This document shows positions 1 through 64,000 of a DNA stretch of 64,000 bases, one piece after another. Made by a program: the position numbers and the translations under genes. The notes under the pieces are model-generated. The model ran no database searches. It saw nothing but the letters and a program-made list of their open reading frames with translations, and had not been told where the DNA came from. Source of the stretch: Basidiobolus meristosporus CBS 931.73 (lineage: Eukaryota; Fungi; Basidiobolomycota); contig MCFE01000126.1 of the NCBI GenBank assembly GCA_002104905.1, positions 1-64,000 on the forward strand, in the 5' to 3' direction. Within the stretch, counting starts at the first letter, position 1, and each line of letters opens with the position of its first letter.

Positions 1-442
1 CACTGACTCCAATAATAGGCAAGCATTTTACTCCTAGTCCTATCCATTACACCGGGCATGATTAGTTCGGTTCCAGCACTCCAACAGTTACGCTTCCATA
101 ATTACCTGCTTCGAATTATATAGGTAGAAGCCCAGGTCCCACAGATGTGCTTGAGAGCGCCCGGTATATGTGCGCAGTCATTTAGCCCATTCATTTATCA
201 CTTTCCTGTACCTGGAGTGAATCGTAGCAGGATTTCTAATGTTTATTAATAACTGACTCAATCATTTTTATCACCCACCCCATAGCGGGAAATGCCTCAT
301 AATACTACAGGCATATTGTTGAGCCATGCTGTGCTCGTTACTACATCGAGAAGTTCCGAGAGTGCCCTGATATATGTTGCACACTTGGCTATAAATATGC
401 GCGATTCTCATCATTGCTGAGCACCACCAACTCAACTTCGTA

Positions 443-928
443 ATGAAAGCTGCTATTTCCACCCTTCTCGGTTTCATCGGCGCAACCATGGCCTTTGAAT
501 GTAACCCTCGCCATCAGCCCACTGCTCGCTACACTAACGAGCAGGAGCCCAGGAACGTTCTTTCGAGAAGTGGGATTTCGGTGAACCTTGGTTGCAAAGA
601 CCGCAACGCAAACGTCGACCAAACTTGCTTGACCGGGATGGAGGTGTCCACCGTGAATGCCGTGGTCGGTCTTCAGAGCATGTTGGGCAGTGGGTGTCCT
701 GTGGTAGTCACCGGGGCCGCCGAAATCTATCCCCACGGGAAGACTTCCCTCCATGCCTTGGGACAAGCGGTCGACCTCAGAATGAAGGCTTGCCTTACCA
801 ACTACATCCAGAAGAACATGAGAGGTCCTAGCACTACCTCCAGCGGGCAGAAGTACTGGGTCTCCAGTGCAGGAAACTTTTATCTCAACGAGGGGAACCA
901 TTGGCATGTCCAATACTGCCAGAACTGA
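443..928 (+). CDS. Secreted small Cys-containing protein, Hedgehog/DD-peptidase (M15/LAS) fold candidate, putative Zn metallopeptidase
   Basis: 161-aa ATG ORF with hydrophobic signal peptide (MKAAISTLLGFIGATMA). SLHALGQAVD gives H-x6-D and C-terminal EGNHWH gives E-x2-H-x-H, the Zn-ligand pattern of LAS enzymes. TATA-like TATAAATA at ~391 upstream. Confidence 0.7.
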   Translation: MKAAISTLLGFIGATMAFECNPRHQPTARYTNEQEPRNVLSRSGISVNLGCKDRNANVDQTCLTGMEVSTVNAVVGLQSMLGSGCPVVVTGAAEIYPHGKTSLHALGQAVDLRMKACLTNYIQKNMRGPSTTSSGQKYWVSSAGNFYLNEGNHWHVQYCQN

Positions 929-1379
929 GTCGGTTACTGGAGTGAATTTTGGATTTGGAGATGAAACATCCTTTGTAACACAAACAATGGAATGCTAAAT
1001 AAAATAATGATTTCATCAGGACATTTGTGATGCGGCTGATTCTAGGTATAATCAGAATCATGTTACGCGTCTATCTAGCGGCAAGCATGGCATGATGGCA
1101 AGAGTCCAAAAATGCCGACGTGGTCGGATTGTTGGAATGAATGGTCACCTGAGCTAATGGTATTTCTCGTTTGAACATCTGGGTGTTGCGGGATTTTTAA
1201 TCGACTTGAGATTTAGTTCCTGAGCCATCGACCATTCTCTTGAAGTCTAGGGAGTTATCGGCAATTTAGATGCTACTCACTTCCAATACACCCAAATTCT
1301 TTGAATAACTTGGGGAACTTGCATATTTAACTCCACTCTACCTGCTCAGGTTTCTGCTACATATCTTGGCTTTCCTTTC

Positions 1380-2975
1380 CTTCCTACTGTACTAGACTCT
1401 GGAGCACACCTGAAGATGAGAATTATCCTGGCAAGACAGGCACTCCACAAGCTACTGGCTGTTACTCCTCCTACAACTTCAGCTCCCAGCTGCCTCCTTC
1501 TACTCAAGCAGTTTGTCTTCCCTGTCCTGGAATTTGGCTTACCACTTCTCTCTCTTACTTCTAGAGACTGCACTAAGCTTGACAAGTTTGCAGTATGGTG
1601 CATTACCTCCTTGGTGTCTTGTTTGCCTGAATGCCCCTACAGACATGCTATTCTTGGTGCTTTTGGGTTTATGCCCTATAAGATCAGACTTCTCTACCTT
1701 AGAACCAGATTATATCTCAGACCTCACCACTGCAACAACCCACTGATTAAGGCCTGGAAGAGAACACACCACACTACACCTGGCTCCTGCTGGAGAACTA
1801 TACTTGGAGATCCTGAAGTCAAGAAGTTTGCTCATTATATTCTGCAGTCAGAAAAACCCAAGCTGGCCTACTTGAAGTATTTGACAGACCTTTGGCACCA
1901 ATATCTGAAGCAGCACACTCCCTTTATGATGTATATCAATCCTTATCACATTCCCCTCATTAATGTTGTTCACAAGTCATTCTTACCTCTCTTGCTACCC
2001 CCCTTCCCACTGAACAGTGTCTTGAGCACTGAAGAACTATCATCACTACATATTGACTTACCTACTAATTCCCCTCAGCTACACACTCTTGTATCAAAGC
2101 TACAACAGTAGCGCTGGCTTCTTTGTTTCAACTGAAATAAAGATTTCACCTGTTGGTGACTGTCTCCCCCCTAAACTACACCTGGCTCCTGCTGGAGAAC
2201 TATACTTGGAGATCCTGAAGTCAAGAAGTTTGCGCACTATATTCTGCAGTCAGAAAAACCCAAGCTGGCCTACCTGAAGTACTTGACAGACCTTTGGCAG
2301 CAATATCTGAAGCTGCACACTCCCTTTATGATGAATATCAATCCTTATCATATTCCCCTCATCAACATTGTTCACAAATCATTCTTACCCCTCTTGCTAC
2401 CCCCCTTCCCCCTGAACAGTGTCTTGAGCACTGAAGAACTATCATTACTTCTTGTAAACTTACCTGCAAATTCCCCTCAGCTACACACTCTTGTATTAAA
2501 GCTGCAACAGTAGTACTGGCTTCTTTGTTTCAACTGAAATAAAGATTTCACCTTTTGGTAACTGTCTCCCCCCTACCCCTTCACCTGCTGTTACCCACTT
2601 CCTTAAAGATTATTATATCTCTCAAGCTTATCTACTTCACTCCCCCATGAACCTGAACTCCAGTGTACTCTGGATACTGCCTTAACTTTAGCTTGGATTT
2701 ATTCATATTCAATTTAGTGTTTACTTTGGGAATCTTCAATTCCCAGCTGGCTTCTTTATTTGTAGTTAGATTTGTCTGAAATCAAATAAAGATTTCACCT
2801 ACCTTGAGTGACTTTCCCTCCCCAAAGATTTTCAATTCTCAGGCCTGGCTTTCCAGGAAACCTCTCTCAGACCTAGCTTCCTAGGAATTACTTCAGATCA
2901 ACATGGCTTCTTTAAATACTTGTCATAAGTAAATAAAGATTTCACCACTGGGTGACTTTCCTCCTCCTAACCCTA
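1380..2975 (+). mobile_element. Non-LTR (LINE-like) retrotransposon 3' remnants in head-to-tail array
   Basis: ORF 1416-2111 contains LLKQFVFPVLEFG, resembling the post-RT YKxFIRPVLEYG region of LINE ORF2. Four copies of a 3'-end motif AAATAAAGATTTCACC at ~2135, ~2537, ~2784, ~2931. Confidence 0.6.
1785..2575 (+). repeat. Tandem direct duplication of ~395 bp (1785-2172 and 2175-2575)
   Basis: ACTACACCTGGCTCCTGCTGGAGAACTATACTTGGAGATCCTGAAGTCAAGAAGTTTGC recurs. Both copies encode the same peptide end (HKSFLPLLLPPFPLNSVLSTEEL...KLQQ*). Confidence 0.9.
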
Positions 2976-3434
2976 AACCCTGATGCAAGACTAGCATCAT
3001 GAAAAATTAAAGCACTTTGTACTATTCAGCTAAGTTCTTATGATTCCTGCATGATACATGTGCACATGGAACACAAGTAGTAGTGGCAATGATGTCAAAT
3101 AATGTTTGTATTATAGCAAAAATGTATTGAACTTTTGAATACACTTTAAATCTAGTGAAAAGCAATTGGTTTACATAAAATTGGCATTGGTCATGAGTTT
3201 CTTATCATATTAGGGCCATGAAACTTATGGCACCCAGAGCTTATTAAAACATAGGATTGTGGCCAGATTGGGATGATTCCTATTAGTTATTAGATGTAGC
3301 ATTAAAAGTAACAATTTATTAATCAAATGATCATCAAGACTTATACAGAGCATACCAAAGTCTAGGGAGACCAATATTGGCCCAAAAATGTCCACTCTAT
3401 GACCAGACAATGTGCCAACTGTAGGGTAAAAATA

Positions 3435-3666
3435 CTTATGGTTAGGGTGATTAGGGTAAGGAAGATGAAATGCAACCCTAAGGGACCAGATTAAAAAATA
3501 AGAGAAAAGTAATTCAAAGGAATTTTAAAGAGTATGAGAGCAGTATGAGGGATTGCATTCCCCAAATGCCCTGCTTTTTATTCTCTAGGGGACTGCATCC
3601 CCCATGCCCTCTGCTCTTCTAACCTTTTCCTAGCCCTCACTATTGGACCTTCACCCTAACCCTAAG
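3435..3666. repeat. 232-bp element bounded by 16-bp imperfect inverted repeats made of TTAGGG units (MITE-like)
   Basis: CTTATGGTTAGGGTGA (3435-3450) versus TCACCCTAACCCTAAG (3651-3666), 15/16 complementary. Internal short direct repeats. No clear TSD. Confidence 0.45.
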
Positions 3667-6184
3667 CTGTAGTCAAGCCTAGAGCCAACTTCACACTTAC
3701 CACAGTATAGAAGGTACCATAACACATACTATGAGATAGTTCCCTCCATATCCCTGATGATATCTGTAGTCTCTATTTTGACCATAATGCCTTTGTCCCA
3801 AGAAACTTCCCTCTCCTGTCTGTCTCCCCAATAGCTTGGCCTTTCATTGGCAGATATAGTAAGTTGTCTGTATGTATTACAAGTCTATTTTGTGGTGAAA
3901 AATAAAGGGATGCTTCTAAATTGGGATCAGTTACAGAATGCACTTGTTGTCACAATCATTGGTGTTGAAAAATTCCATTATGTGGGGAACTGGGAAAGGG
4001 GGAAATACTTGCTGACTTTGAGTACAATGGTGGTTGGTCAAGCCACCACTGTGCCCAAAGAAGCCAAACAAAAAAACCGGGATAAAAAAAAGAAAAAGCA
4101 AAAACTTGCATCATGTGCTTACAATAGTAGTTGACCAGGTTCCTACTGCTCACAGAGAAGCCAAATATGTACATGATGAGGCAAAAGTAAAGTTAAGGAA
4201 AGGAAAGGTTGAGAGCCTGTGTATGCATCAAGTATTGATCAAATCCTCAACACACCAATGGAGCCTAACCATACATTCCAAGAAGAGAATGAAAGTGGCC
4301 TAGAGACTGCTATGAAGGTTATTGAAATCCTCACAAAACTATAACAAGGCCAAACTTGTAAATAGGGGGGTGTAATTCAAAAGCAACTTGAATATACAAA
4401 TGACTGATCAAGCTGTGAACTTACATTTACATGATAAAATAAATCAATATCCTTAAGGCACACTGCTGTATGCTCATACCATTAGCATAGTAGAAAGGCT
4501 AAAGATGTACATGCCACTTTTACCAGCAAGGAGCAAGGCCTTGATCCACAACAGCTAGTAATGCAGTCTAGTATATGCAAGCTCTGATAAATCTGCTAAA
4601 GTTTGGCAAAGCTACTATCCAGCCAGATTAAGTGTTAGGCAGGTGTAGATAAATGCATGTAAATATATCAGCAGTGTTATGTGCAGTCATGTGGGGTATA
4701 ATTAGAATGGGTTGGTGTGTATGTAGCCTGAATTTAGAATAGGTTATCAGTAAAGTTAATTGATATAATGCTTTGATAACTTCTGAGATGATTTCATGGA
4801 AATTAGCAATTTTGGAGGCTATTACTTGTGCAAACTATTGATGTTGAAGGCATGTATCTTTCAATCATGTGCACTGATAACTGTTGCATTGATCTAGATG
4901 AAATCACTATTCCAATGGGTTTGGATGTGGCTCAAACAAGGTTTTATACTAAGCAAGCTTGATGACAGGCTTTGTCTTAGTGAGCTTGCTTCTAGTAGAT
5001 AAAATCAGAACCAAGCAATCCTGAAGAAACAATTGAACTAATGATTTTCATCACCTAGCATATAATCCACATAGTAAATCAGTATATTACTATGATCAAA
5101 GCTCCTGCTTCTTTTGCTTCCTGGGTTATCCAAGTGTCTCTACAGGCCTCTTTGTGTTTTGTGCACTACCCTGAGAGGCTACTTGATTGCAAGCTTAAGC
5201 TGTAACTGTGGAAGGTGGGTGCATTAATTTACTGCTATTCAATATGGGAGGAGTATTACTGATAAATGGGATAATTTGCTGAAAAGAGACTGACATTCCT
5301 TAAATACTTTTCTGATTGTATGTGCTTACTAATCACAGAGTACTAGAAGATTCCAGGCAGCAGTAGAAATTTTGATGACTAGGCAATGAGCTAAAACACT
5401 ATTGGATGGTTCTGAAAGATACAGGACATCCAGTATACTAGGGATCAGTACTCTGAAACCTGTGCACTATAGAGATAATATATATTATACTGAAATGGTA
5501 GGGATGATATCTCAGTCATAGGTTATATTTGATGAATAGAGATGCAGGAACTTGCCCAATATAAATACATCTTCAGATGATAAAGCTGAGTAACACTTAG
5601 CATAGCTAAGGCTAATGACTAACTTGAATGAATAATATATATGCATAATACTAATGACATGGTCAAAGAAGATTGGGAAAATACTTGTAATATAAATTAT
5701 GGATAAGTATGCTATGACAGCTATAAGGATAAACCTGCCAGTAGTAGGTATGCTTATTCCATCACAACAGCCAGCTCCAAATTCTTGAGAGCTGCATCCA
5801 CCATTTGAATCTGGTCCCTTGGAATCTTGCCAACATTACTCATTGGCCTGCTTTGAATAGTATTGCCTCTGGACTCTTCCTTCAGGGGATTGTACACATC
5901 TTTGCTGAAGTCAACCAATGGGCCCAGCTCATGCTTAATTCCCCCTATTTATATGAAGTAAGCTAACTGTCAATTCTTGCTTGTTAAAGTATTTCTGTCT
6001 TCCTTCTTATTTTCTGACTTTGGCACTGATGCAAGGTCCCAAAAGTTTCTCTGTCAGGCTATTCAGAAGACTGGAGGTTGTGTTCTAGTACCTTCCTGGC
6101 ATTATGTGCAGCTTGAGCATGGAATTAACAACTTTTCTCATATTGAGGCAAATGCAGCTTAAGGTACTTTGGCATAACTATACC

Positions 6185-6420
6185 TTATATGGTCTTATCA
6201 AAGCAAGCATGTAGAGTATATTTAGAAAGGACCCAAGAACATGTGTGCAAAGCTTCTGGCTGCTTGGATAATGCATCTAATCTCATGTTCTGGGTTCCTG
6301 ATATTGTGGTAAAAATACTCCAAGTAAATCCCAACAAGAAATTTGGTCAGAATTCTCTAAAGTTTGTAGGAGATGGTGTCTGTGACCAAGTTAGGTAAAT
6401 GCTTAGGTGTAACTACAAAA
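6185..6420 (+). repeat. Unclassified dispersed repeat, second copy inverted at ~42790-43025
   Basis: Translations 6189-6398(+) MVLSKQACRVYLERTQEH..GCLDN and 42838-43023(-) MVLARQTHRACLERSQEH..GCLDN align. Both copies lie in CpG-poor tracts. Confidence 0.7.
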
Positions 6421-9270
6421 CTTAGAGCAAAGATATGACCAAGTTTGTTGTGAAATATGAGGTACAATTTGTTTCATTGGTTTTCAGGATGGTGTCCTGG
6501 TAGCATCAATACCTTTTGGCAGTGAGGTTTAAATCTTATGACTGCAATTTGATGGAGTCATCACAATGCTTATTATTGGGAAGGCTAAAGCAGTGGTGCT
6601 GGCTTCTTTACTTCAGTTGAAATTACTGCTCCACCTATTAGTAATTCTTGTCCCCTGATTCTAACACTCTCTTTTTGGCTCCTTCATCTTGAGCTAACAA
6701 TATGAATATATCACAGGTTGTGGATTTCACCCATTGCCTAAAAAGCATATTGACCTGCCTGTAAACATCAAACCAATGTATGCTATCATAGGAACATTTG
6801 GAAGCCATTAGAAATCAGCCACAAAGCTGAACAAACATGATGGTATTTGCTGCCATATTAGGCAGGCCAGACAGCAAAAACTATCAAAAATCCACCATAT
6901 ATTTGTTAAAAGGGCCAAGAATTCCAACTTGTCAGTATTTTTGATGGCCTACGATGAAGGACCAACACATTCTTCTGTAATGGTGTCATCCAAGCAGCCA
7001 GCTGTTCTACCCTACTTTAGTCTGAAATATAATTTAAAGATCCAGAACTACACACAAAATGTCACAGTTTAGATACCACAAAGTTACTCAACATTCTGTT
7101 TCACTTCTATTATAATACAAATCAAATATAAGCCATATTGTTTGCCTGAGATAATATCAGCCCCTTTGCTGGCCTTGTTTCATCTGCAGTTATTTTGCAG
7201 TTATTCCTTTGAGATATCTAAACTAGGTGACATATTACTGATTACATCACAGAATATGCACTTGACCAATGGCTCAGCAAAACACAGCTTAGAAATATGC
7301 AGTTTAGGAGCATAGTAGAAGAGAATTTTTTTATTAGGGCACTGTAGAGGCATGTGAGTAGCATGATGCTACACATGCTCTGTATAGAACTTACTTTATA
7401 CTTATATGGCATTTTGCAGTCACATTAGGTTATACTTGTTGCAGTTCCTGAGATACTTAGTCAGTGATAGTGAATATGTACTGTGCCAACTTAATGTAAC
7501 TAAGAAATGCTTCTTAGCTATTAGTGTTTAATGCTACAATAATAGAAACAGAGTGCCAATACCAAATACGTTCACAATGAAGCCTATAAGCATCAATGGA
7601 TGAAAGGCGATGTGACATAGTTTCTTCCCGTTGGTTGACCCATAGATTTTGCATATTCTACGGTACTTGTAATCTGAAAGCAATAAAAAACTGACAAGAG
7701 ATTGGTGGGGCGAAATAGATGTGAGAAATGGCTGGCGTACTCTATCAAGGTTATAATGCAATTATTGATTAACAAATTTGAATGAGAAATCTAAACCAAA
7801 CTGGTTTTCTGGAATGTTGGTAAGAAATCGAAACAAACAATGGAGCAACAGGTGTGTAACAGTGATTCGGAGTTTAGCCGAGATATATGTCGGTTGTATG
7901 AGCCTACCCCATAATCCCACGTATCAATGCAGTAGGTGAGCAAAAACAGCTGACAAACAAGCTACTGGGAGCTGTATTTCAAGAAATACATGACCAACAA
8001 AAACAATATTAATAGGTAGACAAGAATATGCGTAAATGGTCGGGCAGCAACGTTCAAATCGCCCTGAATCGCAGTGTTCTTTGGAGTTTCCGGATAGTTT
8101 CAAAATATGTGTCCACGACATAGTTCGTGCTTTCTCAAATACATTAACATAGATTTAGGGTTAGGGTTTAGACATCAATATAGATTTATCATTTGCACCG
8201 ATTAGAACGACATCTGTACAACATACTGATTTCTAGAAGGCGCTCGGTTTCTACTAGAATATTCGTCAAGGGCAGGAAATATATGTAGGTTACTAGAGCA
8301 TGCATTCTAGCTTGGATCCCGCTCGGCTTGTGCTGATACTCGCAAACTAAGAAGAGTGACTAGCGAATCAATATTGGAAGTTTTTGGTTACACCGTGCGT
8401 ACTTAAACTGGCCAAGGACCTCTCACTATTACTTTCCCAATTTTCGCATGAAGACCATGATAGGGCGGAACTAATAGACCTGTACATTGATAGGATGGAG
8501 CTTATACACCGTATACATTGTCTTCCAGCAACTATATCCATTGGTATTCCTTGCTGATTGGGCAACCATGTGCGCTCAACGTTGTTCATTTCCTGGGACC
8601 GACTTGAATCCCCAAGCAATGCGGCTAGATATGGGAATCTTAATGGATCCTCTTATACATAGACTCCACTACACTCTGATTATCTCGCAACAATGGTGTC
8701 ATTACCCCCACACAGGCGGCGCTTGATGATATCTAAGGATGGCTAGCACTTGACGGTATCTTGACACAAAGCATTTTATTTACAGCCTGATCATCGGAAG
8801 CGTGGACGCCAGGTAAGCAATACGGGCCAATCCATTCACGAGTTTAGAAACCAATCCGGTTCACTTGTATTCGCTAGATTTCTAACATTGCCACATTACC
8901 TCACATTGTGGCATAAATTGATTCTTACAGCAGCCAAGTATCACGACACTAGCCATACCGAGTTTTTCGGCAGATTGGCTGGGGGGTTTTGAGACTAATA
9001 ACACCATTGCTGATGTGGCCTATCATATAAAGCATCATTACATGTGCAACAGTAGTATCTGAAGTAGGCCTTGCATGCACTTTCTTTGCTAATTTTTGAG
9101 GTGGTAGTATTAATGTCTTGCGCTCGGTGTGGTACTTGTTACACAATCCTATCTGTGCAAGGGCTTGCTACCAAATTATTCAAGTGCCAAAATTAGCAAT
9201 GATCGTAGGGGTTGTGATTGTCAGTGCCAAGTAGGACTAACCATGGGTCCGCAATGGGCTGCACAGGCTC

Positions 9271-9281
9271 CTTTATATAGC
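9271..9281 (+). promoter_or_regulatory. Putative TATA box of the NRPS
   Basis: CCTTTATATAG about 90 nt upstream of ATG 9367. Confidence 0.35.
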
Positions 9282-9366
9282 CAGTGTTATGACACTCCCT
9301 AGTACATCAAATCGATGAGCTGTTAATTCATCTAATAGTAGAATCTTGACCGTCAGAAATAGAAAT

Positions 9367-12300
9367 ATGCCTTCGATTGAACAACAACGTATCGAAACGA
9401 GCACTCTTCATGAAAACTGCACTGGTTGTGAACCAAGCTCCAGCGTTGAACAAAAAGTACAAGATATCCTAAAGAATACACCCGAGTTTGAGATACCTAT
9501 GGGGCTTTATCACACCTTACTGGAAGCATATCCACACAGCTTTGATGAGAAGGAGCAAAGCCCACAGCCGCTTTATTCTATCTGGGCCGCTTTAGATGGC
9601 TTTCTTAGGAAGCAGCTTCCAGCTTCGCATTTACCTCCAAGCCCTTGGATTTTCAGAAATAATGGCGAAGAGGCAAACCTAAAGCTGTTGATGACATTTG
9701 GAGGTCAAGGCATGATTGGGAAACTAGTGACGGAGCTAAAAGAACTGGTCGATCACTACCCAACTATTGTCAATCCAGTCATTCGTCAAATTGAGAGAGC
9801 CTTAGAAAGTTACAAGGATCTGGAGGATGTTAAATGTATATTTCCTAACGGCTTGAATCTAACTAATTACCTCAAGGAGGGCGGAAATCCCTTGGCCATC
9901 CCAGTCTCCATATCTATGGCTCTGGTTGCTCTGACTCAGCTCTTACATGTCGTCATTTTGTGTAGAATATTAGACCTAAGACCCAATCAGCTTTGCCAGA
10001 GATTCTCAGGAATAGGAGGTCACTCCCAGGGCATTGTGGCGGTTGTGGCATTGGTTGCATCTGATGATGAAGATGAATTTATGTCCAACATTGAACGGGC
10101 AGTTTGCTTTCTCTTCTGGGTTGGAGTATATTGCCAACAGAGTTGGGTTGACGACATGCCCAGCGCCGAGCAAATAGAAGATTGTATCCATAATAACGAG
10201 AACCATCCGTCCCCAATGATAGCTGTACGGAATCTAGATATTACCACGTTGTCTGGAACTATTGAGGAGATTAATGCTGATCTGGTTGATCCCAAGATCG
10301 TGATTGCTTTGCAAAACACAGCGATGGATTTTGTCTGTGCTGGACCGGTCAAGAGCCTATACTTGCTAGCCAGGAGATTCAGGGGCTTAAGTAACGCGCA
10401 TAGGAAGGTTTCAGCAAAGTTCTTGGAAGTGAAAGTTCCGTTCCATACGCCATACTTGAATGAAGCGATTCTGCCTGCCATGACAAAAATTCGTTCTCTC
10501 AAACTTGATTTCTCTCCTGACCGCTTATCACTTCCGATTTTGGCAACTGATGATGGCCGGGATCTCAGATCTAGCAAAAACTTAACCTTAAATTTAATCG
10601 AATTAATCTGTTGTCGGCCCCTAAACTGGCCCCAGACCCTTGGATCAGAAACCTACACGCACAATCTGGATTTCGGTCCTTGTAACACACCTGGTATCAC
10701 TCGATATACGAATGAAATTACCGGAGCCAAGGTCATTCTTGCTAACACGACTTGCACTGCATCAAAGAAATTTTGGACCCTGACTCATCTAATTGCTGAT
10801 CAAGCCCCTCAAGAAGTTACTGAAGAACAGGCCAACACCATGTTGGCTTCCACAACAGAACAAGCACTGATTGATGCCTTCAGTCATGTGCTTGCGATAG
10901 CAAAATCCAAAATTGGTGTTAATTCATCTTTTTTCAGTCTGGGTGGTGATTCCATTCTGGCCATCGAATTGGTCACCTGTGTGCAACAGCGCGGCATCCA
11001 AATTACGATCAAAGATATCTTTGACCATCCAGTAATTACCAAACTCGCTGAGGTTGCCAAGATTGCCGATGCTCCCGTTGTGAGTGATCTGATCCAACCG
11101 TTTTGCCTACTGGGACTGAGGTCTGTGTCCGAAAATATGGAATGGATAACGTCTTTTGGGATTGATCCTGCCAACATAGAAGATGCTTATCCAACTTCAT
11201 CCCTTCAAGCAGGGATGTTGTTTGGTGCGCTAAAGAGGAACGGTTGCTACCTCCTTCAAAACGTTTATAATATTGATGTTCTGTGGATATTGTGAAATTC
11301 AAGACTGCATGGGAGATTGTGTGGAAAGCTAACCCCATCTTCCGCACAACATTCATCACATCTAACGATGTGGATGCTTATCCAGCGCTACAGGTGGTTT
11401 TGAGGACTTCCCCTACGATGGCCCATTTTACAGATTGTTCGGATGAGATGCTCGATACTTTGGTCCAGCGGTACTTATATGATGACCTTCATACTGGTAT
11501 CGAGCTGGGTCAGCATATGGTACGCTTTGCTTTGTTTACAGCGAACTCTGGCACCCACCGTTTTGTTTGGACAATGCTGCATACACTATATGATGGGTGG
11601 TCGATGGACCTGATGCGCCAGGATTTGTACGATGCATACGCTGATGCTACCTTGCAACAGAGGACTCCCTTTTCCATGGCAGTGAAATTCTTGACATCGA
11701 AAGACGATTCCTCGGCGATTGAATACTGGAGATCCAAGCTAGCCGGCTCAACACCCTCTGTCATTACTCGCCTGGTCTCCACATCTAAAGAAATAAGCGC
11801 GGTAAAAAGTTACACCACCGAGGTGGCTTTGGAGATCACGAAATTACAAGAATTTACCAGAAACCATGAAATTACCTTATCCACGCTACTGCGCGCAGCC
11901 TGGGGAATAGTATTGAGCAGGCATACTCACTCGGATGATGTTATGTTTGGAATTACAGTTTCTGGAAGAGATGCTGCGATTCAAGGAGTTGAGGGTATCA
12001 TCGGCCCATGCATTAACACTATCCCACTACGTGTTAAAACTGATGGGAGCTCCAGCGTGCATACATATCTGAGAGAGATTCAACAAGAGCAAGTATCTGC
12101 GCTGCCATTTGAGCATTTGGGATTAGGGAAGATTCAAAATCACTGTACTGAATCGCCTCACTCATCATTGTTCCAGACAATGTTACTCTTTCAGAATTTC
12201 CCAACAAAATCCGAGAACTCGACAAACGTTCTAAAAGAGCTGATGCAACTTCAGAGTAGTGAAATGATGGCCGAGTACCCTCTCACAATAATTGTCGAGC

Positions 12301-15300
12301 AGGAGAAAGCATCACTGACTCTCAAGATGATTTACGATATCCAATTACTACCAGAGGCGCAGATCAAATGTTTGGCATCTCAGTTCCTCACCGCAATTGA
12401 AGAATTGATGAGTGAAAACAAGCTCATCAAAGATATCACACTAATCAGCCATTCAGAGCGTGAACTTTTACTTTGCAAATGGAACAATCAAACCTTCAAG
12501 CTTCCCGATCAAGAATATGTTCATACTCTTTTCGAACAACGGGCAGCCCAAGCGCCTGACTCGATTGCTGTCCAGTTCGAGAGTTCCGCATCCATTACCT
12601 ACGCCGAACTGAATCTGCAAGCTAACCGCTTAGCTCACCATCTGATTGGGCTAGGTGTGACTCCAGAGACCATAGTCCCCATCTGTGTGGACAAATCCAT
12701 CGACATGATAGTCATCATTCTGGCCATCATCAAGGCCGGTGCTGCCTACACCCCATTGGCCACCGACAGTCCTATCGAGCGTACTCGCTTCATTGTGCAT
12801 GAAACAGAGGCAAAGGTGGCTGTGACCGAGGGCAGGTTCAGCCCAGCATTCCAAGATGTCGCTGGGTTGACCGTGATCAATATCGATGAAATCAAGGAGG
12901 TGCTACGCTCGGACCAGCAACCCTCCACCAACCCACAGGTTGCCAACCTGACTCTTGACACGCAGTGCTATGTCATCTTCACCTCCGGATCCACTGGTCT
13001 TCCCAAGGGGGTGACCGTGGAACACCGGGCTATTCTGAGCTCAGTGCTAACATTCACCGATATCCTTGAGATCGACTCCGCCTCACGAGTGATCCTACTG
13101 TCTGCCTACACCTTCGATGTCTCAGTGTTCGAGATCTTCTCCTCGTTGACACAGGGAGGCACTCTCTGCATGGCGGCCAAGGACAACTTGCTCACCTATC
13201 TTCCGGAGATGATCCGAATGATGGATGTTAGCGTTCTTATTGGTACACCGACAATGCTCAGCATGGTTAATCCCGAGGAAGCGCCAAGCCTCCGCTCTCT
13301 CGGTATCGGGGGTGAGACTTTGTCCGAGGCCATGATCACTGCTTGGTGCGATCGTGTCAAGCTGGTCAACTGCTATGGACCAACGGAGGCAGCAGTGATT
13401 GCCTTGACTCATCATATCACCAGTCCTAGTGATCATGGAATCATCGGCTCACCTCAGGGCAATGTCCACGCTTACATACTTGATGATGGCCTTGGCCTCG
13501 CCCCTATCGGGGTGATTGGTGAGCTGTGCCTAAGTGGGTCTCAGCTCGCTCGTGGGTACATGAAGAGACCAGATCTAACGCGTAGTGCATTTGTCGAACA
13601 CCCCTTCTCTGCAGGAGCGAGGTTGTACAGAACCGGTGATTTGGCCAAGTATCGACCGGACGGCAAGATCGAGTTCATCGGGCGCAAGGACACTCAGATC
13701 AAGCTGAACGGATTGCGGATCGAACTCGGAGAGATTGAGAACACTGTGGCCCTCCACCCAGACGTCCACCACATTGGTGTTCTCCCGCTGACTACAAACG
13801 AAGGTCGAAGAACGCTAGTGGCATTTGTGTGCTTCACCTCCACCTCCAGCTCTACTGCCGATGCCGTTTCCGAGATCGGACTTGTTCATGCGGAACACTA
13901 TGACCAAGTCCGCGCGAACATTGCCGAGATTCAAGGAGAAGTGCACCCGCAGCTTGCCCAAGTATATGCTTCCCACGGTCTGGGTTCCACTCAATCGCAT
14001 GCCACTCAGCTCCAGCGGTAAGATTGAGCGCAAGTTGCTCGGCCCCATCTTCTCCAATCTCGACTTGGCCACATTGTATCAGTTTGGAAGTCTGACTGGC
14101 TCCTCGGATGTCACCCCACCCATAACGCCCCTGGAGATTGCTCTCCACGAGATTTGGTGTGAGGTTCTGCAACTCGATCGTCAATCAGTCGGCATTCATG
14201 ATTCTTTCTTCCGACTAGGCGGTGACTCCATCAGAGCCATTCTCCTCTCCTCACAATGCCGTCGCCAAGGTTTAGAGGTGACAGTGCAACAGATATTCGA
14301 CATGCCCACCATTGCCGAGCTGGGTGCGGTAGTCGTTGATGTCTCCACATGCAGCATTTCTGCGGGTTCTCAGGTGACCATTGAGCCGTACTCATTGCTC
14401 GGCCTCTCCGTGAGCGAGCTTCGGAAGCTGCTTGAAGATGAGCTTTCATCATTCGGACTGAAAGCTTCGGAAGTGGAGGATGTGTATCCATGTGCTCCGC
14501 TGCAGGAGGGCTTGCTGTCGGGAGTGCTTCGCAACGAGAGCAACTATCTACTCCAGTCTGTGTACGACATTGAGGGTGACCTGGAAGTGGATCGGTTCGA
14601 GCGTGCTTGGGCATCGGTGACTCAAGCAAATGCCATCCTTCGTACCACTTTTGTCACCAGCTCTGCTGTTGCAAGATCCCCCATTCTACAGGTCGTGAAG
14701 AAGGAGATATCATGCGCTATTGCCACCCACATGAGCAGCGAGGAGTCAATAGAAACCCAGCTCAGTGAATACCTCCGGGAAGATTTGAAGCGCGGAGTGA
14801 AGCTTGGGGAACAGATGATTCGGTTTGCGCTGTTCAGTATATCGGAGAAGAAACACAAGTTTGTGTTGACCCTTTCCCATGCACTTTACGATGGTTGGTC
14901 AATGCCTTTGATTCTTGAGGATTTCTATGGCGCATATATTGAGTTGGAAAGCTGTACAAGGCCCAGTTTCAATTCGTTTATCAAATTCTTGGTCCGCGCA
15001 GATGAAGCCCACTCTAAACAATACTGGACTGAATACTTGGATTCCTACTCAGTCTCTGAGCTGGTCCGTATTCCTGGTCCCAGCTATCAAGTGTGTTCTA
15101 ACCAAGTATATGCTTATGAGGTTCCATGCATTGCTAAAGAAATCATGAAGTTCTCGAAAATCTACGGTGTAACCCCATCAACATTAATACGTGCCGCTTG
15201 GTCTATTGTTCTAAGTAATCACTGTGCCACAAACGATGTGGTATTTGGCGTTACAGTATCAGGGCGTAATCTACCAGTAGTAGGAATAGAAAACATGGTC

Positions 15301-18300
15301 GGACCATGTATTAATACCATTCCCTTCCGTGCAAAGGTGGATAATGGCTCTACAGTAATGGAATGGTTACGTAAGCTCCAAGAAGAGCAAAAAGTAGCGC
15401 TTCCGTACGAATCCTACGGTCTTCGTCAAATCCAGAGTGGACTGCAGCTCCCTAACAACACCGCGCTGTTTCAAACATTGCTCGTATACCAAAACCTGCC
15501 CATGGTTGAGCTTAAAAATATGAGTCAACTGCCGTTCATAATGTCAAGCCAAATTACTGACTTGGGAATGGATTACCCAATAGTCATGACTGTAGAGTTG
15601 GGAGAGACAAGTCTTCATGCAAGATTGGTGTACGATCCTATTCTGCTATCCAAGAACGCAATGCAATGGATTTCGTCGCACTTTGGAGAAGTTCTTCAAG
15701 ATATATTAGCTCGACCACAATCCCAGGTGTCGAAGTTGAATCTAATGTCTATGCATGAGTCGGAGACACTACTTAATGCCTGGAATAATACGACTGTCGA
15801 GCAGCCAACCCAATCATCACTTATCCATTCCCTCTTTGAGGCCCAAGTCCAGAAAAGCCCCAGCTCAACTGCTGTGCAATTCCTGAATGTCAGGAGCCTT
15901 ACCTATACAGAGCTGAATGTCAAAGCAAACCAGCTTGCACATTTACTTATCAGTAATGGGGTGGAAGTCGAAGATATTATTCCTATATGTCTAGACAAGT
16001 CCGAAAACATGATCATCTCAATCTTCGGAGTTTTGAAATCTGGAGGCGCTTATGTTCCTATCGACCCAAAGAATCCTACCGAGAGAAACCAATTTATCAT
16101 TCAGGAAACTGAAGCCAAGCTGGTCATCACCTCGAAGAAATACTCCAGCAATTTCAAAGAAATAGGCGGACTGAAAGTAATAGTTATTGATGGGGAACAT
16201 GTCGAAGAGATCGCCCGGCAACCTACACCGAATCCAAATATTTTCGGCTTGATGAACAAAAACGTGGCATATATTTTGTTCACATCTGGCTCCACTGGTG
16301 CTCCAAAAGGGGTTATTCTGGAGCATGGATCGGTGGTCAACTCTATACACGAGCATCAAAAGGTGTGGAATGCTGACCAGCATACACGCGTCCTGCAATT
16401 TGCCAACTATACCTTTGATGTGTCCGTAATGGATTTCTTTGTTACTTTGTCGAACGGCGCAGTGCTCTGTATTGCACCTCAGGACGAGTTACTAACGGAC
16501 ATCAACTCGGTTATCCAGTTAATGAATGTCAATCATGCGGCACTAACTCCGACTGTTATATCCTTGCTTGACCCGGAAATGGTCACTTGTTTGAAGACCA
16601 TTGCCGCAAGCGGTGAGGCACTTACGTCTCAGATTGTCAGAACCTGGTCCTCGCGCCTTCGTCTGCTAAACTTCTATGGCCCCACAGAAGCGGCTGTGAA
16701 TAACACTTACCAAAGAATGGAAGTTGATACCTTCCCTAATCTCATTGGGAGACCTCTAGGAAACAACACTATCTATATATTGGATGAGGAATTACGCACA
16801 GTACCAATCGGAGCAGTAGGCGAGCTGTGCATTGGCGGATATCAGCTTGCACGAGGATATCTGAAGAATAAGCAGCTAACTGACTCAATATTCGTAGAAA
16901 ATCCTTTCGTTCCCGGACAAAGACTGTACAAAACCGGAGATTTGGCGAAATTTGACGCAGATGGGGCGGTAGAGTATATTGGACGTCGCGATCACCAAGT
17001 CAAACTAAATGGGCTTCGTATTGAGCTGGGAGAGATCGAGAGCATCCTATCTCAAGAGACTGTGGTGCAGAGTGCAACCGTGCTCCTGTTGGAGGTGGGT
17101 CTGGGAAAACGTTCATTGGTGGCGTTTTTGAATTTCAAAGAGATGGCCAGCACCTCCTCAAAGTTATCTCTGATCCAAAACGATGTGAACGGTAGGATTG
17201 CCTATTTGATTGCTGATGTTCAGAGCAGCCTGGAATCAAAAGTAGCGTACTATATGATGCCGAATATATGGGTTCCAATCAACACCATTCCACTCACTCA
17301 AAATGGAAAGGCAGATCGTAAGAAGCTGAATACCTTTTTCCAACAATTGTCTACGAAAGATATTCAAGCCTGTAGTAAAATTCCTGGTGACGCAAAGCCA
17401 GAGGATCCTACTTCTGCGATGGAGACATCCTTGAGAGGTATCTGGGGCAATGTACTCAACCTTGAGGAATCCGAAATTAGCATACATGATTCATTCTTCC
17501 GTTTGGGTGGTGATTCTATTTCTGCTATTCAAGTGGCCTCTAAATGTCGTCAGATTGGCATCTATTTCTCAGTTCAGCAGCTATTGAAGCATTCTACCAT
17601 TGCAAAACTTTCCTCGATCGCGGAAACCAAGTCAGGAATTAGTTTGCAATCCAATGAACCTGCTCTGGGAAGCATATTGTTAACGCCTGTTCAACGATGG
17701 TACCTTCAACAAGCAGACCAAAAATGCTACTTCCACCAGTCTTTCTTCCTGAAAGTCTCCAAGTATGTAGACTCTAATGCCGTCAAGATTGCCTTGACTA
17801 CCTTGGTCAAGCATCATGATATGCTGCGTTGCAGATTCACGAATGACAATGGCCACTGGTCGCAGGAAATCTCCTCTACCTCCGAGGAGATATCTCTTGA
17901 CGTGGTGGATATCACCAGAGAGAATCTCGAAGAGGCTGTGGCCACTGTGCACGATAGAATAGATGTCTTCACTGGTCCTATGTGTGCCTTCGGCCTGTTC
18001 ACTCTTGAGGGTGCTCAGTATCTCCTACTAGCCATCCACCATCTTGCGGTGGACTTTGTCTCGTGGCGAGTGCTGTTTGAGGACCTGGAAGACCTGTTAC
18101 TCGGAAAGCCCCTCCCCGGAAAGACCATGTCCTTCCAACAATGGTCAAGACTTCTCACTGAGCATGCGGCCAGTCTGGACACCAGTGACTGGCCCGTGGA
18201 CAACATCCATAACCGGTTCAGCTCGGATCTAGATCTGACTAGGAACACGGTTGACTCTAGCAAGACCATGACGTTCACCCTGGACAAGGAGGTGAGCCAA

Positions 18301-21300
18301 CTATTGCTTGGAAGTAGCAACGATGCGTTCCGCACCAAGCCAACTGAGCTGATTGTGGCTGCCTTGGCAGAGGCGTTTTGTGAAGTGTTCAGCCAGGACG
18401 GAATGACTCTGGCGATGGAGGCTCATGGAAGAGAGCCATGGGAGGATAGTATTGACATCTCCCGGACTGTTGGGTGGTTCACTTCGATCTATCCCCTGGC
18501 ACTGGCCATCTCCCCTGGTGACCACACCACCTCGATTCTCAAACGCGTGAAGGATACAATGAGAATGATTCCATCAAATGGGTTTGCCTATGGTCTACTC
18601 CGATTCCTCAACGAGCAGCACTCGCACAGGTACAAAGAGGACCTTCTCCCGATATCGTTCAACTATGCCGGTCGTTTCCAGCAACTGGAGAAGTCCGACT
18701 CCATGCTGCAATTCGTGACTGATATCCAGCTGAAAGATCACAGCTTTTCACCAGACTCCAGGCGTTTGTTTGTGTTTGACGTTGGAGCAATTGCCCTCTA
18801 TGACACAATGCAGTTCAGCATCACCTTCAGCGCGAATCTTCACTCAGAGGTGCTGATTCAGTCCTGGCTCAGTGCATGGAACACAAAGTTGGTGACGCTG
18901 GTAACCTTGTGTGCTCAGCAAGAGAATGCCCAGTTCACTCTCTCCGATCTTCCGCTCCTTAGCATGTCTACCGAGGAACTCGACACCCTGATGAGCATCA
19001 CCCTCCCTGAGGCAAATATCGACATGAACAACGTCGAGGATGTGTATCCATGCCTTGCTATGCAGGATGGCCTGTTGGCAGGTACTATGAAAGACAAGGA
19101 GCAGTATGTCGTGCGAGTTGTGTTTGACATCACCGGGGCATTCGACTCTGAGCGATTCTTTGCTGCTTGGCATCAAACCATCGAGAACAATGCTGCCTTG
19201 CGAACAGTGTTTGTGCCCAACCCCAGCTCCATGAGTGTTGGCTGTCTGCAAGTACTGCTCAAGAAACTGACTGTTCCCACTGAGCAGTATACCTGCAACA
19301 AGGAGGATGTGGACCTGATGATCGAAGAGTACCTGAAGCAGACTGTCAACAAGGGATTCAACATGGGTGAGCCGATGCTGGCACTCGCCATGTTCCAGAT
19401 CACCGAGGAGCATCGTCGCTTCGTTTGGGTCATCCATCATGCCATCTTTGACGGTTGGTCCAACGGAATCATCATGAACGATGTACTCAGCACATACCTT
19501 GGCTTTGAAGTGGCAAGCAAGCCTTCATACAGGGAATTCGTGAAGCACATCATCTCTCAAAGCGCCGAAGACTCTAAGCATTTCTGGGAGCTTCAGCTTT
19601 CGGGCGTCGAGCCATCGGTATTCCCCAGGCTCAGCACAGAGGCTGTGTCCTTACCGAGAGCCATCGTGTCACATGAGAAGATTGACTACACTGTACAGGA
19701 GATAAGCAAATTTGCCCAAGAGAACAAGATCACGGTAGCCACACTTCTTCGTGCTGGATGGGGATTGCTGCTTCAGCAGTACCTGAACAGTGAGGACGTG
19801 GTGTTCGGAGTCACTGTTTCGGGAAGGAATGTAGCAATCGATGGGGTGGAGAGCATTGTTGGGCCATGTATTAGCACTATACCATTCAGAGTTCAGTATG
19901 AGGAAAAGAAGGTATCTGAATGGTTAGAGGGCCTACATGCCCAGTATGTTGCTTCAATTCCTCACGAAACTTATGGAGTGTCGTACATTCAATCTGATTT
20001 ATTCTTTGGGGAGCAATTCTTTGATTCCTTAATGGTGTTCCAAAACTATCCCGAAACCAAGGACATGGGTGCCGATTTTAAGATATCTCTGAACCGATTT
20101 ACCGAAAACATTGAATATCCATTGTTCCTAAGCTTGGTCCCAGCAGGAGATGCGCTATCTATCACTATTGAAGTTAAAGATATTGGAGTTTCCTCAGAAG
20201 CGGCTTCGTTGTTCGCTATTCGCTATAAACACATCATTAAAATGCTCATCGATTATGTTGATGAAGAACTAAAAAATGTGGAGCTGAATATGCCTTGGGA
20301 GAAAGCTGAACTACTCAAAAACAGTGAAGGAATCAAGACGAGCCCGACAGAAAAGCTGTTACATGAAATCTTCGAGGAACGTGCTCAGGAGGTACCAAAA
20401 TCAGTAGCATTGCTTTCATTCGATGGCACATCGGTGAGCTATCGCGACCTGAATAGTAGAGCCAACAAATTTGCACATTATTTGGTTGAAAAGGGGCTTC
20501 GTACAGGTGACCTAGTCCCACTGTGCTTTGAGAAATCGGTTGATACCATAGTAGCTATACTTGGAGTTCTTAAAGCTGGCGCCGCATATGTTCCTGTGGA
20601 TCCTAATACTCCCGCTAAGCGCTTAGAATTCATTTTGAATGAGTGCAATGCCAATATTGTGCTTACCTCTTCTGCAACACAATCCGTATTTGCGAGCGCC
20701 GAATTTTCGACTTACCAGAATATCGTATTCCTGGAGGAAGTGTATACATCCTACTCTCCAGAAAATCTTCAAGATCTCAGTATAACAAACAACAATCTCT
20801 GCTATGTGATCTTCACGTCTGGCTCAACCGGTACGCCTAAGGGTGTCATGATTGAGCACAGAAATGTCACCAATCTTATGAAGAACCATCAGTCTATATG
20901 GGAGATGAATAGCAGTAGCAGAGTCCTGCAATTTTCTAACTTTATCTTTGACATGTCTGTTGCAGAAATCTTCTATACTCTTTCTATTGGCGCTTGTCTC
21001 TGTATTGCACCCAAAGATAGTCTCCTGTCCGATCTAGCTGGGGTAATCAATGCCATGCAGGTGGATACTGTGGAGCTCACCCCAACCGTATTGGGTCTCT
21101 TGAGTCCTGAGCTGGTCCCAACACTGAAGCACGTTGCTTTGGGCGGAGAGTTGGTCAGCGAGCAACTGGTGAAGACCTGGTCCAAACACGTTCGTCTATT
21201 CAACATGTACGGCCCAACCGAAACCACGGTTCATGTCACCTACAATGACCTGAATGCCCTCCCCGAAGGAATAGTCATTGGTAAGCCAGTGGGTGGAATG

Positions 21301-24300
21301 GCAGCCTACATTGTAACCAGAAACAAAAACCTTGCGCCTATCGGCGTGGTCGGTGAGCTATGCATCGGTGGTCCCCAGCTGGCTCGTGGATACCTCAACC
21401 GGCCTGATCTGACAGAGGCATCCTTTGTAGTCAACCCATTCGCACCTGGCCAGAAGATGTACCGCACCGGCGACTTGGCTAAGCTCAGGCATGACGGATC
21501 CATCGAATATGTTGGTCGCAAGGATCATCAGGTGAAGCTCAACGGCCTGCGCATTGAGCTTAGTGAGATCGAGAATGTCATTGCTCAAGTGCAACAGGTA
21601 CAGAGTGTTGCCACTTTCCTGGTCACCTCCGCTGAAGACAAGCAAGAGCTGGCGGCATTTGTGAGTTTTAAGGAGCTCCTCCCCTCGGAGACCACCGAGC
21701 CAGCACTTGTTGGTGAGCTGGGAGCATCAACAGCATCACAGCTGATCGCTGTCGCCCGAGAACATGCAGCCAGCAAGCTTGCTCACTACATGATCCCCAC
21801 ACTCTGGATTCCGCTCACCGGAATGCCACACACCATCAGTGGCAAGGTTGACAGAAAAAGACTGGAGTGGCTCTTCACTCAAATGGACCTTCATCACATT
21901 CGTTCGTTTACCTCTGCGGCAGCTGACCGTCAAAGCGAAAGCCCGAGAACCAAGCTGCAGCTTGTGCTTCATGAAATATGGTGCCAGGTGTTGAGACTCC
22001 CTGAGAACACGTTTGGATTCACGACTCCTTCTTCAGCATTGGTGGAGACTCTATCAGTGCCATCAAGCTTTCGGCCAAGTGTCGCGCACATGGGATTCCA
22101 TTGACGGTTCAGCAGATATTCAATCACCCAACCATCTTCTCAATCAGCCAGATAGCAGATCCATCCGAGGTGGCCTGCGAGGAATCTGACATGAGCCCTC
22201 AGGAGCCTCCTCCACAGCCGTTCACTCTTCTTGGTCTGAGCCATGACCAGGTTGCCAGATTGGTGAGTGAAGAAGTCAGCTGTTCGGTATTCAGCCAGAG
22301 GAAGTGGAGGACATCTATCCATGCTCCCCTCTACAAGAAGGCATGATCTCTGGATTACTGAAGAGTGGCTCAAACTATTTGACGCGGTCTGTTTACAACA
22401 TAGAGGGTGACTTCGATGTGGCTAGATTCGAGCAATCCTGGAAGGCAGTCACCGATGCAAACCCCATTCTGCGCACCACATTCATCACAAGCAATGCTTC
22501 CGACAGACACACCACATTGCAGGTGGTGCTCAAGACTGCCAATCCCATGGTACGCCTCTTCAGCACCACTCCTGGCAAGGCTTCCGAAGTAGTGGCAGAC
22601 TATCTCAGCAGTGATCATGAGGCTGGTATCACCTTGGGTGCACCGATGATGCGATTTGCCATTTTCCAAGTCACCCCCACAAGCTACAGATTTGTGTGGA
22701 CCATCCTGCATGCACTGTATGATGGATGGTCGATGCCTTTGATTCTTGGTGATGTTTACAGCCATTATCTTTTGTCCACTGTCCCAAGCAGAACTCCTTA
22801 CAGCAGCTTTATCAGATATATCTGCCAACAAGACGAGGAATGCGCTTTGAACTACTGGACTGAGTACATGGCCGGCGTGACCCATACTGAGTTGGTCCGT
22901 ATTCCTGCCTCGTACCGAGTGAGGGCCAATTCTGAGCTCCGTCAACGGGTGTCTGTACCCATGGAAGGCATCCAAGCTTTCGCTCAAACCCAAGGCATCA
23001 CCATATCCACCCTGCTCCGAGCTGCGTGGTCGATTGTACTCGGGCAGCACTCTGCTACGGATGACATTGTATTTGGGGTTACTGTCTCTGGCCGTAACAT
23101 TCCGGTAGATGGGATTGAGCAGCTGATGGGTCCATGCATCAATACCATTCCGTTCAGAACGGTGATAGATTATGATCAGACTGTTGCTGAGTGGTTGAAA
23201 TCACTGCAACAACAACAAGCATCAAGTCTGCCCTTTGAGTGGATAGGTATCAACTTCATCCAACGTCAGTTAGGTGAGAGGTACGCGTCGTTTCAATCAT
23301 TGCTTTTATATCAAAATCTACCTCAAGACAAGACCGCCCTACAAGATAGCCTTCCTTTTGGTATATCCTTTATGGATGGTGAGATGGGTATTGAATATCC
23401 TGTTGTTATGATCATCACCTCAGATGAAGATAGTTTACAAGTCAACCTTACGTACGATCACAATTTGGTTGACGAGCGGGTGGCTAAATTGTTGGCCTCG
23501 AGCTTTTCAACTACGCTAAGCCAAGTAGTGAATGGAAGCAACACCTCCGTTGGTTCAATTGAATCAGCAATTGAACCAGGTGACCAATCACTACTATTTA
23601 ACAACATTCAGTTCGGCAATGCGCACTGTACTATACATGAGCTATTCGAAAATCAAGTATTCAGCACACCAAACGCTCCAGCAGTGGAGTTTGAAGATCA
23701 AACCTCTTTAACCTACTCCGAATTGAATATCAAGGCCAATACACTATCCAAGATATTGCAATCGAAAGGTGTAGGCCCGGATGTTATCGTCCCCATATGC
23801 ATGAAAAAATCCATTGATCTGATTGTGACGATATTGGCTATACTGAAAGCTGGAGGCGCATACTGCCCGCTTGAATCCGAATTCCCTCAAGATCGTATAT
23901 CGTTTATCTTGCAAGAGACGAATGCCAAATTCGTGATATGCAGCGCTGAATACTCCACCAAATTCAAGTTCATTGAAGGTTTGCATGTATTTGCGGCAGA
24001 AAATCTCTTATCAATGGATGTTTCATCCATAATCGCTATTCCACAAAAGGAGGCACCCTCATCAGCAAATCTATGCTATGTGCTATTCACGTCTGGCTCA
24101 ACCGGCAAACCTAAAGGTGTCATGATTGAGCACAGAAACGTCATCAATCTTATGAAGAACCATCAGTCTATATGGGAGATGAATAGCAGTAGCAGAGTCC
24201 TACAGTTTGCAAATTATATCTTTGATATGTCTGTAGCTGATATCTTCTATACTCTTTCTATTGGCGCTTGTCTCTGTATTGCACCCAAAGATAGTCTCCT

Positions 24301-27300
24301 GTCCGATCTAGCTGGGGTAATCAATGCCATGCAGGTGGATACTGTGGAGCTCACCCCAACCGTATTGGGTCTCTTGAGTCCTGAGCTGGTCCCAACACTG
24401 AAGCACGTTGCTTTGGGCGGAGAGTTGGTCAGCGAGCAACTGGTGAAGACCTGGTCCAAACACGTTCGTCTATTCAACATGTACGGCCCAACCGAAACCA
24501 CGGTTCATGTCACCTACAATGACCTGAATGCCCTCCCCGAAGGAATAGTCATTGGTAAGCCAGTGGGTGGAATGGCGGCCTACATTGTAACCAGAAACAA
24601 AAACCTTGCGCCTATCGGCGTGGTCGGTGAGCTATGCATCGGTGGTCCCCAGCTGGCTCGTGGATACCTCAACCGGCCTGATCTGACAGAGGCATCCTTT
24701 GTAGTCAACCCATTCGCACCTGGCCAGAAGATGTACCGCACCGGCGACTTGGCTAAGCTCAGGCATGACGGATCCATCGAATATGTTGGTCGCAAGGATC
24801 ATCAGGTGAAGCTCAACGGCCTGCGCATTGAGCTTAGTGAGATCGAGAATGTCATTGCTCAAGTGCAACAGGTACAGAGTGTTGCCACTTTCCTGGTCAC
24901 CTCCGCTGAAGACAAGCAAGAGCTGGCGGCATTTGTGAGTTTTAAGGAGCTCCTCCCCTCGGAGACCACCGAGCCAGCACTTGTTGGTGAGCTGGGAGCA
25001 TCAACAGCATCACAGCTGATCGCTGTCGCCCGAGAACATGCAGCCAGCAAGCTTGCTCACTACATGATCCCCACACTCTGGATTCCGCTCACCGGAATGC
25101 CACACACCATCAGTGGCAAGGTTGACAGAAAAAGACTGGAGTGGCTCTTCACTCAAATGGACCTCCATCACATTCGTTCGTTTACCTCTGCGGCAGCTGA
25201 CCGTCAAAGCGAAAGCCCGAGAACCAAGCTGCAGCTTGCGCTTCATGAAATATGGTGCCAGGTGTTGAGACTCCCTGAGAACACGTTTGGAATTCACGAC
25301 TCCTTCTTCAGCATTGGTGGAGACTCTATCAGTGCCATCAAGCTTTCGGCCAAGTGTCGCGCACATGGGATTCCATTGACGGTTCAGCAGATATTCAATC
25401 ACCCAACCATCTTCTCAATCAGCCAGATAGCAGATCCATCCGAGGTGGCCTGCGAGGAATCTGGCATGAGCCCTCAGGAGCCTCCTCCACAGCCGTTCAC
25501 TCTTCTTGGTCTGGGTCCATGACCAGGTTGCCAGATTGGTGAGTGAAGAAGTCAAGCTGTTCGGTATTCAGCCAGAGGAAGTGGAGGACATCTATCCATG
25601 CTCCCCTCTACAAGAAGGCATGATCTCTGGATTACTGAAGAGTGGCTCAAACTATTTGACGCAGTCTGTTTACAACATAGAGGGTGACTTCGATGTGGCT
25701 AGATTCGAGCAATCCTGGAAGGCAGTCACCGATGCAAACCCCATTCTGCGCACCACATTCATCACAAGCAATGCTTCCGACAGACACACCACATTGCAGG
25801 TGGTGCTCAAGACTGCCAATCCCATGGTACGCCTCTTCAGCACCACTCCTGGCGAGGCTTCCGAAGTAGTGGCAGACTATCTCAGCAGTGATCATGAGGC
25901 TGGTATCACCTTGGGTGCACCGATGATGCGACTTGCCATCTTCCAAGTCACCCCCACAAGCTACAGATTTGTGTGGACCATCCTGCATGCACTGTATGAT
26001 GGATGGTCGATGCCTTTGATTCTTGGTGATGTTTACAGCCATTATCTTTTGTCTACTGTCCCAAGCAGAACTCCTTACAGCAGCTTTATCAGATATATCT
26101 GCCAACAAGACGAGGAATGCGCATTGAACTACTGGACTGAGTACATGGCCGGCGTGACCCATACTGAGTTGGTCCGTATTCCTGCCTCGTACCGAGTGAG
26201 GGCCAATTCTGAGCTCCGTCAACGGGTGTCTGTACCCATGGAAGACATCCAAGCTTTCGCTCAAACCCAAGGCATCACCATATCCACCCTGCTCCGAGCT
26301 GCGTGGTCGATTGTACTCGGGCAGCACTCTGCTACGGATGACATTGTATTTGGGGTTACTGTCTCTGGCCGTAACATTCCGGTAGATGGGATTGAGCAGC
26401 TGATGGGTCCATGCATTAATACCATTCCGTTCAGAACGGTGATAGATTATGATCAGACTGTTGCTGAGTGGTTGAAATCACTGCAACAACAACAAGCATC
26501 AAGTTTGCCCTTTGAATCATTAGGCTTCAGCAAGATAAAGCAGATTCATCAGGAGTTGGCTGAATTGTCGCTTAATACGCTACTGGTAGTTCAAAATCTT
26601 CCCTTAGCAGGAATTGAAAGTCAAAGCCTACCTTTTACCATTACTGGAAATGCCGGAAATATGAGCTCTGAGTTTCCAATTGTTGTTGTAGTTGAGCCAA
26701 CCAATAGTCATTTGGATGTCAATTTCATTTATGATCAAACTATTGTGGAGGCTGCATTCATTGAGATTCTGGCTTCACATTTATGCTCAGTTATCGAAAA
26801 TCTGAAAACAGACACTACAAAGAGCGTTAGTCAGGTTAGTCTACTTAGCGACCAGGAGAAGGTGATGCTGACGACTACCTGGAATGATACAGAATGCCCT
26901 ATACCGAATAATGTATTTATCCATACTCTATTCGAACAACAAGCTGCCCAGGTACCCAACTCGATTGCTGTCCAGTTCGAGGGTTCCGCATCCATTACCT
27001 ACGCCGAACTGAATCTGCAAGCTAACCGCTTAGCTCACCATCTGATTGGGCTAGGTGTGACTCCAGAGACCATAGTCCCCATCTGTGTGGACAAATCCAT
27101 CGACATGATTGTCATCATTCTGGCCATCATCAAGGCCGGTGCTGCCTACACCCCATTGGCCACCGACAGTCCTATCGAGCGTACTCGCTTCATTGTGCAT
27201 GAAACAGAGGCAAAGGTGGCTGTGACCGAGGGCAGGTTCAGCCCAGCATTCCAAGATGTCGCTGGGTTGACCGTGATCAATATCGATGAAATCAAGGAGG

Positions 27301-30300
27301 TGCTACGCTCGGACCAGCAACCCTCCACCAACCCACAGGTTGCCAACCTGACTCTTGACACGCAGTGCTATGTCATCTTCACCTCCGGATCCACTGGTCT
27401 TCCCAAGGGGGTGACCGTGGAACACCGGGCTATCCTGAGCTCAGTGCTAACATTCACCGATATCCTTGAGATCGACTCCGCCTCACGAGTGATCCTACTG
27501 TCTGCCTACACCTTCGATGTGTCAGTGTTCGAGATCTTCTCCTCGTTGACACAGGGAGGCACTCTCTGCATGGCGGCCAAGGACAACTTGCTCACCTATC
27601 TTCCGGAGATGATCCGAATGATGGATGTTAGCGTTCTTATTGGTACACCGACAATGCTCAGCATGGTTAATCCCGAGGAAGCGCCAAGCCTCCGCTCTCT
27701 CGGTATCGGGGGTGAGACTTTGTCCGAGGCCATGATCACTGCTTGGTGCGATCGTGTCAAGCTGGTCAACTGCTATGGACCAACGGAGGCAGCAGTGATT
27801 GCCTTGACTCATCATATCACCAGTCCTAGTGATCATGGAATCATCGGCTCACCTCAGGGCAATGTCCACGCTTACATACTTGATGATGGCCTTGGCCTCG
27901 TCCCTATCGGGGTGATTGGTGAGCTGTGCCTAAGTGGGTCTCAGCTCGCTCGTGGGTACATGAAGAGACCAGATCTAACGCGTAGTGCATTTGTCGAACA
28001 CCCCTTCTCTGCAGGAGCGAGGTTGTACAGAACCGGTGATTTGGCCAAGTATCGACCGGACGGCAAGATCGAGTTCATCGGGCGCAAGGACACTCAGATC
28101 AAGCTGAACGGATTGCGGATCGAACTCGGAGAGATTGAGAACACTGTGGCTCTCCACCCAGACGTCCACCACATTGGTGTTCTCCCGCTGACTACAAACG
28201 AAGGTCGAAGAACGCTGGTGGCATTTGTGTGCTTCACCTCCACCTCCAGCTCTACTGCCGATGCTGTTTCCGAGATCGGACTTGTTCATGCGGAACACTA
28301 TGACCAAGTCCGCGCGAACATTGCCGAGATTCAAGAGAAGTGCACCCGCAGCTTGCCCAAGTATATGCTTCCCACGGTCTGGGTTCCACTCAATCGCATG
28401 CCACTCAGCTCCAGCGGTAAGATTGAGCGCAAGTTGCTCGGCCCCATCTTCTCCAATCTCGACTTGGCCGCATTGTATCAGTTTGGAAGTCTGACTGGCT
28501 CCTCGGATGTCACCCCACCCACAACGCCCGTGCAGAATGCTCTCCACGAGATTTGGTGTGAGGTTCTGCAACTCGATCGTCAATCAGTCGGCATTCATGA
28601 TTCTTTCTTCCGACTAGGCGGTGACTCCATCAGAGCCATTCTCCTCTCCTCACAATGTCGTCGCCAAGGTTTAGAGGTGACAGTGCAACAGATATTCGAT
28701 ATGCCCACCATTGCCGAGCTGGGTGCGGTAGTCGTTGATGTCTCCACAAGTAGCATTTCTGCGGGTTCTCAGGTGACCATTGAGCCGTACTCATTGCTCG
28801 GCCTCTCCGTGAGCGAGCTTCGGAAGCTGCTTGAAGATGAGCTTTCATCATTCGGACTGAAAGCTTCGGAAGTGGAGGATGTGTATCCATGTGCTCCGCT
28901 GCAGGAGGGCTTGCTGTCAGGAGTGCTTCGCAACGAGAGCAACTATCTACTCCAGTCTGTGTACGACATTGAGGGTGACCTGGAAGTGGATCGGTTCGAG
29001 CGTGCTTGGACATCGGTGACTCAAGCAAATGCCATCCTTCGTACCACTTTTGTCACCAGCTCTGCTGTTGCAAGATCCCCCATTCTGCAGGTCGTGAAGA
29101 AGGAGATATCATGCGCTATTGCCACCCACATGAGCAGCGAGGAGTCAATAGAAACCCAGCTCAGTGAATACCTCCGGGAAGATTTGAAGCGCGGAGTGAA
29201 GCTTGGGGAACAGATGATTCGGTTTGCGCTGTTCAGTATATCGGAGAAGAAACACAAGTTTGTGTTGACCCTTTCCCATGCACTTTATGATGGCTGGTCA
29301 TTACCACTCATATTGAGTGATGTATATGTGGCATACATGGGTGGTTTACTCCCAACAAGGAAGCCCTATTCAGTATTTGTTGAGTATCTACTTAACCAGA
29401 ATGAACAGCTGGCTTCACAACATTGGCAGCGCTACTTGGATGAAATGGTTCCTACGGAACTTGTTCGTGTTAGCGACTCACAAAAGGTCCATACCTCTTC
29501 TTTCGTCAGAAACTCCGTACCCCTTGAACTTGCGTGCATCAAAAACTTTTGCAAGCAAGCACGGAGTTACTCTTTCTACACTTGTACGAGCAGCATGGAC
29601 CCTCGTCCTCAGCAAGCATGCAAATACTGAGGATGTACTATTTGGTGTTACTGTTTCCGGGCGAAACATTCCAGTTGATGGTATAGATGAGATGACTGGA
29701 CCTTGCATCAATACAATCCCCTTTAGAAGCACTGTTAATCAGGAACAATCGGTTTTAGACTGGTTATTGGAAATTCAACAGCAACAGAGTCGTACGCTTC
29801 CCTATGAATACTTCAGTCTTCGACAAATCCAACAAATCTGCCAAGTTGACAACCGCCGACCATTATTCCAAAGCTTGTTAGCGTTCCAAAACTTACCTAA
29901 TGTGGACCAACAGTCCAGCATTTCATTACCTTTCGCAGTTATTCCTTCCAAGGGTGAACTTGGTTTGGAATACCCGGTTGTTGTTTCGGTGGAACCCCAT
30001 GGAGCGACGCTGAACATTGAAATTGCCTACGATGCCAACGCAATTCCTACCACTGAGGCCAAATGGTTGCTATCACATATGTGTACAGCGGTCTACAATT
30101 TAGTTCTACAATCTGGCGAGAATGTTGGTATGGTATCGTTGATAGATGATGTTGAAAGACGTATCCTTCTTGACGATTGGAATCCCATTGAGAATGAGAA
30201 GGTCCAGGGTGACTATATTCACCAGCTTTTCGAACGTCAAGTGCTTGAATCCCCAAATGAGCCAGCTGTGGCATTCTACAACGGCACCACACTTACCTAC

Positions 30301-33300
30301 TCTCAGTTGAACACACATGCCAATCAACTCGCTAACCGATTGGTGTCATTAGGCATTGGCCCAGATGTTATCGTTCCGATACTATTCGAAAAATCAGTCT
30401 ATATGATTATTTCGATTCTAGCAGTCTTGAAGGCTGGTGGCGCTTATGTGCCACTAAATGCAGAAGGACCCGTCGATCGTAATGATTTTATTATCCGAGA
30501 TACAAATGCAATCCTTGCCATTGTGGATGAAGCACACGCACACACTATCAACTCGGGCGTTGCTAAAGTGATATATGGCGAGAGCCATCTAGTTGAATGT
30601 GAAAGCTATTCTTCCCAGAATCCGACAATAGCAAATGCAACCCATAGTAACCTATGCTATGTGATCTATACATCTGGATCAACAGGAACTCCAAAAGGTG
30701 TAATGATTGAGCATCTATCAGCTGTTCAATTTGCCACCAGTCGTCAGGGACAATGGCAGCTTGGAAAGAAGAATCGAGTCCTCCAGTTTGCGAACTACAT
30801 TTTCGACATGTCGGTGATGGATATCTTTGTTACTCTGCTAAACGGTGCTTGTCTATGTTTAGCCACTAAGGATAACATGGTTTCAAACCTTGCTCAAGTC
30901 ATAAACGATATGCACATCAATACGATAGAATTGACTCCAGCAGTGCTCAGCTTACTTAACCCGAAGGATGTTCCTACCGTAAAGCATGTTTCTATTGGTG
31001 GTGAGCTTGCTAGTAATGAATTAATTTCTCGGTGGAAGGATGCAGTTCAATTCCAGAATATGTACGGCCCTACAGAGTGTTCAGTTCTAGTTACGATGAA
31101 CGATATCAACAAGTATCCACAGGGAAATGTTATTGGAAAGCCACTCCCAAGTACCCAGATATATATCTTGGATAGTGACCTCCGCCTATGCCCTATAGGA
31201 GTAATTGGTGAACTCTGTGTTGGAGGGCCACAATTAGCTCGTGGTTACCTTAACCAACCAGAGACTACTCGGGCAAACTTTGTGGATCATCCATTCATCT
31301 CTGGGGAAAGAATCTACAAGACAGGTGATCTTGCCAAATGGAGACCGGACGGTAGTATTGAATACATAGGCAGAAGGGATTTCCAGATCAAGCTGAATGG
31401 ACTTCGTATCGAACTTGGAGAAATCGAAGCTACGTTATCTCAGATTACATCCGTTCAAAACATCGCCATTACTCTGGAACTACTAGAAAGTGGCAAAAAT
31501 GTGCTGAATGCCTATGTTCAGTTTAAGACGGCCAACATGGCCCATGACAACGAGCTGCGTATTCTCACGGTAGAAGACAACGAATTTATAGAGCAATTAA
31601 TTGCCGAGTCTTGCGACTTTGCTTCGAGTAAGCTCCCAAGCTATATGATTCCATCGACGTGGATCCCGGTGAGTGTGATGCCATTAACTCCCAGCGGTAA
31701 AATCGATCGGAAACAATTGAAGAGTTTATTCAAGTCAGCTGACGTTGGAAAAGGTTCCTCTTCTGACGAGGAGTCGAGTAAAAGAAATGTCCAGCAACCC
31801 GAAACTTTGGTTGAGGCCAAGCTAAGAGATATTTGGAGTGAGGTCTTGAACGTTAAGAAAACGGATATTGGGATACATCAGTCGTTCTTCCGTCTTGGTG
31901 GCGACTCCATATCAGCCATTCATGTTACCTCCAAATGTCGCCAAACTGGTCTACAAGTAACCGTGAATCAGATATTTGAGCAGCCTACGATCCACAAATT
32001 GGCAAAGGTTACTACTGAGCTTTCTTCGTCTACTTCGCGGATTGAAAAGGTTGTCGATGGACTAGTCAGACTCACTCCAGTACAACAGTGGTACCTTCAA
32101 CAAGCGGACCAAAAATGCTACTTCCACCAGTCTTTCTTCCTGAAAGTCTCCAAGTATGTTGACCCTAATGCCGTCAAGAATGCCTTGACTACCTTGGTCA
32201 AGCATCATGATATGCTGCGTTGCAGATTCACGAATGACAATGGCCACTGGTCGCAGGAAATCTCCTCTACCTCCGAGGAGATATCTCTTGACGTGGTGGA
32301 TGTCACCAGAGAGAATCTCGAAGAGGCTGTGGCCACTGTGCACGATAGAATAGATGTCTTCACTGGTCCTATGTGTGCCTTCGGCCTGTTCACTCTTGAG
32401 GGTGCTCAGTACCTCCTACTAGCCATCCACCATCTTGCGGTGGACTTTGTCTCGTGGCGAGTGCTGTTTGAGGACCTGGAAGACCTGTTACTCGGAAAGC
32501 CCCTCCCCGGAAAGACCATGTCCTTCCAACAATGGTCAAGACTTCTCACTGAGCATGCGGCCAGTCTGGACACCAGTGACTGGCCCGTGGACAACATCCA
32601 TAACCGGTTCAGCTCGGATCTAGATCTGACTAGGAACACGGTTGACTCTAGCAAGACCATGACGTTCACCCTGGACAAGGAGGTGAGCCAACTATTGCTT
32701 GGAAGTAGCAACGATGCGTTCCGCACCAAGCCAACTGAGCTGATTGTGGCTGCCTTGGCAGAGGCGTTTTGTGAAGTGTTCAGCCAGGACGGAATGACTC
32801 TGGCGATGGAGGCTCATGGAAGAGAGCCATGGGAGGATAGTATTGACATCTCCCGGACTGTTGGGTGGTTCACTTCGATCTATCCCCTGGCACTGGCCAT
32901 CTCCCCTGGTGACCACACCACCTCGATTCTCAAACGCGTGAAGGATACAATGAGAATGATTCCATCAAATGGGTTTGCCTATGGCCTACTCCGATTCCTC
33001 AACGAGCAGCACTCGCACAGGTACAAAGAGGACCTTCTCCCGATATCGTTCAACTATGCCGGTCGTTTCCAGCAACTGGAGAAGTCCGACTCCATGCTGC
33101 AATTCGTGACTGATATCCAGCTGAAAGATCACAGCTTTTCACCAGACTCCAGGCGTTTGTTTGTGTTTGACGTTGGAGCAATTGCCCTCTATGACACAAT
33201 GCAGTTCAGCATCACCTTCAGCGAGAATCTTCACTCAGAGGTGCTGATTCAGTCCTGGCTCAGTGCATGGAACACAAAGTTGGTAACGCTGGTAACCTTG

Positions 33301-36300
33301 TGTGCTCAGCAAGAGAACGCCCAGTTCACTCTCTCTGATCTTCCGCTCCTTAGCATGTCTACCGAGGAACTCGACACCCTGATGAGCATCACCCTTCCCG
33401 AGGCAAATATCGACATGAACAACGTCGAGGATGTGTATCCATGCCTTGCTATGCAGGATGGCCTGTTGGCAGGTACTATGAAAGACAAGGAGCAGTATGT
33501 CGTGCGAGTTGTGTTTGACATCACCGGAGCATTCGACTCTGAGCGATTCTTTGCTGCTTGGCATCAAACCATCGAGAACAATGCTGCCTTGCGAACAGTG
33601 TTTGTGCCCAACCCCAGCTCCATGAGTGTTGGCTGTCTGCAAGTACTGCTCAAGAAACTGACTGTTCCCGCTGAGCAGTATACCTGCAACAAGGAGGATG
33701 TGGACCTGATGATCGAAGAGTACCTGAAGCAGACTGTCAACAAGGGATTCAACATGGGTGAGCCGATGCTGGCACTCGCCATGTTCCAGATCACCGAGGA
33801 GCATCGTCGCTTCGTTTGGGTCATCCATCATGCCATCTTTGACGGTTGGTCCAACGGAATCATCATGAACGATGTACTCAGCACATACCTTGGCTTTGAA
33901 GTGGCAAGCAAGCCTTCATACAGGGAATTCGTGAAGCACATCATCTCTCAAAGCGCCGAAGACTCTAAGCATTTCTGGGAGCTTCAGCTTTCGGGCGTCG
34001 AGCCATCGGTATTCCCCAGGCTCAGCACAGAGGCTGTGTCCTTACCGAGAGCCATCGTGTCACATGAGAAGATTGGCTACACTGTACAGGAGATAAGCAA
34101 ATTTGCCCAAGAGAACAAGATCACGGTAGCCACACTTCTTCGTGCTGGATGGGGATTGCTGCTTCAGCAGTACCTGAACAGTGAGGATGTGGTGTTCGGA
34201 GTCACTGTTTCGGGAAGGAATGTAGCAATCGATGGGGTGGAGAGCATTGTTGGGCCATGTATTAGCACTATACCATTCAGAGTTCAGTATGAGGAAAAGA
34301 AAGTATCTGAATGGTTGGAGGACCTACATGCCCAGTACGGAGCCACTGTTCCACATGAGTATTACAGTCTTCGAGATATACAGCAAGCCAATGTGGGAGA
34401 ACAATTGTTCGACACTATCATGGTTTATCAAAATTATCCTCCACCTTCTGTACGACCAAGTGATATTCCATTCCAGTTCAACGTGCAGCGGTTTGTGGAA
34501 ACTACGGAATACCCATTGTCATTAGCCGTTGTACCTTCCTCAACTGAAATGACATTCAGAGTAGAGGGCAAGCGTTCGGATCTCACGATTGAGCAAATCA
34601 CTTTGATAGCCAAACGCTACAAGCAAATTATTGAGTCATTAATTGAGAATGTCGACAATTCCACTGCCAGGATTGACTTCTTAATTCCAGGTGAAAGACA
34701 CAAATTGATGGTGGATTGGAACGCCACCGAGCAAGAAGTGCCGAATTGTTTGCTACACCAACTGTTCGAAAATCAGGCAGAGATGCACCCAGATTCCATA
34801 GCTCTGGTGGCAGAAGATATGTCTAAAATGAGCTACGAAACGTTGAACATGAAGGCCAATCGATTGGCACACTACCTGATACGCTCAGGACTTCCCCGAA
34901 ATAGCATGGTTTTAGCATGCTTCGAAAAGTCAACGACAATGATCATTACAATTCTTGCCATCATGAAGGCAGGAGCGGTTTATGTTCCAATTGATCCCGA
35001 GGCTCCAGTTGATAGAATCAAGTTCATCTACGAAAATACAAATGCGACACATGCTGTGGTAGCTCCCTCCCTCCGTACTTTGTTTGGACAAGTAGAAAGA
35101 CAAGGCCTTCAAGTCCTCCAGTATGAGGAAATCATGGTTCAAGGTCAGCCAGTAGATAACCCTTATGTTCATCAACTAGCCCCTTCGGACCTTTGTTACG
35201 TTATCTTCACATCTGGCTCCACCGGTACCCCCAAGGGAGTCATGGTAGAACATCACTCGATAGTCAATTCTACCTGGACCACAGGAGCACTGTTCAAAAT
35301 CCAAAGGGAAAGTCGAATTCTCCAGGTCACCAATTATACTTTTGATGTCTCGATTATGGAGATCTTTGCCACACTTACCTACGGCGCTACTCTTTGTATA
35401 GCAAGTAAAGATAGCTTGCTCACCAATTTCGAAGAAGTCATCAACAGGCTGCAGGCTACACACGTATTGTCAACCCCAACATTGATCAAGATGGTCCGTC
35501 CGGATCAGACTCCGTCTCTTCAGCTGCTTGGGGTTGGCGGAGAAGCCTTTTCCGTTGCTGATATCGCCAATTGGACACCATATGTTGAGGTAATCAACTT
35601 TTACGGCCCAACTGAAGCGGCAGTAGACGTGTTTTCTCACCAACTAAACGGCCCATCCGACTTCAGTGTAATTGGTCGCCCCAAGGGGAATGTTCAAGCG
35701 TATATCTTGTCAACTGATATGCGAAACTGTCCGATATCGGTTATTGGTGAACTCTACCTGAGCGGGCCACAATTAGCTCGTGGGTATTTGAATCGACCCG
35801 ATCTGACGAAGGAAGCGTTTAATATGCATCCATTTGCTGAAGGGGAAAGAATCTACAAGACAGGCGATCTTGCTAGATATCGACCAGATGGCACCATTGA
35901 GTTCATTGGCCGTAAAGACTCCCAGATTAAGCTCAACGGATTCCGCATTGAGCTTGGTGAGATTGATAACGTGATGCTGCAGAGTCCCTCTGTATCGTAC
36001 GTCTCTACCCTTCCGGTTACTCTTGACCAGGGCAGTCGCTCATTAGTTAGTTTCATTTGTATTGAGCAACTTTCTGATTCCTTCTCCGAGATGGAACTCG
36101 TAACTATGGAGATGCTTCCATCGATATCGAGATTGATTCAAGAAATACTACTCACTCTATCCAAAAAGCTGCCACACTACATGATACCATCCAACATTGT
36201 ACCAGTTACTCGCATGCCACTAACCAGCAATGGTAAGGCTAACCATAAGGAGTTAATAGCGTTCTACCGCGATCACAAAGATAAGGGCCTGATTCAACTG

Positions 36301-38652
36301 CCCGGCAAAGCAGTCGACAAGGTAGTAACTCCTCCACAAAATTCGATACAAAAGACGATCCGCCATATCTGGAGTACTATTCTCAACCTGGAAGAAGAGA
36401 GCATCAGTATATATGATACATTCCTGCGAATTGGAGGCGACTCTATCTCTGCCATACAAGTTTCCTCCAAGTGCCGTCAGAACGGTATCTACCTCAGTGT
36501 TCAACAGATTCTATCTGTACCCACTATCGCACAACAGGCCACCTTGGTTGATCAGAACGGGGCGATTAATATGACTAATGACGACCCAGTTTCCGGTGAT
36601 ATACTTCTCACTCCAATCCAACACTGGTTCTTCGAACAAGAGCCCGACAATGTGGACCACTTTAATCAATCATTCTTGTTGCGTTTGCCATCACACATGG
36701 ATTATGAGGCTGTACATTCTATGGTCGAAAGTCTTGTTAACCACCATGATATGCTTCGCTGCCGCTTTGCCTATGAGGACAATACCTGGAAGCAGTATAT
36801 TCCCAAAGAAATCCAACCCATTACTATCGAGCACAAACATGTTACCGCTGGCGAATTGGATCAAGAACTTTGCAGAATGCAAACCATGCTAGATATCGAG
36901 AATGGGCCTATGTACGCAGCCGGACTAATCGAGATTTCCTCCGGTGAGAAGCTTGTTTTCATGACAATCCACCATTTGGTGGTGGACCTTGTGTCTTGGC
37001 GGATTATACTGGAAGACATTGAGTGCCTAGTACAGGGGCAAACCCTCCCACCCAAGACAACCTCCTTCCAGAAGTGGGCAAGCCTGTTGAGCGAACGTGC
37101 TTCTAAGATTGACCCAACTTCCTGGCCTGGGGCATCCTCCTCCGAATCGATCATCGATGATGCGACACTGGACCCATCACTAAACACCATCGACTCCTCT
37201 CAACGCCTGGACTTTGCATTGGATAAAGAACAGACAAGCGTACTACTCGGCCTCTGCAACAATGCATACGACACTGAAGCAGTAAACTTGATCTTGGCGG
37301 CACTCGTCAAATCGTACTTTGATATTTTCGATAGATCTGTATTTTCTGTGACTCTGGAGGGCCACGGACGAGAGGCCTGGGATAGCTCCATCGATCTCTC
37401 GAGGACTGTTGGGTGGTTTACCACTCTGTATCCGGTTTCTTTCGCACAAAGCAGCACAGATGACCTTCCTGGGTTGATAGCAGAGGTGAAAGCTCGGGTC
37501 AAAGAGATAACTCCCACGAAAGGGCTAAACTACGGTCTACTGCGCTACCTGAATTCAAAACGCCACCAAGAACTCAATGATCCCTACGAGATTGGGTTCA
37601 ATTATGTTGGCCGTTTCCAACAACTGGAACGCAAGGACTCCCTTGTGACCCTCGCTTCTGGATATTCGTTGAGTAGCTCCGATGTGGACCCACATATGAG
37701 ACGTCCTCATGTCTTTGATGTTTCTGGACTTGTCTACAAGGATGCTCTTCAATTGTCCATTCGTTTTAGCCGGGCCTTACACTCCGTAGAACTTGTGCAG
37801 CGATGGTTGGATTCCTGGAGCGGGCATTTGCTTGAGGTGATCGACCATTGCAGATTGGTAGCAGAATCCCGTATACCGGACTTGGTGGCTCCCAATGAGG
37901 CAGGCCCTGCCGACGTGGAGATCAGTGAATCGTTTTTGAAGGAGCTCACATCAAGTATCGAAGAACGTCACAACTCCTCCGACTGCCTTATTCCCCTTGC
38001 AATGAAACCATCCACAGCTCCTATATTCGTGGTTCATTGCGTCAGTGGTGTGGCATCGTACTATGCCTCCTTGAATCCGTATATTCAACGAACCACGTAT
38101 GGTATCTGCGACCCGCTTTTCACAAGCACCGAGAAGTTTCAAAGCATCGAAGAGATGGCAAGCTGCTACGTGAAGGCCATTTTGTCCATGCAACCGGAGG
38201 GGCCCTACACGGTTGCGGGCTACTCGATGGGTGGAGTGATCGCATGGGAAGTAGCCCAGCAATTGATGGCGAGTGGCAACTTTGTTGAACGGCTTGTGAT
38301 CATTGATTCGCCATTCCCTGGCGTCGCATACAAGGCTGATGAGCAAGAACACTCCGACAATATCAATCAACGCGTGGGAACCTCGATAGACTCAAGCTCG
38401 CTCGGACTGATTCAGGCCGAAACCTTCAACAACTCGAGGAACGCTAGTAAATATCAGCCCAGAGAGTATGACGGCCTTACGATCTTGATCAGGGCCCACT
38501 CTTCGGATCCACAGCTCAAAGAGGAATGGTTTGACGAATGGCCTAAGTACTGCCATCAAATCGAGACCCGCAGTGTTCATGGAAAGCATTCGGACCTCAT
38601 GGTGGAGCCGGTAGTGCAGCAAATCGCTGGAATTCTCAACGAGACACCTTAG
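9367..38652 (+). CDS. Heptamodular NRPS with FAS-type acyltransferase loading module: AT-T-(CAT)-(CATE)-(CAT)-(CAT)-(CAT)-(CATE)-(CATE)-TE, ~9761 aa after correcting six 1-nt indels
   Basis: Consecutive large + ORFs (9346-11295, 11283-14021, 13825-22104, 22101-22346, 22304-25522, 25506-29630, 29317-38652) join into one colinear protein. It has 7 A domains (FTSGSTGxPKG or YTSGSTGTPKG, YGPTE, YR/KTGDL, GRxDxQxKLNGxRIELxEI), 8 GGDSI carriers, 7 C, 3 E and a GYSMG thioesterase. Indels at ~11278(-1), ~13935(+1), ~22017(-1), ~22279(-1), ~25515(+1), ~29549(+1) sum to zero, and 9367-38652 = 29286 nt = 9762 codons. Confidence 0.9.
9640..10750 (+). other. Fas1-like acetyl/starter-unit acyltransferase (SAT) domain of the NRPS
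   Basis: Motifs TFGGQG (9697), GHSQG (Ser codon 10024), PSPMIAV, VCAGPxxSLY, PFH (10441), TDDGRDLR and HNLDFGP occur in the same order as in the yeast Fas1 AT domain (IFGGQG, GHSQG, PSPMLSI, VVSGPPQSLY, PFH, TFDGSDLR, HILDFGP). Confidence 0.85.
10850..11065 (+). other. Loading carrier domain T0
   Basis: SFFSLGGDSILAIEL, with the phosphopantetheine Ser codon at 10951. Confidence 0.9.
11170..14340 (+). other. NRPS module 1 (C-A-T); A code DVFIGGCVIK
   Basis: C motif MLHTLYDG, A core motifs, GGDSIRA. Code read by eye against GrsA positions. Confidence 0.85.
12560..14887 (+). repeat. NRPS internal repeat A (A1-T1-N half of C2), near-identical copy at ~26960-29286
   Basis: Line-by-line nucleotide match at offset ~14400 with only scattered substitutions and one indel. 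Confidence 0.95.
14460..18960 (+). other. NRPS module 2 (C-A-T-E); A code DVMAASFVNK
   Basis: C motif LSHALYDG. E motifs IHHLAVDFVSWR, MEAHGRE, SRTVGWFT. Confidence 0.85.
17698..19945 (+). repeat. NRPS internal repeat B (E2-most of C3), near-identical copy at ~32089-34336
   Basis: Match at offset ~14391. Confidence 0.95.
19020..22160 (+). other. NRPS module 3 (C-A-T); A code DMAEAGMVHK
   Basis: C motif IHHAIFDG follows an E domain. The T domain is restored by the 1-nt correction at ~22017. Confidence 0.85.
20812..23238 (+). repeat. NRPS internal repeat C (A3 from core motif A3-T3-most of C4), near-identical copy at ~24086-26515
   Basis: Match at offset ~3275. Confidence 0.95.
22300..25440 (+). 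other. NRPS module 4 (C-A-T); A code DMAEAGMVHK
   Basis: C motif ILHALYDG. The specificity region is near-identical to module 3. Confidence 0.85.
25580..28730 (+). other. NRPS module 5 (C-A-T); A code DVFIGGCVIK
   Basis: The A-T region is near-identical to module 1 at nucleotide level. Confidence 0.85.
28870..33350 (+). other. NRPS module 6 (C-A-T-E); A code DMMESGMVLK
   Basis: C motif LSHALYDG. The E domain is near-identical to the module 2 E domain. Confidence 0.85.
33420..37870 (+). other. NRPS module 7 (C-A-T-E); A code DVMLGGFVDK
   Basis: C motif IHHAIFDG. E motifs IHHLVVDLVSWR, LEGHGRE, SRTVGWFT. Confidence 0.85.
37980..38652 (+). other. Terminal type I thioesterase domain
   Basis: IFVVH..GPYTVAGYSMGG (Ser codon 38224)..LVIIDS..GKHSDL (His codon 38587). 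Confidence 0.85.
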
Positions 38653-39077
38653 ATGTAGCAATCCTCGGTTTGCAAGATATTAAATAAATTGAAGTCAACT
38701 ACGACGCAGGTTCTGATGATTAGTGATAGGTGATGGGTGATGGGTGATTGGTGATGGGTACACATTTTAATTGCACTCGAAATTGCTGTATATGGGTCTT
38801 GATCATTAAACAGCCCTTTGCCACTCAAAATCATTTCCTTGGCTGTTTACTCACTCCTATCGCTACTACTGTACATCCCTTTCCAAGCCTATCTCCAGCA
38901 TGGATGCCATGAAAATAACTTGTAGATGGCACGTCCCTTGATGAATGAATCCAATTTCCGGGATCCTGGGGCACAAACCCAGCCACCCACCAAAGCAAGA
39001 CACGGGATGGTTCCTTTACTTCAACTTGTTCAAACCATTTATTCAAAACTATATACATTACATTCCTCCACCCGCTA

Positions 39078-39388
39078 CTACCTGGAGATTTCTACATCGA
39101 TGGGGTTCGGCCGAATATATTCGACACTAGGCGGCGAGATTATAGCCTCATCATAGGATGGAGGTACCGCGATTATCTCCAAATTTTCTGGAACCTCCTC
39201 TTCGGAGGCCATAGGGAATCGTCTATCACAGTTCAACGCCTCCACCTTTGCTTTTGTTCCGTTAGTCGGCGCCAAGATGAATGAAACAGCCAGTGAAAAC
39301 TACCTCGATGGTGAATGTACATTATCCCGAAGATTGGTACCAGAACGCAACATGAAACGGCAAGTATAAGCGAAACATCGCTTCTCAT
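39078..39388 (-). CDS. Putative small single-pass membrane protein with PPSY motif (exons 39388-39304, 39250-39078)
   Basis: TATAAATA at ~39445(-). A GTAGTT donor, GACTAAC branch site and AAG acceptor give a 53-nt intron. Spliced product MRSDVSLILAVSCCVLVPIFGIMYIHHRAKVEAL...AVPPSYDEAIISPP...ISR*. Confidence 0.4.
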
Positions 39389-39855
39389 GGTGTGAAGTTG
39401 AGGCGATAGAGGAAGAAGCAAGGCCATCAGAAGGGATATATTTATATGCTGGAGATCATCAGGGCGATGGCTCTTGTGGCCTACCATGGTGTAGCTTCAG
39501 CCCGGCGACTGGTTCCGCATGCCCGCTTGATCGTACCTGTTGCATACCTGCTTAGTACCGACAAATAATACGTGCCTGAAATTCCTATGGATTGCTGAAT
39601 ACGTGGAGTGGGATGCCGACCACCGATTGGCCAATCTGGTTGGTAGGATGAAGAGAATGCTTAAATCGGATCAATCTCGCTCAACTTGCCATAAATAAGG
39701 TTTACTTGGTCATCACTCCAGCTTGCTGGGGGATTCATAAGGATGCCCCCACCTCGTTACAAGACTCGATGGCTTTCGCTCGAGGCCTGCCTCATTCGTT
39801 ACTGATGTCTCTTGATTTGCTATTTCGATTCTGGTTCACGTCGATTGGATCGGGC

Positions 39856-41860
39856 TGATTGGGATTGGATGGTGTGCGCTAGCGTGGCCGTCGTTGGATG
39901 TGTTCTATATAAACCTCCCCCATCTTCCTACCAACCCTCATCCAAAAAAAACCTCTTAGCTGTGCTAAAAGATGGTGAATCTAGCCTCAAATCTGTTCAG
40001 TGTGCTCCTTATCGTCGCCACTTTCATGGCCTCCTCGACCGAGGCGCTTCCTACTCAGGCTGCGGCCTCCTGCCCTGGTCAGCTGAATCAGACTGAGGTG
40101 GTGTCTGGTACGCACAGCAAACTCGCCAGCATCTCCGTCTTCGCCTCTTCCTGTTCTCGCCAGTTCACCTTCGATAATGGCCAATGCACGGACTGGGCTG
40201 ATGCTCGCTACTACGAGCTGACATGTCAACATGTCGAGTGGCGGGGTGATGCCCGCACATGGCCCTCCAGTGCTCGCAATGCCAACGGATGGGTTGTCTC
40301 GGGCAAGCCACGAGCTCCGTCCATCATTGTGATTCAGCCAGGGTACCAAGGTTGCGGGTCAACCGGTCATGTCGCTGTGGTGGAGCGGATCAACAAGGAC
40401 GGCAGTGTGTACACTAGCAACTGGAACTACAAATTCAGTGGGCGAGGAGGCACCTACTCCACCTCGTATGGCAACTTCGAGACCGGGGCCGGAGTCTCAT
40501 TCCTTTGGCATCAGTAGTCACTTGTGTCACTAGGTTTGGAGCTAGCTTAGAATAGAGAGTCTCTTGTGGATAAAACCCAAATGGCTGCCATTTCATATCG
40601 CCACATATCTATTCCGGTAATAAATACGAAAGACTTCATTGAATCCGAATATTTTGCTTGATCTAGCCAGTACTTGATTGGTTGGGATAGGATTGGATTG
40701 AACAGAGTGGCTGTAGACAAACTATGGGGGCAAACAGAGGCGAGCAACTTCGGCAAAGCTGGATTGATTCCGCTTGCCCTGGCATTTATCCGCTCACAAA
40801 TGATTGAATCAATCACCATGATACAGACGAGAACAACCAATAGCCTGGTCACTTGTAACTAATAGATGAGATTATCGTTCAATGCAGGTGCCAGCAGTTG
40901 ATAATCCACGATTGGATTGAATCCCCAGATCGAGATGGAACATATCCAACCGGATAATACGTGGTGGAAGAGGGATTGAAACCATGCTGGTCAAAGCGGA
41001 CCGATTTGGAAGATGCGCTAGGAACATGGTGGTGGGGGTTTTTTTAGAGAGCCCTCCCGGTCCATCGTGTTCGAATCAGAATCCCTTTCTTAGGTGTTAT
41101 CTGATCCCTTGAACAATTGCCAGTCTGTGTGACAGCGATTCGATTCGTTGTGCTTGACAAGTTTACTTGACCATTGGAAGATTTAGATTGGATTGGGTTG
41201 ATTGGGATTGGATGGTGTGCGCTAGCGTGGCCGTCGTTGGATGTGTTCTATATAAACCTCCCCCATCTTCCTACCAACCCTCATCCAAAAAAAACCTCTT
41301 AGCTGTGCTAAAAGATGGTGAATCTAGCCTCAAATCTGTTCAGTGTGCTCCTTATCGTCGCCACTTTCATGGCCTCCTCGACCGAGGCGCTTCCTACTCG
41401 AGCTGTGGCCTCCAGTCCTGGTCAGCTGAATCAGACTGAGGTGGTGTCTGGTACGCACAGCAAGCTCGCCAAGCATCTCCGTCTTAGCCTCTTCCTGTTC
41501 TCGCCAGTTCACCTTCGATAATGGCCAATGCACGGACTGGGCTGATGCTCGCTACTACGAGCTGACATGTCAACATGTCGAGTGGCGGGGTGATGCCCGC
41601 ACATGGCCCTCCAGTGCTCGCAATGCCAACGGATGGGTTGTCTCGGGCAAGCCACGAGCTCCGTCCATCATTGTGATTCAGCCAGGGTACCAAGGTTGCG
41701 GGTCAACCGGTCATGTCGCTGTGGTGGAGCGGATCAACAAGGACGGCAGTGTGTACACTAGCAACTGGAACTACAAATTCAGTGGGCGAGGAGGCACCTA
41801 CTCCACGTCGTATGGCAACTTCGAGACCGGGGCCGGAGTCTCATTCCTCTGGTATCAGTA
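39856..41860 (+). repeat. Direct duplication of ~660 bp (39856-40516 and 41199-41860) covering CHAP promoter and CDS
   Basis: Near-identical sequence at offset ~1343. Confidence 0.95.
39972..40517 (+). CDS. Secreted CHAP-domain (Cys/His amidohydrolase) protein, copy 1
   Basis: Signal peptide, then FDNGQCTDWA (catalytic Cys), WRGDARTW, GHVAVVE (catalytic His) and SNWNY. TATAAA at ~39908. Confidence 0.85.
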   Translation: MVNLASNLFSVLLIVATFMASSTEALPTQAAASCPGQLNQTEVVSGTHSKLASISVFASSCSRQFTFDNGQCTDWADARYYELTCQHVEWRGDARTWPSSARNANGWVVSGKPRAPSIIVIQPGYQGCGSTGHVAVVERINKDGSVYTSNWNYKFSGRGGTYSTSYGNFETGAGVSFLWHQ

Positions 41861-41861
41861 A
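41315..41861 (+). pseudogene. CHAP protein copy 2, with a +1 frameshift (pseudogene or sequencing error)
   Basis: 547 nt versus 546 nt in copy 1. GCCAAGC at ~41468-41474 replaces GCCAGC. Otherwise near-identical, including the promoter. Confidence 0.75.
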
Positions 41862-42296
41862 TCCCTTGCACCACCCAAATAGATAATCACCCCCTGACCT
41901 TGCTCCGGAAAGCAGGATCTTTCACTTGGCGTCGACCATCCATTACTGTATGGTGATCATTTGACATGGTTCCTTAGAAATCCAATTAAAATCCTTCATC
42001 AGCCATACATATTTCTTTCTCTGCAACCGCACGTGTACGAGTGGTCTAGTGCAGTGAATTGTGGTAGTCTGTGCTTCCTCGTGAGCATCCATTTCCTTCC
42101 CCTGTGTATGAACAACCGAGAATCCTTTGGTTCGAGGGGGCCAGCGTTTTACCTACGACATATGTTACGGACGGGTCACTAGCCACGTATCTGAGAACGA
42201 AAACACTGGAGTGATTTCTTCATTCGGCATGGATTGTGTGACTTTCTTGATGTTCCTGATACAATTACGTGCGGCTCTCAAGACCATGAAAAAATT

Positions 42297-42369
42297 CGAC
42301 CTAACCAGGGGTCGAACCTGGGACCTTCCGCTTAGGAGGCGGACGCTCTATCCACTGAGCTACAAGGCC
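42297..42369 (-). tRNA. tRNA-Arg(CCT)
   Basis: Reverse complement GGCCTTGTAGCTCAGTGGATAGAGCGTCCGC-CTCCTAA-GCGGAAGGTCCCAGGTTCGACCCCTGGTTAGGTCG folds into a cloverleaf with one acceptor mismatch. Followed by a T6 terminator. Confidence 0.92.
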
Positions 42370-42479
42370 AATCTGTTTTTTATTACTGAGTAAGGAGTTG
42401 ATGGCAATTGGTATTAACGTATACAAAGACGACTCAGTAGCCCAGGAAAAGTAAAAAGAGACAAATCACCATACTTGAA

Positions 42480-43790
42480 TGATCATTCCCTTGAATATTT
42501 TTCTACGAATTACCATCCTAACCTTTGAAGTGATATTCTCATACTACCCCATCAAATCTAATAGATTACATACATGTTGTCTATTTACATACTCTTTAAG
42601 TCTGGCTGGAAGCAAGCACTGTTCACCCTTCATATGAAGACCTGTTCCAGAAGCTTTGATTCAATGGTTTACCATTCCAGATCAAAGAGAACAAGGCAAA
42701 TGGGGAGAGTAAGAATCTCTTACTAAAATATGTTATATGAGATCCTTAACACCAAAAATTTTGGTTTTCACCCATATCTGTGCTGTAAAAATTCGGAAAT
42801 CCACCTAAATACTCACCTAACTTAGTCACTTAAATCATTACCTACATATATTAGAGAATACTGACCAAATTCCTTGTTGGGATTTACTCAGAATATTTTC
42901 ACCAAAACACCAGGTATGCAGAACATGAAATTTCTCATGATTGTCCAAGCAGCCCCAAACTTTGCACCCATGTTCTTGGGATCTTTCTAAACATGCTCTA
43001 TGTGTTTGTCTTGCCAAGACCATGTAAAAGTAAAAATACTGCTTTTACATTCAATAAATCATTAAGTGAAAACCACATAATCTACTTGTTCTTCAAATCA
43101 CTTCCAATATCTCCAGGACTCTTATAACAATCTCAACCAATATTGAGAATTATCACCATTCTTTTCTGAAAGTAGACCTTTGGACCCGGTTGTGGTTCAA
43201 CAAATGTATATTAGTAACTTAACACTAATGGACTGGAAGGCTTAAGCTACGCTTAATCCATATAGCCAACTAGGACCACTTGCCACTCCTTTTCATTCCA
43301 GTGATTGATCTGAGGATTTTGGAGAGATTGAAAGCAACTACCTGATGACATATTGAATGTAGAAGTCAAGTTGCTACTTTTGCAAGGTCTTGGCATGATA
43401 ACTATATGCAATAAGCTTATGGAGTACTCAATAAATTGTGGACAGCTTTGAGGATGGTTATATTCTGTGTGACTAGTAATTATTGAGATATATATCAGGC
43501 AAATCACGATGTAGAATGTGGCCAGGTGATAATGAAGCAGATAAATTATAACTTAGCAATAAGCCAAGTAGAATCTTACATTATATGAATGGTTTTGGTG
43601 TAAACTAAATATTCACAACATCCAGTGTCCTGTCTGCAACTGCAGGGTAGGCACTTACTCACAAGCTAAATCATTGATCTGAAGTAGTATAGTGACATTC
43701 TACATCATTAGTCACTACTCTGGATGTGTTGTTGACTCATTTCATCCATATGTATGTAAATAGCATTGAACTTTGTCTTCATACTGTGAC
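42480..43790. mobile_element. CpG-poor repeat tract containing a copia LTR 3'-end fragment (~43055-43128)
   Basis: AAATCATTAAGTGAAAACCACATAATCTACTTG..ATCACTTCCAATATC..GACTCTTA matches 61715-61780, which precedes the copia PBS. Also holds the inverted copy of the 6185 repeat. Confidence 0.6.
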
Positions 43791-44605
43791 TGCTCTAACT
43801 TGCGCTCCCCTATTGCATAGAGCAAAGCATGTCACAATGACAATGGGAATCATTGTTACACATGTGTCTTAAGTACCATTTATCAGTATCAACGATTACC
43901 AAACAAGTCACAATATGTGATATTAGTTGACAATATCGTGATCTTTGACAGTTCGAAAAATCAAGTGCTAGCATGTAGCTTCATGTGACACCACCATACC
44001 CAACAACTTCAAATATAACTGAAGAATGATTTGAATATTTACTCGGAACAGTAATTGACGAACTTCGTCCATTAGATAATTGTTGTTTATGAGAAATTAG
44101 GTTAGACAATGATGGATATCAACTACTGATAATATTGATTTGTGTATGTCATTTTCTTATCACGATAGTGAAACATGATGTAAACATATTCTCTTAATTA
44201 CACTCCTGCTCGTATCTATTTCCGCACCAAAGGGCCCCATTGAACCTGGCAAAAAAAGGATATTTTGGCAATTACTGACCGATTACAGGTTTAATTCGGG
44301 TCATAACACAATGCGAATACTCACTCTTGTTGTGAGACCCGGGCTCTTGATTTCAAGCCTGGGTCTGTAAGCCACTTTGCGCAACATTGGTTTGAAATAG
44401 AACTACATATCCAAACTTTGTCCAGTCGAATCCTTTCATAGATGACAACAATGGTCCACCCCAACTCCAACGCTTGGCGTGGTATCAGTACAGCTATGAA
44501 TGAGCCATTATGAGGAACGGCTCAAATCAAATTAGATCTAACATAACCCTAGCAGTTGCTTATGCTTGCGTTACAATAAAACCAATAGCTTCGGCAAAAC
44601 GAAAA

Positions 44606-44678
44606 CGAGGCGCATGGGACTCGAACCCACAATCCCCAGATCCGAAGTCTGATGCCTTATCCATTAGGCCAACGCCCC
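44606..44678 (-). tRNA. tRNA-Arg(TCG)
   Basis: Reverse complement GGGGCGTTGGCCTAATGGATAAGGCATCAGA-CTTCGGA-TCTGGGGATTGTGGGTTCGAGTCCCATGCGCCTCG, followed by TTTT. Confidence 0.93.
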
Positions 44679-44892
44679 ACTCGTTGTTCTTGTCCAAACT
44701 ATGCTTTACTACAGGTAATTACTTAATGATATCACACACTTCAAATATTTTTGTGATTTAATGCACAAAGGTGGTCGCTCATAATTACCAAACTGTTTAA
44801 TCCAATTTCAGACAAGTATACAATAAAAATAGAAGTCTCAACCAATTACAGTCATGGTGATTGACAATGAAGACATGAAATCTACGGAGCCT

Positions 44893-46192
44893 TTACCAAC
44901 CACCCATTCTTCCCTTTTCGGACTCTAACCGATTGTATAACAAGTAGAGGGCCATTTGGTTGGATTCCGGTGTACCAGTGATGGTGACGAGTCTCTCATT
45001 GGTATTTCCTTGTGGTTCAGCAATTTTGATATGAGAACCAGACATGTGACGAATTTCATTGATTTTACTGCCTCCCTTCCCAATGATACAGCCAACCATA
45101 TCGTTAGGAATGAAGATTTGCTGAGATTGGGAGCCTGGGCCGGAGTGTCCATGTGGACCACCCCCCATTTCCCTGTTCATTGGTGGCATGGGTGGGTATC
45201 CACCACCATGGGGGCCAGGATGGCCATAGAAGGCTGGAGGTGGGCTCATGCCTGGCATTGGCCCGTACATCATTGGGAAGCGAGGCTGTGGGCGATAAGG
45301 GATGTGATTAGGAAGAGGACGATCCATATACTCTTGAAGGATTTGTGCAATATGATATACTGCTATGTGGATAGCATCTGGCACTCCGACCACTGTGATG
45401 GTGCGCTCAGTAGAGTTCGGTAGCATTTCCTCCGACGCATTCAACTTGGCCCCTGAGGCCTCTTGAATCTCCTTAATCTTGGATCCTCCTTTGCCGATAA
45501 CAGAGCCCATACGGGTATGGGGAACCAACAAACGGATGGTGGCACCCTGGGGGCTGGCCGACTGGGATGGGTCGTTGGAATCGTCGATTAGCTTTTGTGC
45601 GACAAGGGAATAGGCCTGGTAGAGGAAACGAAAGGAAAGGAAACAAGATCAGCGAATTGACTGTTATCATGGAACTAAAAGGCTGTAGGCTCGTCTGTAT
45701 TCAGAGCTGAATCACTTGCGAATTTACCTTGGCAATCGTGTCGATTGGTCCGGATACAGTGAGAACTCTATCAGGAACGCCGGACACTTGTTCAGAGATA
45801 TTGATGCGGGCACACGCACGCTCTCGGATTTCTTTCACAGAAGAACCACCCTTACCAATGATGATTCCTGCTTCTTTCACAAGAACGATGGAGCGTAAAG
45901 ACATGGAGGGGGGTGCACCTGCACTTCTCTCTTTCCCAGCGTCTTCAATATTCTCCTCGCTACGCTCACTTCTTCTGTCTGGTGAACGGCCGCGTTCCTC
46001 GGAGCGATCTCTTCGAGATCTTTTTTCGACGGGTGAACGTTCTCTTCTGTTCTCTTTTCTGGGTCGGTTTTCCTCATCATTGCTGACAGCGGCTCTTTTG
46101 CTGCTGGAATGATGCGCGCCGGAATCCGAGTTGGAATCGTCATCGGAAAGATGACGCTTCCGATCTGGGGAGGGTTCGTGATCACTGGGCAT
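44893..46192 (-). CDS. Three-KH-domain RNA-binding protein (hnRNP K/PCBP, Hek2/Pbp2/Rnc1 family), 395 aa; exons 46192-45728 and 45615-44893
   Basis: Three GxxG loops (IIGKGG, VIGKGG, IIGKGG). GTAAAT...CAG intron 45727-45616 joins the two ORFs in frame (TIAK/AYSLVAQKL). Confidence 0.9.
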
Positions 46193-47398
46193 ATTTACTG
46201 AGGGGTTGGTTCGTGGTAGACGATAGGTGAGGAAGAGTGCACTGAGCCTAAAGTAAACATTGGTGCGTCAAGGGTTATGAGCAAAAGGGGAAACCCAAAT
46301 AGAGAAAGGCATATTTTGGGTAGGAATGGGAAGGACTGTACCAATAGAGAGGCGGGTGGTATTTTGGGAAAGTGTAAGGTTGTAGATGATTGTTTTGATG
46401 AGGAAACGGGACGAAAAGGTGGGAGACAACCAGAGGGGAGTGGAGGTCTGTCTAAGAATAGTGGCAGATCCGTACGGTTAGCTTGTGATGTGACTTGGCT
46501 GTTAGGAATTAAATTGAACTGAGACGACCTACCTCAGCAACTGAAGAAGTAAATACAAAGGGTTAGTAGCAAAAACAGTCAACAAGGTAACTTGTGGTTT
46601 CTATATAACCAAGTATACTTCACCAATGAGTTTCTAACCAAGGTGAAGACAACACCCCCCCCCGTGTCACGTTTTTTTCAGGCAGCCGATTTTTTTCGAC
46701 AAATCATTTTTCAAAACTGGGCATCACAGATCTCAGAAAGATCAGTAATTGAATATTGCCCTAGCAGCGATTGGGCTTTAGCGCTACGTCTTAATGGAGG
46801 AATGGCTGCATTGAAAATGATCGAGATACCTCAGTTTGCCATCGCCCCTATTCTGCACCAAATGACACACAGCAAGGACTTTTCATCATGCGTGCACTCA
46901 TTTGCCAAGCGAGACTCCTCTCTGAAGTAACACCTGACTACGCTCTCTAAACACCGTAGCACCTCGTTATTTGCTAATCAATATCACATCATCAATAAGG
47001 GAAAGCCGATTCCACCGAAGCTACATGTTACTCATCTTTGGACTGATCAAATGAGAGTTCCATTGAAGAAATCATCGACGTCACTCCCATCTAAGTGCAG
47101 CAAGCAAGCTTTCTCCAGTATCAAATCACGAATGGCACTCACTCTTGAGTGAGGTATCACGAGGCTACAGCCAGTCTCATAGGGCATGGCTAATCAGATT
47201 ATGGGGAGAAGGGGAAGGATAATCTTACTAATAATCACAGTTTTAAATATAGATTTTCCGAAAAAGAAAGTCCATCTCACTTGATCACATTGTTCCCTCA
47301 GCGGTATATAAGCTGCACCTCCGTCTCCGCCAAGGACTTAATCGTTCCATCTTCATTCCTTGCTCTTCTTCTACGTTCTATTCACTCCCTTCTTAAAC

Positions 47399-47626
47399 AT
47401 GGCCAAAATCCAAGGAAAGAAAATCGCCAAGTGTACCGCTAGCGGATGCTCCAACCGCGCCGTTCGCATTGTCGGCGACTGCCGTTATTGTCAGCACAAA
47501 TTCTGTGGACAGCATCGACTTCCCGAAACCCACGCCTGTCCCAACCTAACGACGTGCAAGCAAAACTCCTTCAAAACGCTTGCCGATCGTCTCCTCAGCG
47601 AGAAGTGTGTTGCTAGTAAGGTATAG
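47399..47626 (+). CDS. AN1-type zinc-finger microprotein 1 (75 aa)
   Basis: C-x4-C...CRYC-x3-FC-x2-HRLPE-x-HAC pattern. TATATAA at ~47306. Confidence 0.85.
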   Translation: MAKIQGKKIAKCTASGCSNRAVRIVGDCRYCQHKFCGQHRLPETHACPNLTTCKQNSFKTLADRLLSEKCVASKV

Positions 47627-48651
47627 AGCCTTCCATCAGCACCTCCACGTGCCTTCATCTTGCCTCATTCACTTGGGGAGAAACTGCCGTTGACCCTTGG
47701 ACCGTAAGGAGGGATATGTTACTACCCTGAATAGAACCCTACCACTAGATTCAGAAACCACTCGCGATACTCTGTACTATAGATAATACTGTATATTAAT
47801 ACTGTTATTCAGCACATCAACAGAGCTCACTCAGGCTCATTGAGCTCTAACTAGAATAAACAACATCCACTTGAATACAAAATGGTTTGCTCAGTAGTGC
47901 TCCTCCTATTCAATAATCCACTCCGTCTACATACACACGTCAGCTCAGCATTTCATGAACCACGATCAGGCACTGAGATCGGGCTAAAATAGGCTAATCG
48001 AGGGATGTGCTGTAGACAGAGACAATCCGGCGAATTTGAGTAAAGTTAAGCAACTCGCGGTTGGGAGAAGAGTCCGCGAGGGCGAGGGGGTGTCGAGAGT
48101 GCGAAATCTGGTTGTGAGCAACACACATGCTCAATATGGGTCCAGACTTGAAACCGGATTCCGGGGGCTACATTTTATTGGCAATTCGATGTACGGATGG
48201 ATTCTGGACTCGTAAGCAGGATCGAAGGCGACCCGGGATCCGTATATCTGGCCAATTATGGCGTTGAGGGCGGATTGTCAGAGGCCCATGGATAGCTTAT
48301 ATTTAAGTGATTCGAGCGAACGACCCAATGGCGCGCCGCCGTCGAGAAATCCCGGCGCAGATTCCATTGGGTGATCCTCATGAGACCTTCTCCAGTGATC
48401 TATTCGTTGCGGTTGACATTAGTTCCACTAATTCCCCCGAAACTGCATCTACGGCACCATCAGTTACTGAATTGCCCATTGTTTGAAGCTGAGTATATCC
48501 TAGTATGGCTAATTCAGTCTCCAAAGCCACATTTTCCAAGTCAAATGACTAGCCACATAAATTGCCCCTTCCACCGAGTATAAAGCCAGCGAGTACCACC
48601 GAGCTGCTCTTCATTTCACTTCCAAACCACCACCTCCTTCTGCTCCACACC

Positions 48652-48867
48652 ATGATCAAGAAAGCCGCCAAATGCTCTGTCCCCAACTGCCACGATCGTG
48701 CTGTGCGCATCATTGGGGAATGTAGATATTGCGAACACAAATTCTGCGGCAAGCACCGTTTACCCGAGGCCCACGTTTGTCCCAACCTCACCACATGCAA
48801 GCAGAACTCCTTTGAGCGGTACGCCGACCGACTCCTCAGCGAAAAATGTGTTGCGAGCAAAGTTTAA
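48652..48867 (+). CDS. AN1-type zinc-finger microprotein 2 (71 aa)
   Basis: Same motif. TATAAA at ~48579. Start taken at the ATG nearest the finger. Confidence 0.85.
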   Translation: MIKKAAKCSVPNCHDRAVRIIGECRYCEHKFCGKHRLPEAHVCPNLTTCKQNSFERYADRLLSEKCVASKV

Positions 48868-49473
48868 AGCTTATATTCCCCCAGTTCCGCCAATACTCAC
48901 CGGTTCCAAATGCCGGTCACTCTTACGCAGTCAAGTGCCGCTGAGTCGACGGATCTTCCGGAATTCTGTACCACCACCGTCCCTATTGCCAATTAATTGC
49001 CACCGGCCAATGGGCGCCTTCGATGAATTGATCCCACCTCATATCCAAGCTATTGTATTATTATCGACATCTATATAGAACTAGAGCCTGCTCAATCATA
49101 AGCGAGCTGGAGCACCTTGCATAAGCAATAAATTCATTTTCCAATCCATTTGAGTCCAGATGTTTTTCCCAGCCTCTCGCAGCCATATCGCGCTGTCCCA
49201 GCTGTCCACCTGTCTCATTGTCCGCAAGCACGCACCAACGTGTAGGGTTCGAGTAATCGCCATCGACGTGGTTTGGTGGTGTGGTACGGTGCGGTGCGTG
49301 TGGAGAAAAATCAAGAAGGTTCTAGAGTGTATTGGCTAATTACAAATATTTATTACAAATTAATGGTGGTGATGGTGGCGGGTTCCATGCAGAATGGTAC
49401 TAATACAATTTTTAACACCTCGTTCTGGAGATAGATTTACAATGTGGCGGTTGCGTCGGGCGCCAATTGCCCG

Positions 49474-49692
49474 TTAAACCTTGCTAGCGACGCACTTCTC
49501 GCTGAGCAGACGATCGGCATAGATCTTGAAGGAGTTCTGTTTGCAAGTGACCAGGTTTGGGCAGGCATGGGTTTCGGGGATGCGGTGCTGTCCGCAGAAT
49601 TTGTGTTCGCAGTAGCGGCATTCGCCGACGATGCGAATGGCGCGGTTGGAGCAGCTGGTCATGGTGCATCTGGTGGCAGTTTTTCCGGACAT
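49474..49692 (-). CDS. AN1-type zinc-finger microprotein 3 (72 aa)
   Basis: MSGKTATRC...HRIPETHACP...[15 protein letters not shown] at ~49790(-). Confidence 0.85.
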   Translation of the reverse strand: MSGKTATRCTMTSCSNRAIRIVGECRYCEHKFCGQHRIPETHACPNLVTCKQNSFKIYADRLLSEKCVASKV

Positions 49693-50948
49693 ATTGTTTT
49701 GTATTGGTGTTGGAGAACGGGGGGTTATGGAATCAATGGATTTCAAGTGGATTGCTTGCTCTCTACCAAGTGCGGAGGATCACTTTTATACGCTGTGGCG
49801 ATTACCTCACCTCACCGACAGCTTCGTGTCGATTCGGACATTTTTGGAATCTCCATCTGTTCCAGAATCCCATCTGGAATTCGGTGGATGATTTCTCAGT
49901 CGAATTTAACCCGAATCGATCTGTTGGCTAGAGTGGTGTCGATTATGCAAATGATTAGTGCCTAACATGGGCAGGTTGACGACCATGTCACAGTTACGGA
50001 AACCTTATTAAACCTAACACATGATTTCTCTCCTCATAACACCATATGCAGCGGGCCACTCCATTCTGAAGCTATGATCTATACTTCTTGGGGATATGAG
50101 TTCGCTTAAGGCAGCCGGTGATTATCCTGCACGATCAATCCGCATCCTTCGCCATCCGGCATAGCCGATTCCAGAATAGTGGATGCTCCACCTTCAGGAG
50201 TCCTTTCCGACGGTTTTGCTGATAACACTGTGCTTTCTCCCTGGCTACTCAGTCTTACTCTTGTCAATGGCTATGTGCATCCAGGTGATCTGCCAATATG
50301 GAACTAGGTTTTGGAAGGCTGCTTGTGGAGCGTGGCTCAAGTGTTAAATCTAGAACATTTCTGACCCTCCGAAGGAAATCCGGATGCTTGTGGAACCGTT
50401 CCATTTGGTAATCCCCTTGGTTTGGTTGTCTGGGGGAGAGGGGTGAGGTGTAGATTGAGCCTCTCTAATCTTGGTCCTCACGTGAACTCCACCATTTAAA
50501 ACCAAATCGAACCTCATGAGTGAAGTGCTAAATATATTGCCAATAATACGAACATTCAATACCAAATCCGACTAATGCGTCACCATATTTGGTAGCAGCA
50601 TCTCCTATTCATTTTTCTATATTCAAGCGATGGGCTATATGGGAAAAGGTGATAGGTTTGTTTGGTAGATTGCGTCCAAATTGGAAGCCCATATTGGGGA
50701 ATATAATGGACGTATCGAATTTAATGCGAACCAAATTGTTCGTGTGGTGCTGGTGCTGCGTCCCATTATAGAGTGGATGCCCACTCAATCATTTCCATAT
50801 ATTCGAAGGAACTTCCCCGAAAATCCTCATACATCCGATCCCTTGGGTCAGGTGACGGTGCCGTATTCATTACGCGTACATTAGAAATCAACGCTGACAT
50901 TTCCGATCACAATAGGACTTGACTGGTATTTCCTATATAAAGATGTGA

Positions 50949-51446
<498 letters not shown>

Positions 51447-52032
51447 AGCAGCAGATGGCTATGGGAAACCGAAGATGTGTTTGTTGTAATATTAGTTGTA
51501 ATTTTTCATGTTTCTAATAAATCCCCCACTGTACAATATACTTCTACATTGACCGAGTGCCGCTGCCACCCTAGGGTGGTGATCATTCATTAGACGGGCG
51601 TATGAATTAAACGTACGTAATATAGGGACCCTTGCATAAGCGTTTCGCATCCATTCCATGACATGCAGCGGTGCATAGCGTCGTATATTAGTGTCTCTCC
51701 CTGACCCCTTTGCCGCACACGCCGGCAGGAATCGATCATTGAAGGGGACTAGTAGAGAATAGACCTACACCATCAATTTCTGGGCGTGAATGACATCAGA
51801 AAACCGGTTCTTCCTAATTCATAGCAAGGAGAAAGGGGTGGTAGGAGGGAGAGAAACTCCGTGAAGGGACTGGTTTTACTTGGGGACCAGATCCTTCTTA
51901 ATTTGGCGGGGGCCAACCGATATAAAAGCGGAAGCTAGTTTCCTGGTAGCCCAACACTAACCGTTCCACTCCTTGAGTTTTCGAGAGGTCAATCTACCCA
52001 AAAAGCGAGTCATCCCGCACAACTTAATAATA

Positions 52033-52251
52033 ATGCACAGCAAAAAGATCCAGAAATGTGAGATTGTCGGTTGTTACGATCGTGCCGTACGCATCATCGG
52101 CCAGTGCAGATATTGCGAGCAGAGGTTCTGCGGACTTCACCGCCTACCCGAATCCCACGCCTGTCCCAACCTGACCATCTGCAAGCAATATTCCTTCGCC
52201 CGCTATGCGGATCGTCTCATGAGTGAGAAATGCGTTGCGAGCAAAGTGTGA
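52033..52251 (+). CDS. AN1-type zinc-finger microprotein 5 (72 aa)
   Basis: MHSKKIQKC...HRLPESHACP...[15 protein letters not shown] at ~51921. Confidence 0.85.
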   Translation: MHSKKIQKCEIVGCYDRAVRIIGQCRYCEQRFCGLHRLPESHACPNLTICKQYSFARYADRLMSEKCVASKV

Positions 52252-53523
52252 AGTTTTGTCCCCAACAATCTAGACGTTTCCAATCATGAATAGAGATAAT
52301 TTGTACTTGTAGCCTTCTATGTAGATAAATACACCCTACCAGAACTATCTAGAGGATAATAAAGGTTTCTATGCGAAAGAATCAGCGATCTTGATAGGCG
52401 TTAGTGGACTGCTTGATTTGTTTGTAGCGTGCTGTGGGTTCACCAAAATGTAATTTACCCAAAGGTGTGTCTTGAGAACCGTGTTACTCGAGCCAAGCCT
52501 CTGCAGCGGATGCTAGGACTAAAAGCGAACCCGTCTTTGTCTTTCAGGTACCATACAATTGGTAGTCCAAGTCCATTTAGGAACAATTGCGATCCGTTGT
52601 ATTCAACCAGATTCAGCTTAATTGCAAGGCCCGGGCCACATGACCACGCACCATGGTTTTGAAATATTACGATCAGGAAACATCATGTTTCAACTCGATA
52701 AGCAGCGCTCATCTGGTGAATAATGATATAGGCCATTGACTTTTTGGTTACTGCAGTGTGAGCTTGCCGCCATGTGGGTTAGCACGGCGAAGGTGTCGAC
52801 TCACTCGGACTCAGCAACCCAAGTAACCTGTAACCGTCGTCAACGCATTGCAGCCCATGTGTCATGCTGATCCTGGATGATTCGTTTCAACACAAGGATC
52901 TGTCCAGAGTATCACTTGGCCTTCATGCACCGATCTGTGTGGGAGAATCTTGATCGAAACGCGGGCATCCAAGGGATTCCTCAAAGAGTGAAACGAAGGC
53001 TGTCAATGATTAGCAGTGTATTACCCATCCCCAAAGCCGGATAACCAACCCAGCGATATTTACCACGTAAAACAATGGAAGCTACGATATTCGATATGTT
53101 TCATGGGAGATTAGTAATGAGTGCTACATGCACGTTTCACCGTAGAATAACCCAGGCATCACCAAAGCGGTGCGCTCCGGTCTTACTGACATGCAGAGAG
53201 AGGGTAGAAGCACCGCGGTGTGATGCGGTGCGGCCAGCGAAGGCGACCGGTCAGAAGAAGCTGAACAGCGCTGGCGAGCGATGGCCTGTGATCCAGTGGT
53301 TGCGTCGACGATGGATGACACATCGGCCGGTGTTTCTGTTGATCTGTTACCTAGGTAAATAGGTTTTGAATGTGCATTCCATCTCTCATGGCCGGATCAC
53401 ATGACGATAGCACATAGCCAATGGCGGGAACGGGTGATGGAGGCGGCGGCAGATAAATAGACGGCTGGGCGCATTGGCAGCCCTGTTAATACCTTCTACT
53501 TATCTTGTTGACTTGAGAGGTAT

Positions 53524-54879
53524 ATGAGGGATGTAAGATCCGTGGTCGTCTATATCGTGATAGCAGTGTGGTCCCTACAGTCGCTGGTCACCTCAGCGCT
53601 ATATTGGCATCGACGCGAAAAAGATTGTATTAAATATCGTTCGCCCGGATTCACTGTAATCGCCGCCCTAACAGCGTACATCTTGGTTTGTATAACCGTT
53701 CTCCCTTGGGCGGAGGATGGCTTAATACCATGCTTCATTCGCCTCTGGATCGCAAGTTTGGCCTATCCGGTCATGTATTTATCAGCCACGGCACGCGCGC
53801 TTCGACTACTGTGCTTTTACCGGATCAGCGAAGCCAAGCTGGCTACTCAGACCTCCAGCTCAATCTCTAGTAGAAACTCCCAAACAATCACCATCACCCA
53901 CGTAACGAAAAAGCCCTCTAGCCAGCTCTCGGTCATCGAATCCCCCAATCCCCTGTATCACGAAACGCTGGCCAACAACTGGTACTATCAGAATCGCCGG
54001 CTGTTCTCCGTGACCTTCTTCGCTCAAATCTGCTGTGCCATTGTATTTATTCATATTGTAGTTTTAATCATTATTCAGTACTATACGAGAAAGTTCTCCA
54101 TCAAGCCGACAGTTGCCAAGGACAACTGCTCCGTAGGCTGGGAATGGCTCCCACACAGGCTTTACATAGTGGTGTACGCAGTGGCGGTCAGCCCGTTCAT
54201 ACTGCTGAAGCTCCGGGGAATCCATGACGCCTATGGGATTCGGGAGGAGTTGATAGCACTGACCATCACCAACAGTGTCTTTGATCTGGTGTTTCTGATT
54301 CTATTCGCACTGAACGCATTTGGTGGGCTCAATCCGGATTTTTACGGGCTGCTCTTGGTGATAGTCCCCATCTCGCTGATTCACTGTTTTCTCATCATTC
54401 GACCGCTCTGCGAATCCTATGGGATCTACTTCACCCGGCTTGCAGTGAAACGAAACCGGCTGCATAAGAACCTCCAGTTCACTCCGGAGTGCTTCGAAAG
54501 GATTCTTCAGGACCCGGTGCTGATGGAGCAGTTCAAGTCGTTTGCCGCCAAGGACTTCACGGTGGAGAACGTTCTTTTCTTCGAGCGCTGCCAGGCGATC
54601 TCTCGGAGGAGGGAGTCGGACCCGGCGTGGACGCAGCAGCAGCTCCGCGAGACCTATACCATCTTTATCGAGCCCGATGCCGAGCTGATGGTCAACCTGG
54701 ATGCGGAGACCTTCTTGAGAATCCGGACGGACGTTAGCCTGGAGAAATTCCAACCTGACATGTACACCCAGGCCCAGGCCGAGATCAAAGAGCTGATGTT
54801 TCACAACACGTTCCCAAGATTCCTCGAGTCTGTCAAGTACAACAATTCTCATTGGGTGACCGATTCGTGCATGGCATAA
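53524..54879 (+). CDS. 7TM-RGS protein (seven transmembrane helices plus C-terminal RGS domain)
   Basis: About seven hydrophobic segments, then FERILQDP..FKSFAAKDFTVENVLFF..YTIFIEPDAELMVNLD..NTFPRF, the RGS-box pattern. Confidence 0.88.
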   Translation: MRDVRSVVVYIVIAVWSLQSLVTSALYWHRREKDCIKYRSPGFTVIAALTAYILVCITVLPWAEDGLIPCFIRLWIASLAYPVMYLSATARALRLLCFYRISEAKLATQTSSSISSRNSQTITITHVTKKPSSQLSVIESPNPLYHETLANNWYYQNRRLFSVTFFAQICCAIVFIHIVVLIIIQYYTRKFSIKPTVAKDNCSVGWEWLPHRLYIVVYAVAVSPFILLKLRGIHDAYGIREELIALTITNSVFDLVFLILFALNAFGGLNPDFYGLLLVIVPISLIHCFLIIRPLCESYGIYFTRLAVKRNRLHKNLQFTPECFERILQDPVLMEQFKSFAAKDFTVENVLFFERCQAISRRRESDPAWTQQQLRETYTIFIEPDAELMVNLDAETFLRIRTDVSLEKFQPDMYTQAQAEIKELMFHNTFPRFLESVKYNNSHWVTDSCMA

Positions 54880-55208
54880 TCTATGCGCCTACCATAGAAT
54901 TCTCTAATACCATGTCCCCACTGCCACTCCCACTGCCACTGCCACTGCCATTAGACCCATCCCGCCATTTACCATTTTACCATTCGGCCATTTTGTTCCC
55001 CTGTCCCTAGACCTCCGTAGCCAAAAGAATAAACCCGCCAACAGGAATGCCCACATAGCGTCGGGTGAAACTTCCTGCATCCCTCCAGCTCAGCGTCCCG
55101 GTGCACATGTTTTGCTGGTCAACACGGGCTCATCCACCAGCACCAATCAGATCCACTTGGCCAATAAATCCCATTGAAATCCATTTTTCGCTTCATGTGC
55201 GATGCAGA

Positions 55209-56686
55209 ATGTCTTGGCGGTTTTATCACACCGAGATCAGCCAGATATTGTGTTCTGGCCTAGGGCTGGTCGAGGCGCAGGTGGTGGAGCTTTTGGAGCT
55301 GACCAAGCTGCGAGACGTCCCCCGCTACGGGGAGTTGCAGTGCTCGGTGGACAGGTTGCTGCGCGTCGCTAAGTTGCCGAGGGAGGAGTTGCTCACTCAG
55401 CTTGAGGATATGGTAATTCCACTACGGAGGTCCTGTTCTCTTCTTTCGATCCCCGCCCCCATGCTTACCTTATCTCCTTAAAAACAGTTCCAGGATAGCC
55501 ACTACGAGATGGTGAAAAGCGCCAGGTTGATCTCGTTCCGGATCCACCGAGAAGCCCTGATCTCCAGCACCCTCGGCGGGTTTCTCACCGACAGTGCTTC
55601 CTTCTACCAGGTGAAAGGGGCTGTTCCGCAACGGGTTGGCCTATGGAACAGTGACCCCGACCATTGGCGAGGGGAAGCTTTGGAAACGTTCGTTCGGGCG
55701 ATCCACGAACATTTAGGGTTTCAAGTGCAGCCCATAGCCCGGGTTCTTGGAGAGGTCGAGGGCGAACTGGCCGAACGTCTCGATCTCGAGGAGGAGAAGC
55801 TGCGAGTGAATGGACAGCCTACCAGACTCGGCCGCGAGCTGGCTGCGTTTCGTGCTCAGCTGGGAAAAGTGGACAAGATCCTCTACGTCGGAGAAGACCA
55901 TTTGAAACAGCACGTGTACCAACTGGGCCAACTGATGAACCGACTTGGGGAGGAGGCGCCCGACATCCAACACGTCCCCTACGGCCCGCTCACCAAGCCA
56001 GCGCTGGAGAAAGAGGCGATCCTCGCGAGCGGTCGTTTGGGGATGCAGGCGTTGATGAAGGAGAGTGAAAACCGATACGCCGATCTGATGGATACCTCGG
56101 TGAAGGTCGACGATACTCGGGAGATCAGTCTGTTGGAGTGGATTAGCGAAGTGCTCGCCGAGACGAACTGGCTGGTTCAGCTGCTGCAGCTACGTCGACA
56201 AAAGCCCTGTAAATTCGACGCCGCCCGGATGTTGGATGCAAAAGGGCATTCCGGTGTCTACCTCCAATACACCCATGCCCGTATCTCTGGGTAGGTGGCT
56301 GTCTGAACTCACGATCCTATCCAACCCACCCATCTGTTCTAACCATCTCCAACTTTTCACTTAGTGTCGAACGCAAGTCCGACATCCATCTGAACCGGGG
56401 ATGCTCCCTCGACTGCCTGGTGGAGCCGGAGGCCCGTCAGTTGACCTGGCTTTTGGCAACCTTCTCGTGGCACGTGGAGCAGAGTTACACCACTCTTGAG
56501 CCCTGCCTTCTGATCCATTACCTGTTCTTGGTGGGGATCGCGGTCTCGAACGGACTCTCCGCGCTACGGGTCAAGAACATCGACCCCACCAAGGCCGAGC
56601 CTCGATGGGTGCTCTTCTGGTGCGCGCGGGAGGTGCTGCGCAAGGGATTCCAGTTGATCGGGATCCAAGGATTGGACAAAATGTGA
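55209..56686 (+). CDS. Arginyl-tRNA-synthetase-like protein with intact DALR anticodon-binding domain but degenerate catalytic core, 442 aa; exons 55209-55412, 55488-56290, 56365-56686
   Basis: GTAATT..CAG (75 nt) and GTAGGT..TAG (74 nt) introns join three ORFs in frame. GVYLQYTHARISG and LEPCLLIHYLF...R...L..G..LIG....DKM* match the ArgRS C terminus. No HIGH or KMSK-like motif visible. Confidence 0.8.
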
Positions 56687-59600
56687 GCCTCGCCGGTCCT
56701 CGCGGTCACCGCTTCTCCTTCACCCCTCTCCTCCTGTGGTTGCGGTACACCCATCCACCTACCATGTATACCTCCATCGCCTGCCCTCCCTACCCGACTA
56801 GATATGGGCATCGAACCCACCATCAATTAAATCACGGTCATCAGACCACAACCATTCCCATTCCCATTCTCTTGCTCCCAGTGGTAGTGGCTATCAGCTC
56901 CACATCGAATACAACTGCTGCCCTGTGTCTTGACGTCGCGGCATCGTGGTGCCAGGGGTAATCTTCCACCGCGAGAGCAGCCGGTCTTGGTAGTTGACCC
57001 GAATCGTTTGGGTTGGGTTGTTGCGGTGGTTCCTCAGAGATATGGATACCCTGAGCGGGAGGGGCAGAAGGTGAGAAGCCGGGGTTGTCCAGGAGCCAAC
57101 CGCTATCCCGGGATTCTCCATCGAGGTCCATTTGGGGACTTGAAAGAAACTAGAGCTACCTTTCGGGGGTCCGAGTCCTGCCCACATCGTTGCCACCTGC
57201 AGTGGCCAACGTGACTTCCCGCCTGCAGACCCGCCGGATTCCGGTCATGAACCCGGTATGGATAGGCCTGGTAGGTCGGACAATGGGTTCCAAAGGCCGA
57301 ATTAGGCTCCAGGCCTATTTGGAGATCATGTCAATCCCAAGAAATCCCCACAAGGCGATGGTTCCCGCATCCATCACGGCAGTAGGTCGGTAACGAAGCG
57401 TCTACTCCCTCCCCCAACAAAATCATGTTTCTTGTGGACTGGAGCAGTCGGATCCAGAACTGCGAGGGCCAAGCCCAGGATCTCTGGAATGCCGGTGGTG
57501 GACGTATCCTTTCCCCACTCTGGATCAGCCACCACAAAATGCTACTAACAGCCATCTTGTGCTCCGCTCCGGTACTCGGAAATCCTCAGCTTTCTGGTAA
57601 ATCCATGGTTCTAACGAAGTGTAAAATCAGGGGCGGGGTTAATGTCTGACCAATGAAGCGAGGGTATAGTCTAGTCATACATGCCATTCGATGCGAGATT
57701 GTCGTTTTCAACTCTACCTACAACGGCTTGAAGGAGCTTTAAAGGCTAGGTAGATGGAATCTTCATCGCAGACCAGTTAATCAGCTAATTCCGACCAACA
57801 GATGTTTTTATCGCCATTTAGTTGCATCTGCCGTATTGGGAGATGCCGGAATGAACCAGCCATTTGGGCCGATTTGTTTGGAATGGTCAGATGATATCTT
57901 CGAGTGTGTGGTTAAATTAAATGAATGGTAATCTCCCCCAGTATCTGCTGGCACAATTTGCATTCCATTGTGGTCAATGGATTGGGTTGGACAGGTCATA
58001 TAGCCTTGCTTCTTGAAGTGTACACCAGGCCTGTATTTGCACAGTAAGGTTGCGAAGTGATCCCCACCAATCTAGACACACTCAGTAAGTAGTCAAACCC
58101 AGGCTTGTGTGGCAGGCTCTAGTCAACACTCCCTTTACTGAATAGTCTACCAAATGGCCCAATTTTAGGTCACCACCTTAATACTGACATGTACAGCCAT
58201 GGCCTGCTGTGTTGATGCTGAGCAAGGTGACCAAGGTATGATCATCTGCCCAGGCCAAGTAGCGCTTAATACATCATGTAACATGGCATTATGCTGGGTC
58301 ATACTGGTGAAAGGCTATCCTGTTTTGTCAGTGATAAAATTGTTTCATGTTCAGATTCACAAGCAGTGGCATGGAGTCGTCTATAGCTATCAAATAACTT
58401 CAGATATCAAGATGCACTTTACAGTGGGTGAATATCATGACCGTTATATCTAGGCAAGCCTCCATTGCAGTGTAGCATTTAAAGATAATGGAAATGATAG
58501 AACAAACCAGTGAGTTATTTGGCCTTTGCTAGATTGTTACAGATTCTATATTTACACCTCAGTACTCCATCACCTTTGCCACATAGATCATAGCTTAGAG
58601 ACCTTACTGTTTCCTGCCCATATATCTTGCTTTGATTTGCCTAGAATACTCTCACAAGATTGATATGTGCCCTGCATAAGTGAATTTGAATTACTGCCCA
58701 AGAGCTTCCAATCTTAATACACATGTTGATTGTGCTGCAATTATTAAGCTGTCACCTAAATTTTCATGCTAACTTGGTCACATATATCTTATTCTGTAAT
58801 CAGCATTCTTATCTTGATTTATTTAGAGTATTTTCACCAATTTATCAGGCACCCAGATTATGACCATTCTCAGAATTGTCTAAAAGACCCCGAGCCTTGT
58901 GCACATACTCTCAGAACCTTCCTGAGCAAACTCTACATGTCCTTTGCCTTAAATCATTGCAAGTTTACACACCATAATACTGATCAATATATCTACAAGT
59001 GAATAACATGTTAATCCTCTAGTTCTCCACATTGCTCCAATAGTCCTTGGAAGATTGCAACAGGTTATTAGCCCCAGGCTTGCTGTCCTCTTGGTGTCTA
59101 CTTTGCTTTTGATTTACTTCTGCTAGTCTGGAGAAAGACTTTCCACACTATTGTTCTGCATAATGTTAAAGATGACTACTGCTGCTAAAGGACTATGTTT
59201 ATGAGGATATAGCTATGGAGAAGAAGACATTGCCTTCAAAAGGTGCTCTTGGTAGCTACTCAAATTAGTTATGAAGATGAGTCTAGCAAACTGGCATCTG
59301 AACATGTCAAGAAAAGTAGAATGTTGGTGCTCTACCACTACTGAGGAAGATTGTGTATTTCAGCAATTGAGGGTCCAGATCTTTTATGAAATATATTGAT
59401 ATGTGCATTTATATGGCCCAAGTTGACTGCTAAACACGCTTTTTGGATAGGATATTATTCTGAATTGCAAAAAATAGATCACTCTTGAATTATTAAGGGA
59501 GGAGGATTTTACCAAAATCTGTTGCCATACAACATTAGGTTGAGAATACAAATACTGGAGTTATCAACTACTATTCTGGACTACCCACTGATGGAAGAAG

Positions 59601-61515
59601 ATCTAAGAGACAAGCTCCCTGAATTGTAAGGATCCTGATAATATGTAATACTTATTTATTCACAAGGAGTATATAAATATATTGCATGGTTGATTGGAAG
59701 AATGCTATAATTGTAGCAAGTGTTTGGACACTGAAACCAGTATACAAGGAGCTAAAAGTGCAGCTGCAGGACATACTACCATTGTGTTCAAGTCCAAAAA
59801 CAATTGGAGAAGGTATTATACAAATTTAGCAAAATCAACATAAGAAAATTCTACCACCAGCCAAAAAAAGGAAGGAAAGTGATTGCAAGTCTGATTGGAG
59901 TATATAACCTAGCAAGAGCTGACCAGCATAAAAAAAGAGCCACCCAGAAGATAACATTGTATTCTATACTTGTTATATGTACATCACTTACAACAGTGGG
60001 AAAACACACTTGGTGGTATTCAATATCATGGGTCACATCTGAAGAATTGTGACTGGTCAAGTCATGGCCAAGCTCTGCTGCTCAAAATGCTGATATATTG
60101 GAGTCTGATGCCAAAGTACTGATGAAGTTAGCTTTCAAATGCAGTGAATTTGATCAAATTTGGTCAACTCTATCAATGGTGATGGCTGATATAAGTGAAT
60201 GCCAATTTTCATTACCACATGAAAAGTAATGATGATCATCCTGTCAAAAGGCAATAACAAAATTTAAATCTTGCAACAAAGAGGTATTGATCCAGCCAGG
60301 ACACCATGCAAAGGCTATCAAAATTGTACCCCAGATTTCACAAAAACATATCAAGATTTTTCATCACAACAAACATAATTAGCTTTTAATTGGTTCTCTG
60401 CCAATCCTCTCACTTTCATATCCCAGACAATTATTCACCTCCTGCATCTGTATAAATAGATTGACTGTTGCCTCCATTTACCACTCCTTACTTCCTGACT
60501 CAACCAATGCTCTTACTTTTATTGCATACAAATTGATTTATTTCCTTTCAATCTTCAGTTATAATGTGTTTACCAGTGGTACTGACCTATAAAAGTACCT
60601 ATACTCAGCACTAACATTAAGCCTAACCCTACACACAGCAAGTAACTCCATAAAAATTTACCACTCAGTAAGTATTTCTGCTGTAGGCCCTTTTTCCATG
60701 ATTATGGCAGGAACTCTATAGCCTCATGTCATTGTTCATTCACTGGCTCCCATATTTCCTGGTCTTTGGCTACTACTGCAAGGTCTAACACTTTATATGC
60801 CAGCCTTTGCAATAGATACTTGCAATAATCAAGTACATTTTCTTGAGCACTGTTCTGAAGAGGTTCTGCAGCCTCTAGGTTTGCCTATTAATGTTCCAAA
60901 ATCCCACTGTAGGCATTGTGATAGTATTTTAAGCTCTGGATGTTTTTGCTTTGTCTGTCAGTGGGATCTCCACTCTGTCTACAATGGAGGATATAGAGGC
61001 TGAGGTAGACAAATTAGGTTTCTCTGCATACACATCTACCTCACTGGAGTGTAGCTCAACTGGTTGCAGTTCCAACTCTTGTAAAAACAGCTGTTTTCTT
61101 GTTTGTAATTCTTCTTGGCTATGATGAAATTCCATCTGTTCTGGGCTTATGGTGTCAATTGGCAAGAACGGCAGCTTTTTTCTCATGCTTCCCTGTCTCT
61201 GGCTTGGGTAGACTTTTTCCCCTTTACCTTTTCCTTTATCACTGCCAGGTCTTTCGCTGCTACTTTGTCTGAGTGCTTCTTGTATCCTAAAAAAAATCAG
61301 AAAAGGCCACCATCATAATATCAGCTGAACTGCTAGTAATCTTACTTCAAGTGGGGGATAACATATGCAATAAGGTAAGCAGGTGTGATAGTCAACCAGC
61401 TTATGGGATAGTACTGATCAGGTAAGCCAAATGGGATAAAACTAAAATAAGTGTAGTAGAGAAATAGGGAAGTAGAAAATATGGGAATGAGCACATCTGT
61501 CAGTGGGTGTCACTG

Positions 61516-61712
61516 TCACCCCACTACAGTGCTGGATTTTCTTAATTCTTCATCCAGGAGCCTTCCATACATGAAATTTAAGGTCAAATCTGCAGTTCTG
61601 GACTCTAGGGCTGATACAAGGTCCTGAAACTTGTCTGTCAGGCTATTCAGGATGGTAACTATCATATCCTCATCAGTTGTTGGTACACTCACAGATTCCA
61701 TTTCATCTACCT
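61516..61712 (-). mobile_element. Inverted copia gag fragment
   Basis: MESVSVPTTDEDMIVTILNSLTDKFQDLVSALESRT matches MESVGIPPTDEDEIVTTLNSLTDEFQSLVSAPQSRT at ~62228(+). Confidence 0.8.
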
Positions 61713-64000
61713 AAATCATCAAGTAAAACCACCTAATCTACTTGTACTCCCAATCACTTCCAATATCACCAAGACTCTTACAGGAGACTATGAGCCCCAA
61801 GCTGTCACTCTCTGCAATGTCTGCTACTGCTATTACTGGAGCTTTTCCCTCAGCTGAAAATTTGGATGGATCTAACTATCAAGTGTGGAAGGTGAAGTTG
61901 ATGATGTGACCAAAAGAAAGAGACCTTTGGGATGTTGTCATGAGAGAAGAATGTCCTCCTAAGAATGTGGTAGAGGAAGCATTAAAGTAGCAGAAGAAAG
62001 AACAAAATGCCTTTAACTGCATTTGTCTTCATGTCAAAGACTAATTACTATTTCAATGCTCAAGAGCAAGAACCACAAAGAGGGCCTGGAAGGCATTAGA
62101 AGGCACATACTGGTCATGTACAGCTGTTAAGAAGATGTATCTTAGACAAGAATTCTTTACTACAAATATGCAGTTAGGACAAGAAATGAGAAATCTAATT
62201 GACAGAATTACCCTGCTGGTGGATGAAATGGAATCTGTGGGCATACCACCCACTGATGAGGATGAAATAGTTACCACCCTGAACAGCCTGACAGATGAGT
62301 TTCAGAGCCTTGTATCAGCCCCACAGTCCAGAACTGAAGATTTGACCTTAATTCATGTATAAAGAAGGCTCCTGGATGAAGAATACAGAGAATCCAGCAC
62401 CAATAAGAGGGAAGAAGAAAGTGTTTTATAAGCATTGATAACCAACAAAGGAGGTACTCAAGACCCATCAAAGGCATCAGCAACCTGTTGTACAACTACT
62501 GCAAATGGAAAGGAACACATTAGACTGGTGCTTCAAAAAAAGAGACAATCAGCAAAAGAAGCCTCATGATGGAAATGCTGCACATAAAGAAGTAGACTAT
62601 TCATATCTGCTCCAAATATGGTCACAAACAAGGCTTATCAGATGTGATTCATTGACTCTGGAGTATCTCAACACTTTACACACCAATTGTAATTTTCATC
62701 CAATATCAAGAAATTCCAATTAAGAAGGTTCTCATGGGTGAAAATATAGCACTTGATGCTGCAGGAGAAGGAACTATCCAAGTAAACCCTAGAAGCAGTG
62801 AAGGAAGCCATGTACCTACCATCAAAGAAGTACTCTATGTACCAGAAATGGCAAAGAACCTACTGCCTCTAAGCAAGGCCACTGCTGGAGGACTCAGCTT
62901 CAGCTTTGACAATTCTGGATGCATGATCACTGATTGAAATGGTATCCATATTGCTCTGGGTATCAGAGATCAGAGTCTATACAAGCTGCCTTGTTTTCCA
63001 TCATATCTTCAGTCATATCTGGAAGCCCATATAAGTAGCTTAAATGAAAAAGCACCAATGCTTGGCACAGTAGACTAGGATGCATCAATATTGATGGTTA
63101 ATACCAATTGATCAAAGATTGGCAAATTTTCAGAGTTAAAATTAATCCCTGAAATAAATTGGAGCACTGTAAAGCCTGCATATATGGGAGAAAGCCAGAA
63201 AACTGTCCATGAGCTTGGGGTAAGTCAAAACTAAGAAAGAACTAGATCTAATTCACTCAGATCTGTGTGGAGCTATGCAATAGTTATCCTGAGATGGGAT
63301 GAAGTATGTAAGCATTTTTGTTATGATTATACAAGATATGTGTGGGTCTACTTCATGGACAGAAAGGAAGCAACTTTGTCCCAGCTCAGGAAGCTCAAAG
63401 CCATGGTGGAGAGAGAAACTGGTGAAGAAATCAACAAAATTTGCGCTGATAATGGTGGAGAGTATGTCTCAAAACTCTACATTCACTTCTGCAAAATCTG
63501 TGGGATGAAGTATAAAACTACTATACCTTACTCCCCACAGCAAAATAAACTGGCAGAGCATGCAAACAGTGCAATAATGAATATGGCAAGATCCATGATT
63601 ATTGTTCAAAAATTATCCTATGATTTTTGGGCAAAATCAGTTGCCACAGCTCTATACCTTAAAACTAGGAGTTATCACTGAATAATTTGGGATTCTACTC
63701 CATTTGAAGTATAACATAGATACAGACCAAGTGCAGAACATCCATGAATATTTGGGTGTACAGCATATGCCAAGCAGCCTCCTGGAGATCAGTCAAAGCT
63801 AAGCCACAAAGTGTAAAATGCATGTTTTTGGGCTACTGCAATGAGGGTAGAGAATACAGACTGTACAGCACCAAAGATAAGAAGCTAATCAGGTCCAGGG
63901 GTGTGTTGCTTGATGAAAATTCAAAACCCTCACTCAAAATGATATTAGATGATGACAAAATCTAATCCTAGGTCAAACAATATTCAGAATTGAAACAGAG
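61712..64000 (+). mobile_element. Degenerate Ty1/copia LTR retrotransposon (LTR end, PBS, gag, protease, integrase), truncated by the window end
   Basis: ...CTTACA followed by PBS-like GACTATGAGCCCC. Gag LDGSNYQVWK...LWDVV, Zn knuckle, protease IDSG, WHSRLG, integrase IHSDLCG, DNGGEY, PYSPQQN, FW, and KCMFLGY. Many stops and frameshifts. Confidence 0.9.

Follow-up and report, generated by a model that had tools for sequence, protein, structure and literature searches.

How active and how stable a nonribosomal peptide is depends strongly on its N-terminal acylation. In bacterial lipopeptide synthetases and in the aspergillicin A synthetase, the first residue is acylated by a starter condensation (Cs) domain, which takes the acyl group from CoA or a free ACP and has no carrier ahead of it; the Cs domain of MalA is inactive (PMC9365243). 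How MalA, from early-diverging fungi, acetylates the malpinins is unexplained, and this step is thought to occur in trans (PMC9365243). The emericellamide synthetase EasA starts with T-C and is served by a separate acyltransferase, EasC, and a CoA ligase, EasD: the polyketide of a clustered PKS is loaded onto the carrier and becomes the N-cap (PMC3901194). The peptaibol synthetase Tex1 of Trichoderma virens carries a built-in KS-AT-ACP module of the PKS type as its inferred acetyl supplier (PMC11610996). Finally, bacterial modular PKSs possess AT-ACP loading didomains and Actinomycetota stand-alone AT-PP proteins; in both, an AT of the PKS/FabD type (PF00698) beside a carrier serves as priming unit and feeds a KS.

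Here we analyze a nonribosomal peptide synthetase (NRPS) of Basidiobolus meristosporus CBS 931.73 that begins with an acyltransferase (AT) of the fatty acid synthase (FAS) type, followed by a carrier (T0) and a condensation domain (C1). The window comprises 64,000 nucleotides (GCA_002104905.1 MCFE01000126.1:1-64000).

Domain Organization of the Synthetase

The gene at 9367-38649 on the plus strand encodes AT-T0-(C-A-T)-(C-A-T-E)-(C-A-T)x3-(C-A-T-E)-(C-A-T-E)-TE (Table 1). Pfam matches, envelopes and motifs give seven C, seven A, eight T and three E domains and one TE; by this census, the Basidiobolus enzyme is a multimodular NRPS of seven repeated C-A-T units and a release domain, and its gene has no introns. 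C1 retains xHxxxDG and clusters with those C domains of the enzyme that are of the LCL type, and the E domains carry the motifs HHLAVDF and HHLVVDL. The gene holds internal repeats of 99-100 % identity; A1 and A5 are 99 % identical, and T0 shares 32-48 % identity with T1-T7. Residues 1-90 precede the AT as an extension in which a Pfam search found neither FAS_N nor any other match, and which is modeled as helices of low confidence (pLDDT 36-69).

Table 1. Positions of the features of the synthetase gene in the window.
Feature	Position	Strand	Basis or remark
TATA-like element cctttatatagcc	9273..9279	+	~90 nt 5' of start codon; consensus match only
N-terminal extension, aa 1-90	9367..9636	+	ATG at 9367, in-frame stop 9316-9318 ahead
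FAS-type acyltransferase (AT), aa 91-465	9637..10761	+	Pfam SAT 2e-11, PDB sequence match, Foldseek
Predicted catalytic Ser220 codon (GHSQG)	10024..10026	+	Invariant column in 56 FAS ATs; aligns with the GHSQG serine of Fas1 AT
Predicted catalytic His360 codon (PFH)	10444..10446	+	Invariant column; aligns with PFHS of Fas1 AT
AT-T0 linker, aa 466-497	10762..10857	+	Between domain envelopes
Carrier T0, NRPS PCP type	10858..11070	+	Pfam PP-binding 3e-14, aa 499-562, 53 bits
Predicted phosphopantetheine Ser529 of T0	10951-10953	+	GGDS at aa 526-529
Condensation domain C1, LCL-like	11176..12473	+	Pfam Condensation 1e-56, envelopes
Catalytic His of C1 in LHTLYDG	11580-11582	+	Motif
Adenylation domain A1	12525..14100	+	Pfam AMP-binding 1e-74
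Carrier T1	14134..14343	+	Envelope; protein identical to T5
Modules 2-7: C2-A2-T2-E, C3-A3-T3, C4-A4-T4, C5-A5-T5, C6-A6-T6-E, C7-A7-T7-E	14473..38001	+	Pfam, envelopes
TE release domain and stop codon	38002..38652	+	Pfam Thioesterase 2e-26; GYSMG at 38218

Family Assignment of the N-Terminal Acyltransferase

The initial annotation, made from the DNA alone, had described FAS β-like motifs in colinear order at the start of the NRPS, and all of those it listed are indeed present, in order and in a single frame from the ATG at 9367: FGGQG (aa 111-115), GHSQG (218-222), PSPM (281-284), GPVKSLY (326-332), PFH (358-360), DGRDLR (396-401) and LDFGP (434-438). The Pfam family SAT (PF16073) matches aa 111-360 (44 bits; cut-off 22.8). 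In a phmmer search of PDB sequences, the top matches are fungal FAS β AT domains (E 1e-54 to 5e-43): aa 94-461 align with residues 139-526 in the FAS β of Thermomyces lanuginosus (4v58_G, E 1e-54) and with residues 145-532 in yeast Fas1 (2uv8 chain G, E 4e-45). The similarity far exceeds what chance would produce. The matched part is the AT domain of FAS β, and the alignment ends ahead of the enoyl reductase (ER), about where the annotation had let the domain stop; the GGDS carrier and C domain that it had placed directly behind appear as Pfam PP-binding, Condensation and AMP-binding matches in series.

The nearest sequence relatives are likewise fungal FAS β AT domains (E 1e-54 to 1e-55). Among 1.84 billion representative proteins, 554 relatives were found, the best 150 of which are all type I FASs or AT-only proteins; the three best named ones are FASs of Mycoemilia, Basidiobolus ranarum and Entomophthora, all Zoopagomycota, the phylum of the host. 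An AF2 model of the domain, with pLDDT mostly above 90, retrieves fungal FAS β as its top 22 Foldseek matches (E 1e-28 to 6e-19), ahead of mycobacterial FAS-I (E 1e-11) and of PKS AT, FabD and NR-PKS SAT domains (~1e-10), the SAT domains of CTB1 and CazM matching at E ~4e-10 with 12-15 % identity. The model of T0 is poor, as this carrier lay outside the alignment. Two trees, of 142 and 53 rows, were built: the domain falls inside the FAS AT family with a support of 100/100 against MPT, and neither tree settles the position of its branch or the FAS donor. The domain does not fall among ordinary PKS ATs, an outcome that the annotation had named as a refutation. The annotation's main observation, a FAS-type domain fused in frame to an NRPS, is confirmed, and its reading as a built-in acylation module is supported in part. 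The comparisons place the AT among the acetyltransferases of microbial type I FASs, and with neither PKS ATs nor NR-PKS SATs. The window holds no KS, and there is no NR-PKS among the best 150 relatives. The surroundings are also not those of a FAS chain: FAS_N does not precede the AT, and PP-binding and Condensation domains follow it.

With the AT of Fas1, the domain shares the fold, the colinear motifs, the Ser-His dyad and the FGGQG loop. It differs in lacking FAS_N before and the ER after it, in its presumed acceptor, a PCP-type carrier instead of the FAS ACP, and in an identity to any FAS AT of only 30-36 %. Given this divergence and the long branch (0.85-1.3) of unsettled position, the AT did not arise recently by copying of the host FAS1; the divergence also means that its specificity may have changed.

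Catalytic Residues and the Nature of the Acyl Group

All invariant residues are kept (G113, G218, S220, N317, G326 and H360), among them the catalytic serine that the annotation had called intact. Out of 36 columns conserved to at least 85 % in 139 FAS ATs, the domain retains 30, compared with a mean of 32.3 and a minimum of 23 in the other members; in its sequence, the AT looks complete and catalytically intact. Single-nucleotide differences between reads and window in the AT region (five synonymous, five non-synonymous) are too few to show constraint.

The arginine that binds malonyl in MPT (FYRG) corresponds to valine in the AT (FWVG) and to isoleucine in the Fas1 ATs of T. lanuginosus and yeast (FWIG/FFIG). 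The carboxylate-binding arginine of malonyl transferases is thus absent, as expected for membership in the Fas1 AT group, and a hydrophobic residue takes its place in both.

NR-PKS SAT domains receive hexanoyl from a dedicated FAS. Along these lines, the substrate of AT-T0 could conceivably be an acyl group of medium or long chain, taken from acyl-CoA or straight from the carrier protein of a FAS or PKS, which would make the product a lipopeptide rather than an N-acetyl peptide; we consider this unlikely. The wide distance of the AT from those of primary FASs (no more than 36 % identity, long branch), the 6 of 36 conserved columns that differ and a best Pfam model, SAT, that also covers starter-unit transacylases would fit such a change of substrate, and the known fungal T0-C start of EasA accepts long acyl chains (PMC3901194). 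However, the exchange of isoleucine for valine in the pocket is conservative, by fold and sequence the AT is much nearer to FAS ATs than to NR-PKS SATs, and no gene for a FAS, PKS or acyl ligase dedicated to this supply lies in the window. A tblastn search of the window with a whole fused FAS matched only FAS residues 126-540, so that no KS, ER, DH, MPT or ACP is present, in agreement with the loading module without KS that the annotation had proposed. The window thus shows no alternative supplier of the acyl group: ahead of C1 and elsewhere there is no KS or other FAS part, and no A domain precedes C1. The ORFs around the NRPS gene match CHAP, KH, RGS/GPCR, AN1 and integrase or remain without a match.

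Frame Breaks and Read Support

The annotation had placed AT, T0 and C1 in a region at 9367-12440; this layout holds, but a frame break inside C1 had escaped it. In the window, the NRPS gene contains six one-base frame breaks, two of which were compared with contigs assembled from the short-read runs X1 and X2. At 11277/11278, within C1, the window is one base short, and the short-read contigs add G or T, which restores the frame; at 13935, in A1, it carries a surplus base without counterpart in the contigs, and the assignment to the A1 copy is backed by X2 record 14, which agrees at all A1-specific bases. The other breaks, read from the window sequence, lie in modules 2-7 near 22015, 22260, 25515 and 29560. 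Because the two compared breaks are absent from the short-read contigs, these two are probably assembly errors. Introns as the cause of the frame changes were rejected, since the protein alignment continues straight across the breaks, which marks them as one-base indels.

The short-read contigs cover 9300-11690, where the frame-restoring base is the sole indel. An X1 contig (10158-11278) crosses the AT-T0 linker without indels, and the two X2 contigs at 10063-10782 and 10753-11690 share 30 nt in this part; the AT-T0 junction, for which the annotation had asked for long reads or cDNA, is thereby crossed by short-read contigs. From the AT through T0 and C1 to A1, the frame is continuous in the reads. 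As X1 and X2 may derive from the sample of the assembled genome or from a sister strain, their support is not fully independent. In a third run of the same study, X3, which bears another species label, nearly identical fragments occur at only 3-5 % of the X1/X2 depth; they are possibly cross-contamination and were left out as independent support.

Given the indel errors of the assembly and the nearly identical repeats inside the gene, the AT-NRPS junction could in principle be an assembly chimera. We regard this as extremely unlikely: a single ORF of unique sequence runs from the AT through T0 into C1, and contigs of both runs reach across the junction.

The six breaks could also be real and the gene, or AT-T0 alone, a decaying relic or structural leftover that is unexpressed or inactive, in the manner of the truncated, inactive N-terminal C domains reported for MalA and the cyclosporin and penicillin synthetases (PMC9365243); the sequencing runs listed include none of RNA. 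The relic reading is improbable in our view, because all breaks are single-base indels, no in-frame stop occurs over ~29 kb, and both breaks compared with reads are missing from the short-read contigs, with the copy assignment checked. Moreover, the AT keeps every invariant residue at a conservation score in the normal range, and indel errors would fit the assembly of B. meristosporus CBS 931.73 from PacBio reads.

Proposed Priming Mechanism and Comparison with Known Systems

The analysis establishes which domains are present and in what order, the family and the intact catalytic residues of the AT, and the continuous frame from the AT to A1; the activity of the AT, the acyl group it loads, T0 as its acceptor and the product are inferred. 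AT-T0 is probably a cis-fused initiation didomain that primes the heptamodular NRPS with a short, non-carboxylated acyl group, most likely acetyl, leading to release of an N-acyl heptapeptide: Ser220 of the AT would take the acyl group from acyl-CoA and load it onto T0 through the phosphopantetheine at Ser529. C1 would then condense acyl-S-T0 with the amino acid on T1, and six more modules would elongate the chain, with epimerization at residues 2, 6 and 7, before the TE releases the product. The prediction is searchable, as the N-acyl heptapeptide should have residues 1 and 5 alike, residues 3 and 4 similar and D-configuration at positions 2, 6 and 7.

AT folds are capable of hydrolysis as well as of transfer. 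The domain might accordingly not load a starter but clear wrongly primed carriers as an acyl hydrolase or editor, comparable to the AT-like hydrolases found in trans-AT PKSs, a role that we consider very unlikely: loading modules are built in just this way, with a dedicated T0 directly before a C domain, C1 would find no donor substrate on an unloaded T0, and the nearest relatives of the AT are priming transferases.

Priming by AT-T0 would resemble the EasA system in the carrier directly ahead of the first C domain and in an acyl group that passes from an acyltransferase to the N-terminus (PMC3901194). While the acyltransferase of EasA is a separate protein that loads the polyketide of a clustered PKS, the Basidiobolus AT is cis-fused and of the FAS type, and genes for a PKS, a ligase or a separate loading enzyme are absent from the window. 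With Tex1, the synthetase has in common a built-in, carrier-linked N-terminal module as presumed acetyl supplier (PMC11610996); in contrast to the PKS-type module of Tex1, it has no KS, and its FAS-type AT lacks the malonyl arginine. Cs domains reach the same outcome, acylation of the first residue (PMC9365243), but C1 is LCL-like and stands behind AT and T0, an arrangement foreign to the C-starter class. The nearest look-alikes in a protein-atlas feature search are AT-carrier didomains (scores of 0.82, to be taken as leads only); unlike the bacterial AT-ACP didomains, the AT described here is of the FAS type and lies ahead of a C domain.

Distribution and Significance

A phmmer search with T0, C1, A1 and TE found no match in the best 150 of the 554 AT relatives, none of which carries NRPS domains. 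A word-indexed search with the first piece of the protein (642 aa) retrieved nothing beyond a FAS fragment of Basidiobolus ranarum and two weak matches to NRPSs, and a metagenome search with the protein gave no relative. The literature searched holds no description of an NRPS primed by a FAS AT; the annotation, to which this architecture was not known from characterized NRPSs, is in line with both the best 150 relatives and this literature. As a predicted route to the acyl capping of peptides, a FAS AT with its own carrier seems to be undescribed. We lean slightly towards the view that the Basidiobolus lineage adopted a FAS acetyltransferase domain as the self-contained AT-T priming unit of an NRPS. 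If so, this route to N-acylated peptides would stand beside starter C domains, trans-loaded T0 carriers and KS-AT-ACP modules as a new initiation logic. It would also show clearly how secondary metabolism can draw on a domain of primary metabolism, and it would offer a compact candidate part for engineering N-capped peptides or acyl caps in synthetases.

Short AT-only relatives occur in other settings, none of them linked to an NRPS: P0006, which encodes an AT alone (481 aa), sits close to the end of its contig, P0004 and P0011 belong to a series of FAS_N-AT genes arranged in tandem, and bacterial AT-like proteins of ~385 aa adjoin EF-P or lipid A acyltransferase genes. In B. meristosporus B9252, Tabima et al. 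(2020) listed one 'NRPS-PKS hybrid', N161_14278, which might be this NRPS gene, scored through its AT.

An FAS-Type Acetyltransferase Opens the Synthetase

The start of the nonribosomal peptide synthetase (NRPS) with a domain (AT) resembling the acetyltransferase of the fatty acid synthase (FAS) beta chain, followed by a carrier domain (T0), is a real feature that the initial annotation had observed correctly, as confirmed by motifs, Pfam, PDB sequence matches, and tblastn: All eight motifs named for AT-T0 were found, colinear and in a single frame, and Pfam scored the AT region as SAT (PF16073, 44 bits; cut-off 22.8) and the following domain as PP-binding. Amino acids 94–461 align with residues 139–526 of Thermomyces lanuginosus FAS beta (E 1e-54) and with residues 145–532 of yeast Fas1 (E 4e-45) among the PDB sequences, where all 12 significant matches to AT are fungal FAS beta chains and the match ends, as claimed, at the passage of FAS into the enoyl reductase. 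In a tblastn search of the window with a whole fused FAS, only FAS residues 126–540 matched.

HMMER, run in full over 1.84 billion representative proteins (library clustered at 50 % identity), returned 554 AT relatives, the best 150 of which (E 2e-55 to 4e-21) were sorted with domain probes from a fused FAS. Each of these 150 is either an FAS of fungi (two-chain or fused), an FAS-I-like chain of bacteria, or a short protein consisting of AT alone or of FAS_N-AT. The three best named matches are FAS proteins from Mycoemilia scoparia, Basidiobolus ranarum, and Entomophthora muscae, which all belong to Zoopagomycota, and B. ranarum supplies the best named relative of AT; Pfam confirmed the FAS architecture in five of the relatives. 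With an AlphaFold model of AT built on 55 relatives (pLDDT mostly >90), the first 22 Foldseek matches in the PDB all belong to fungal FAS beta chains (E 1e-28 to 6e-19), followed by mycobacterial FAS-I (about 1e-11); polyketide synthase (PKS) ATs, FabD, and two NR-PKS SATs, those of CTB1 and CazM, score at about 1e-10 with 12–18 % identity. In our trees, AT falls within the FAS AT family, separated with 100/100 support from the malonyl/palmitoyl-transfer (MPT) domain of FAS; the AT branch is long (0.85–1.3) and has no firm placement inside this family. Given this position and the fold ranking, AT does not group with ordinary PKS ATs, the outcome that the initial annotation had named as a refutation. 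Of the FAS origin it proposed, family membership stands, but the trees do not show that AT was copied recently from the FAS1 of the host.

AT keeps all six columns that are invariant in a 56-sequence alignment (G113, G218, S220, N317, G326, H360) and 30 of the 36 columns with a conservation of 85 % or more among 139 FAS ATs, whose members average 32.3 (minimum 23). The malonyl-binding arginine of MPT (FYRG) aligns with a valine in AT (FWVG) and with an isoleucine in the ATs of T. lanuginosus FAS and yeast Fas1; this valine would fit a non-carboxylated acyl substrate, leaving the chain length free. Because the closest relatives are acetyl-priming and this pocket position is conservatively changed, the cargo of AT-T0 would most likely be an acetyl or other short acyl group.

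Domain Order and Module Duplication

Pfam and a local phmmer mapping gave the order of domains in the following table (C, condensation; A, adenylation; T, carrier; E, epimerization; TE, thioesterase).

Features of the NRPS gene and of neighboring open reading frames
Feature	Position	Strand	Basis or remark
Candidate TATA-like element	9273–9279	+	Upstream of the ATG
In-frame stop	9316–9318	+	Upstream of the ATG
NRPS reading frame	ATG 9367 to stop 38650–38652	+	Six single-base frame changes
AT	9637–10761	+	Pfam and phmmer mapping
T0	10858–11070	+	Pfam and phmmer mapping
Modules 1–7: C1-A1-T1, C2-A2-T2-E, C3-A3-T3, C4-A4-T4, C5-A5-T5, C6-A6-T6-E, C7-A7-T7-E	After T0	+	Pfam and phmmer
A1-T1	12582–14352	+	Near-identical to A5-T5
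A5-T5	26982–28751	+	Near-identical to A1-T1
TE	38002–38649	+	Pfam and phmmer mapping; motif GYSMG
CHAP-domain ORF	39972–40517	+	181 aa; Pfam E 1e-14
Integrase-core (rve) ORF	63265–63681	+	E 5e-9; AT-rich stretch at the end of the window

With seven adenylation domains, the expected product would be a heptapeptide. C3 and C7, which directly follow E domains, carry the motif HHAIFDG, and C1, C2, C4, C5, and C6 carry (L/S)HxLYDG, two classes consistent with a split into LCL and DCL domains; the E domains read HHLAVDF or HHLVVDL. The closest relative of module 4 comes from Dimargaris (Zoopagomycota, 33 %), with NRPSs of bacteria and ascomycetes next (30–37 %), and owing to this mixture we do not claim that the NRPS part came from bacteria. 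Several domains of the gene are identical or closely alike: A1-T1 and A5-T5 show about 17 differences in 1770 nt (99–100 % identity in protein), T3 and T4 including their linkers are identical in protein, and the sister domains A3/A4, C4/C5, C3/C7, and C2/C6 share 83 %, 81 %, 80 %, and 70 %, respectively. This pattern suggests that modules were duplicated within the gene, or homogenized by gene conversion, only very recently, and repeated residues would therefore be predicted in the peptide.

Frame Breaks and the AT-T0 Junction

The frame changes lie near 11278, 13935, 22015, 22260, 25515, and 29560, and introns were ruled out at all six because the protein alignment to sister modules runs gap-free across each. 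Two short-read runs from one sample (X1 and X2; k-mer depth about 180–340) contain 0.86–0.87 of the sampled words. At 11277/11278, contigs of both runs have one extra base, giving a codon GGT or GTT and restoring the frame. X1 holds two alleles here at about equal depth (G 101, T 114; Gly or Val), which fits two haplotypes or nuclear types, and the frameshift may have arisen from a consensus error at a heterozygous site. At 13935, contigs of both runs have one base fewer than the window. Since the A1-T1 DNA is 99 % identical to A5-T5, the identity of the copy was checked: X2 record 14 (13314–14122) agrees with the window wherever the sequence is specific to A1 (five of five sites), yet misses the base. 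Two of the six breaks, those at 11278 and 13935, are thus absent from the reads, as an error-prone long-read assembly would explain; PacBio reads underlie the genome assembly of one sequenced strain, B. meristosporus CBS 931.73.

One X1 contig (10158–11278) crosses the AT-T0 junction without an indel and two X2 contigs (10063–10782 and 10753–11690) overlap there by 30 nt, so that the fusion is no assembly chimera; the initial annotation had asked for long reads or cDNA across this junction, and it is short-read contigs that span it. As these runs may be of the same or a sister strain, they support the fusion but do not replicate it independently. Fragments at least 99 % identical to the window at 10197–15012 also occur in X3, a run of the same study labelled as another species, at 5–18x word depth versus 180–340x in X1/X2, and look more like carry-over from one library into another than like an orthologue conserved in that species. 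Among the sequencing runs listed, none was of RNA.

A Putative Built-In N-Acyl Loading Module

T0 has the canonical motif FFSLGGDS and is of the same type as T1–T7 (32–48 % identical), and C1 keeps the catalytic histidine and is 29–40 % identical to C2–C7; given these identities, T0-C1 has not been copied recently from a T-C pair inside the enzyme. Neither ahead of C1 nor among the neighboring ORFs in the window does a KS, A domain, acyl ligase, or PKS occur, and the lack of a KS in the loading module is likewise borne out by tblastn with the fused FAS. Judged from the sequence, AT-T0 is therefore the only visible source of the donor substrate for C1.

The FAS-type AT with its carrier is best interpreted as an N-acyl loading module built into the enzyme and, as such, would be a new form of NRPS initiation. 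Beyond the domain assignments, we infer the following course: An acyl group would pass from acyl-CoA to Ser220 of AT and from there to the phosphopantetheine on Ser529 of T0, whereupon C1 would form the amide between the T0-borne acyl group and residue 1. Six elongations with epimerization at residues 2, 6, and 7 would follow, and TE would release the finished chain.

Four routes to N-acylation on fungal or bacterial assembly lines emerged from the literature. One is by starter C domains, including an acetylating one in the aspergillicin synthetase (PMC9365243); in MalA this domain is inactive, and acetylation is presumed to take place in trans (PMC9365243). Compared with such synthetases, the Basidiobolus NRPS is not C-first. 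EasA starts with T0-C loaded by the separate enzymes EasC and EasD (PMC3901194); AT-T0-C1 would resemble a cis version of the EasC–EasA handover, but lacks a trans loading enzyme. Peptaibol synthetases use a KS-AT-ACP module (PMC11610996), and AT-T0 might be likened to the module of Tex1 minus its KS, differing further in that its AT is not PKS-type. The latter also sets it apart from the AT-ACP didomains that prime bacterial PKS systems. In the literature outside subscription journals, we found no NRPS described as having T-C fused to an FAS-type AT or SAT. For B. meristosporus B9252, Tabima et al. list a single "NRPS-PKS hybrid" that is left unexplained and could be the present gene.

Neighboring Genes and Free-Standing Relatives

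The neighboring ORFs encode CHAP, KH, RGS/GPCR, AN1 finger, and integrase proteins. CHAP is a peptidoglycan amidase/peptidase domain found mostly in bacteria and phages, and its ORF, directly downstream of the NRPS, is an unusual companion of a fungal synthetase. The ORF coding for a retroviral-type integrase core probably represents what is left of a retrotransposon.

On a 10-kb Logan contig (L002:1643–9948; SRR27278213), three to four genes coding only for FAS_N and a FAS-type AT (525, 896, and 167+716 aa) stand in tandem; elsewhere, the N-terminal AT unit of Fas1 thus also occurs as a gene of its own, in amplified form. Stand-alone proteins of about 385 aa from bacteria (L003:1050–2222, L004:2207–3358) make up a clade with good support beside the AT domains of bacterial FAS-I, and their genes adjoin an EF-P or a lipid A acyltransferase gene.

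What the first reader, a model, noticed from the sequence alone, without database searches (positions are those of the whole stretch)
9367..38652. Predicted product: N-acyl heptapeptide with D-residues at 2, 6 and 7, released by a TE directly after an E domain
Seen: E domains follow modules 2, 6 and 7, and the chain ends T-E-TE. Identical codes imply residue 1 = 5 and residue 3 = 4, a pattern acyl-X-dY-Z-Z-X-dW-dV. Established: Dikarya NRPSs normally end in a terminal C or reductase domain, whereas TE release is typical of bacterial NRPSs. The C domains here carry fungal-style EDxYPxxxxQEG starts. Inference: because the N terminus is capped, the TE must hydrolyse or cyclise onto a side chain. 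No tailoring, transporter or PPTase gene is adjacent, so the gene looks self-sufficient.
Basis: partly seen in the sequence, partly recalled or inferred. Interest (0 to 1): 0.75.

Follow-up and report, generated by a model that had tools for sequence, protein, structure and literature searches.

The report
Seven-module fungal peptide synthetase gene
This is a real 29-kb gene of the fungus Basidiobolus meristosporus for a seven-step peptide assembly line that should make a capped seven-residue peptide with three mirror-image residues; the gene was catalogued in 2020, no product is known, and as assembled it is broken by six one-base frameshifts.

Summary
The + strand at 9367-38652 encodes AT-T0-(C-A-T)2-E-(C-A-T)4-E-C-A-T-E-TE, with E domains after modules 2, 6 and 7 and a T-E-TE end. 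Pocket residues are identical for A1/A5 and for A3/A4. All catalytic motifs I checked in AT, C, A, T, E and TE are intact.

The finding left out several things.
- The reading frame is broken by six +/-1-nt frameshifts that are not introns. The public model (9712-38652, 8462 aa) hides them as introns. No in-frame stops occur in about 9,750 codons, and pN/pS between internal repeats is 0.23. Assembly error or very recent decay cannot be told apart here.
- The repeated residues come from three internal blocks of 98-99% nucleotide identity.
- The N-acyl cap rests on a fungal FAS beta-subunit acetyltransferase domain fused to T0-C1. I found this in no other NRPS.
- A, C and E domain trees put the gene on the fungal side, with B. 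ranarum paralogs and sister to Dikarya. They do not nest it in bacteria, although the 2020 catalogue lists both seven-A-domain models as bacterial transfers.

TE directly after E is known from ACV synthetase and NocB. The nearest proteins I retrieved are 40% identical or less, and none is named as a known synthetase. The product remains a collinearity prediction. Verdict: a new variant of a known kind, of moderate interest.

The parts
9367..38652 (+). Whole NRPS gene: first ATG of the ORF to the stop codon, about 9,760 codons, no introns needed, six +/-1 frameshifts
   Evidence: The public model runs 9712-38652 and gives 8462 aa.
9646..10749 (+). Loading acyltransferase domain of the fungal FAS beta-subunit (Fas1) acetyltransferase type. 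It keeps FGGQG, the GHSQG serine and the PFH histidine.
   Evidence: 4v58_G E=1.3e-54, Fas1 residues 139-526; PF16073; FAS1 homology from about 9430; no KS in the window
10864..11058 (+). T0 carrier domain (GGDS serine present)
11179..12413 (+). C1, with motif LHTLYDG. A -1 frameshift lies at about 11278-11285.
12531..14331 (+). A1-T1. A +1 frameshift lies at 13935. Pocket residues are identical to those of A5.
14476..17625 (+). Module 2: C2-A2-T2
17662..19035 (+). E domain after module 2 (HHLAVD, EAHGRE, RTVGWFT, FNYAGRF)
   Evidence: (TIGR01720 99.9 bits against a cut-off of 74.2)
19036..22163 (+). Module 3: C3 (HHAIFDG, post-E type)-A3-T3. A -1 frameshift lies at 22017 inside T3.
22278..22278 (+). 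-1 frameshift in the T3-C4 linker
22307..25438 (+). Module 4: C4-A4-T4. A4 pocket residues are identical to those of A3.
25516..25516 (+). +1 frameshift in the T4-C5 linker
25584..28730 (+). Module 5: C5-A5-T5
28875..32013 (+). Module 6: C6-A6-T6. A +1 frameshift lies at about 29541-29556 in an A5/T4 run inside C6.
32050..33426 (+). E domain after module 6, 98% identical to the first E domain
33427..36552 (+). Module 7: C7 (post-E type)-A7-T7
36595..38001 (+). Terminal E domain (HHLVVD, EGHGRE)
   Evidence: (TIGR01720 83.5 bits)
38002..38649 (+). TE domain with triad GYSMGG / IIDS / GKH. No T domain lies between the last E and the TE.
   Evidence: PF00975 2.2e-26; (best solved match NocB TE 6ojc, 3.6e-18)
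12522..14939 (+). Internal repeat block 1, copy a (A1-T1 and the start of C2). It is 98.1% identical to 26922-29338 (A5-T5 and the start of C6).
17683..19946 (+). Internal repeat block 2, copy a (E and most of C3). It is 98.9% identical to 32074-34337.
20794..23238 (+). Internal repeat block 3, copy a (most of A3, T3 and most of C4). It is 98.5% identical to 24068-26515.

Best explanation
The locus is a single intron-free gene of Basidiobolus meristosporus CBS 931.73 (MCFE01000126.1) for a linear seven-module NRPS of fungal lineage.

Shown:
- The domain order is AT-T0-C1-A1-T1-C2-A2-T2-E-C3-A3-T3-C4-A4-T4-C5-A5-T5-C6-A6-T6-E-C7-A7-T7-E-TE.
- All catalytic motifs that I checked are intact.
- Pockets are identical for A1/A5 and for A3/A4.
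- There are six +/-1 frameshifts in the assembly.

Inferred mechanism:
1. The Fas1-type acyltransferase moves a short monocarboxylic acyl group, most simply acetyl, from CoA to T0.
2. C1 joins that acyl group to residue 1.
3. Seven alpha-amino acids are added collinearly.
4. Residues 2 and 6 are epimerised on the carrier and passed on by the post-E condensation domains C3 and C7.
5. Residue 7 is epimerised at the peptidyl stage, and the TE releases the D-terminated chain as in ACV synthetase and NocB.
6. Release is by hydrolysis to a linear N-acyl heptapeptide acid, or less likely by side-chain lactone or lactam formation.

The pattern acyl-X-dY-Z-Z-X-dW-dV arose because blocks of modules 1-2 and 5-6, and of modules 3 and 4, were recently copied over one another. 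I take the frameshifts more probably for PacBio consensus errors than for true decay.
For: - Domain calls and order.
- E motifs and TIGR01720.
- C-domain motifs and the separate post-E class of C3 and C7.
- A-domain cores, D235 and K517 present in all seven domains, and the pocket identities.
- GGDS serine in all eight T domains.
- TE triad and the NocB TE match.
- AT domain: 1e-54 to fungal Fas1 AT, GHSQG and PFH conserved, Val where yeast Fas1 has I306 rather than an Arg.
- Fungal placement of the A, C and E domains.
- Repeat blocks.
- Coding constraint: pN/pS 0.23 between blocks, 0 in-frame stops in about 9,750 codons, all six breaks exactly 1 nt. Four of the six breaks are single-base differences from an in-frame near-identical paralogous block.
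- The assembly is PacBio (PMC7466969).
Against: - Six frameshifts in 29 kb is a high density for a polished assembly, and no second assembly or reads could be consulted. A real pseudogene is therefore not excluded.
- No expression data for this gene were seen.
- The acyl group, the seven residues and the release mode are not determined. The pocket codes match no code that I can assign, and the GrsA numbering used to extract them is from memory.
- The AT could be a relic.
- The trees are single-domain FastTree or quick IQ-TREE trees on proteins chosen from top hits, and they are unrooted.
Confidence: 0.55

Rival explanations
1. The gene is a recently dead pseudogene. The six frameshifts are real, each truncates a domain, and no heptapeptide is made by this strain.
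For: There are six frame breaks within 29 kb. Three lie inside domains C1, A1 and C6, one lies inside T3, and two lie in T-C linkers. The public model needs about 1,185 codons of 'intron' to bridge them. The ratio of indels to substitutions between repeat blocks, about 4 to 53, is within the natural range.
Against: All six breaks are exactly 1 nt. There is no nonsense codon in about 9,750 codons, no larger indel, and pN/pS between blocks is 0.23. Every catalytic motif checked is intact. The assembly is PacBio (PMC7466969).
Confidence: 0.3
2. The synthetase is a bacterial gene acquired by horizontal transfer. This is the 'surfactin-like' major-bacterial-clade reading of Tabima et al. 2020, and the TE end and the lack of introns would be bacterial inheritance.
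For: PMC7466969 lists both seven-A-domain models of this strain (307892 and 343011) as HGT candidates. The gene has no introns and ends in a TE. The best solved matches of A2 are bacterial (LgrA, TycA, GrsA). The TE's hits among the fetched proteins are all bacterial.
Against: In trees with the best bacterial and fungal hits, the window's A, C and E domains lie on the fungal side of a bacteria|fungi split with 99-100 support. They group with B. ranarum paralogs as sister to Dikarya and are never nested in bacteria. The C motifs SHALYDG and EDxYPC, and the E motif HHLxVD[FL]VSW, fit the fungal type from my own knowledge. The best identity to any bacterial protein is 38% or less.
Confidence: 0.12
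3. The AT-T0 head is an inactive relic or serves another role. The N terminus would then stay free and the TE could close a head-to-tail cyclic heptapeptide.
For: No other NRPS with this AT was found. The B. ranarum paralogs lack it. Truncated, inactive starter domains are documented in fungal NRPSs such as MalA (PMC9365243).
Against: The AT keeps FGGQG, the GHSQG serine and the PFH histidine. T0 keeps its serine. C1 keeps the catalytic His-xxx-Asp-Gly. The AT-T0-C1 stretch has no in-frame stops.
Confidence: 0.12

Closest known systems
ACV synthetase (PcbAB) and nocardicin NocB termination modules
   Same: The chain ends C-A-T-E-TE, the last residue is epimerised, and a TE releases the D-terminated peptide. 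The NocB TE is the best solved match of this TE.
   Different: TE identity is low (69 bits). This gene has seven modules rather than three or five, and its N terminus is acylated. The ACVS comparison rests on my own knowledge of the family and was not tested here.
Malpinin synthetase MalA of Mortierella alpina (PMC9365243)
   Same: It is a seven-module, TE-terminated NRPS of an early-diverging fungus. It makes N-acetylated linear peptides rich in D-residues with a D-residue at the C terminus.
   Different: MalA is bacterial-like. It uses dual E/C domains and an inactive truncated starter C domain, and acetylation is done in trans. The gene here has separate E domains of fungal type and a cis AT-T0-C1 loading unit.
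Fungal type I FAS beta-subunit acetyltransferase (Fas1 AT) and SAT domains of non-reducing PKSs
   Same: The N-terminal domain aligns to Fas1 residues 139-526 (E=1e-54) with a Ser-His dyad and hits Pfam SAT PF16073. Like a SAT domain, it sits at the N terminus of a megasynthase and faces a carrier domain.
   Different: It is fused to an NRPS, not to a FAS or PKS, and no KS is present. It has a serine nucleophile as in FAS AT, not the cysteine of SAT domains (the SAT cysteine is from my own knowledge).
Basidiobolus NRPS expansion catalogued by Tabima et al. 2020 (PMC7466969)
   Same: This is the same strain and assembly. The gene is most probably one of the two models with seven A domains (307892 or 343011).
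   Different: That paper places the A domains in a bacterial 'surfactin-like' clade and lists the models as HGT candidates. My trees place the A, C and E domains with fungi. 'Acyltransferase', 'epimerization' and 'pseudogene' do not occur in the paper's main text, and its one use of 'thioesterase' concerns another gene model.
Peptaibol synthetases with a PKS-type KS-AT-ACP loading module (own knowledge, not tested)
   Same: They are fungal NRPSs in which a cis acyltransferase and carrier supply the N-acetyl cap.
   Different: Those use PKS-type KS and AT domains and end in a reductase. Here the AT is Fas1-type, there is no KS, and the gene ends in TE.

Membership tests
Linear (type A) multimodular NRPS | Repeated C-A-T modules with intact core motifs: the second His of HHxxxDG in C, cores A3/A7/A8/A10 with D235 and K517 in A, and the GGxS serine in T | tested here: met
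   There are seven A, seven C and eight T domains, and all checked motifs are present.
Linear (type A) multimodular NRPS | One uninterrupted reading frame | tested here: not met
   The assembly carries six +/-1 frameshifts. Whether they are real is not testable here.
NRPS epimerisation (E) domain | HHxxxD, the EGHGRE-type Glu, RTVGWFT and FNYxG motifs, and the TIGR01720 signature | tested here: met
   for all three E domains. In one search the two E domains scanned scored 99.9 and 83.5 bits against a cut-off of 74.2.
NRPS epimerisation (E) domain | The downstream C domain is of the class that accepts D-configured donors | tested here: met
   C3 and C7 are 28-34% identical to the other five C domains. 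They group with the fungal C domains that follow E domains, with support 87. In the smaller tree they grouped with the other window C domains.
Fungal-lineage NRPS (as against a bacterial transfer) | A, C and E domains branch with fungal sequences, not inside bacterial ones | tested here: met
   The bacteria|fungi split has 99-100 support in every tree, and the window domains group with B. ranarum as sister to Dikarya. Sampling is limited to top hits and the trees are unrooted.
'Surfactin-like' bacterial A-domain clade of Tabima et al. 2020 | A domains nested among bacterial A domains | tested here: not met
   The reference sequences of that paper (Photorhabdus, PvdD, DhbF) were not in my trees.
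Fas1-type acetyltransferase domain | Homology to Fas1 AT with the GHSQG serine and the PFH histidine | tested here: met
   (E=1.3e-54 and alignment).
Fas1-type acetyltransferase domain | Transfers acetyl or a short acyl group from CoA to the adjacent carrier | not testable with these tools
   The only indirect hint is Val at the position of yeast I306, with no Arg there (the role of that residue is from my own knowledge).
ACVS/NocB-type T-E-TE release | TE directly after the terminal E, with an intact Ser-Asp-His triad | tested here: met
ACVS/NocB-type T-E-TE release | TE selects or forms the D-epimer and hydrolyses | not testable with these tools
   This needs an enzyme assay or the product structure.
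Bacterial lipopeptide starter C (Cs) domain | C1 belongs to the Cs subtype | not tested
   No Cs references were in my trees. C1 groups with the window's other non-post-E C domains on the fungal side.

The most novel reading that the evidence does not exclude
A fungal-lineage NRPS has recruited the acetyltransferase domain of the fungal fatty-acid synthase beta subunit as a built-in loading domain (AT-T0-C1, no KS). I found this way of N-capping a nonribosomal peptide in no other protein or paper. With it, the enzyme would make an N-acyl, D-terminated linear heptapeptide that resembles Mortierella's malpinin surfactants, but by an independent, non-bacterial route.
Probability: 0.35. Interest if true: 0.65.

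Novelty: new variant of a known kind. Interest (0 to 1): 0.45.

Why it matters
Early-diverging fungi were long thought poor in secondary metabolism, and Basidiobolus is the exception. Its large NRPSs have been explained mainly by gene transfer from gut bacteria. This gene would be a counter-example: a large TE-terminated, E-domain-containing synthetase whose A, C and E domains are of fungal descent. It has a loading domain borrowed from the fungus's own fatty-acid synthase, and it is being remodelled by block-wise copying between modules.

The predicted residue pattern (1 = 5, 3 = 4; D at positions 2, 6 and 7; N-acyl) gives natural-product chemists a concrete mass-spectrometric signature to look for.

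For annotators it is a warning. The public model starts inside the AT domain and hides six frameshifts as introns.

Tried and rejected
1. Introns as the cause of the frame changes are rejected. The homologous alignment continues across each break with 0-3 residues missing, and four breaks are single-base differences from an in-frame paralogous block.

2. The search for orthologues or the same architecture led nowhere.
- A word search with AT-T0 found only two FAS fragments.
- The whole-library representative search returned NRPSs matching only T-C, plus FAS proteins.
- Searches with E7-TE and with module 2 found nothing above 40% identity.
- The gene's own public model did not appear in any of these, so these blanks are weak evidence.

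3. B. ranarum paralog loci have no AT within the roughly 6 kb of sequence upstream.

4. There is no KS or further FAS part upstream.

5. Naming the seven residues from pocket codes was abandoned. No predictor is available, the codes (DVFIGGCVIK, DVMAASFVNK, DMAEAGMVHK, DMMESGMVLK, DVMLGGFVDK) match no code I can recall, and the numbering rests on a remembered GrsA sequence. Glu at position 278 in A3, A4 and A6 might hint at basic residues, but that is speculation.

6. Literature searches for a Basidiobolus heptapeptide or for a FAS-type AT on an NRPS found nothing relevant.

7. I tried to judge the assembly's indel rate from flanking genes, but there is too little conserved coding sequence there.

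8. Earlier-findings look-ups by sequence and by 'frameshift' gave nothing usable.

Full report
**What is there.** The + strand between 9346 and 38652 is covered by six long overlapping or abutting ORFs. Pfam finds SAT/AT, PP-binding, Condensation, AMP-binding and Thioesterase domains in them, with E-values from 1e-14 to 1e-195. A tblastn of one example of each domain against the region gives the full order: AT-T0-C1-A1-T1-C2-A2-T2-E-C3-A3-T3-C4-A4-T4-C5-A5-T5-C6-A6-T6-E-C7-A7-T7-E-TE. So there are seven A domains, E domains after modules 2, 6 and 7, and a TE directly after the last E with no carrier between them.

**The frame is broken.** The pieces are not joined by introns. At each junction the homologous alignment runs on in another frame with 0-3 residues missing.
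- There are six single-base frameshifts: about 11280 (-1, in C1), 13935 (+1, in A1), 22017 (-1, in T3), 22278 (-1, T3-C4 linker), 25516 (+1, T4-C5 linker) and about 29550 (+1, in C6, within an A5/T4 run).
- Four of them are visible as one-base differences from a near-identical paralogous block that stays in frame.
- Read in the shifted frames, the roughly 9,750 codons contain no stop codon. The substitutions that separate the internal repeat copies give pN/pS = 0.23 (30 synonymous, 23 non-synonymous).
- All six breaks are exactly one base, and no larger indel is present.

This pattern fits consensus errors of a PacBio assembly, or decay so recent that nothing else has happened. I could not tell these apart, because no reads or second assembly were within reach.

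**Where the window comes from.** The window is bases 1-64000 of MCFE01000126.1 in GCA_002104905.1, the PacBio assembly of B. meristosporus CBS 931.73 (PMC7466969). The public gene model spans 9712-38652 but yields only 8462 residues, so about 1,185 codons are hidden as introns. Its start codon lies just after the FGGQG motif of the AT domain. Homology to Fas1 begins near 9430, and the first ATG of the ORF is at 9367.

**Are the domains competent?**
- The three E domains carry HHxxxD, the Glu of the EGHGRE motif (EAHGRE, EAHGRE, EGHGRE), RTVGWFT, and FNYAGRF or FNYVGRF. The two that were scanned exceed the TIGR01720 cut-off.
- All seven C domains keep the catalytic His-xxx-Asp-Gly.
- All A domains keep cores A3, A7, A8 and A10, together with D235 and K517.
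- All eight T domains keep GGDS.
- The TE has GYSMGG, IIDS and GKH.

The refutation condition 'inactive E domains' therefore finds no support in the sequence.

**Same residue at 1 and 5, and at 3 and 4.** Pocket residues taken from a seven-way alignment by motif anchors are DVFIGGCVIK for A1 and A5, DMAEAGMVHK for A3 and A4, DVMAASFVNK for A2, DMMESGMVLK for A6 and DVMLGGFVDK for A7. The GrsA numbering behind these codes is from memory. The reason for the identities is structural. Three pairs of blocks are 98-99% identical at the DNA level:
- 12522-14939 with 26922-29338 (A1-T1-C2 start = A5-T5-C6 start);
- 17683-19946 with 32074-34337 (E-C3 = E-C7);
- 20794-23238 with 24068-26515 (A3-T3-C4 = A4-T4-C5).

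Between these blocks the modules are only 40-60% identical. The gene is thus a mosaic made by recent block duplication or gene conversion. I could not assign the residues.

**The cap.** Residues 101-468 of the first ORF align to residues 139-526 of fungal FAS beta subunits, which is the acetyltransferase domain (E = 1.3e-54). The GHSQG nucleophile and the PFH histidine are conserved. Val stands at the position of yeast I306, where malonyl transferases carry an Arg (the role of that residue is from my own knowledge). This argues for a non-carboxylated acyl group, most simply acetyl. T0 and a C1 with an intact active site follow. No KS or other FAS part lies in the window. I found this AT on no other NRPS:
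- not in the word search;
- not among the top 150 of the 1.84-billion-protein representative search;
- not in any fetched protein;
- not upstream of the two B. ranarum paralogs.

The gene's own public model was also missing from those results, so these blanks are weak evidence.

**Descent.** Tabima et al. list both seven-A-domain models of this strain as bacterial HGT candidates in a 'surfactin-like' clade. I built domain trees from the best bacterial and fungal hits of two searches.
- E domains: 41 bacterial against 37 fungal, split support 100, with the window on the fungal side outside Dikarya.
- C domains: the bacteria|fungi split has support 99. C1, C2, C4, C5 and C6 group with B. ranarum C domains. 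C3 and C7 fall in the fungal post-E group.
- A domains: the split has support 99-100 in FastTree and in IQ-TREE. The window and B. ranarum form a clade (88-91) sister to Dikarya.

The TE is the least fungal-looking part. Its hits among the fetched proteins are bacterial, and its best solved match is the NocB TE.

**Release.** T-E-TE is the arrangement of ACV synthetase (own knowledge) and of NocB. TE release straight after an E domain is therefore a known design, not a new one. With an acylated N terminus, head-to-tail cyclisation is excluded. Hydrolysis to a linear acid is the simplest outcome, and side-chain cyclisation remains possible. By function, the closest characterised products are the malpinins of Mortierella: N-acetyl, D-rich, D-terminated linear peptides. 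They are made by a bacterial-like synthetase with dual E/C domains and trans acetylation.

**Surroundings.** Upstream, 2.2-9.3 kb is AT-rich and has no convincing gene. Downstream lie two CHAP-domain genes, a KH-domain gene, an AN1 zinc-finger array and an RGS/7TM gene. 'Self-sufficient' still overstates the case, because a PPTase is needed in trans.

**Verdict.** The gene is catalogued and its class is known, and no product has been linked to it. What is new is the Fas1-type AT loading unit, the fungal descent of a TE-terminated E-containing synthetase, and the hidden frameshifts. I rate it a new variant of a known kind, interest 0.45.

Noticed in passing
window 39972-40517 and 41315-41861 (+): Two CHAP-domain (amidase/peptidase) genes lie 1.3 and 2.7 kb downstream of the NRPS stop codon. 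From my own knowledge this domain is mostly bacterial or phage, so they may be another transfer. They could also have a peptide-related role.
   Followed up: partly
window 9712-38652: The public gene model (8462 aa) starts inside the AT domain, after the FGGQG motif. It bridges six frameshifts with about 1,185 codons of presumed introns, so the deposited protein lacks parts of several domains.
   Followed up: yes
window 1773-2575: A 402-nt unit is repeated twice in tandem (93% match, no indels). It overlaps an ORF of 231 aa (1416-2111) that has no Pfam hit.
   Followed up: no
window 2200-9300: About 7 kb of AT-rich sequence (37-40% GC) lies directly upstream of the NRPS and contains no ORF over 95 aa.
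   Followed up: no
P0064 (Calcarisporiella thermophila NRPS, 2756 aa): In my trees its A domain sits among bacterial A domains, while its E and C domains sit with fungal ones. It may be a bacterial-fungal chimera.
   Followed up: no
L003 and L004 (B. ranarum GCA_040143965.1): These are the closest retrievable relatives, three-module paralogs at 38-40% identity. One is C-A-T-E-C-A-T-C-A-T and carries reductase-type Pfam families (PF07993, PF01370). The other reads A-T-E-C-A-T-C-A-T-E and runs to the end of its contig. Neither has an AT head.
   Followed up: partly

Follow-up and report, generated by a model that had tools for sequence, protein, structure and literature searches.

What can remain of an arginyl-tRNA synthetase (ArgRS) once its active site is gone, and what use could a cell make of the remainder? 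The question is raised by a gene of Basidiobolus meristosporus CBS 931.73, which belongs to the phylum Basidiobolomycota among the early-diverging fungi. The gene lies within the first 64,000 nucleotides of contig MCFE01000126.1, the stretch of DNA that was analysed as a whole and is referred to here as the window. To our knowledge, few pseudo-synthetases retain tRNA recognition, and among those derived from ArgRS only DALRD3, a human disease gene described as vertebrate-specific, has been well studied. An earlier note on the window had taken the Basidiobolus gene to encode a catalytically dead ArgRS paralog, possibly a fungal analogue of DALRD3, and had proposed structure prediction and phylogeny as checks. 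Both have now been carried out, together with database searches, and we discuss below what they suggest about the structure, origin, and function of the protein.

Gene structure, fold, and loss of the catalytic site

The gene was read from the sequence of positions 54600-57300 as three exons between positions 55209 and 56686 on the forward (+) strand, with a product of 442 aa, and the exons were checked piecewise. A word-index search with exon 2 led to the database protein P0001 (hypothetical protein K493DRAFT_313935 of B. meristosporus CBS 931.73, 442 aa), to which the gene product is identical exon by exon. Whole-protein analyses were run on P0001. The features of the gene are as follows.

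55209-55412, +: exon 1, aa 1-68; first part of an ArgRS Add-1-like N-terminal domain, including YGELQCSV; translation equals P0001 1-68.
55413-55487, +: intron 1, 75 nt, GTAATT..ACAG (GT..AG).
55488-56290, +: exon 2, aa 69-336; uninterrupted frame of 268 codons; translation equals P0001 69-335.
55632-55682, +: remnant of the HIGH site, RVGLWNSDPDHWRGEAL, aa 117-133; DPDH replaces HxGH, with a 4-residue deletion.
55968-56024, +: QHVPYGPLTKPALEKEAIL, aa 229-247, where the MSTR/KMSKS loop has been lost, as judged by aligning 1bs2 (yeast ArgRS) and the profile built from 54 canonical ArgRS.
56193-56290, +: RRQKPCKFDAARMLDAKGHSGVYLQYTHARISG, aa 304-336, the stretch best conserved within the family; equivalent to canonical kRikdyeFdweralssegdtGvyLqYthaR, that is, the omega-loop and the entry to the anticodon-binding domain.
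56291-56364, +: intron 2, 74 nt, GTAGGT..TTAG (GT..AG), phase 2.
56365-56686, +: exon 3, aa 336-442 and the TGA stop; DALR anticodon-binding domain; translation equals P0001 337-442.

Exon 2 encodes the remaining N-domain, a Rossmann fold that is both degenerate and shortened, the omega-loop region, and the first part of the DALR domain; the codon for G336 is split by intron 2 (GG before it, T after it). With canonical GT-AG introns and translations that match P0001, the spliced 442-aa product and the intact reading frame and splice sites of the earlier description stand. Translation from an in-frame ATG upstream, at 55107, would add 34 residues as a mitochondrial presequence; this start was rejected because the N-termini of the family align with the annotated start at 55209. 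The same alignment, with no presequence, suggests a cytosolic location. A further ATG, 7 nt before the start codon, is out of frame.

The AlphaFold2 model, for which the family alignment served as input, has a mean pLDDT of 85.3 and a pTM of 0.85. It predicts that the three-part architecture of ArgRS is kept, with an Add-1-like N-domain (the exon 1 product is modelled as helices and strands of this domain), a Rossmann fold, and a DALR domain. The top 20 Foldseek matches of the model in the PDB are all ArgRS, the best being the yeast ArgRS-tRNA complex 1f7u_A (E 1.6e-19, query-normalised TM 0.83), and the shape search of the ESM Atlas aligned 418-426 residues of 1-442 to ArgRS clusters with TM 0.83-0.86 and an rmsd of ~3 Å. 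The structure prediction thus returned a confident ArgRS fold. In sequence, too, the best PDB match is yeast ArgRS (1bs2 358-607 against query residues 190-442, E 5e-19).

Pfam places DALR_1 (PF05746) at residues 327-442 with E 1.4e-13 for the whole protein and E 1.7e-9 for exon 3 alone, which bears out the claim that the DALR anticodon-binding domain has been kept. It is the sole match of the Pfam scan of P0001, with no tRNA-synt_1d and with Arg_tRNA_synt_N below threshold, and the precomputed Pfam list likewise holds only PF05746. The NCBIfam model TIGR00456 argS matches partially and far under its cut-off. The ArgRS-like N-terminal domain that had also been claimed is supported by fold (AlphaFold2, Foldseek, and the Atlas) and, weakly, by a profile of the canonical N-domain whose match covers YGELQCSV, but P0001 misses the Pfam threshold for it. 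Another member of the family, P0140 of Absidia, reaches the Arg_tRNA_synt_N threshold.

The catalytic center is where the protein departs from this likeness. Residues 126-151 (DHWRGEALETFVRAIHEHLGFQVQPI) align by phmmer with the HIGH helix of the canonical fungal ArgRS P0003 (160-185), and the AlphaFold2 model forms a beta-strand over 117-122 and a helix over 128-143; RVGLWNSDPDHWRGEAL is therefore identified as the degenerate HIGH site. Here WNSDPDHWRGE, which lacks the first His as well as four residues of the loop, stands in place of canonical SSPNIAKPFHxGHLRST; the second His of HIGH (H127) and the Arg after it (R129) are retained. The 54 canonical ArgRS used as reference had been chosen for an intact SSPN..HxGH and all read SSPNIAKPFHxGH. 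Past QHVPYG (residues 229-234), neither the alignment to 1bs2 nor that to the 54-sequence profile contains a KMSKS-equivalent loop (GMSTRKG), and P0002, the orthologue from B. ranarum, has a deletion at the same position. Against the 54-sequence profile, the arginine-binding residues are replaced (YLTRD by RLGRE, SEQ by DHL); the SSPN Asn, the YxTRD Tyr and Asp, and the SEQ Gln are each lost. Some 198 profile columns from the N-domain to the second Rossmann half are matched by only 67 residues, which amounts to a loss of ~130 aa from the catalytic domain.

The degeneration of HIGH and the lack of a KMSK-like loop, both seen in the earlier reading, are thereby upheld. That reading had named a missed exon as a way in which the motifs might be recovered. 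The HIGH, MSTR, and arginine-binding sites all fall within the continuous frame of exon 2, which is gapless against the orthologue, and therefore a missed exon cannot restore HIGH or MSTR. With every catalytic signature lost within one exon, an intact fold, and a clade of proteins with the same condition (see below), the view that the gene product is a non-catalytic ArgRS paralog, a pseudo-synthetase, is well supported by its sequence and modelled structure.

Compared with canonical fungal and mitochondrial-type ArgRS (yeast 1bs2 and 1f7u; Choanephora, Bifiguratus, Neoconidiobolus, and Mortierella alpina), the protein has the same three-domain fold from end to end (TM 0.83). It is ~33% identical to them in the C-terminal 270 aa and has in common with them the motifs GxSGVYLQYTHAR, LRVK, and ARWLLFW and the terminal Met. 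In contrast to these enzymes, it has lost HIGH, MSTR, the arginine-binding residues, and ~130 aa of the catalytic domain, and it has no Pfam tRNA-synt_1d match.

Conservation of the anticodon-binding part

How unevenly the protein has changed can be expressed by counting the columns that are conserved in at least 80% of canonical ArgRS and scoring those in which the canonical residue is kept.

Rossmann fold, first half: 44 conserved columns, of which P0001 keeps 0 and the family on average 6%; the 0/44 partly restates the deletion, as the glocal profile alignment treats the first Rossmann half of P0001 as deleted.
Rossmann fold, second half: 24 conserved columns, of which P0001 keeps 13 and the family on average 19%.
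Omega-loop and DALR part: 28 conserved columns, of which P0001 keeps 21 (75%) and the family on average 72%.

The best-kept stretch runs from RRQK..KF..RMLDAKGHSGVYLQYTHAR through the DALR helices to the terminal ..RM. In the family alignment R416, G435, and M442 are invariant. M442 is the C-terminal Met and directly precedes the stop codon, as the terminal Met does in one Mortierellaceae genome. Anticodon reading in the yeast ArgRS-tRNA complex involves both the omega-loop and the C-terminal Met. The anticodon nucleotides C35 and G/U36 of tRNA-Arg are major identity elements for ArgRS and are read by its C-terminal module (PMC4742068). Residues that contact tRNA were judged here from the conservation of canonical columns, and by that measure selection has probably kept the omega-loop, the DALR helices, and the C-terminal Met, that is, the grip of a real ArgRS on the anticodon stem-loop.

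Aligned without a gap over 375 aa, the B. ranarum orthologue P0002 shows 60% identity to P0001; by region the identity rises from 49% in the remaining N-domain and 52% in the Rossmann part to 74% in the DALR part. At 60% identity, a sequence free of constraint would be expected to have gained stop codons and indels. P0002 begins at a Met that corresponds to the last codon of exon 1 in B. meristosporus and looks like a truncated annotation.

A fungal family and its origin

When 1.84 billion representatives were searched exhaustively with HMMER, 965 matches were obtained, and the best 150 of at least 380 aa were screened, with P0055 left out. The nearest matches outside Basidiobolus are canonical mitochondrial-type ArgRS (Choanephora, Bifiguratus, Neoconidiobolus, and RARS2 of starfish and spider). 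Interspersed among the canonical matches are proteins with a DALR_1 domain, no or marginal tRNA-synt_1d, and a degenerate HIGH column. These degenerate members come from the following fungi.

Calcarisporiella thermophila.
Conidiobolus.
The chytrids Polychytrium, Zopfochytrium, Powellomyces, and Blyttiomyces.
Absidia cylindrospora (P0140), of the Mucorales.
Mortierellomycotina, nine clusters: Mortierella, Podila, Entomortierella, Actinomortierella, and Gryganskiella.

Many of them bear the GenBank label 'Arginyl-tRNA synthetase'. M. alpina has both a degenerate protein (P0037) and a canonical one with HGGH (P0047), and thus the pseudo and canonical forms coexist as paralogs in at least one species. 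No member from Dikarya is found among the best 150 of the 965 matches, which is not proof of absence. Searches of the literature found no published description of a fungal pseudo-ArgRS. Judged from these sequences, then, the gene is part of a widespread early-diverging fungal family that is often mis-annotated as active ArgRS, and which the earlier note had missed.

The catalytic losses differ in detail among the members, as is expected in the absence of catalytic constraint. The family appears to evolve fast, as its long branches indicate, and some members may have drifted to other roles. P0055 (1595 aa) joins a pseudo-ArgRS to an SNF2/RING helicase and was considered as a Rosetta-stone fusion; a stop codon follows the terminal Met directly in the DNA, so the fusion is an annotation artefact. 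P0132 (411 aa), considered as a DALR-only protein, is placed next to Absidia P0140 and seems to be a short model of that type. LRVK is not a family-specific signature, since canonical mitochondrial-type ArgRS carries it too. ArgRS paralogs or copies with a spoiled HIGH are also found in Pelomyxa schiedti (P0069) and in an arthropod-like sequence (P0109); these differ in having a full-length catalytic domain that Pfam recognises, and neither falls within the fungal clade of pseudo-ArgRS (as seen for P0069 in two trees and for P0109 in one).

The maximum-likelihood tree (LG+C20 PMSF, last 300 residues, 49 rows including a bacterial outgroup and no DALRD3 row; support given as UFBoot/SH-aLRT) unites all 16 of 16 degenerate fungal proteins in one clade (96/93), within which Basidiobolus belongs to a subclade of 10 rows (100/97). 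The sister group of the 16-member clade in the best tree is the clade of canonical fungal ArgRS (95/64). Animal RARS2 forms a separate clade (97/99) of three of the four named rows and six further rows, and the RARS2 of Trichoplax falls elsewhere. The motifs ARWLLFW and LCGIERKS are common to the family and to fungal canonical ArgRS and are absent in animal RARS2. The position beside the fungal enzymes mildly favours an independent fungal origin, and therefore convergence with DALRD3. A tree that groups canonical fungal and animal enzymes without the family is not rejected by the AU test (delta lnL 2.6, p 0.39). Hence the phylogeny, run with canonical ArgRS and RARS2, gives a single degenerate clade beside fungal ArgRS but leaves room for a deeper origin. 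On this basis the family could have arisen at the fungal stem or earlier, and convergence with DALRD3 is the default reading.

Possible functions of the pseudo-synthetase

The explanation that we consider probable is that the protein binds tRNA-Arg without charging it and acts as a tRNA-Arg adaptor of an old fungal family. It would bind all or a subset of the tRNA-Arg isoacceptors and might present the bound tRNA to another tRNA-acting enzyme, as a specificity adaptor, subunit, or chaperone, by analogy with DALRD3, which serves METTL2 in this manner in vertebrates. The identity of the partner enzyme and of the modification is speculative, including the version that involves Trm140 and m3C32. 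This version is attractive because METTL2A is unable by itself to modify tRNA-Arg, which carries C35 in place of G35 (PMC8373065), and because synthetases or their relics have repeatedly been recruited by m3C enzymes to read the tRNA (PMC11479938; PMC10275265). A tRNA-Arg(CCU) in the window has C32, U36, and A37, of which C32 is not discriminating. The distance of 11-13 kb in the window is taken as chance.

DALRD3 itself is a DALR-domain protein without synthetase motifs; it binds METTL2A/B as well as tRNA-Arg(CCU/UCU), and m3C32 formation depends on it (Lentini et al. 2020, PMC7237682). The Basidiobolus protein resembles it in its descent from ArgRS, in its C-terminal DALR domain, in the lack of synthetase motifs, and, as would be expected by analogy, in binding tRNA-Arg without charging. 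It differs from DALRD3 in being fungal and ~100 aa shorter. No DALRD3-like protein that was seen comes as close to it in sequence as canonical ArgRS of the mitochondrial and fungal types do, and on the best tree it would have arisen separately, within fungi. Sequence and profile searches of the PDB detected no DALRD3 chain, and the matches listed by word-index searches with exon 2, with the family alignment, and with residues 176-442 were two Basidiobolus proteins and bacterial ArgRS, with no DALRD3 and no canonical B. meristosporus ArgRS among them.

A true orthologue of DALRD3, which would mean an opisthokont-ancestral pseudo-ArgRS that was lost in Dikarya and directs a Trm140/METTL2-type enzyme to m3C32 on tRNA-Arg(CCU/UCU), is unlikely in our judgement. 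The architecture is the same, and the substrate features of the tRNA-Arg(CCU) in the window (C32, U36, A37) would suit such an enzyme. By language-model features, the nearest large ESM Atlas clusters are chordate DALRD3 (DALR_N, PF26758, with DALR_1) and arthropod DALR-only proteins; the chordate DALRD3 clusters score 0.93/0.92 for the whole protein and 0.88/0.87 for residues 1-310, where a value below 0.9 is a lead only. The structure from a DALRD3 cluster fits residues 1-310 with TM 0.72, and an origin before the fungus-animal split is compatible with the AU test. However, canonical ArgRS structures of the Atlas fit better (0.77-0.79), and the precomputed Pfam list for P0001 holds DALR_1 only. 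Among the best 150 HMMER matches of at least 380 aa (P0055 unscreened) no animal DALRD3-like protein was recognised, although canonical RARS2 is present at E 1e-29. The best tree and the shared ARWLLFW and LCGIERKS likewise place the family with fungal canonical ArgRS, away from animal RARS2. Furthermore, m3C in tRNA-Arg is reported from mammals and not from yeast or plants, and the same study found no homologues of DALRD3 outside vertebrates (Lentini et al. 2020, PMC7237682). The label of DALRD3 analogue given in the earlier note is supported for architecture, a degenerate ArgRS body with a DALR domain, and by the nearest large feature clusters of the Atlas. Common descent is the less likely reading, as the best tree places the family beside fungal ArgRS, but the AU test leaves a deeper origin unrejected.

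We give equally little weight to a non-tRNA or regulatory role, in which the protein would be a 'prozyme'-like partner or an inhibitor of canonical ArgRS, or would carry Arg-tRNA to, for example, an arginyl-transferase. Other enzyme families offer precedents in which a dead paralog regulates its active twin (for example PMC5201418). The whole ArgRS body is conserved and not the DALR domain alone, which suggests a need beyond anticodon binding. This has to be set against the finding that conservation is strongest exactly on the anticodon-binding module, and against the monomeric nature of canonical ArgRS.

That the protein is still an active ArgRS with unorthodox motifs is very improbable: its whole-length ArgRS fold and the retained H127 and R129 are outweighed by the loss of the first His of HIGH, the SSPN Asn, the YxTRD Tyr and Asp, the SEQ Gln, the MSTR loop, and ~130 aa, and by the variation of these losses among family members. 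A decaying pseudogene or a gene-prediction artefact, to which the out-of-frame ATG 7 nt before the start could be thought to point, is just as hard to reconcile with an intact 442-codon frame, canonical GT-AG introns, a confident and compact modelled fold, a gapless, 60% identical B. ranarum orthologue, and a clade that spans several fungal phyla, and the earlier judgement that the gene is not decaying is borne out.

Under the tRNA-Arg adaptor explanation, the Basidiobolus gene would be a conserved counterpart of DALRD3, probably of independent origin and present in several early-diverging phyla. Retiring the active site while keeping the anticodon reader would then be a recurrent route to tRNA-specific adaptors. 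Should orthology with DALRD3 prove true after all, which we doubt, DALRD3 would not be a vertebrate invention, and its loss in Dikarya would explain why yeast genetics never found the system. The family also exposes a problem in the databases, where many members are labelled 'Arginyl-tRNA synthetase' yet cannot be one. For the biology of these fungi, the adaptor explanation predicts an isoacceptor-specific process that acts on tRNA-Arg, possibly m3C32 formation, and that is missing from yeast models; M. alpina, with its dead and its live copy, is a candidate organism in which this prediction may be tested.

Start of the pseudo-ArgRS gene and of its B. ranarum orthologue

Based on the N-termini of the family members, the annotated position 55209 is the start that we favour for the pseudo-ArgRS gene, which encodes the degenerate arginyl-tRNA synthetase (ArgRS) paralog. 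Two further ATGs lie upstream: translation from the in-frame one at 55107 would lengthen the protein by 34 residues, many of them Arg, His, Ser or Pro, whereas the one at 55202, 7 nt 5' of the annotated start, is out of frame. The annotated start of the Basidiobolus ranarum orthologue (P0002, K7432_013466) is the Met that matches the last codon of B. meristosporus exon 1; therefore, its N-terminal 67 residues are probably absent from the annotation and not from the gene.

Genomic surroundings

The following genes of the window lie upstream of the pseudo-ArgRS gene:
42296-42370 and 44605-44679, both (-): tRNA-Arg genes, anticodons CCT and TCG
53524-54879 (+): 7TM-RGS protein gene, single ORF, 451 aa, the upstream neighbour

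The 451-aa neighbour carries a 7TM-like region at its N-terminus (a weak 7tm_3 match) and an RGS domain at its C-terminus (E 9e-17), and is a G-protein signalling regulator of the 7TM-RGS type. The distance from the pseudo-ArgRS gene to the two tRNA-Arg genes on its upstream side is 11-13 kb, and this closeness is probably due to chance. C32 is present in both tRNA species; the anticodon loop of tRNA-Arg(CCU) is CUCCUAA, with C32, U36 and A37, and by manual reading its acceptor stem contains one U-U mismatch and two G-U pairs. On the downstream side, GC content falls from about 0.57 over the pseudo-ArgRS gene to 0.36-0.41 at 58000-64000, where a single ORF of at least 100 aa is found, and this AT-rich region is apparently gene-poor or repeat-rich.

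Fused and degenerate homologues

One protein from the homologue search, P0055, is annotated as a pseudo-ArgRS joined to a SNF2/RING/helicase protein (Rad5/Rad16-like):
L001:3001-9363: P0055 gene model, 1595 aa, on a Mortierellaceae DNA stretch (assembly GCA_015680635.1, contig JAABOA010000021.1)

A stop codon follows immediately after the terminal Met of the pseudo-ArgRS part (...AKEM*); thus, a true domain fusion is rejected, and the fusion is a gene-model artefact.

A spoiled HIGH motif, the ArgRS catalytic signature, also occurs in ArgRS copies placed outside the fungal pseudo-ArgRS clade, namely P0069 from Pelomyxa schiedti (637 aa; FDTCN) and P0109/P0198 from Logan assemblies (LDMGSF), all with a full-length catalytic domain. 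It seems that the ArgRS active site has been lost several times.
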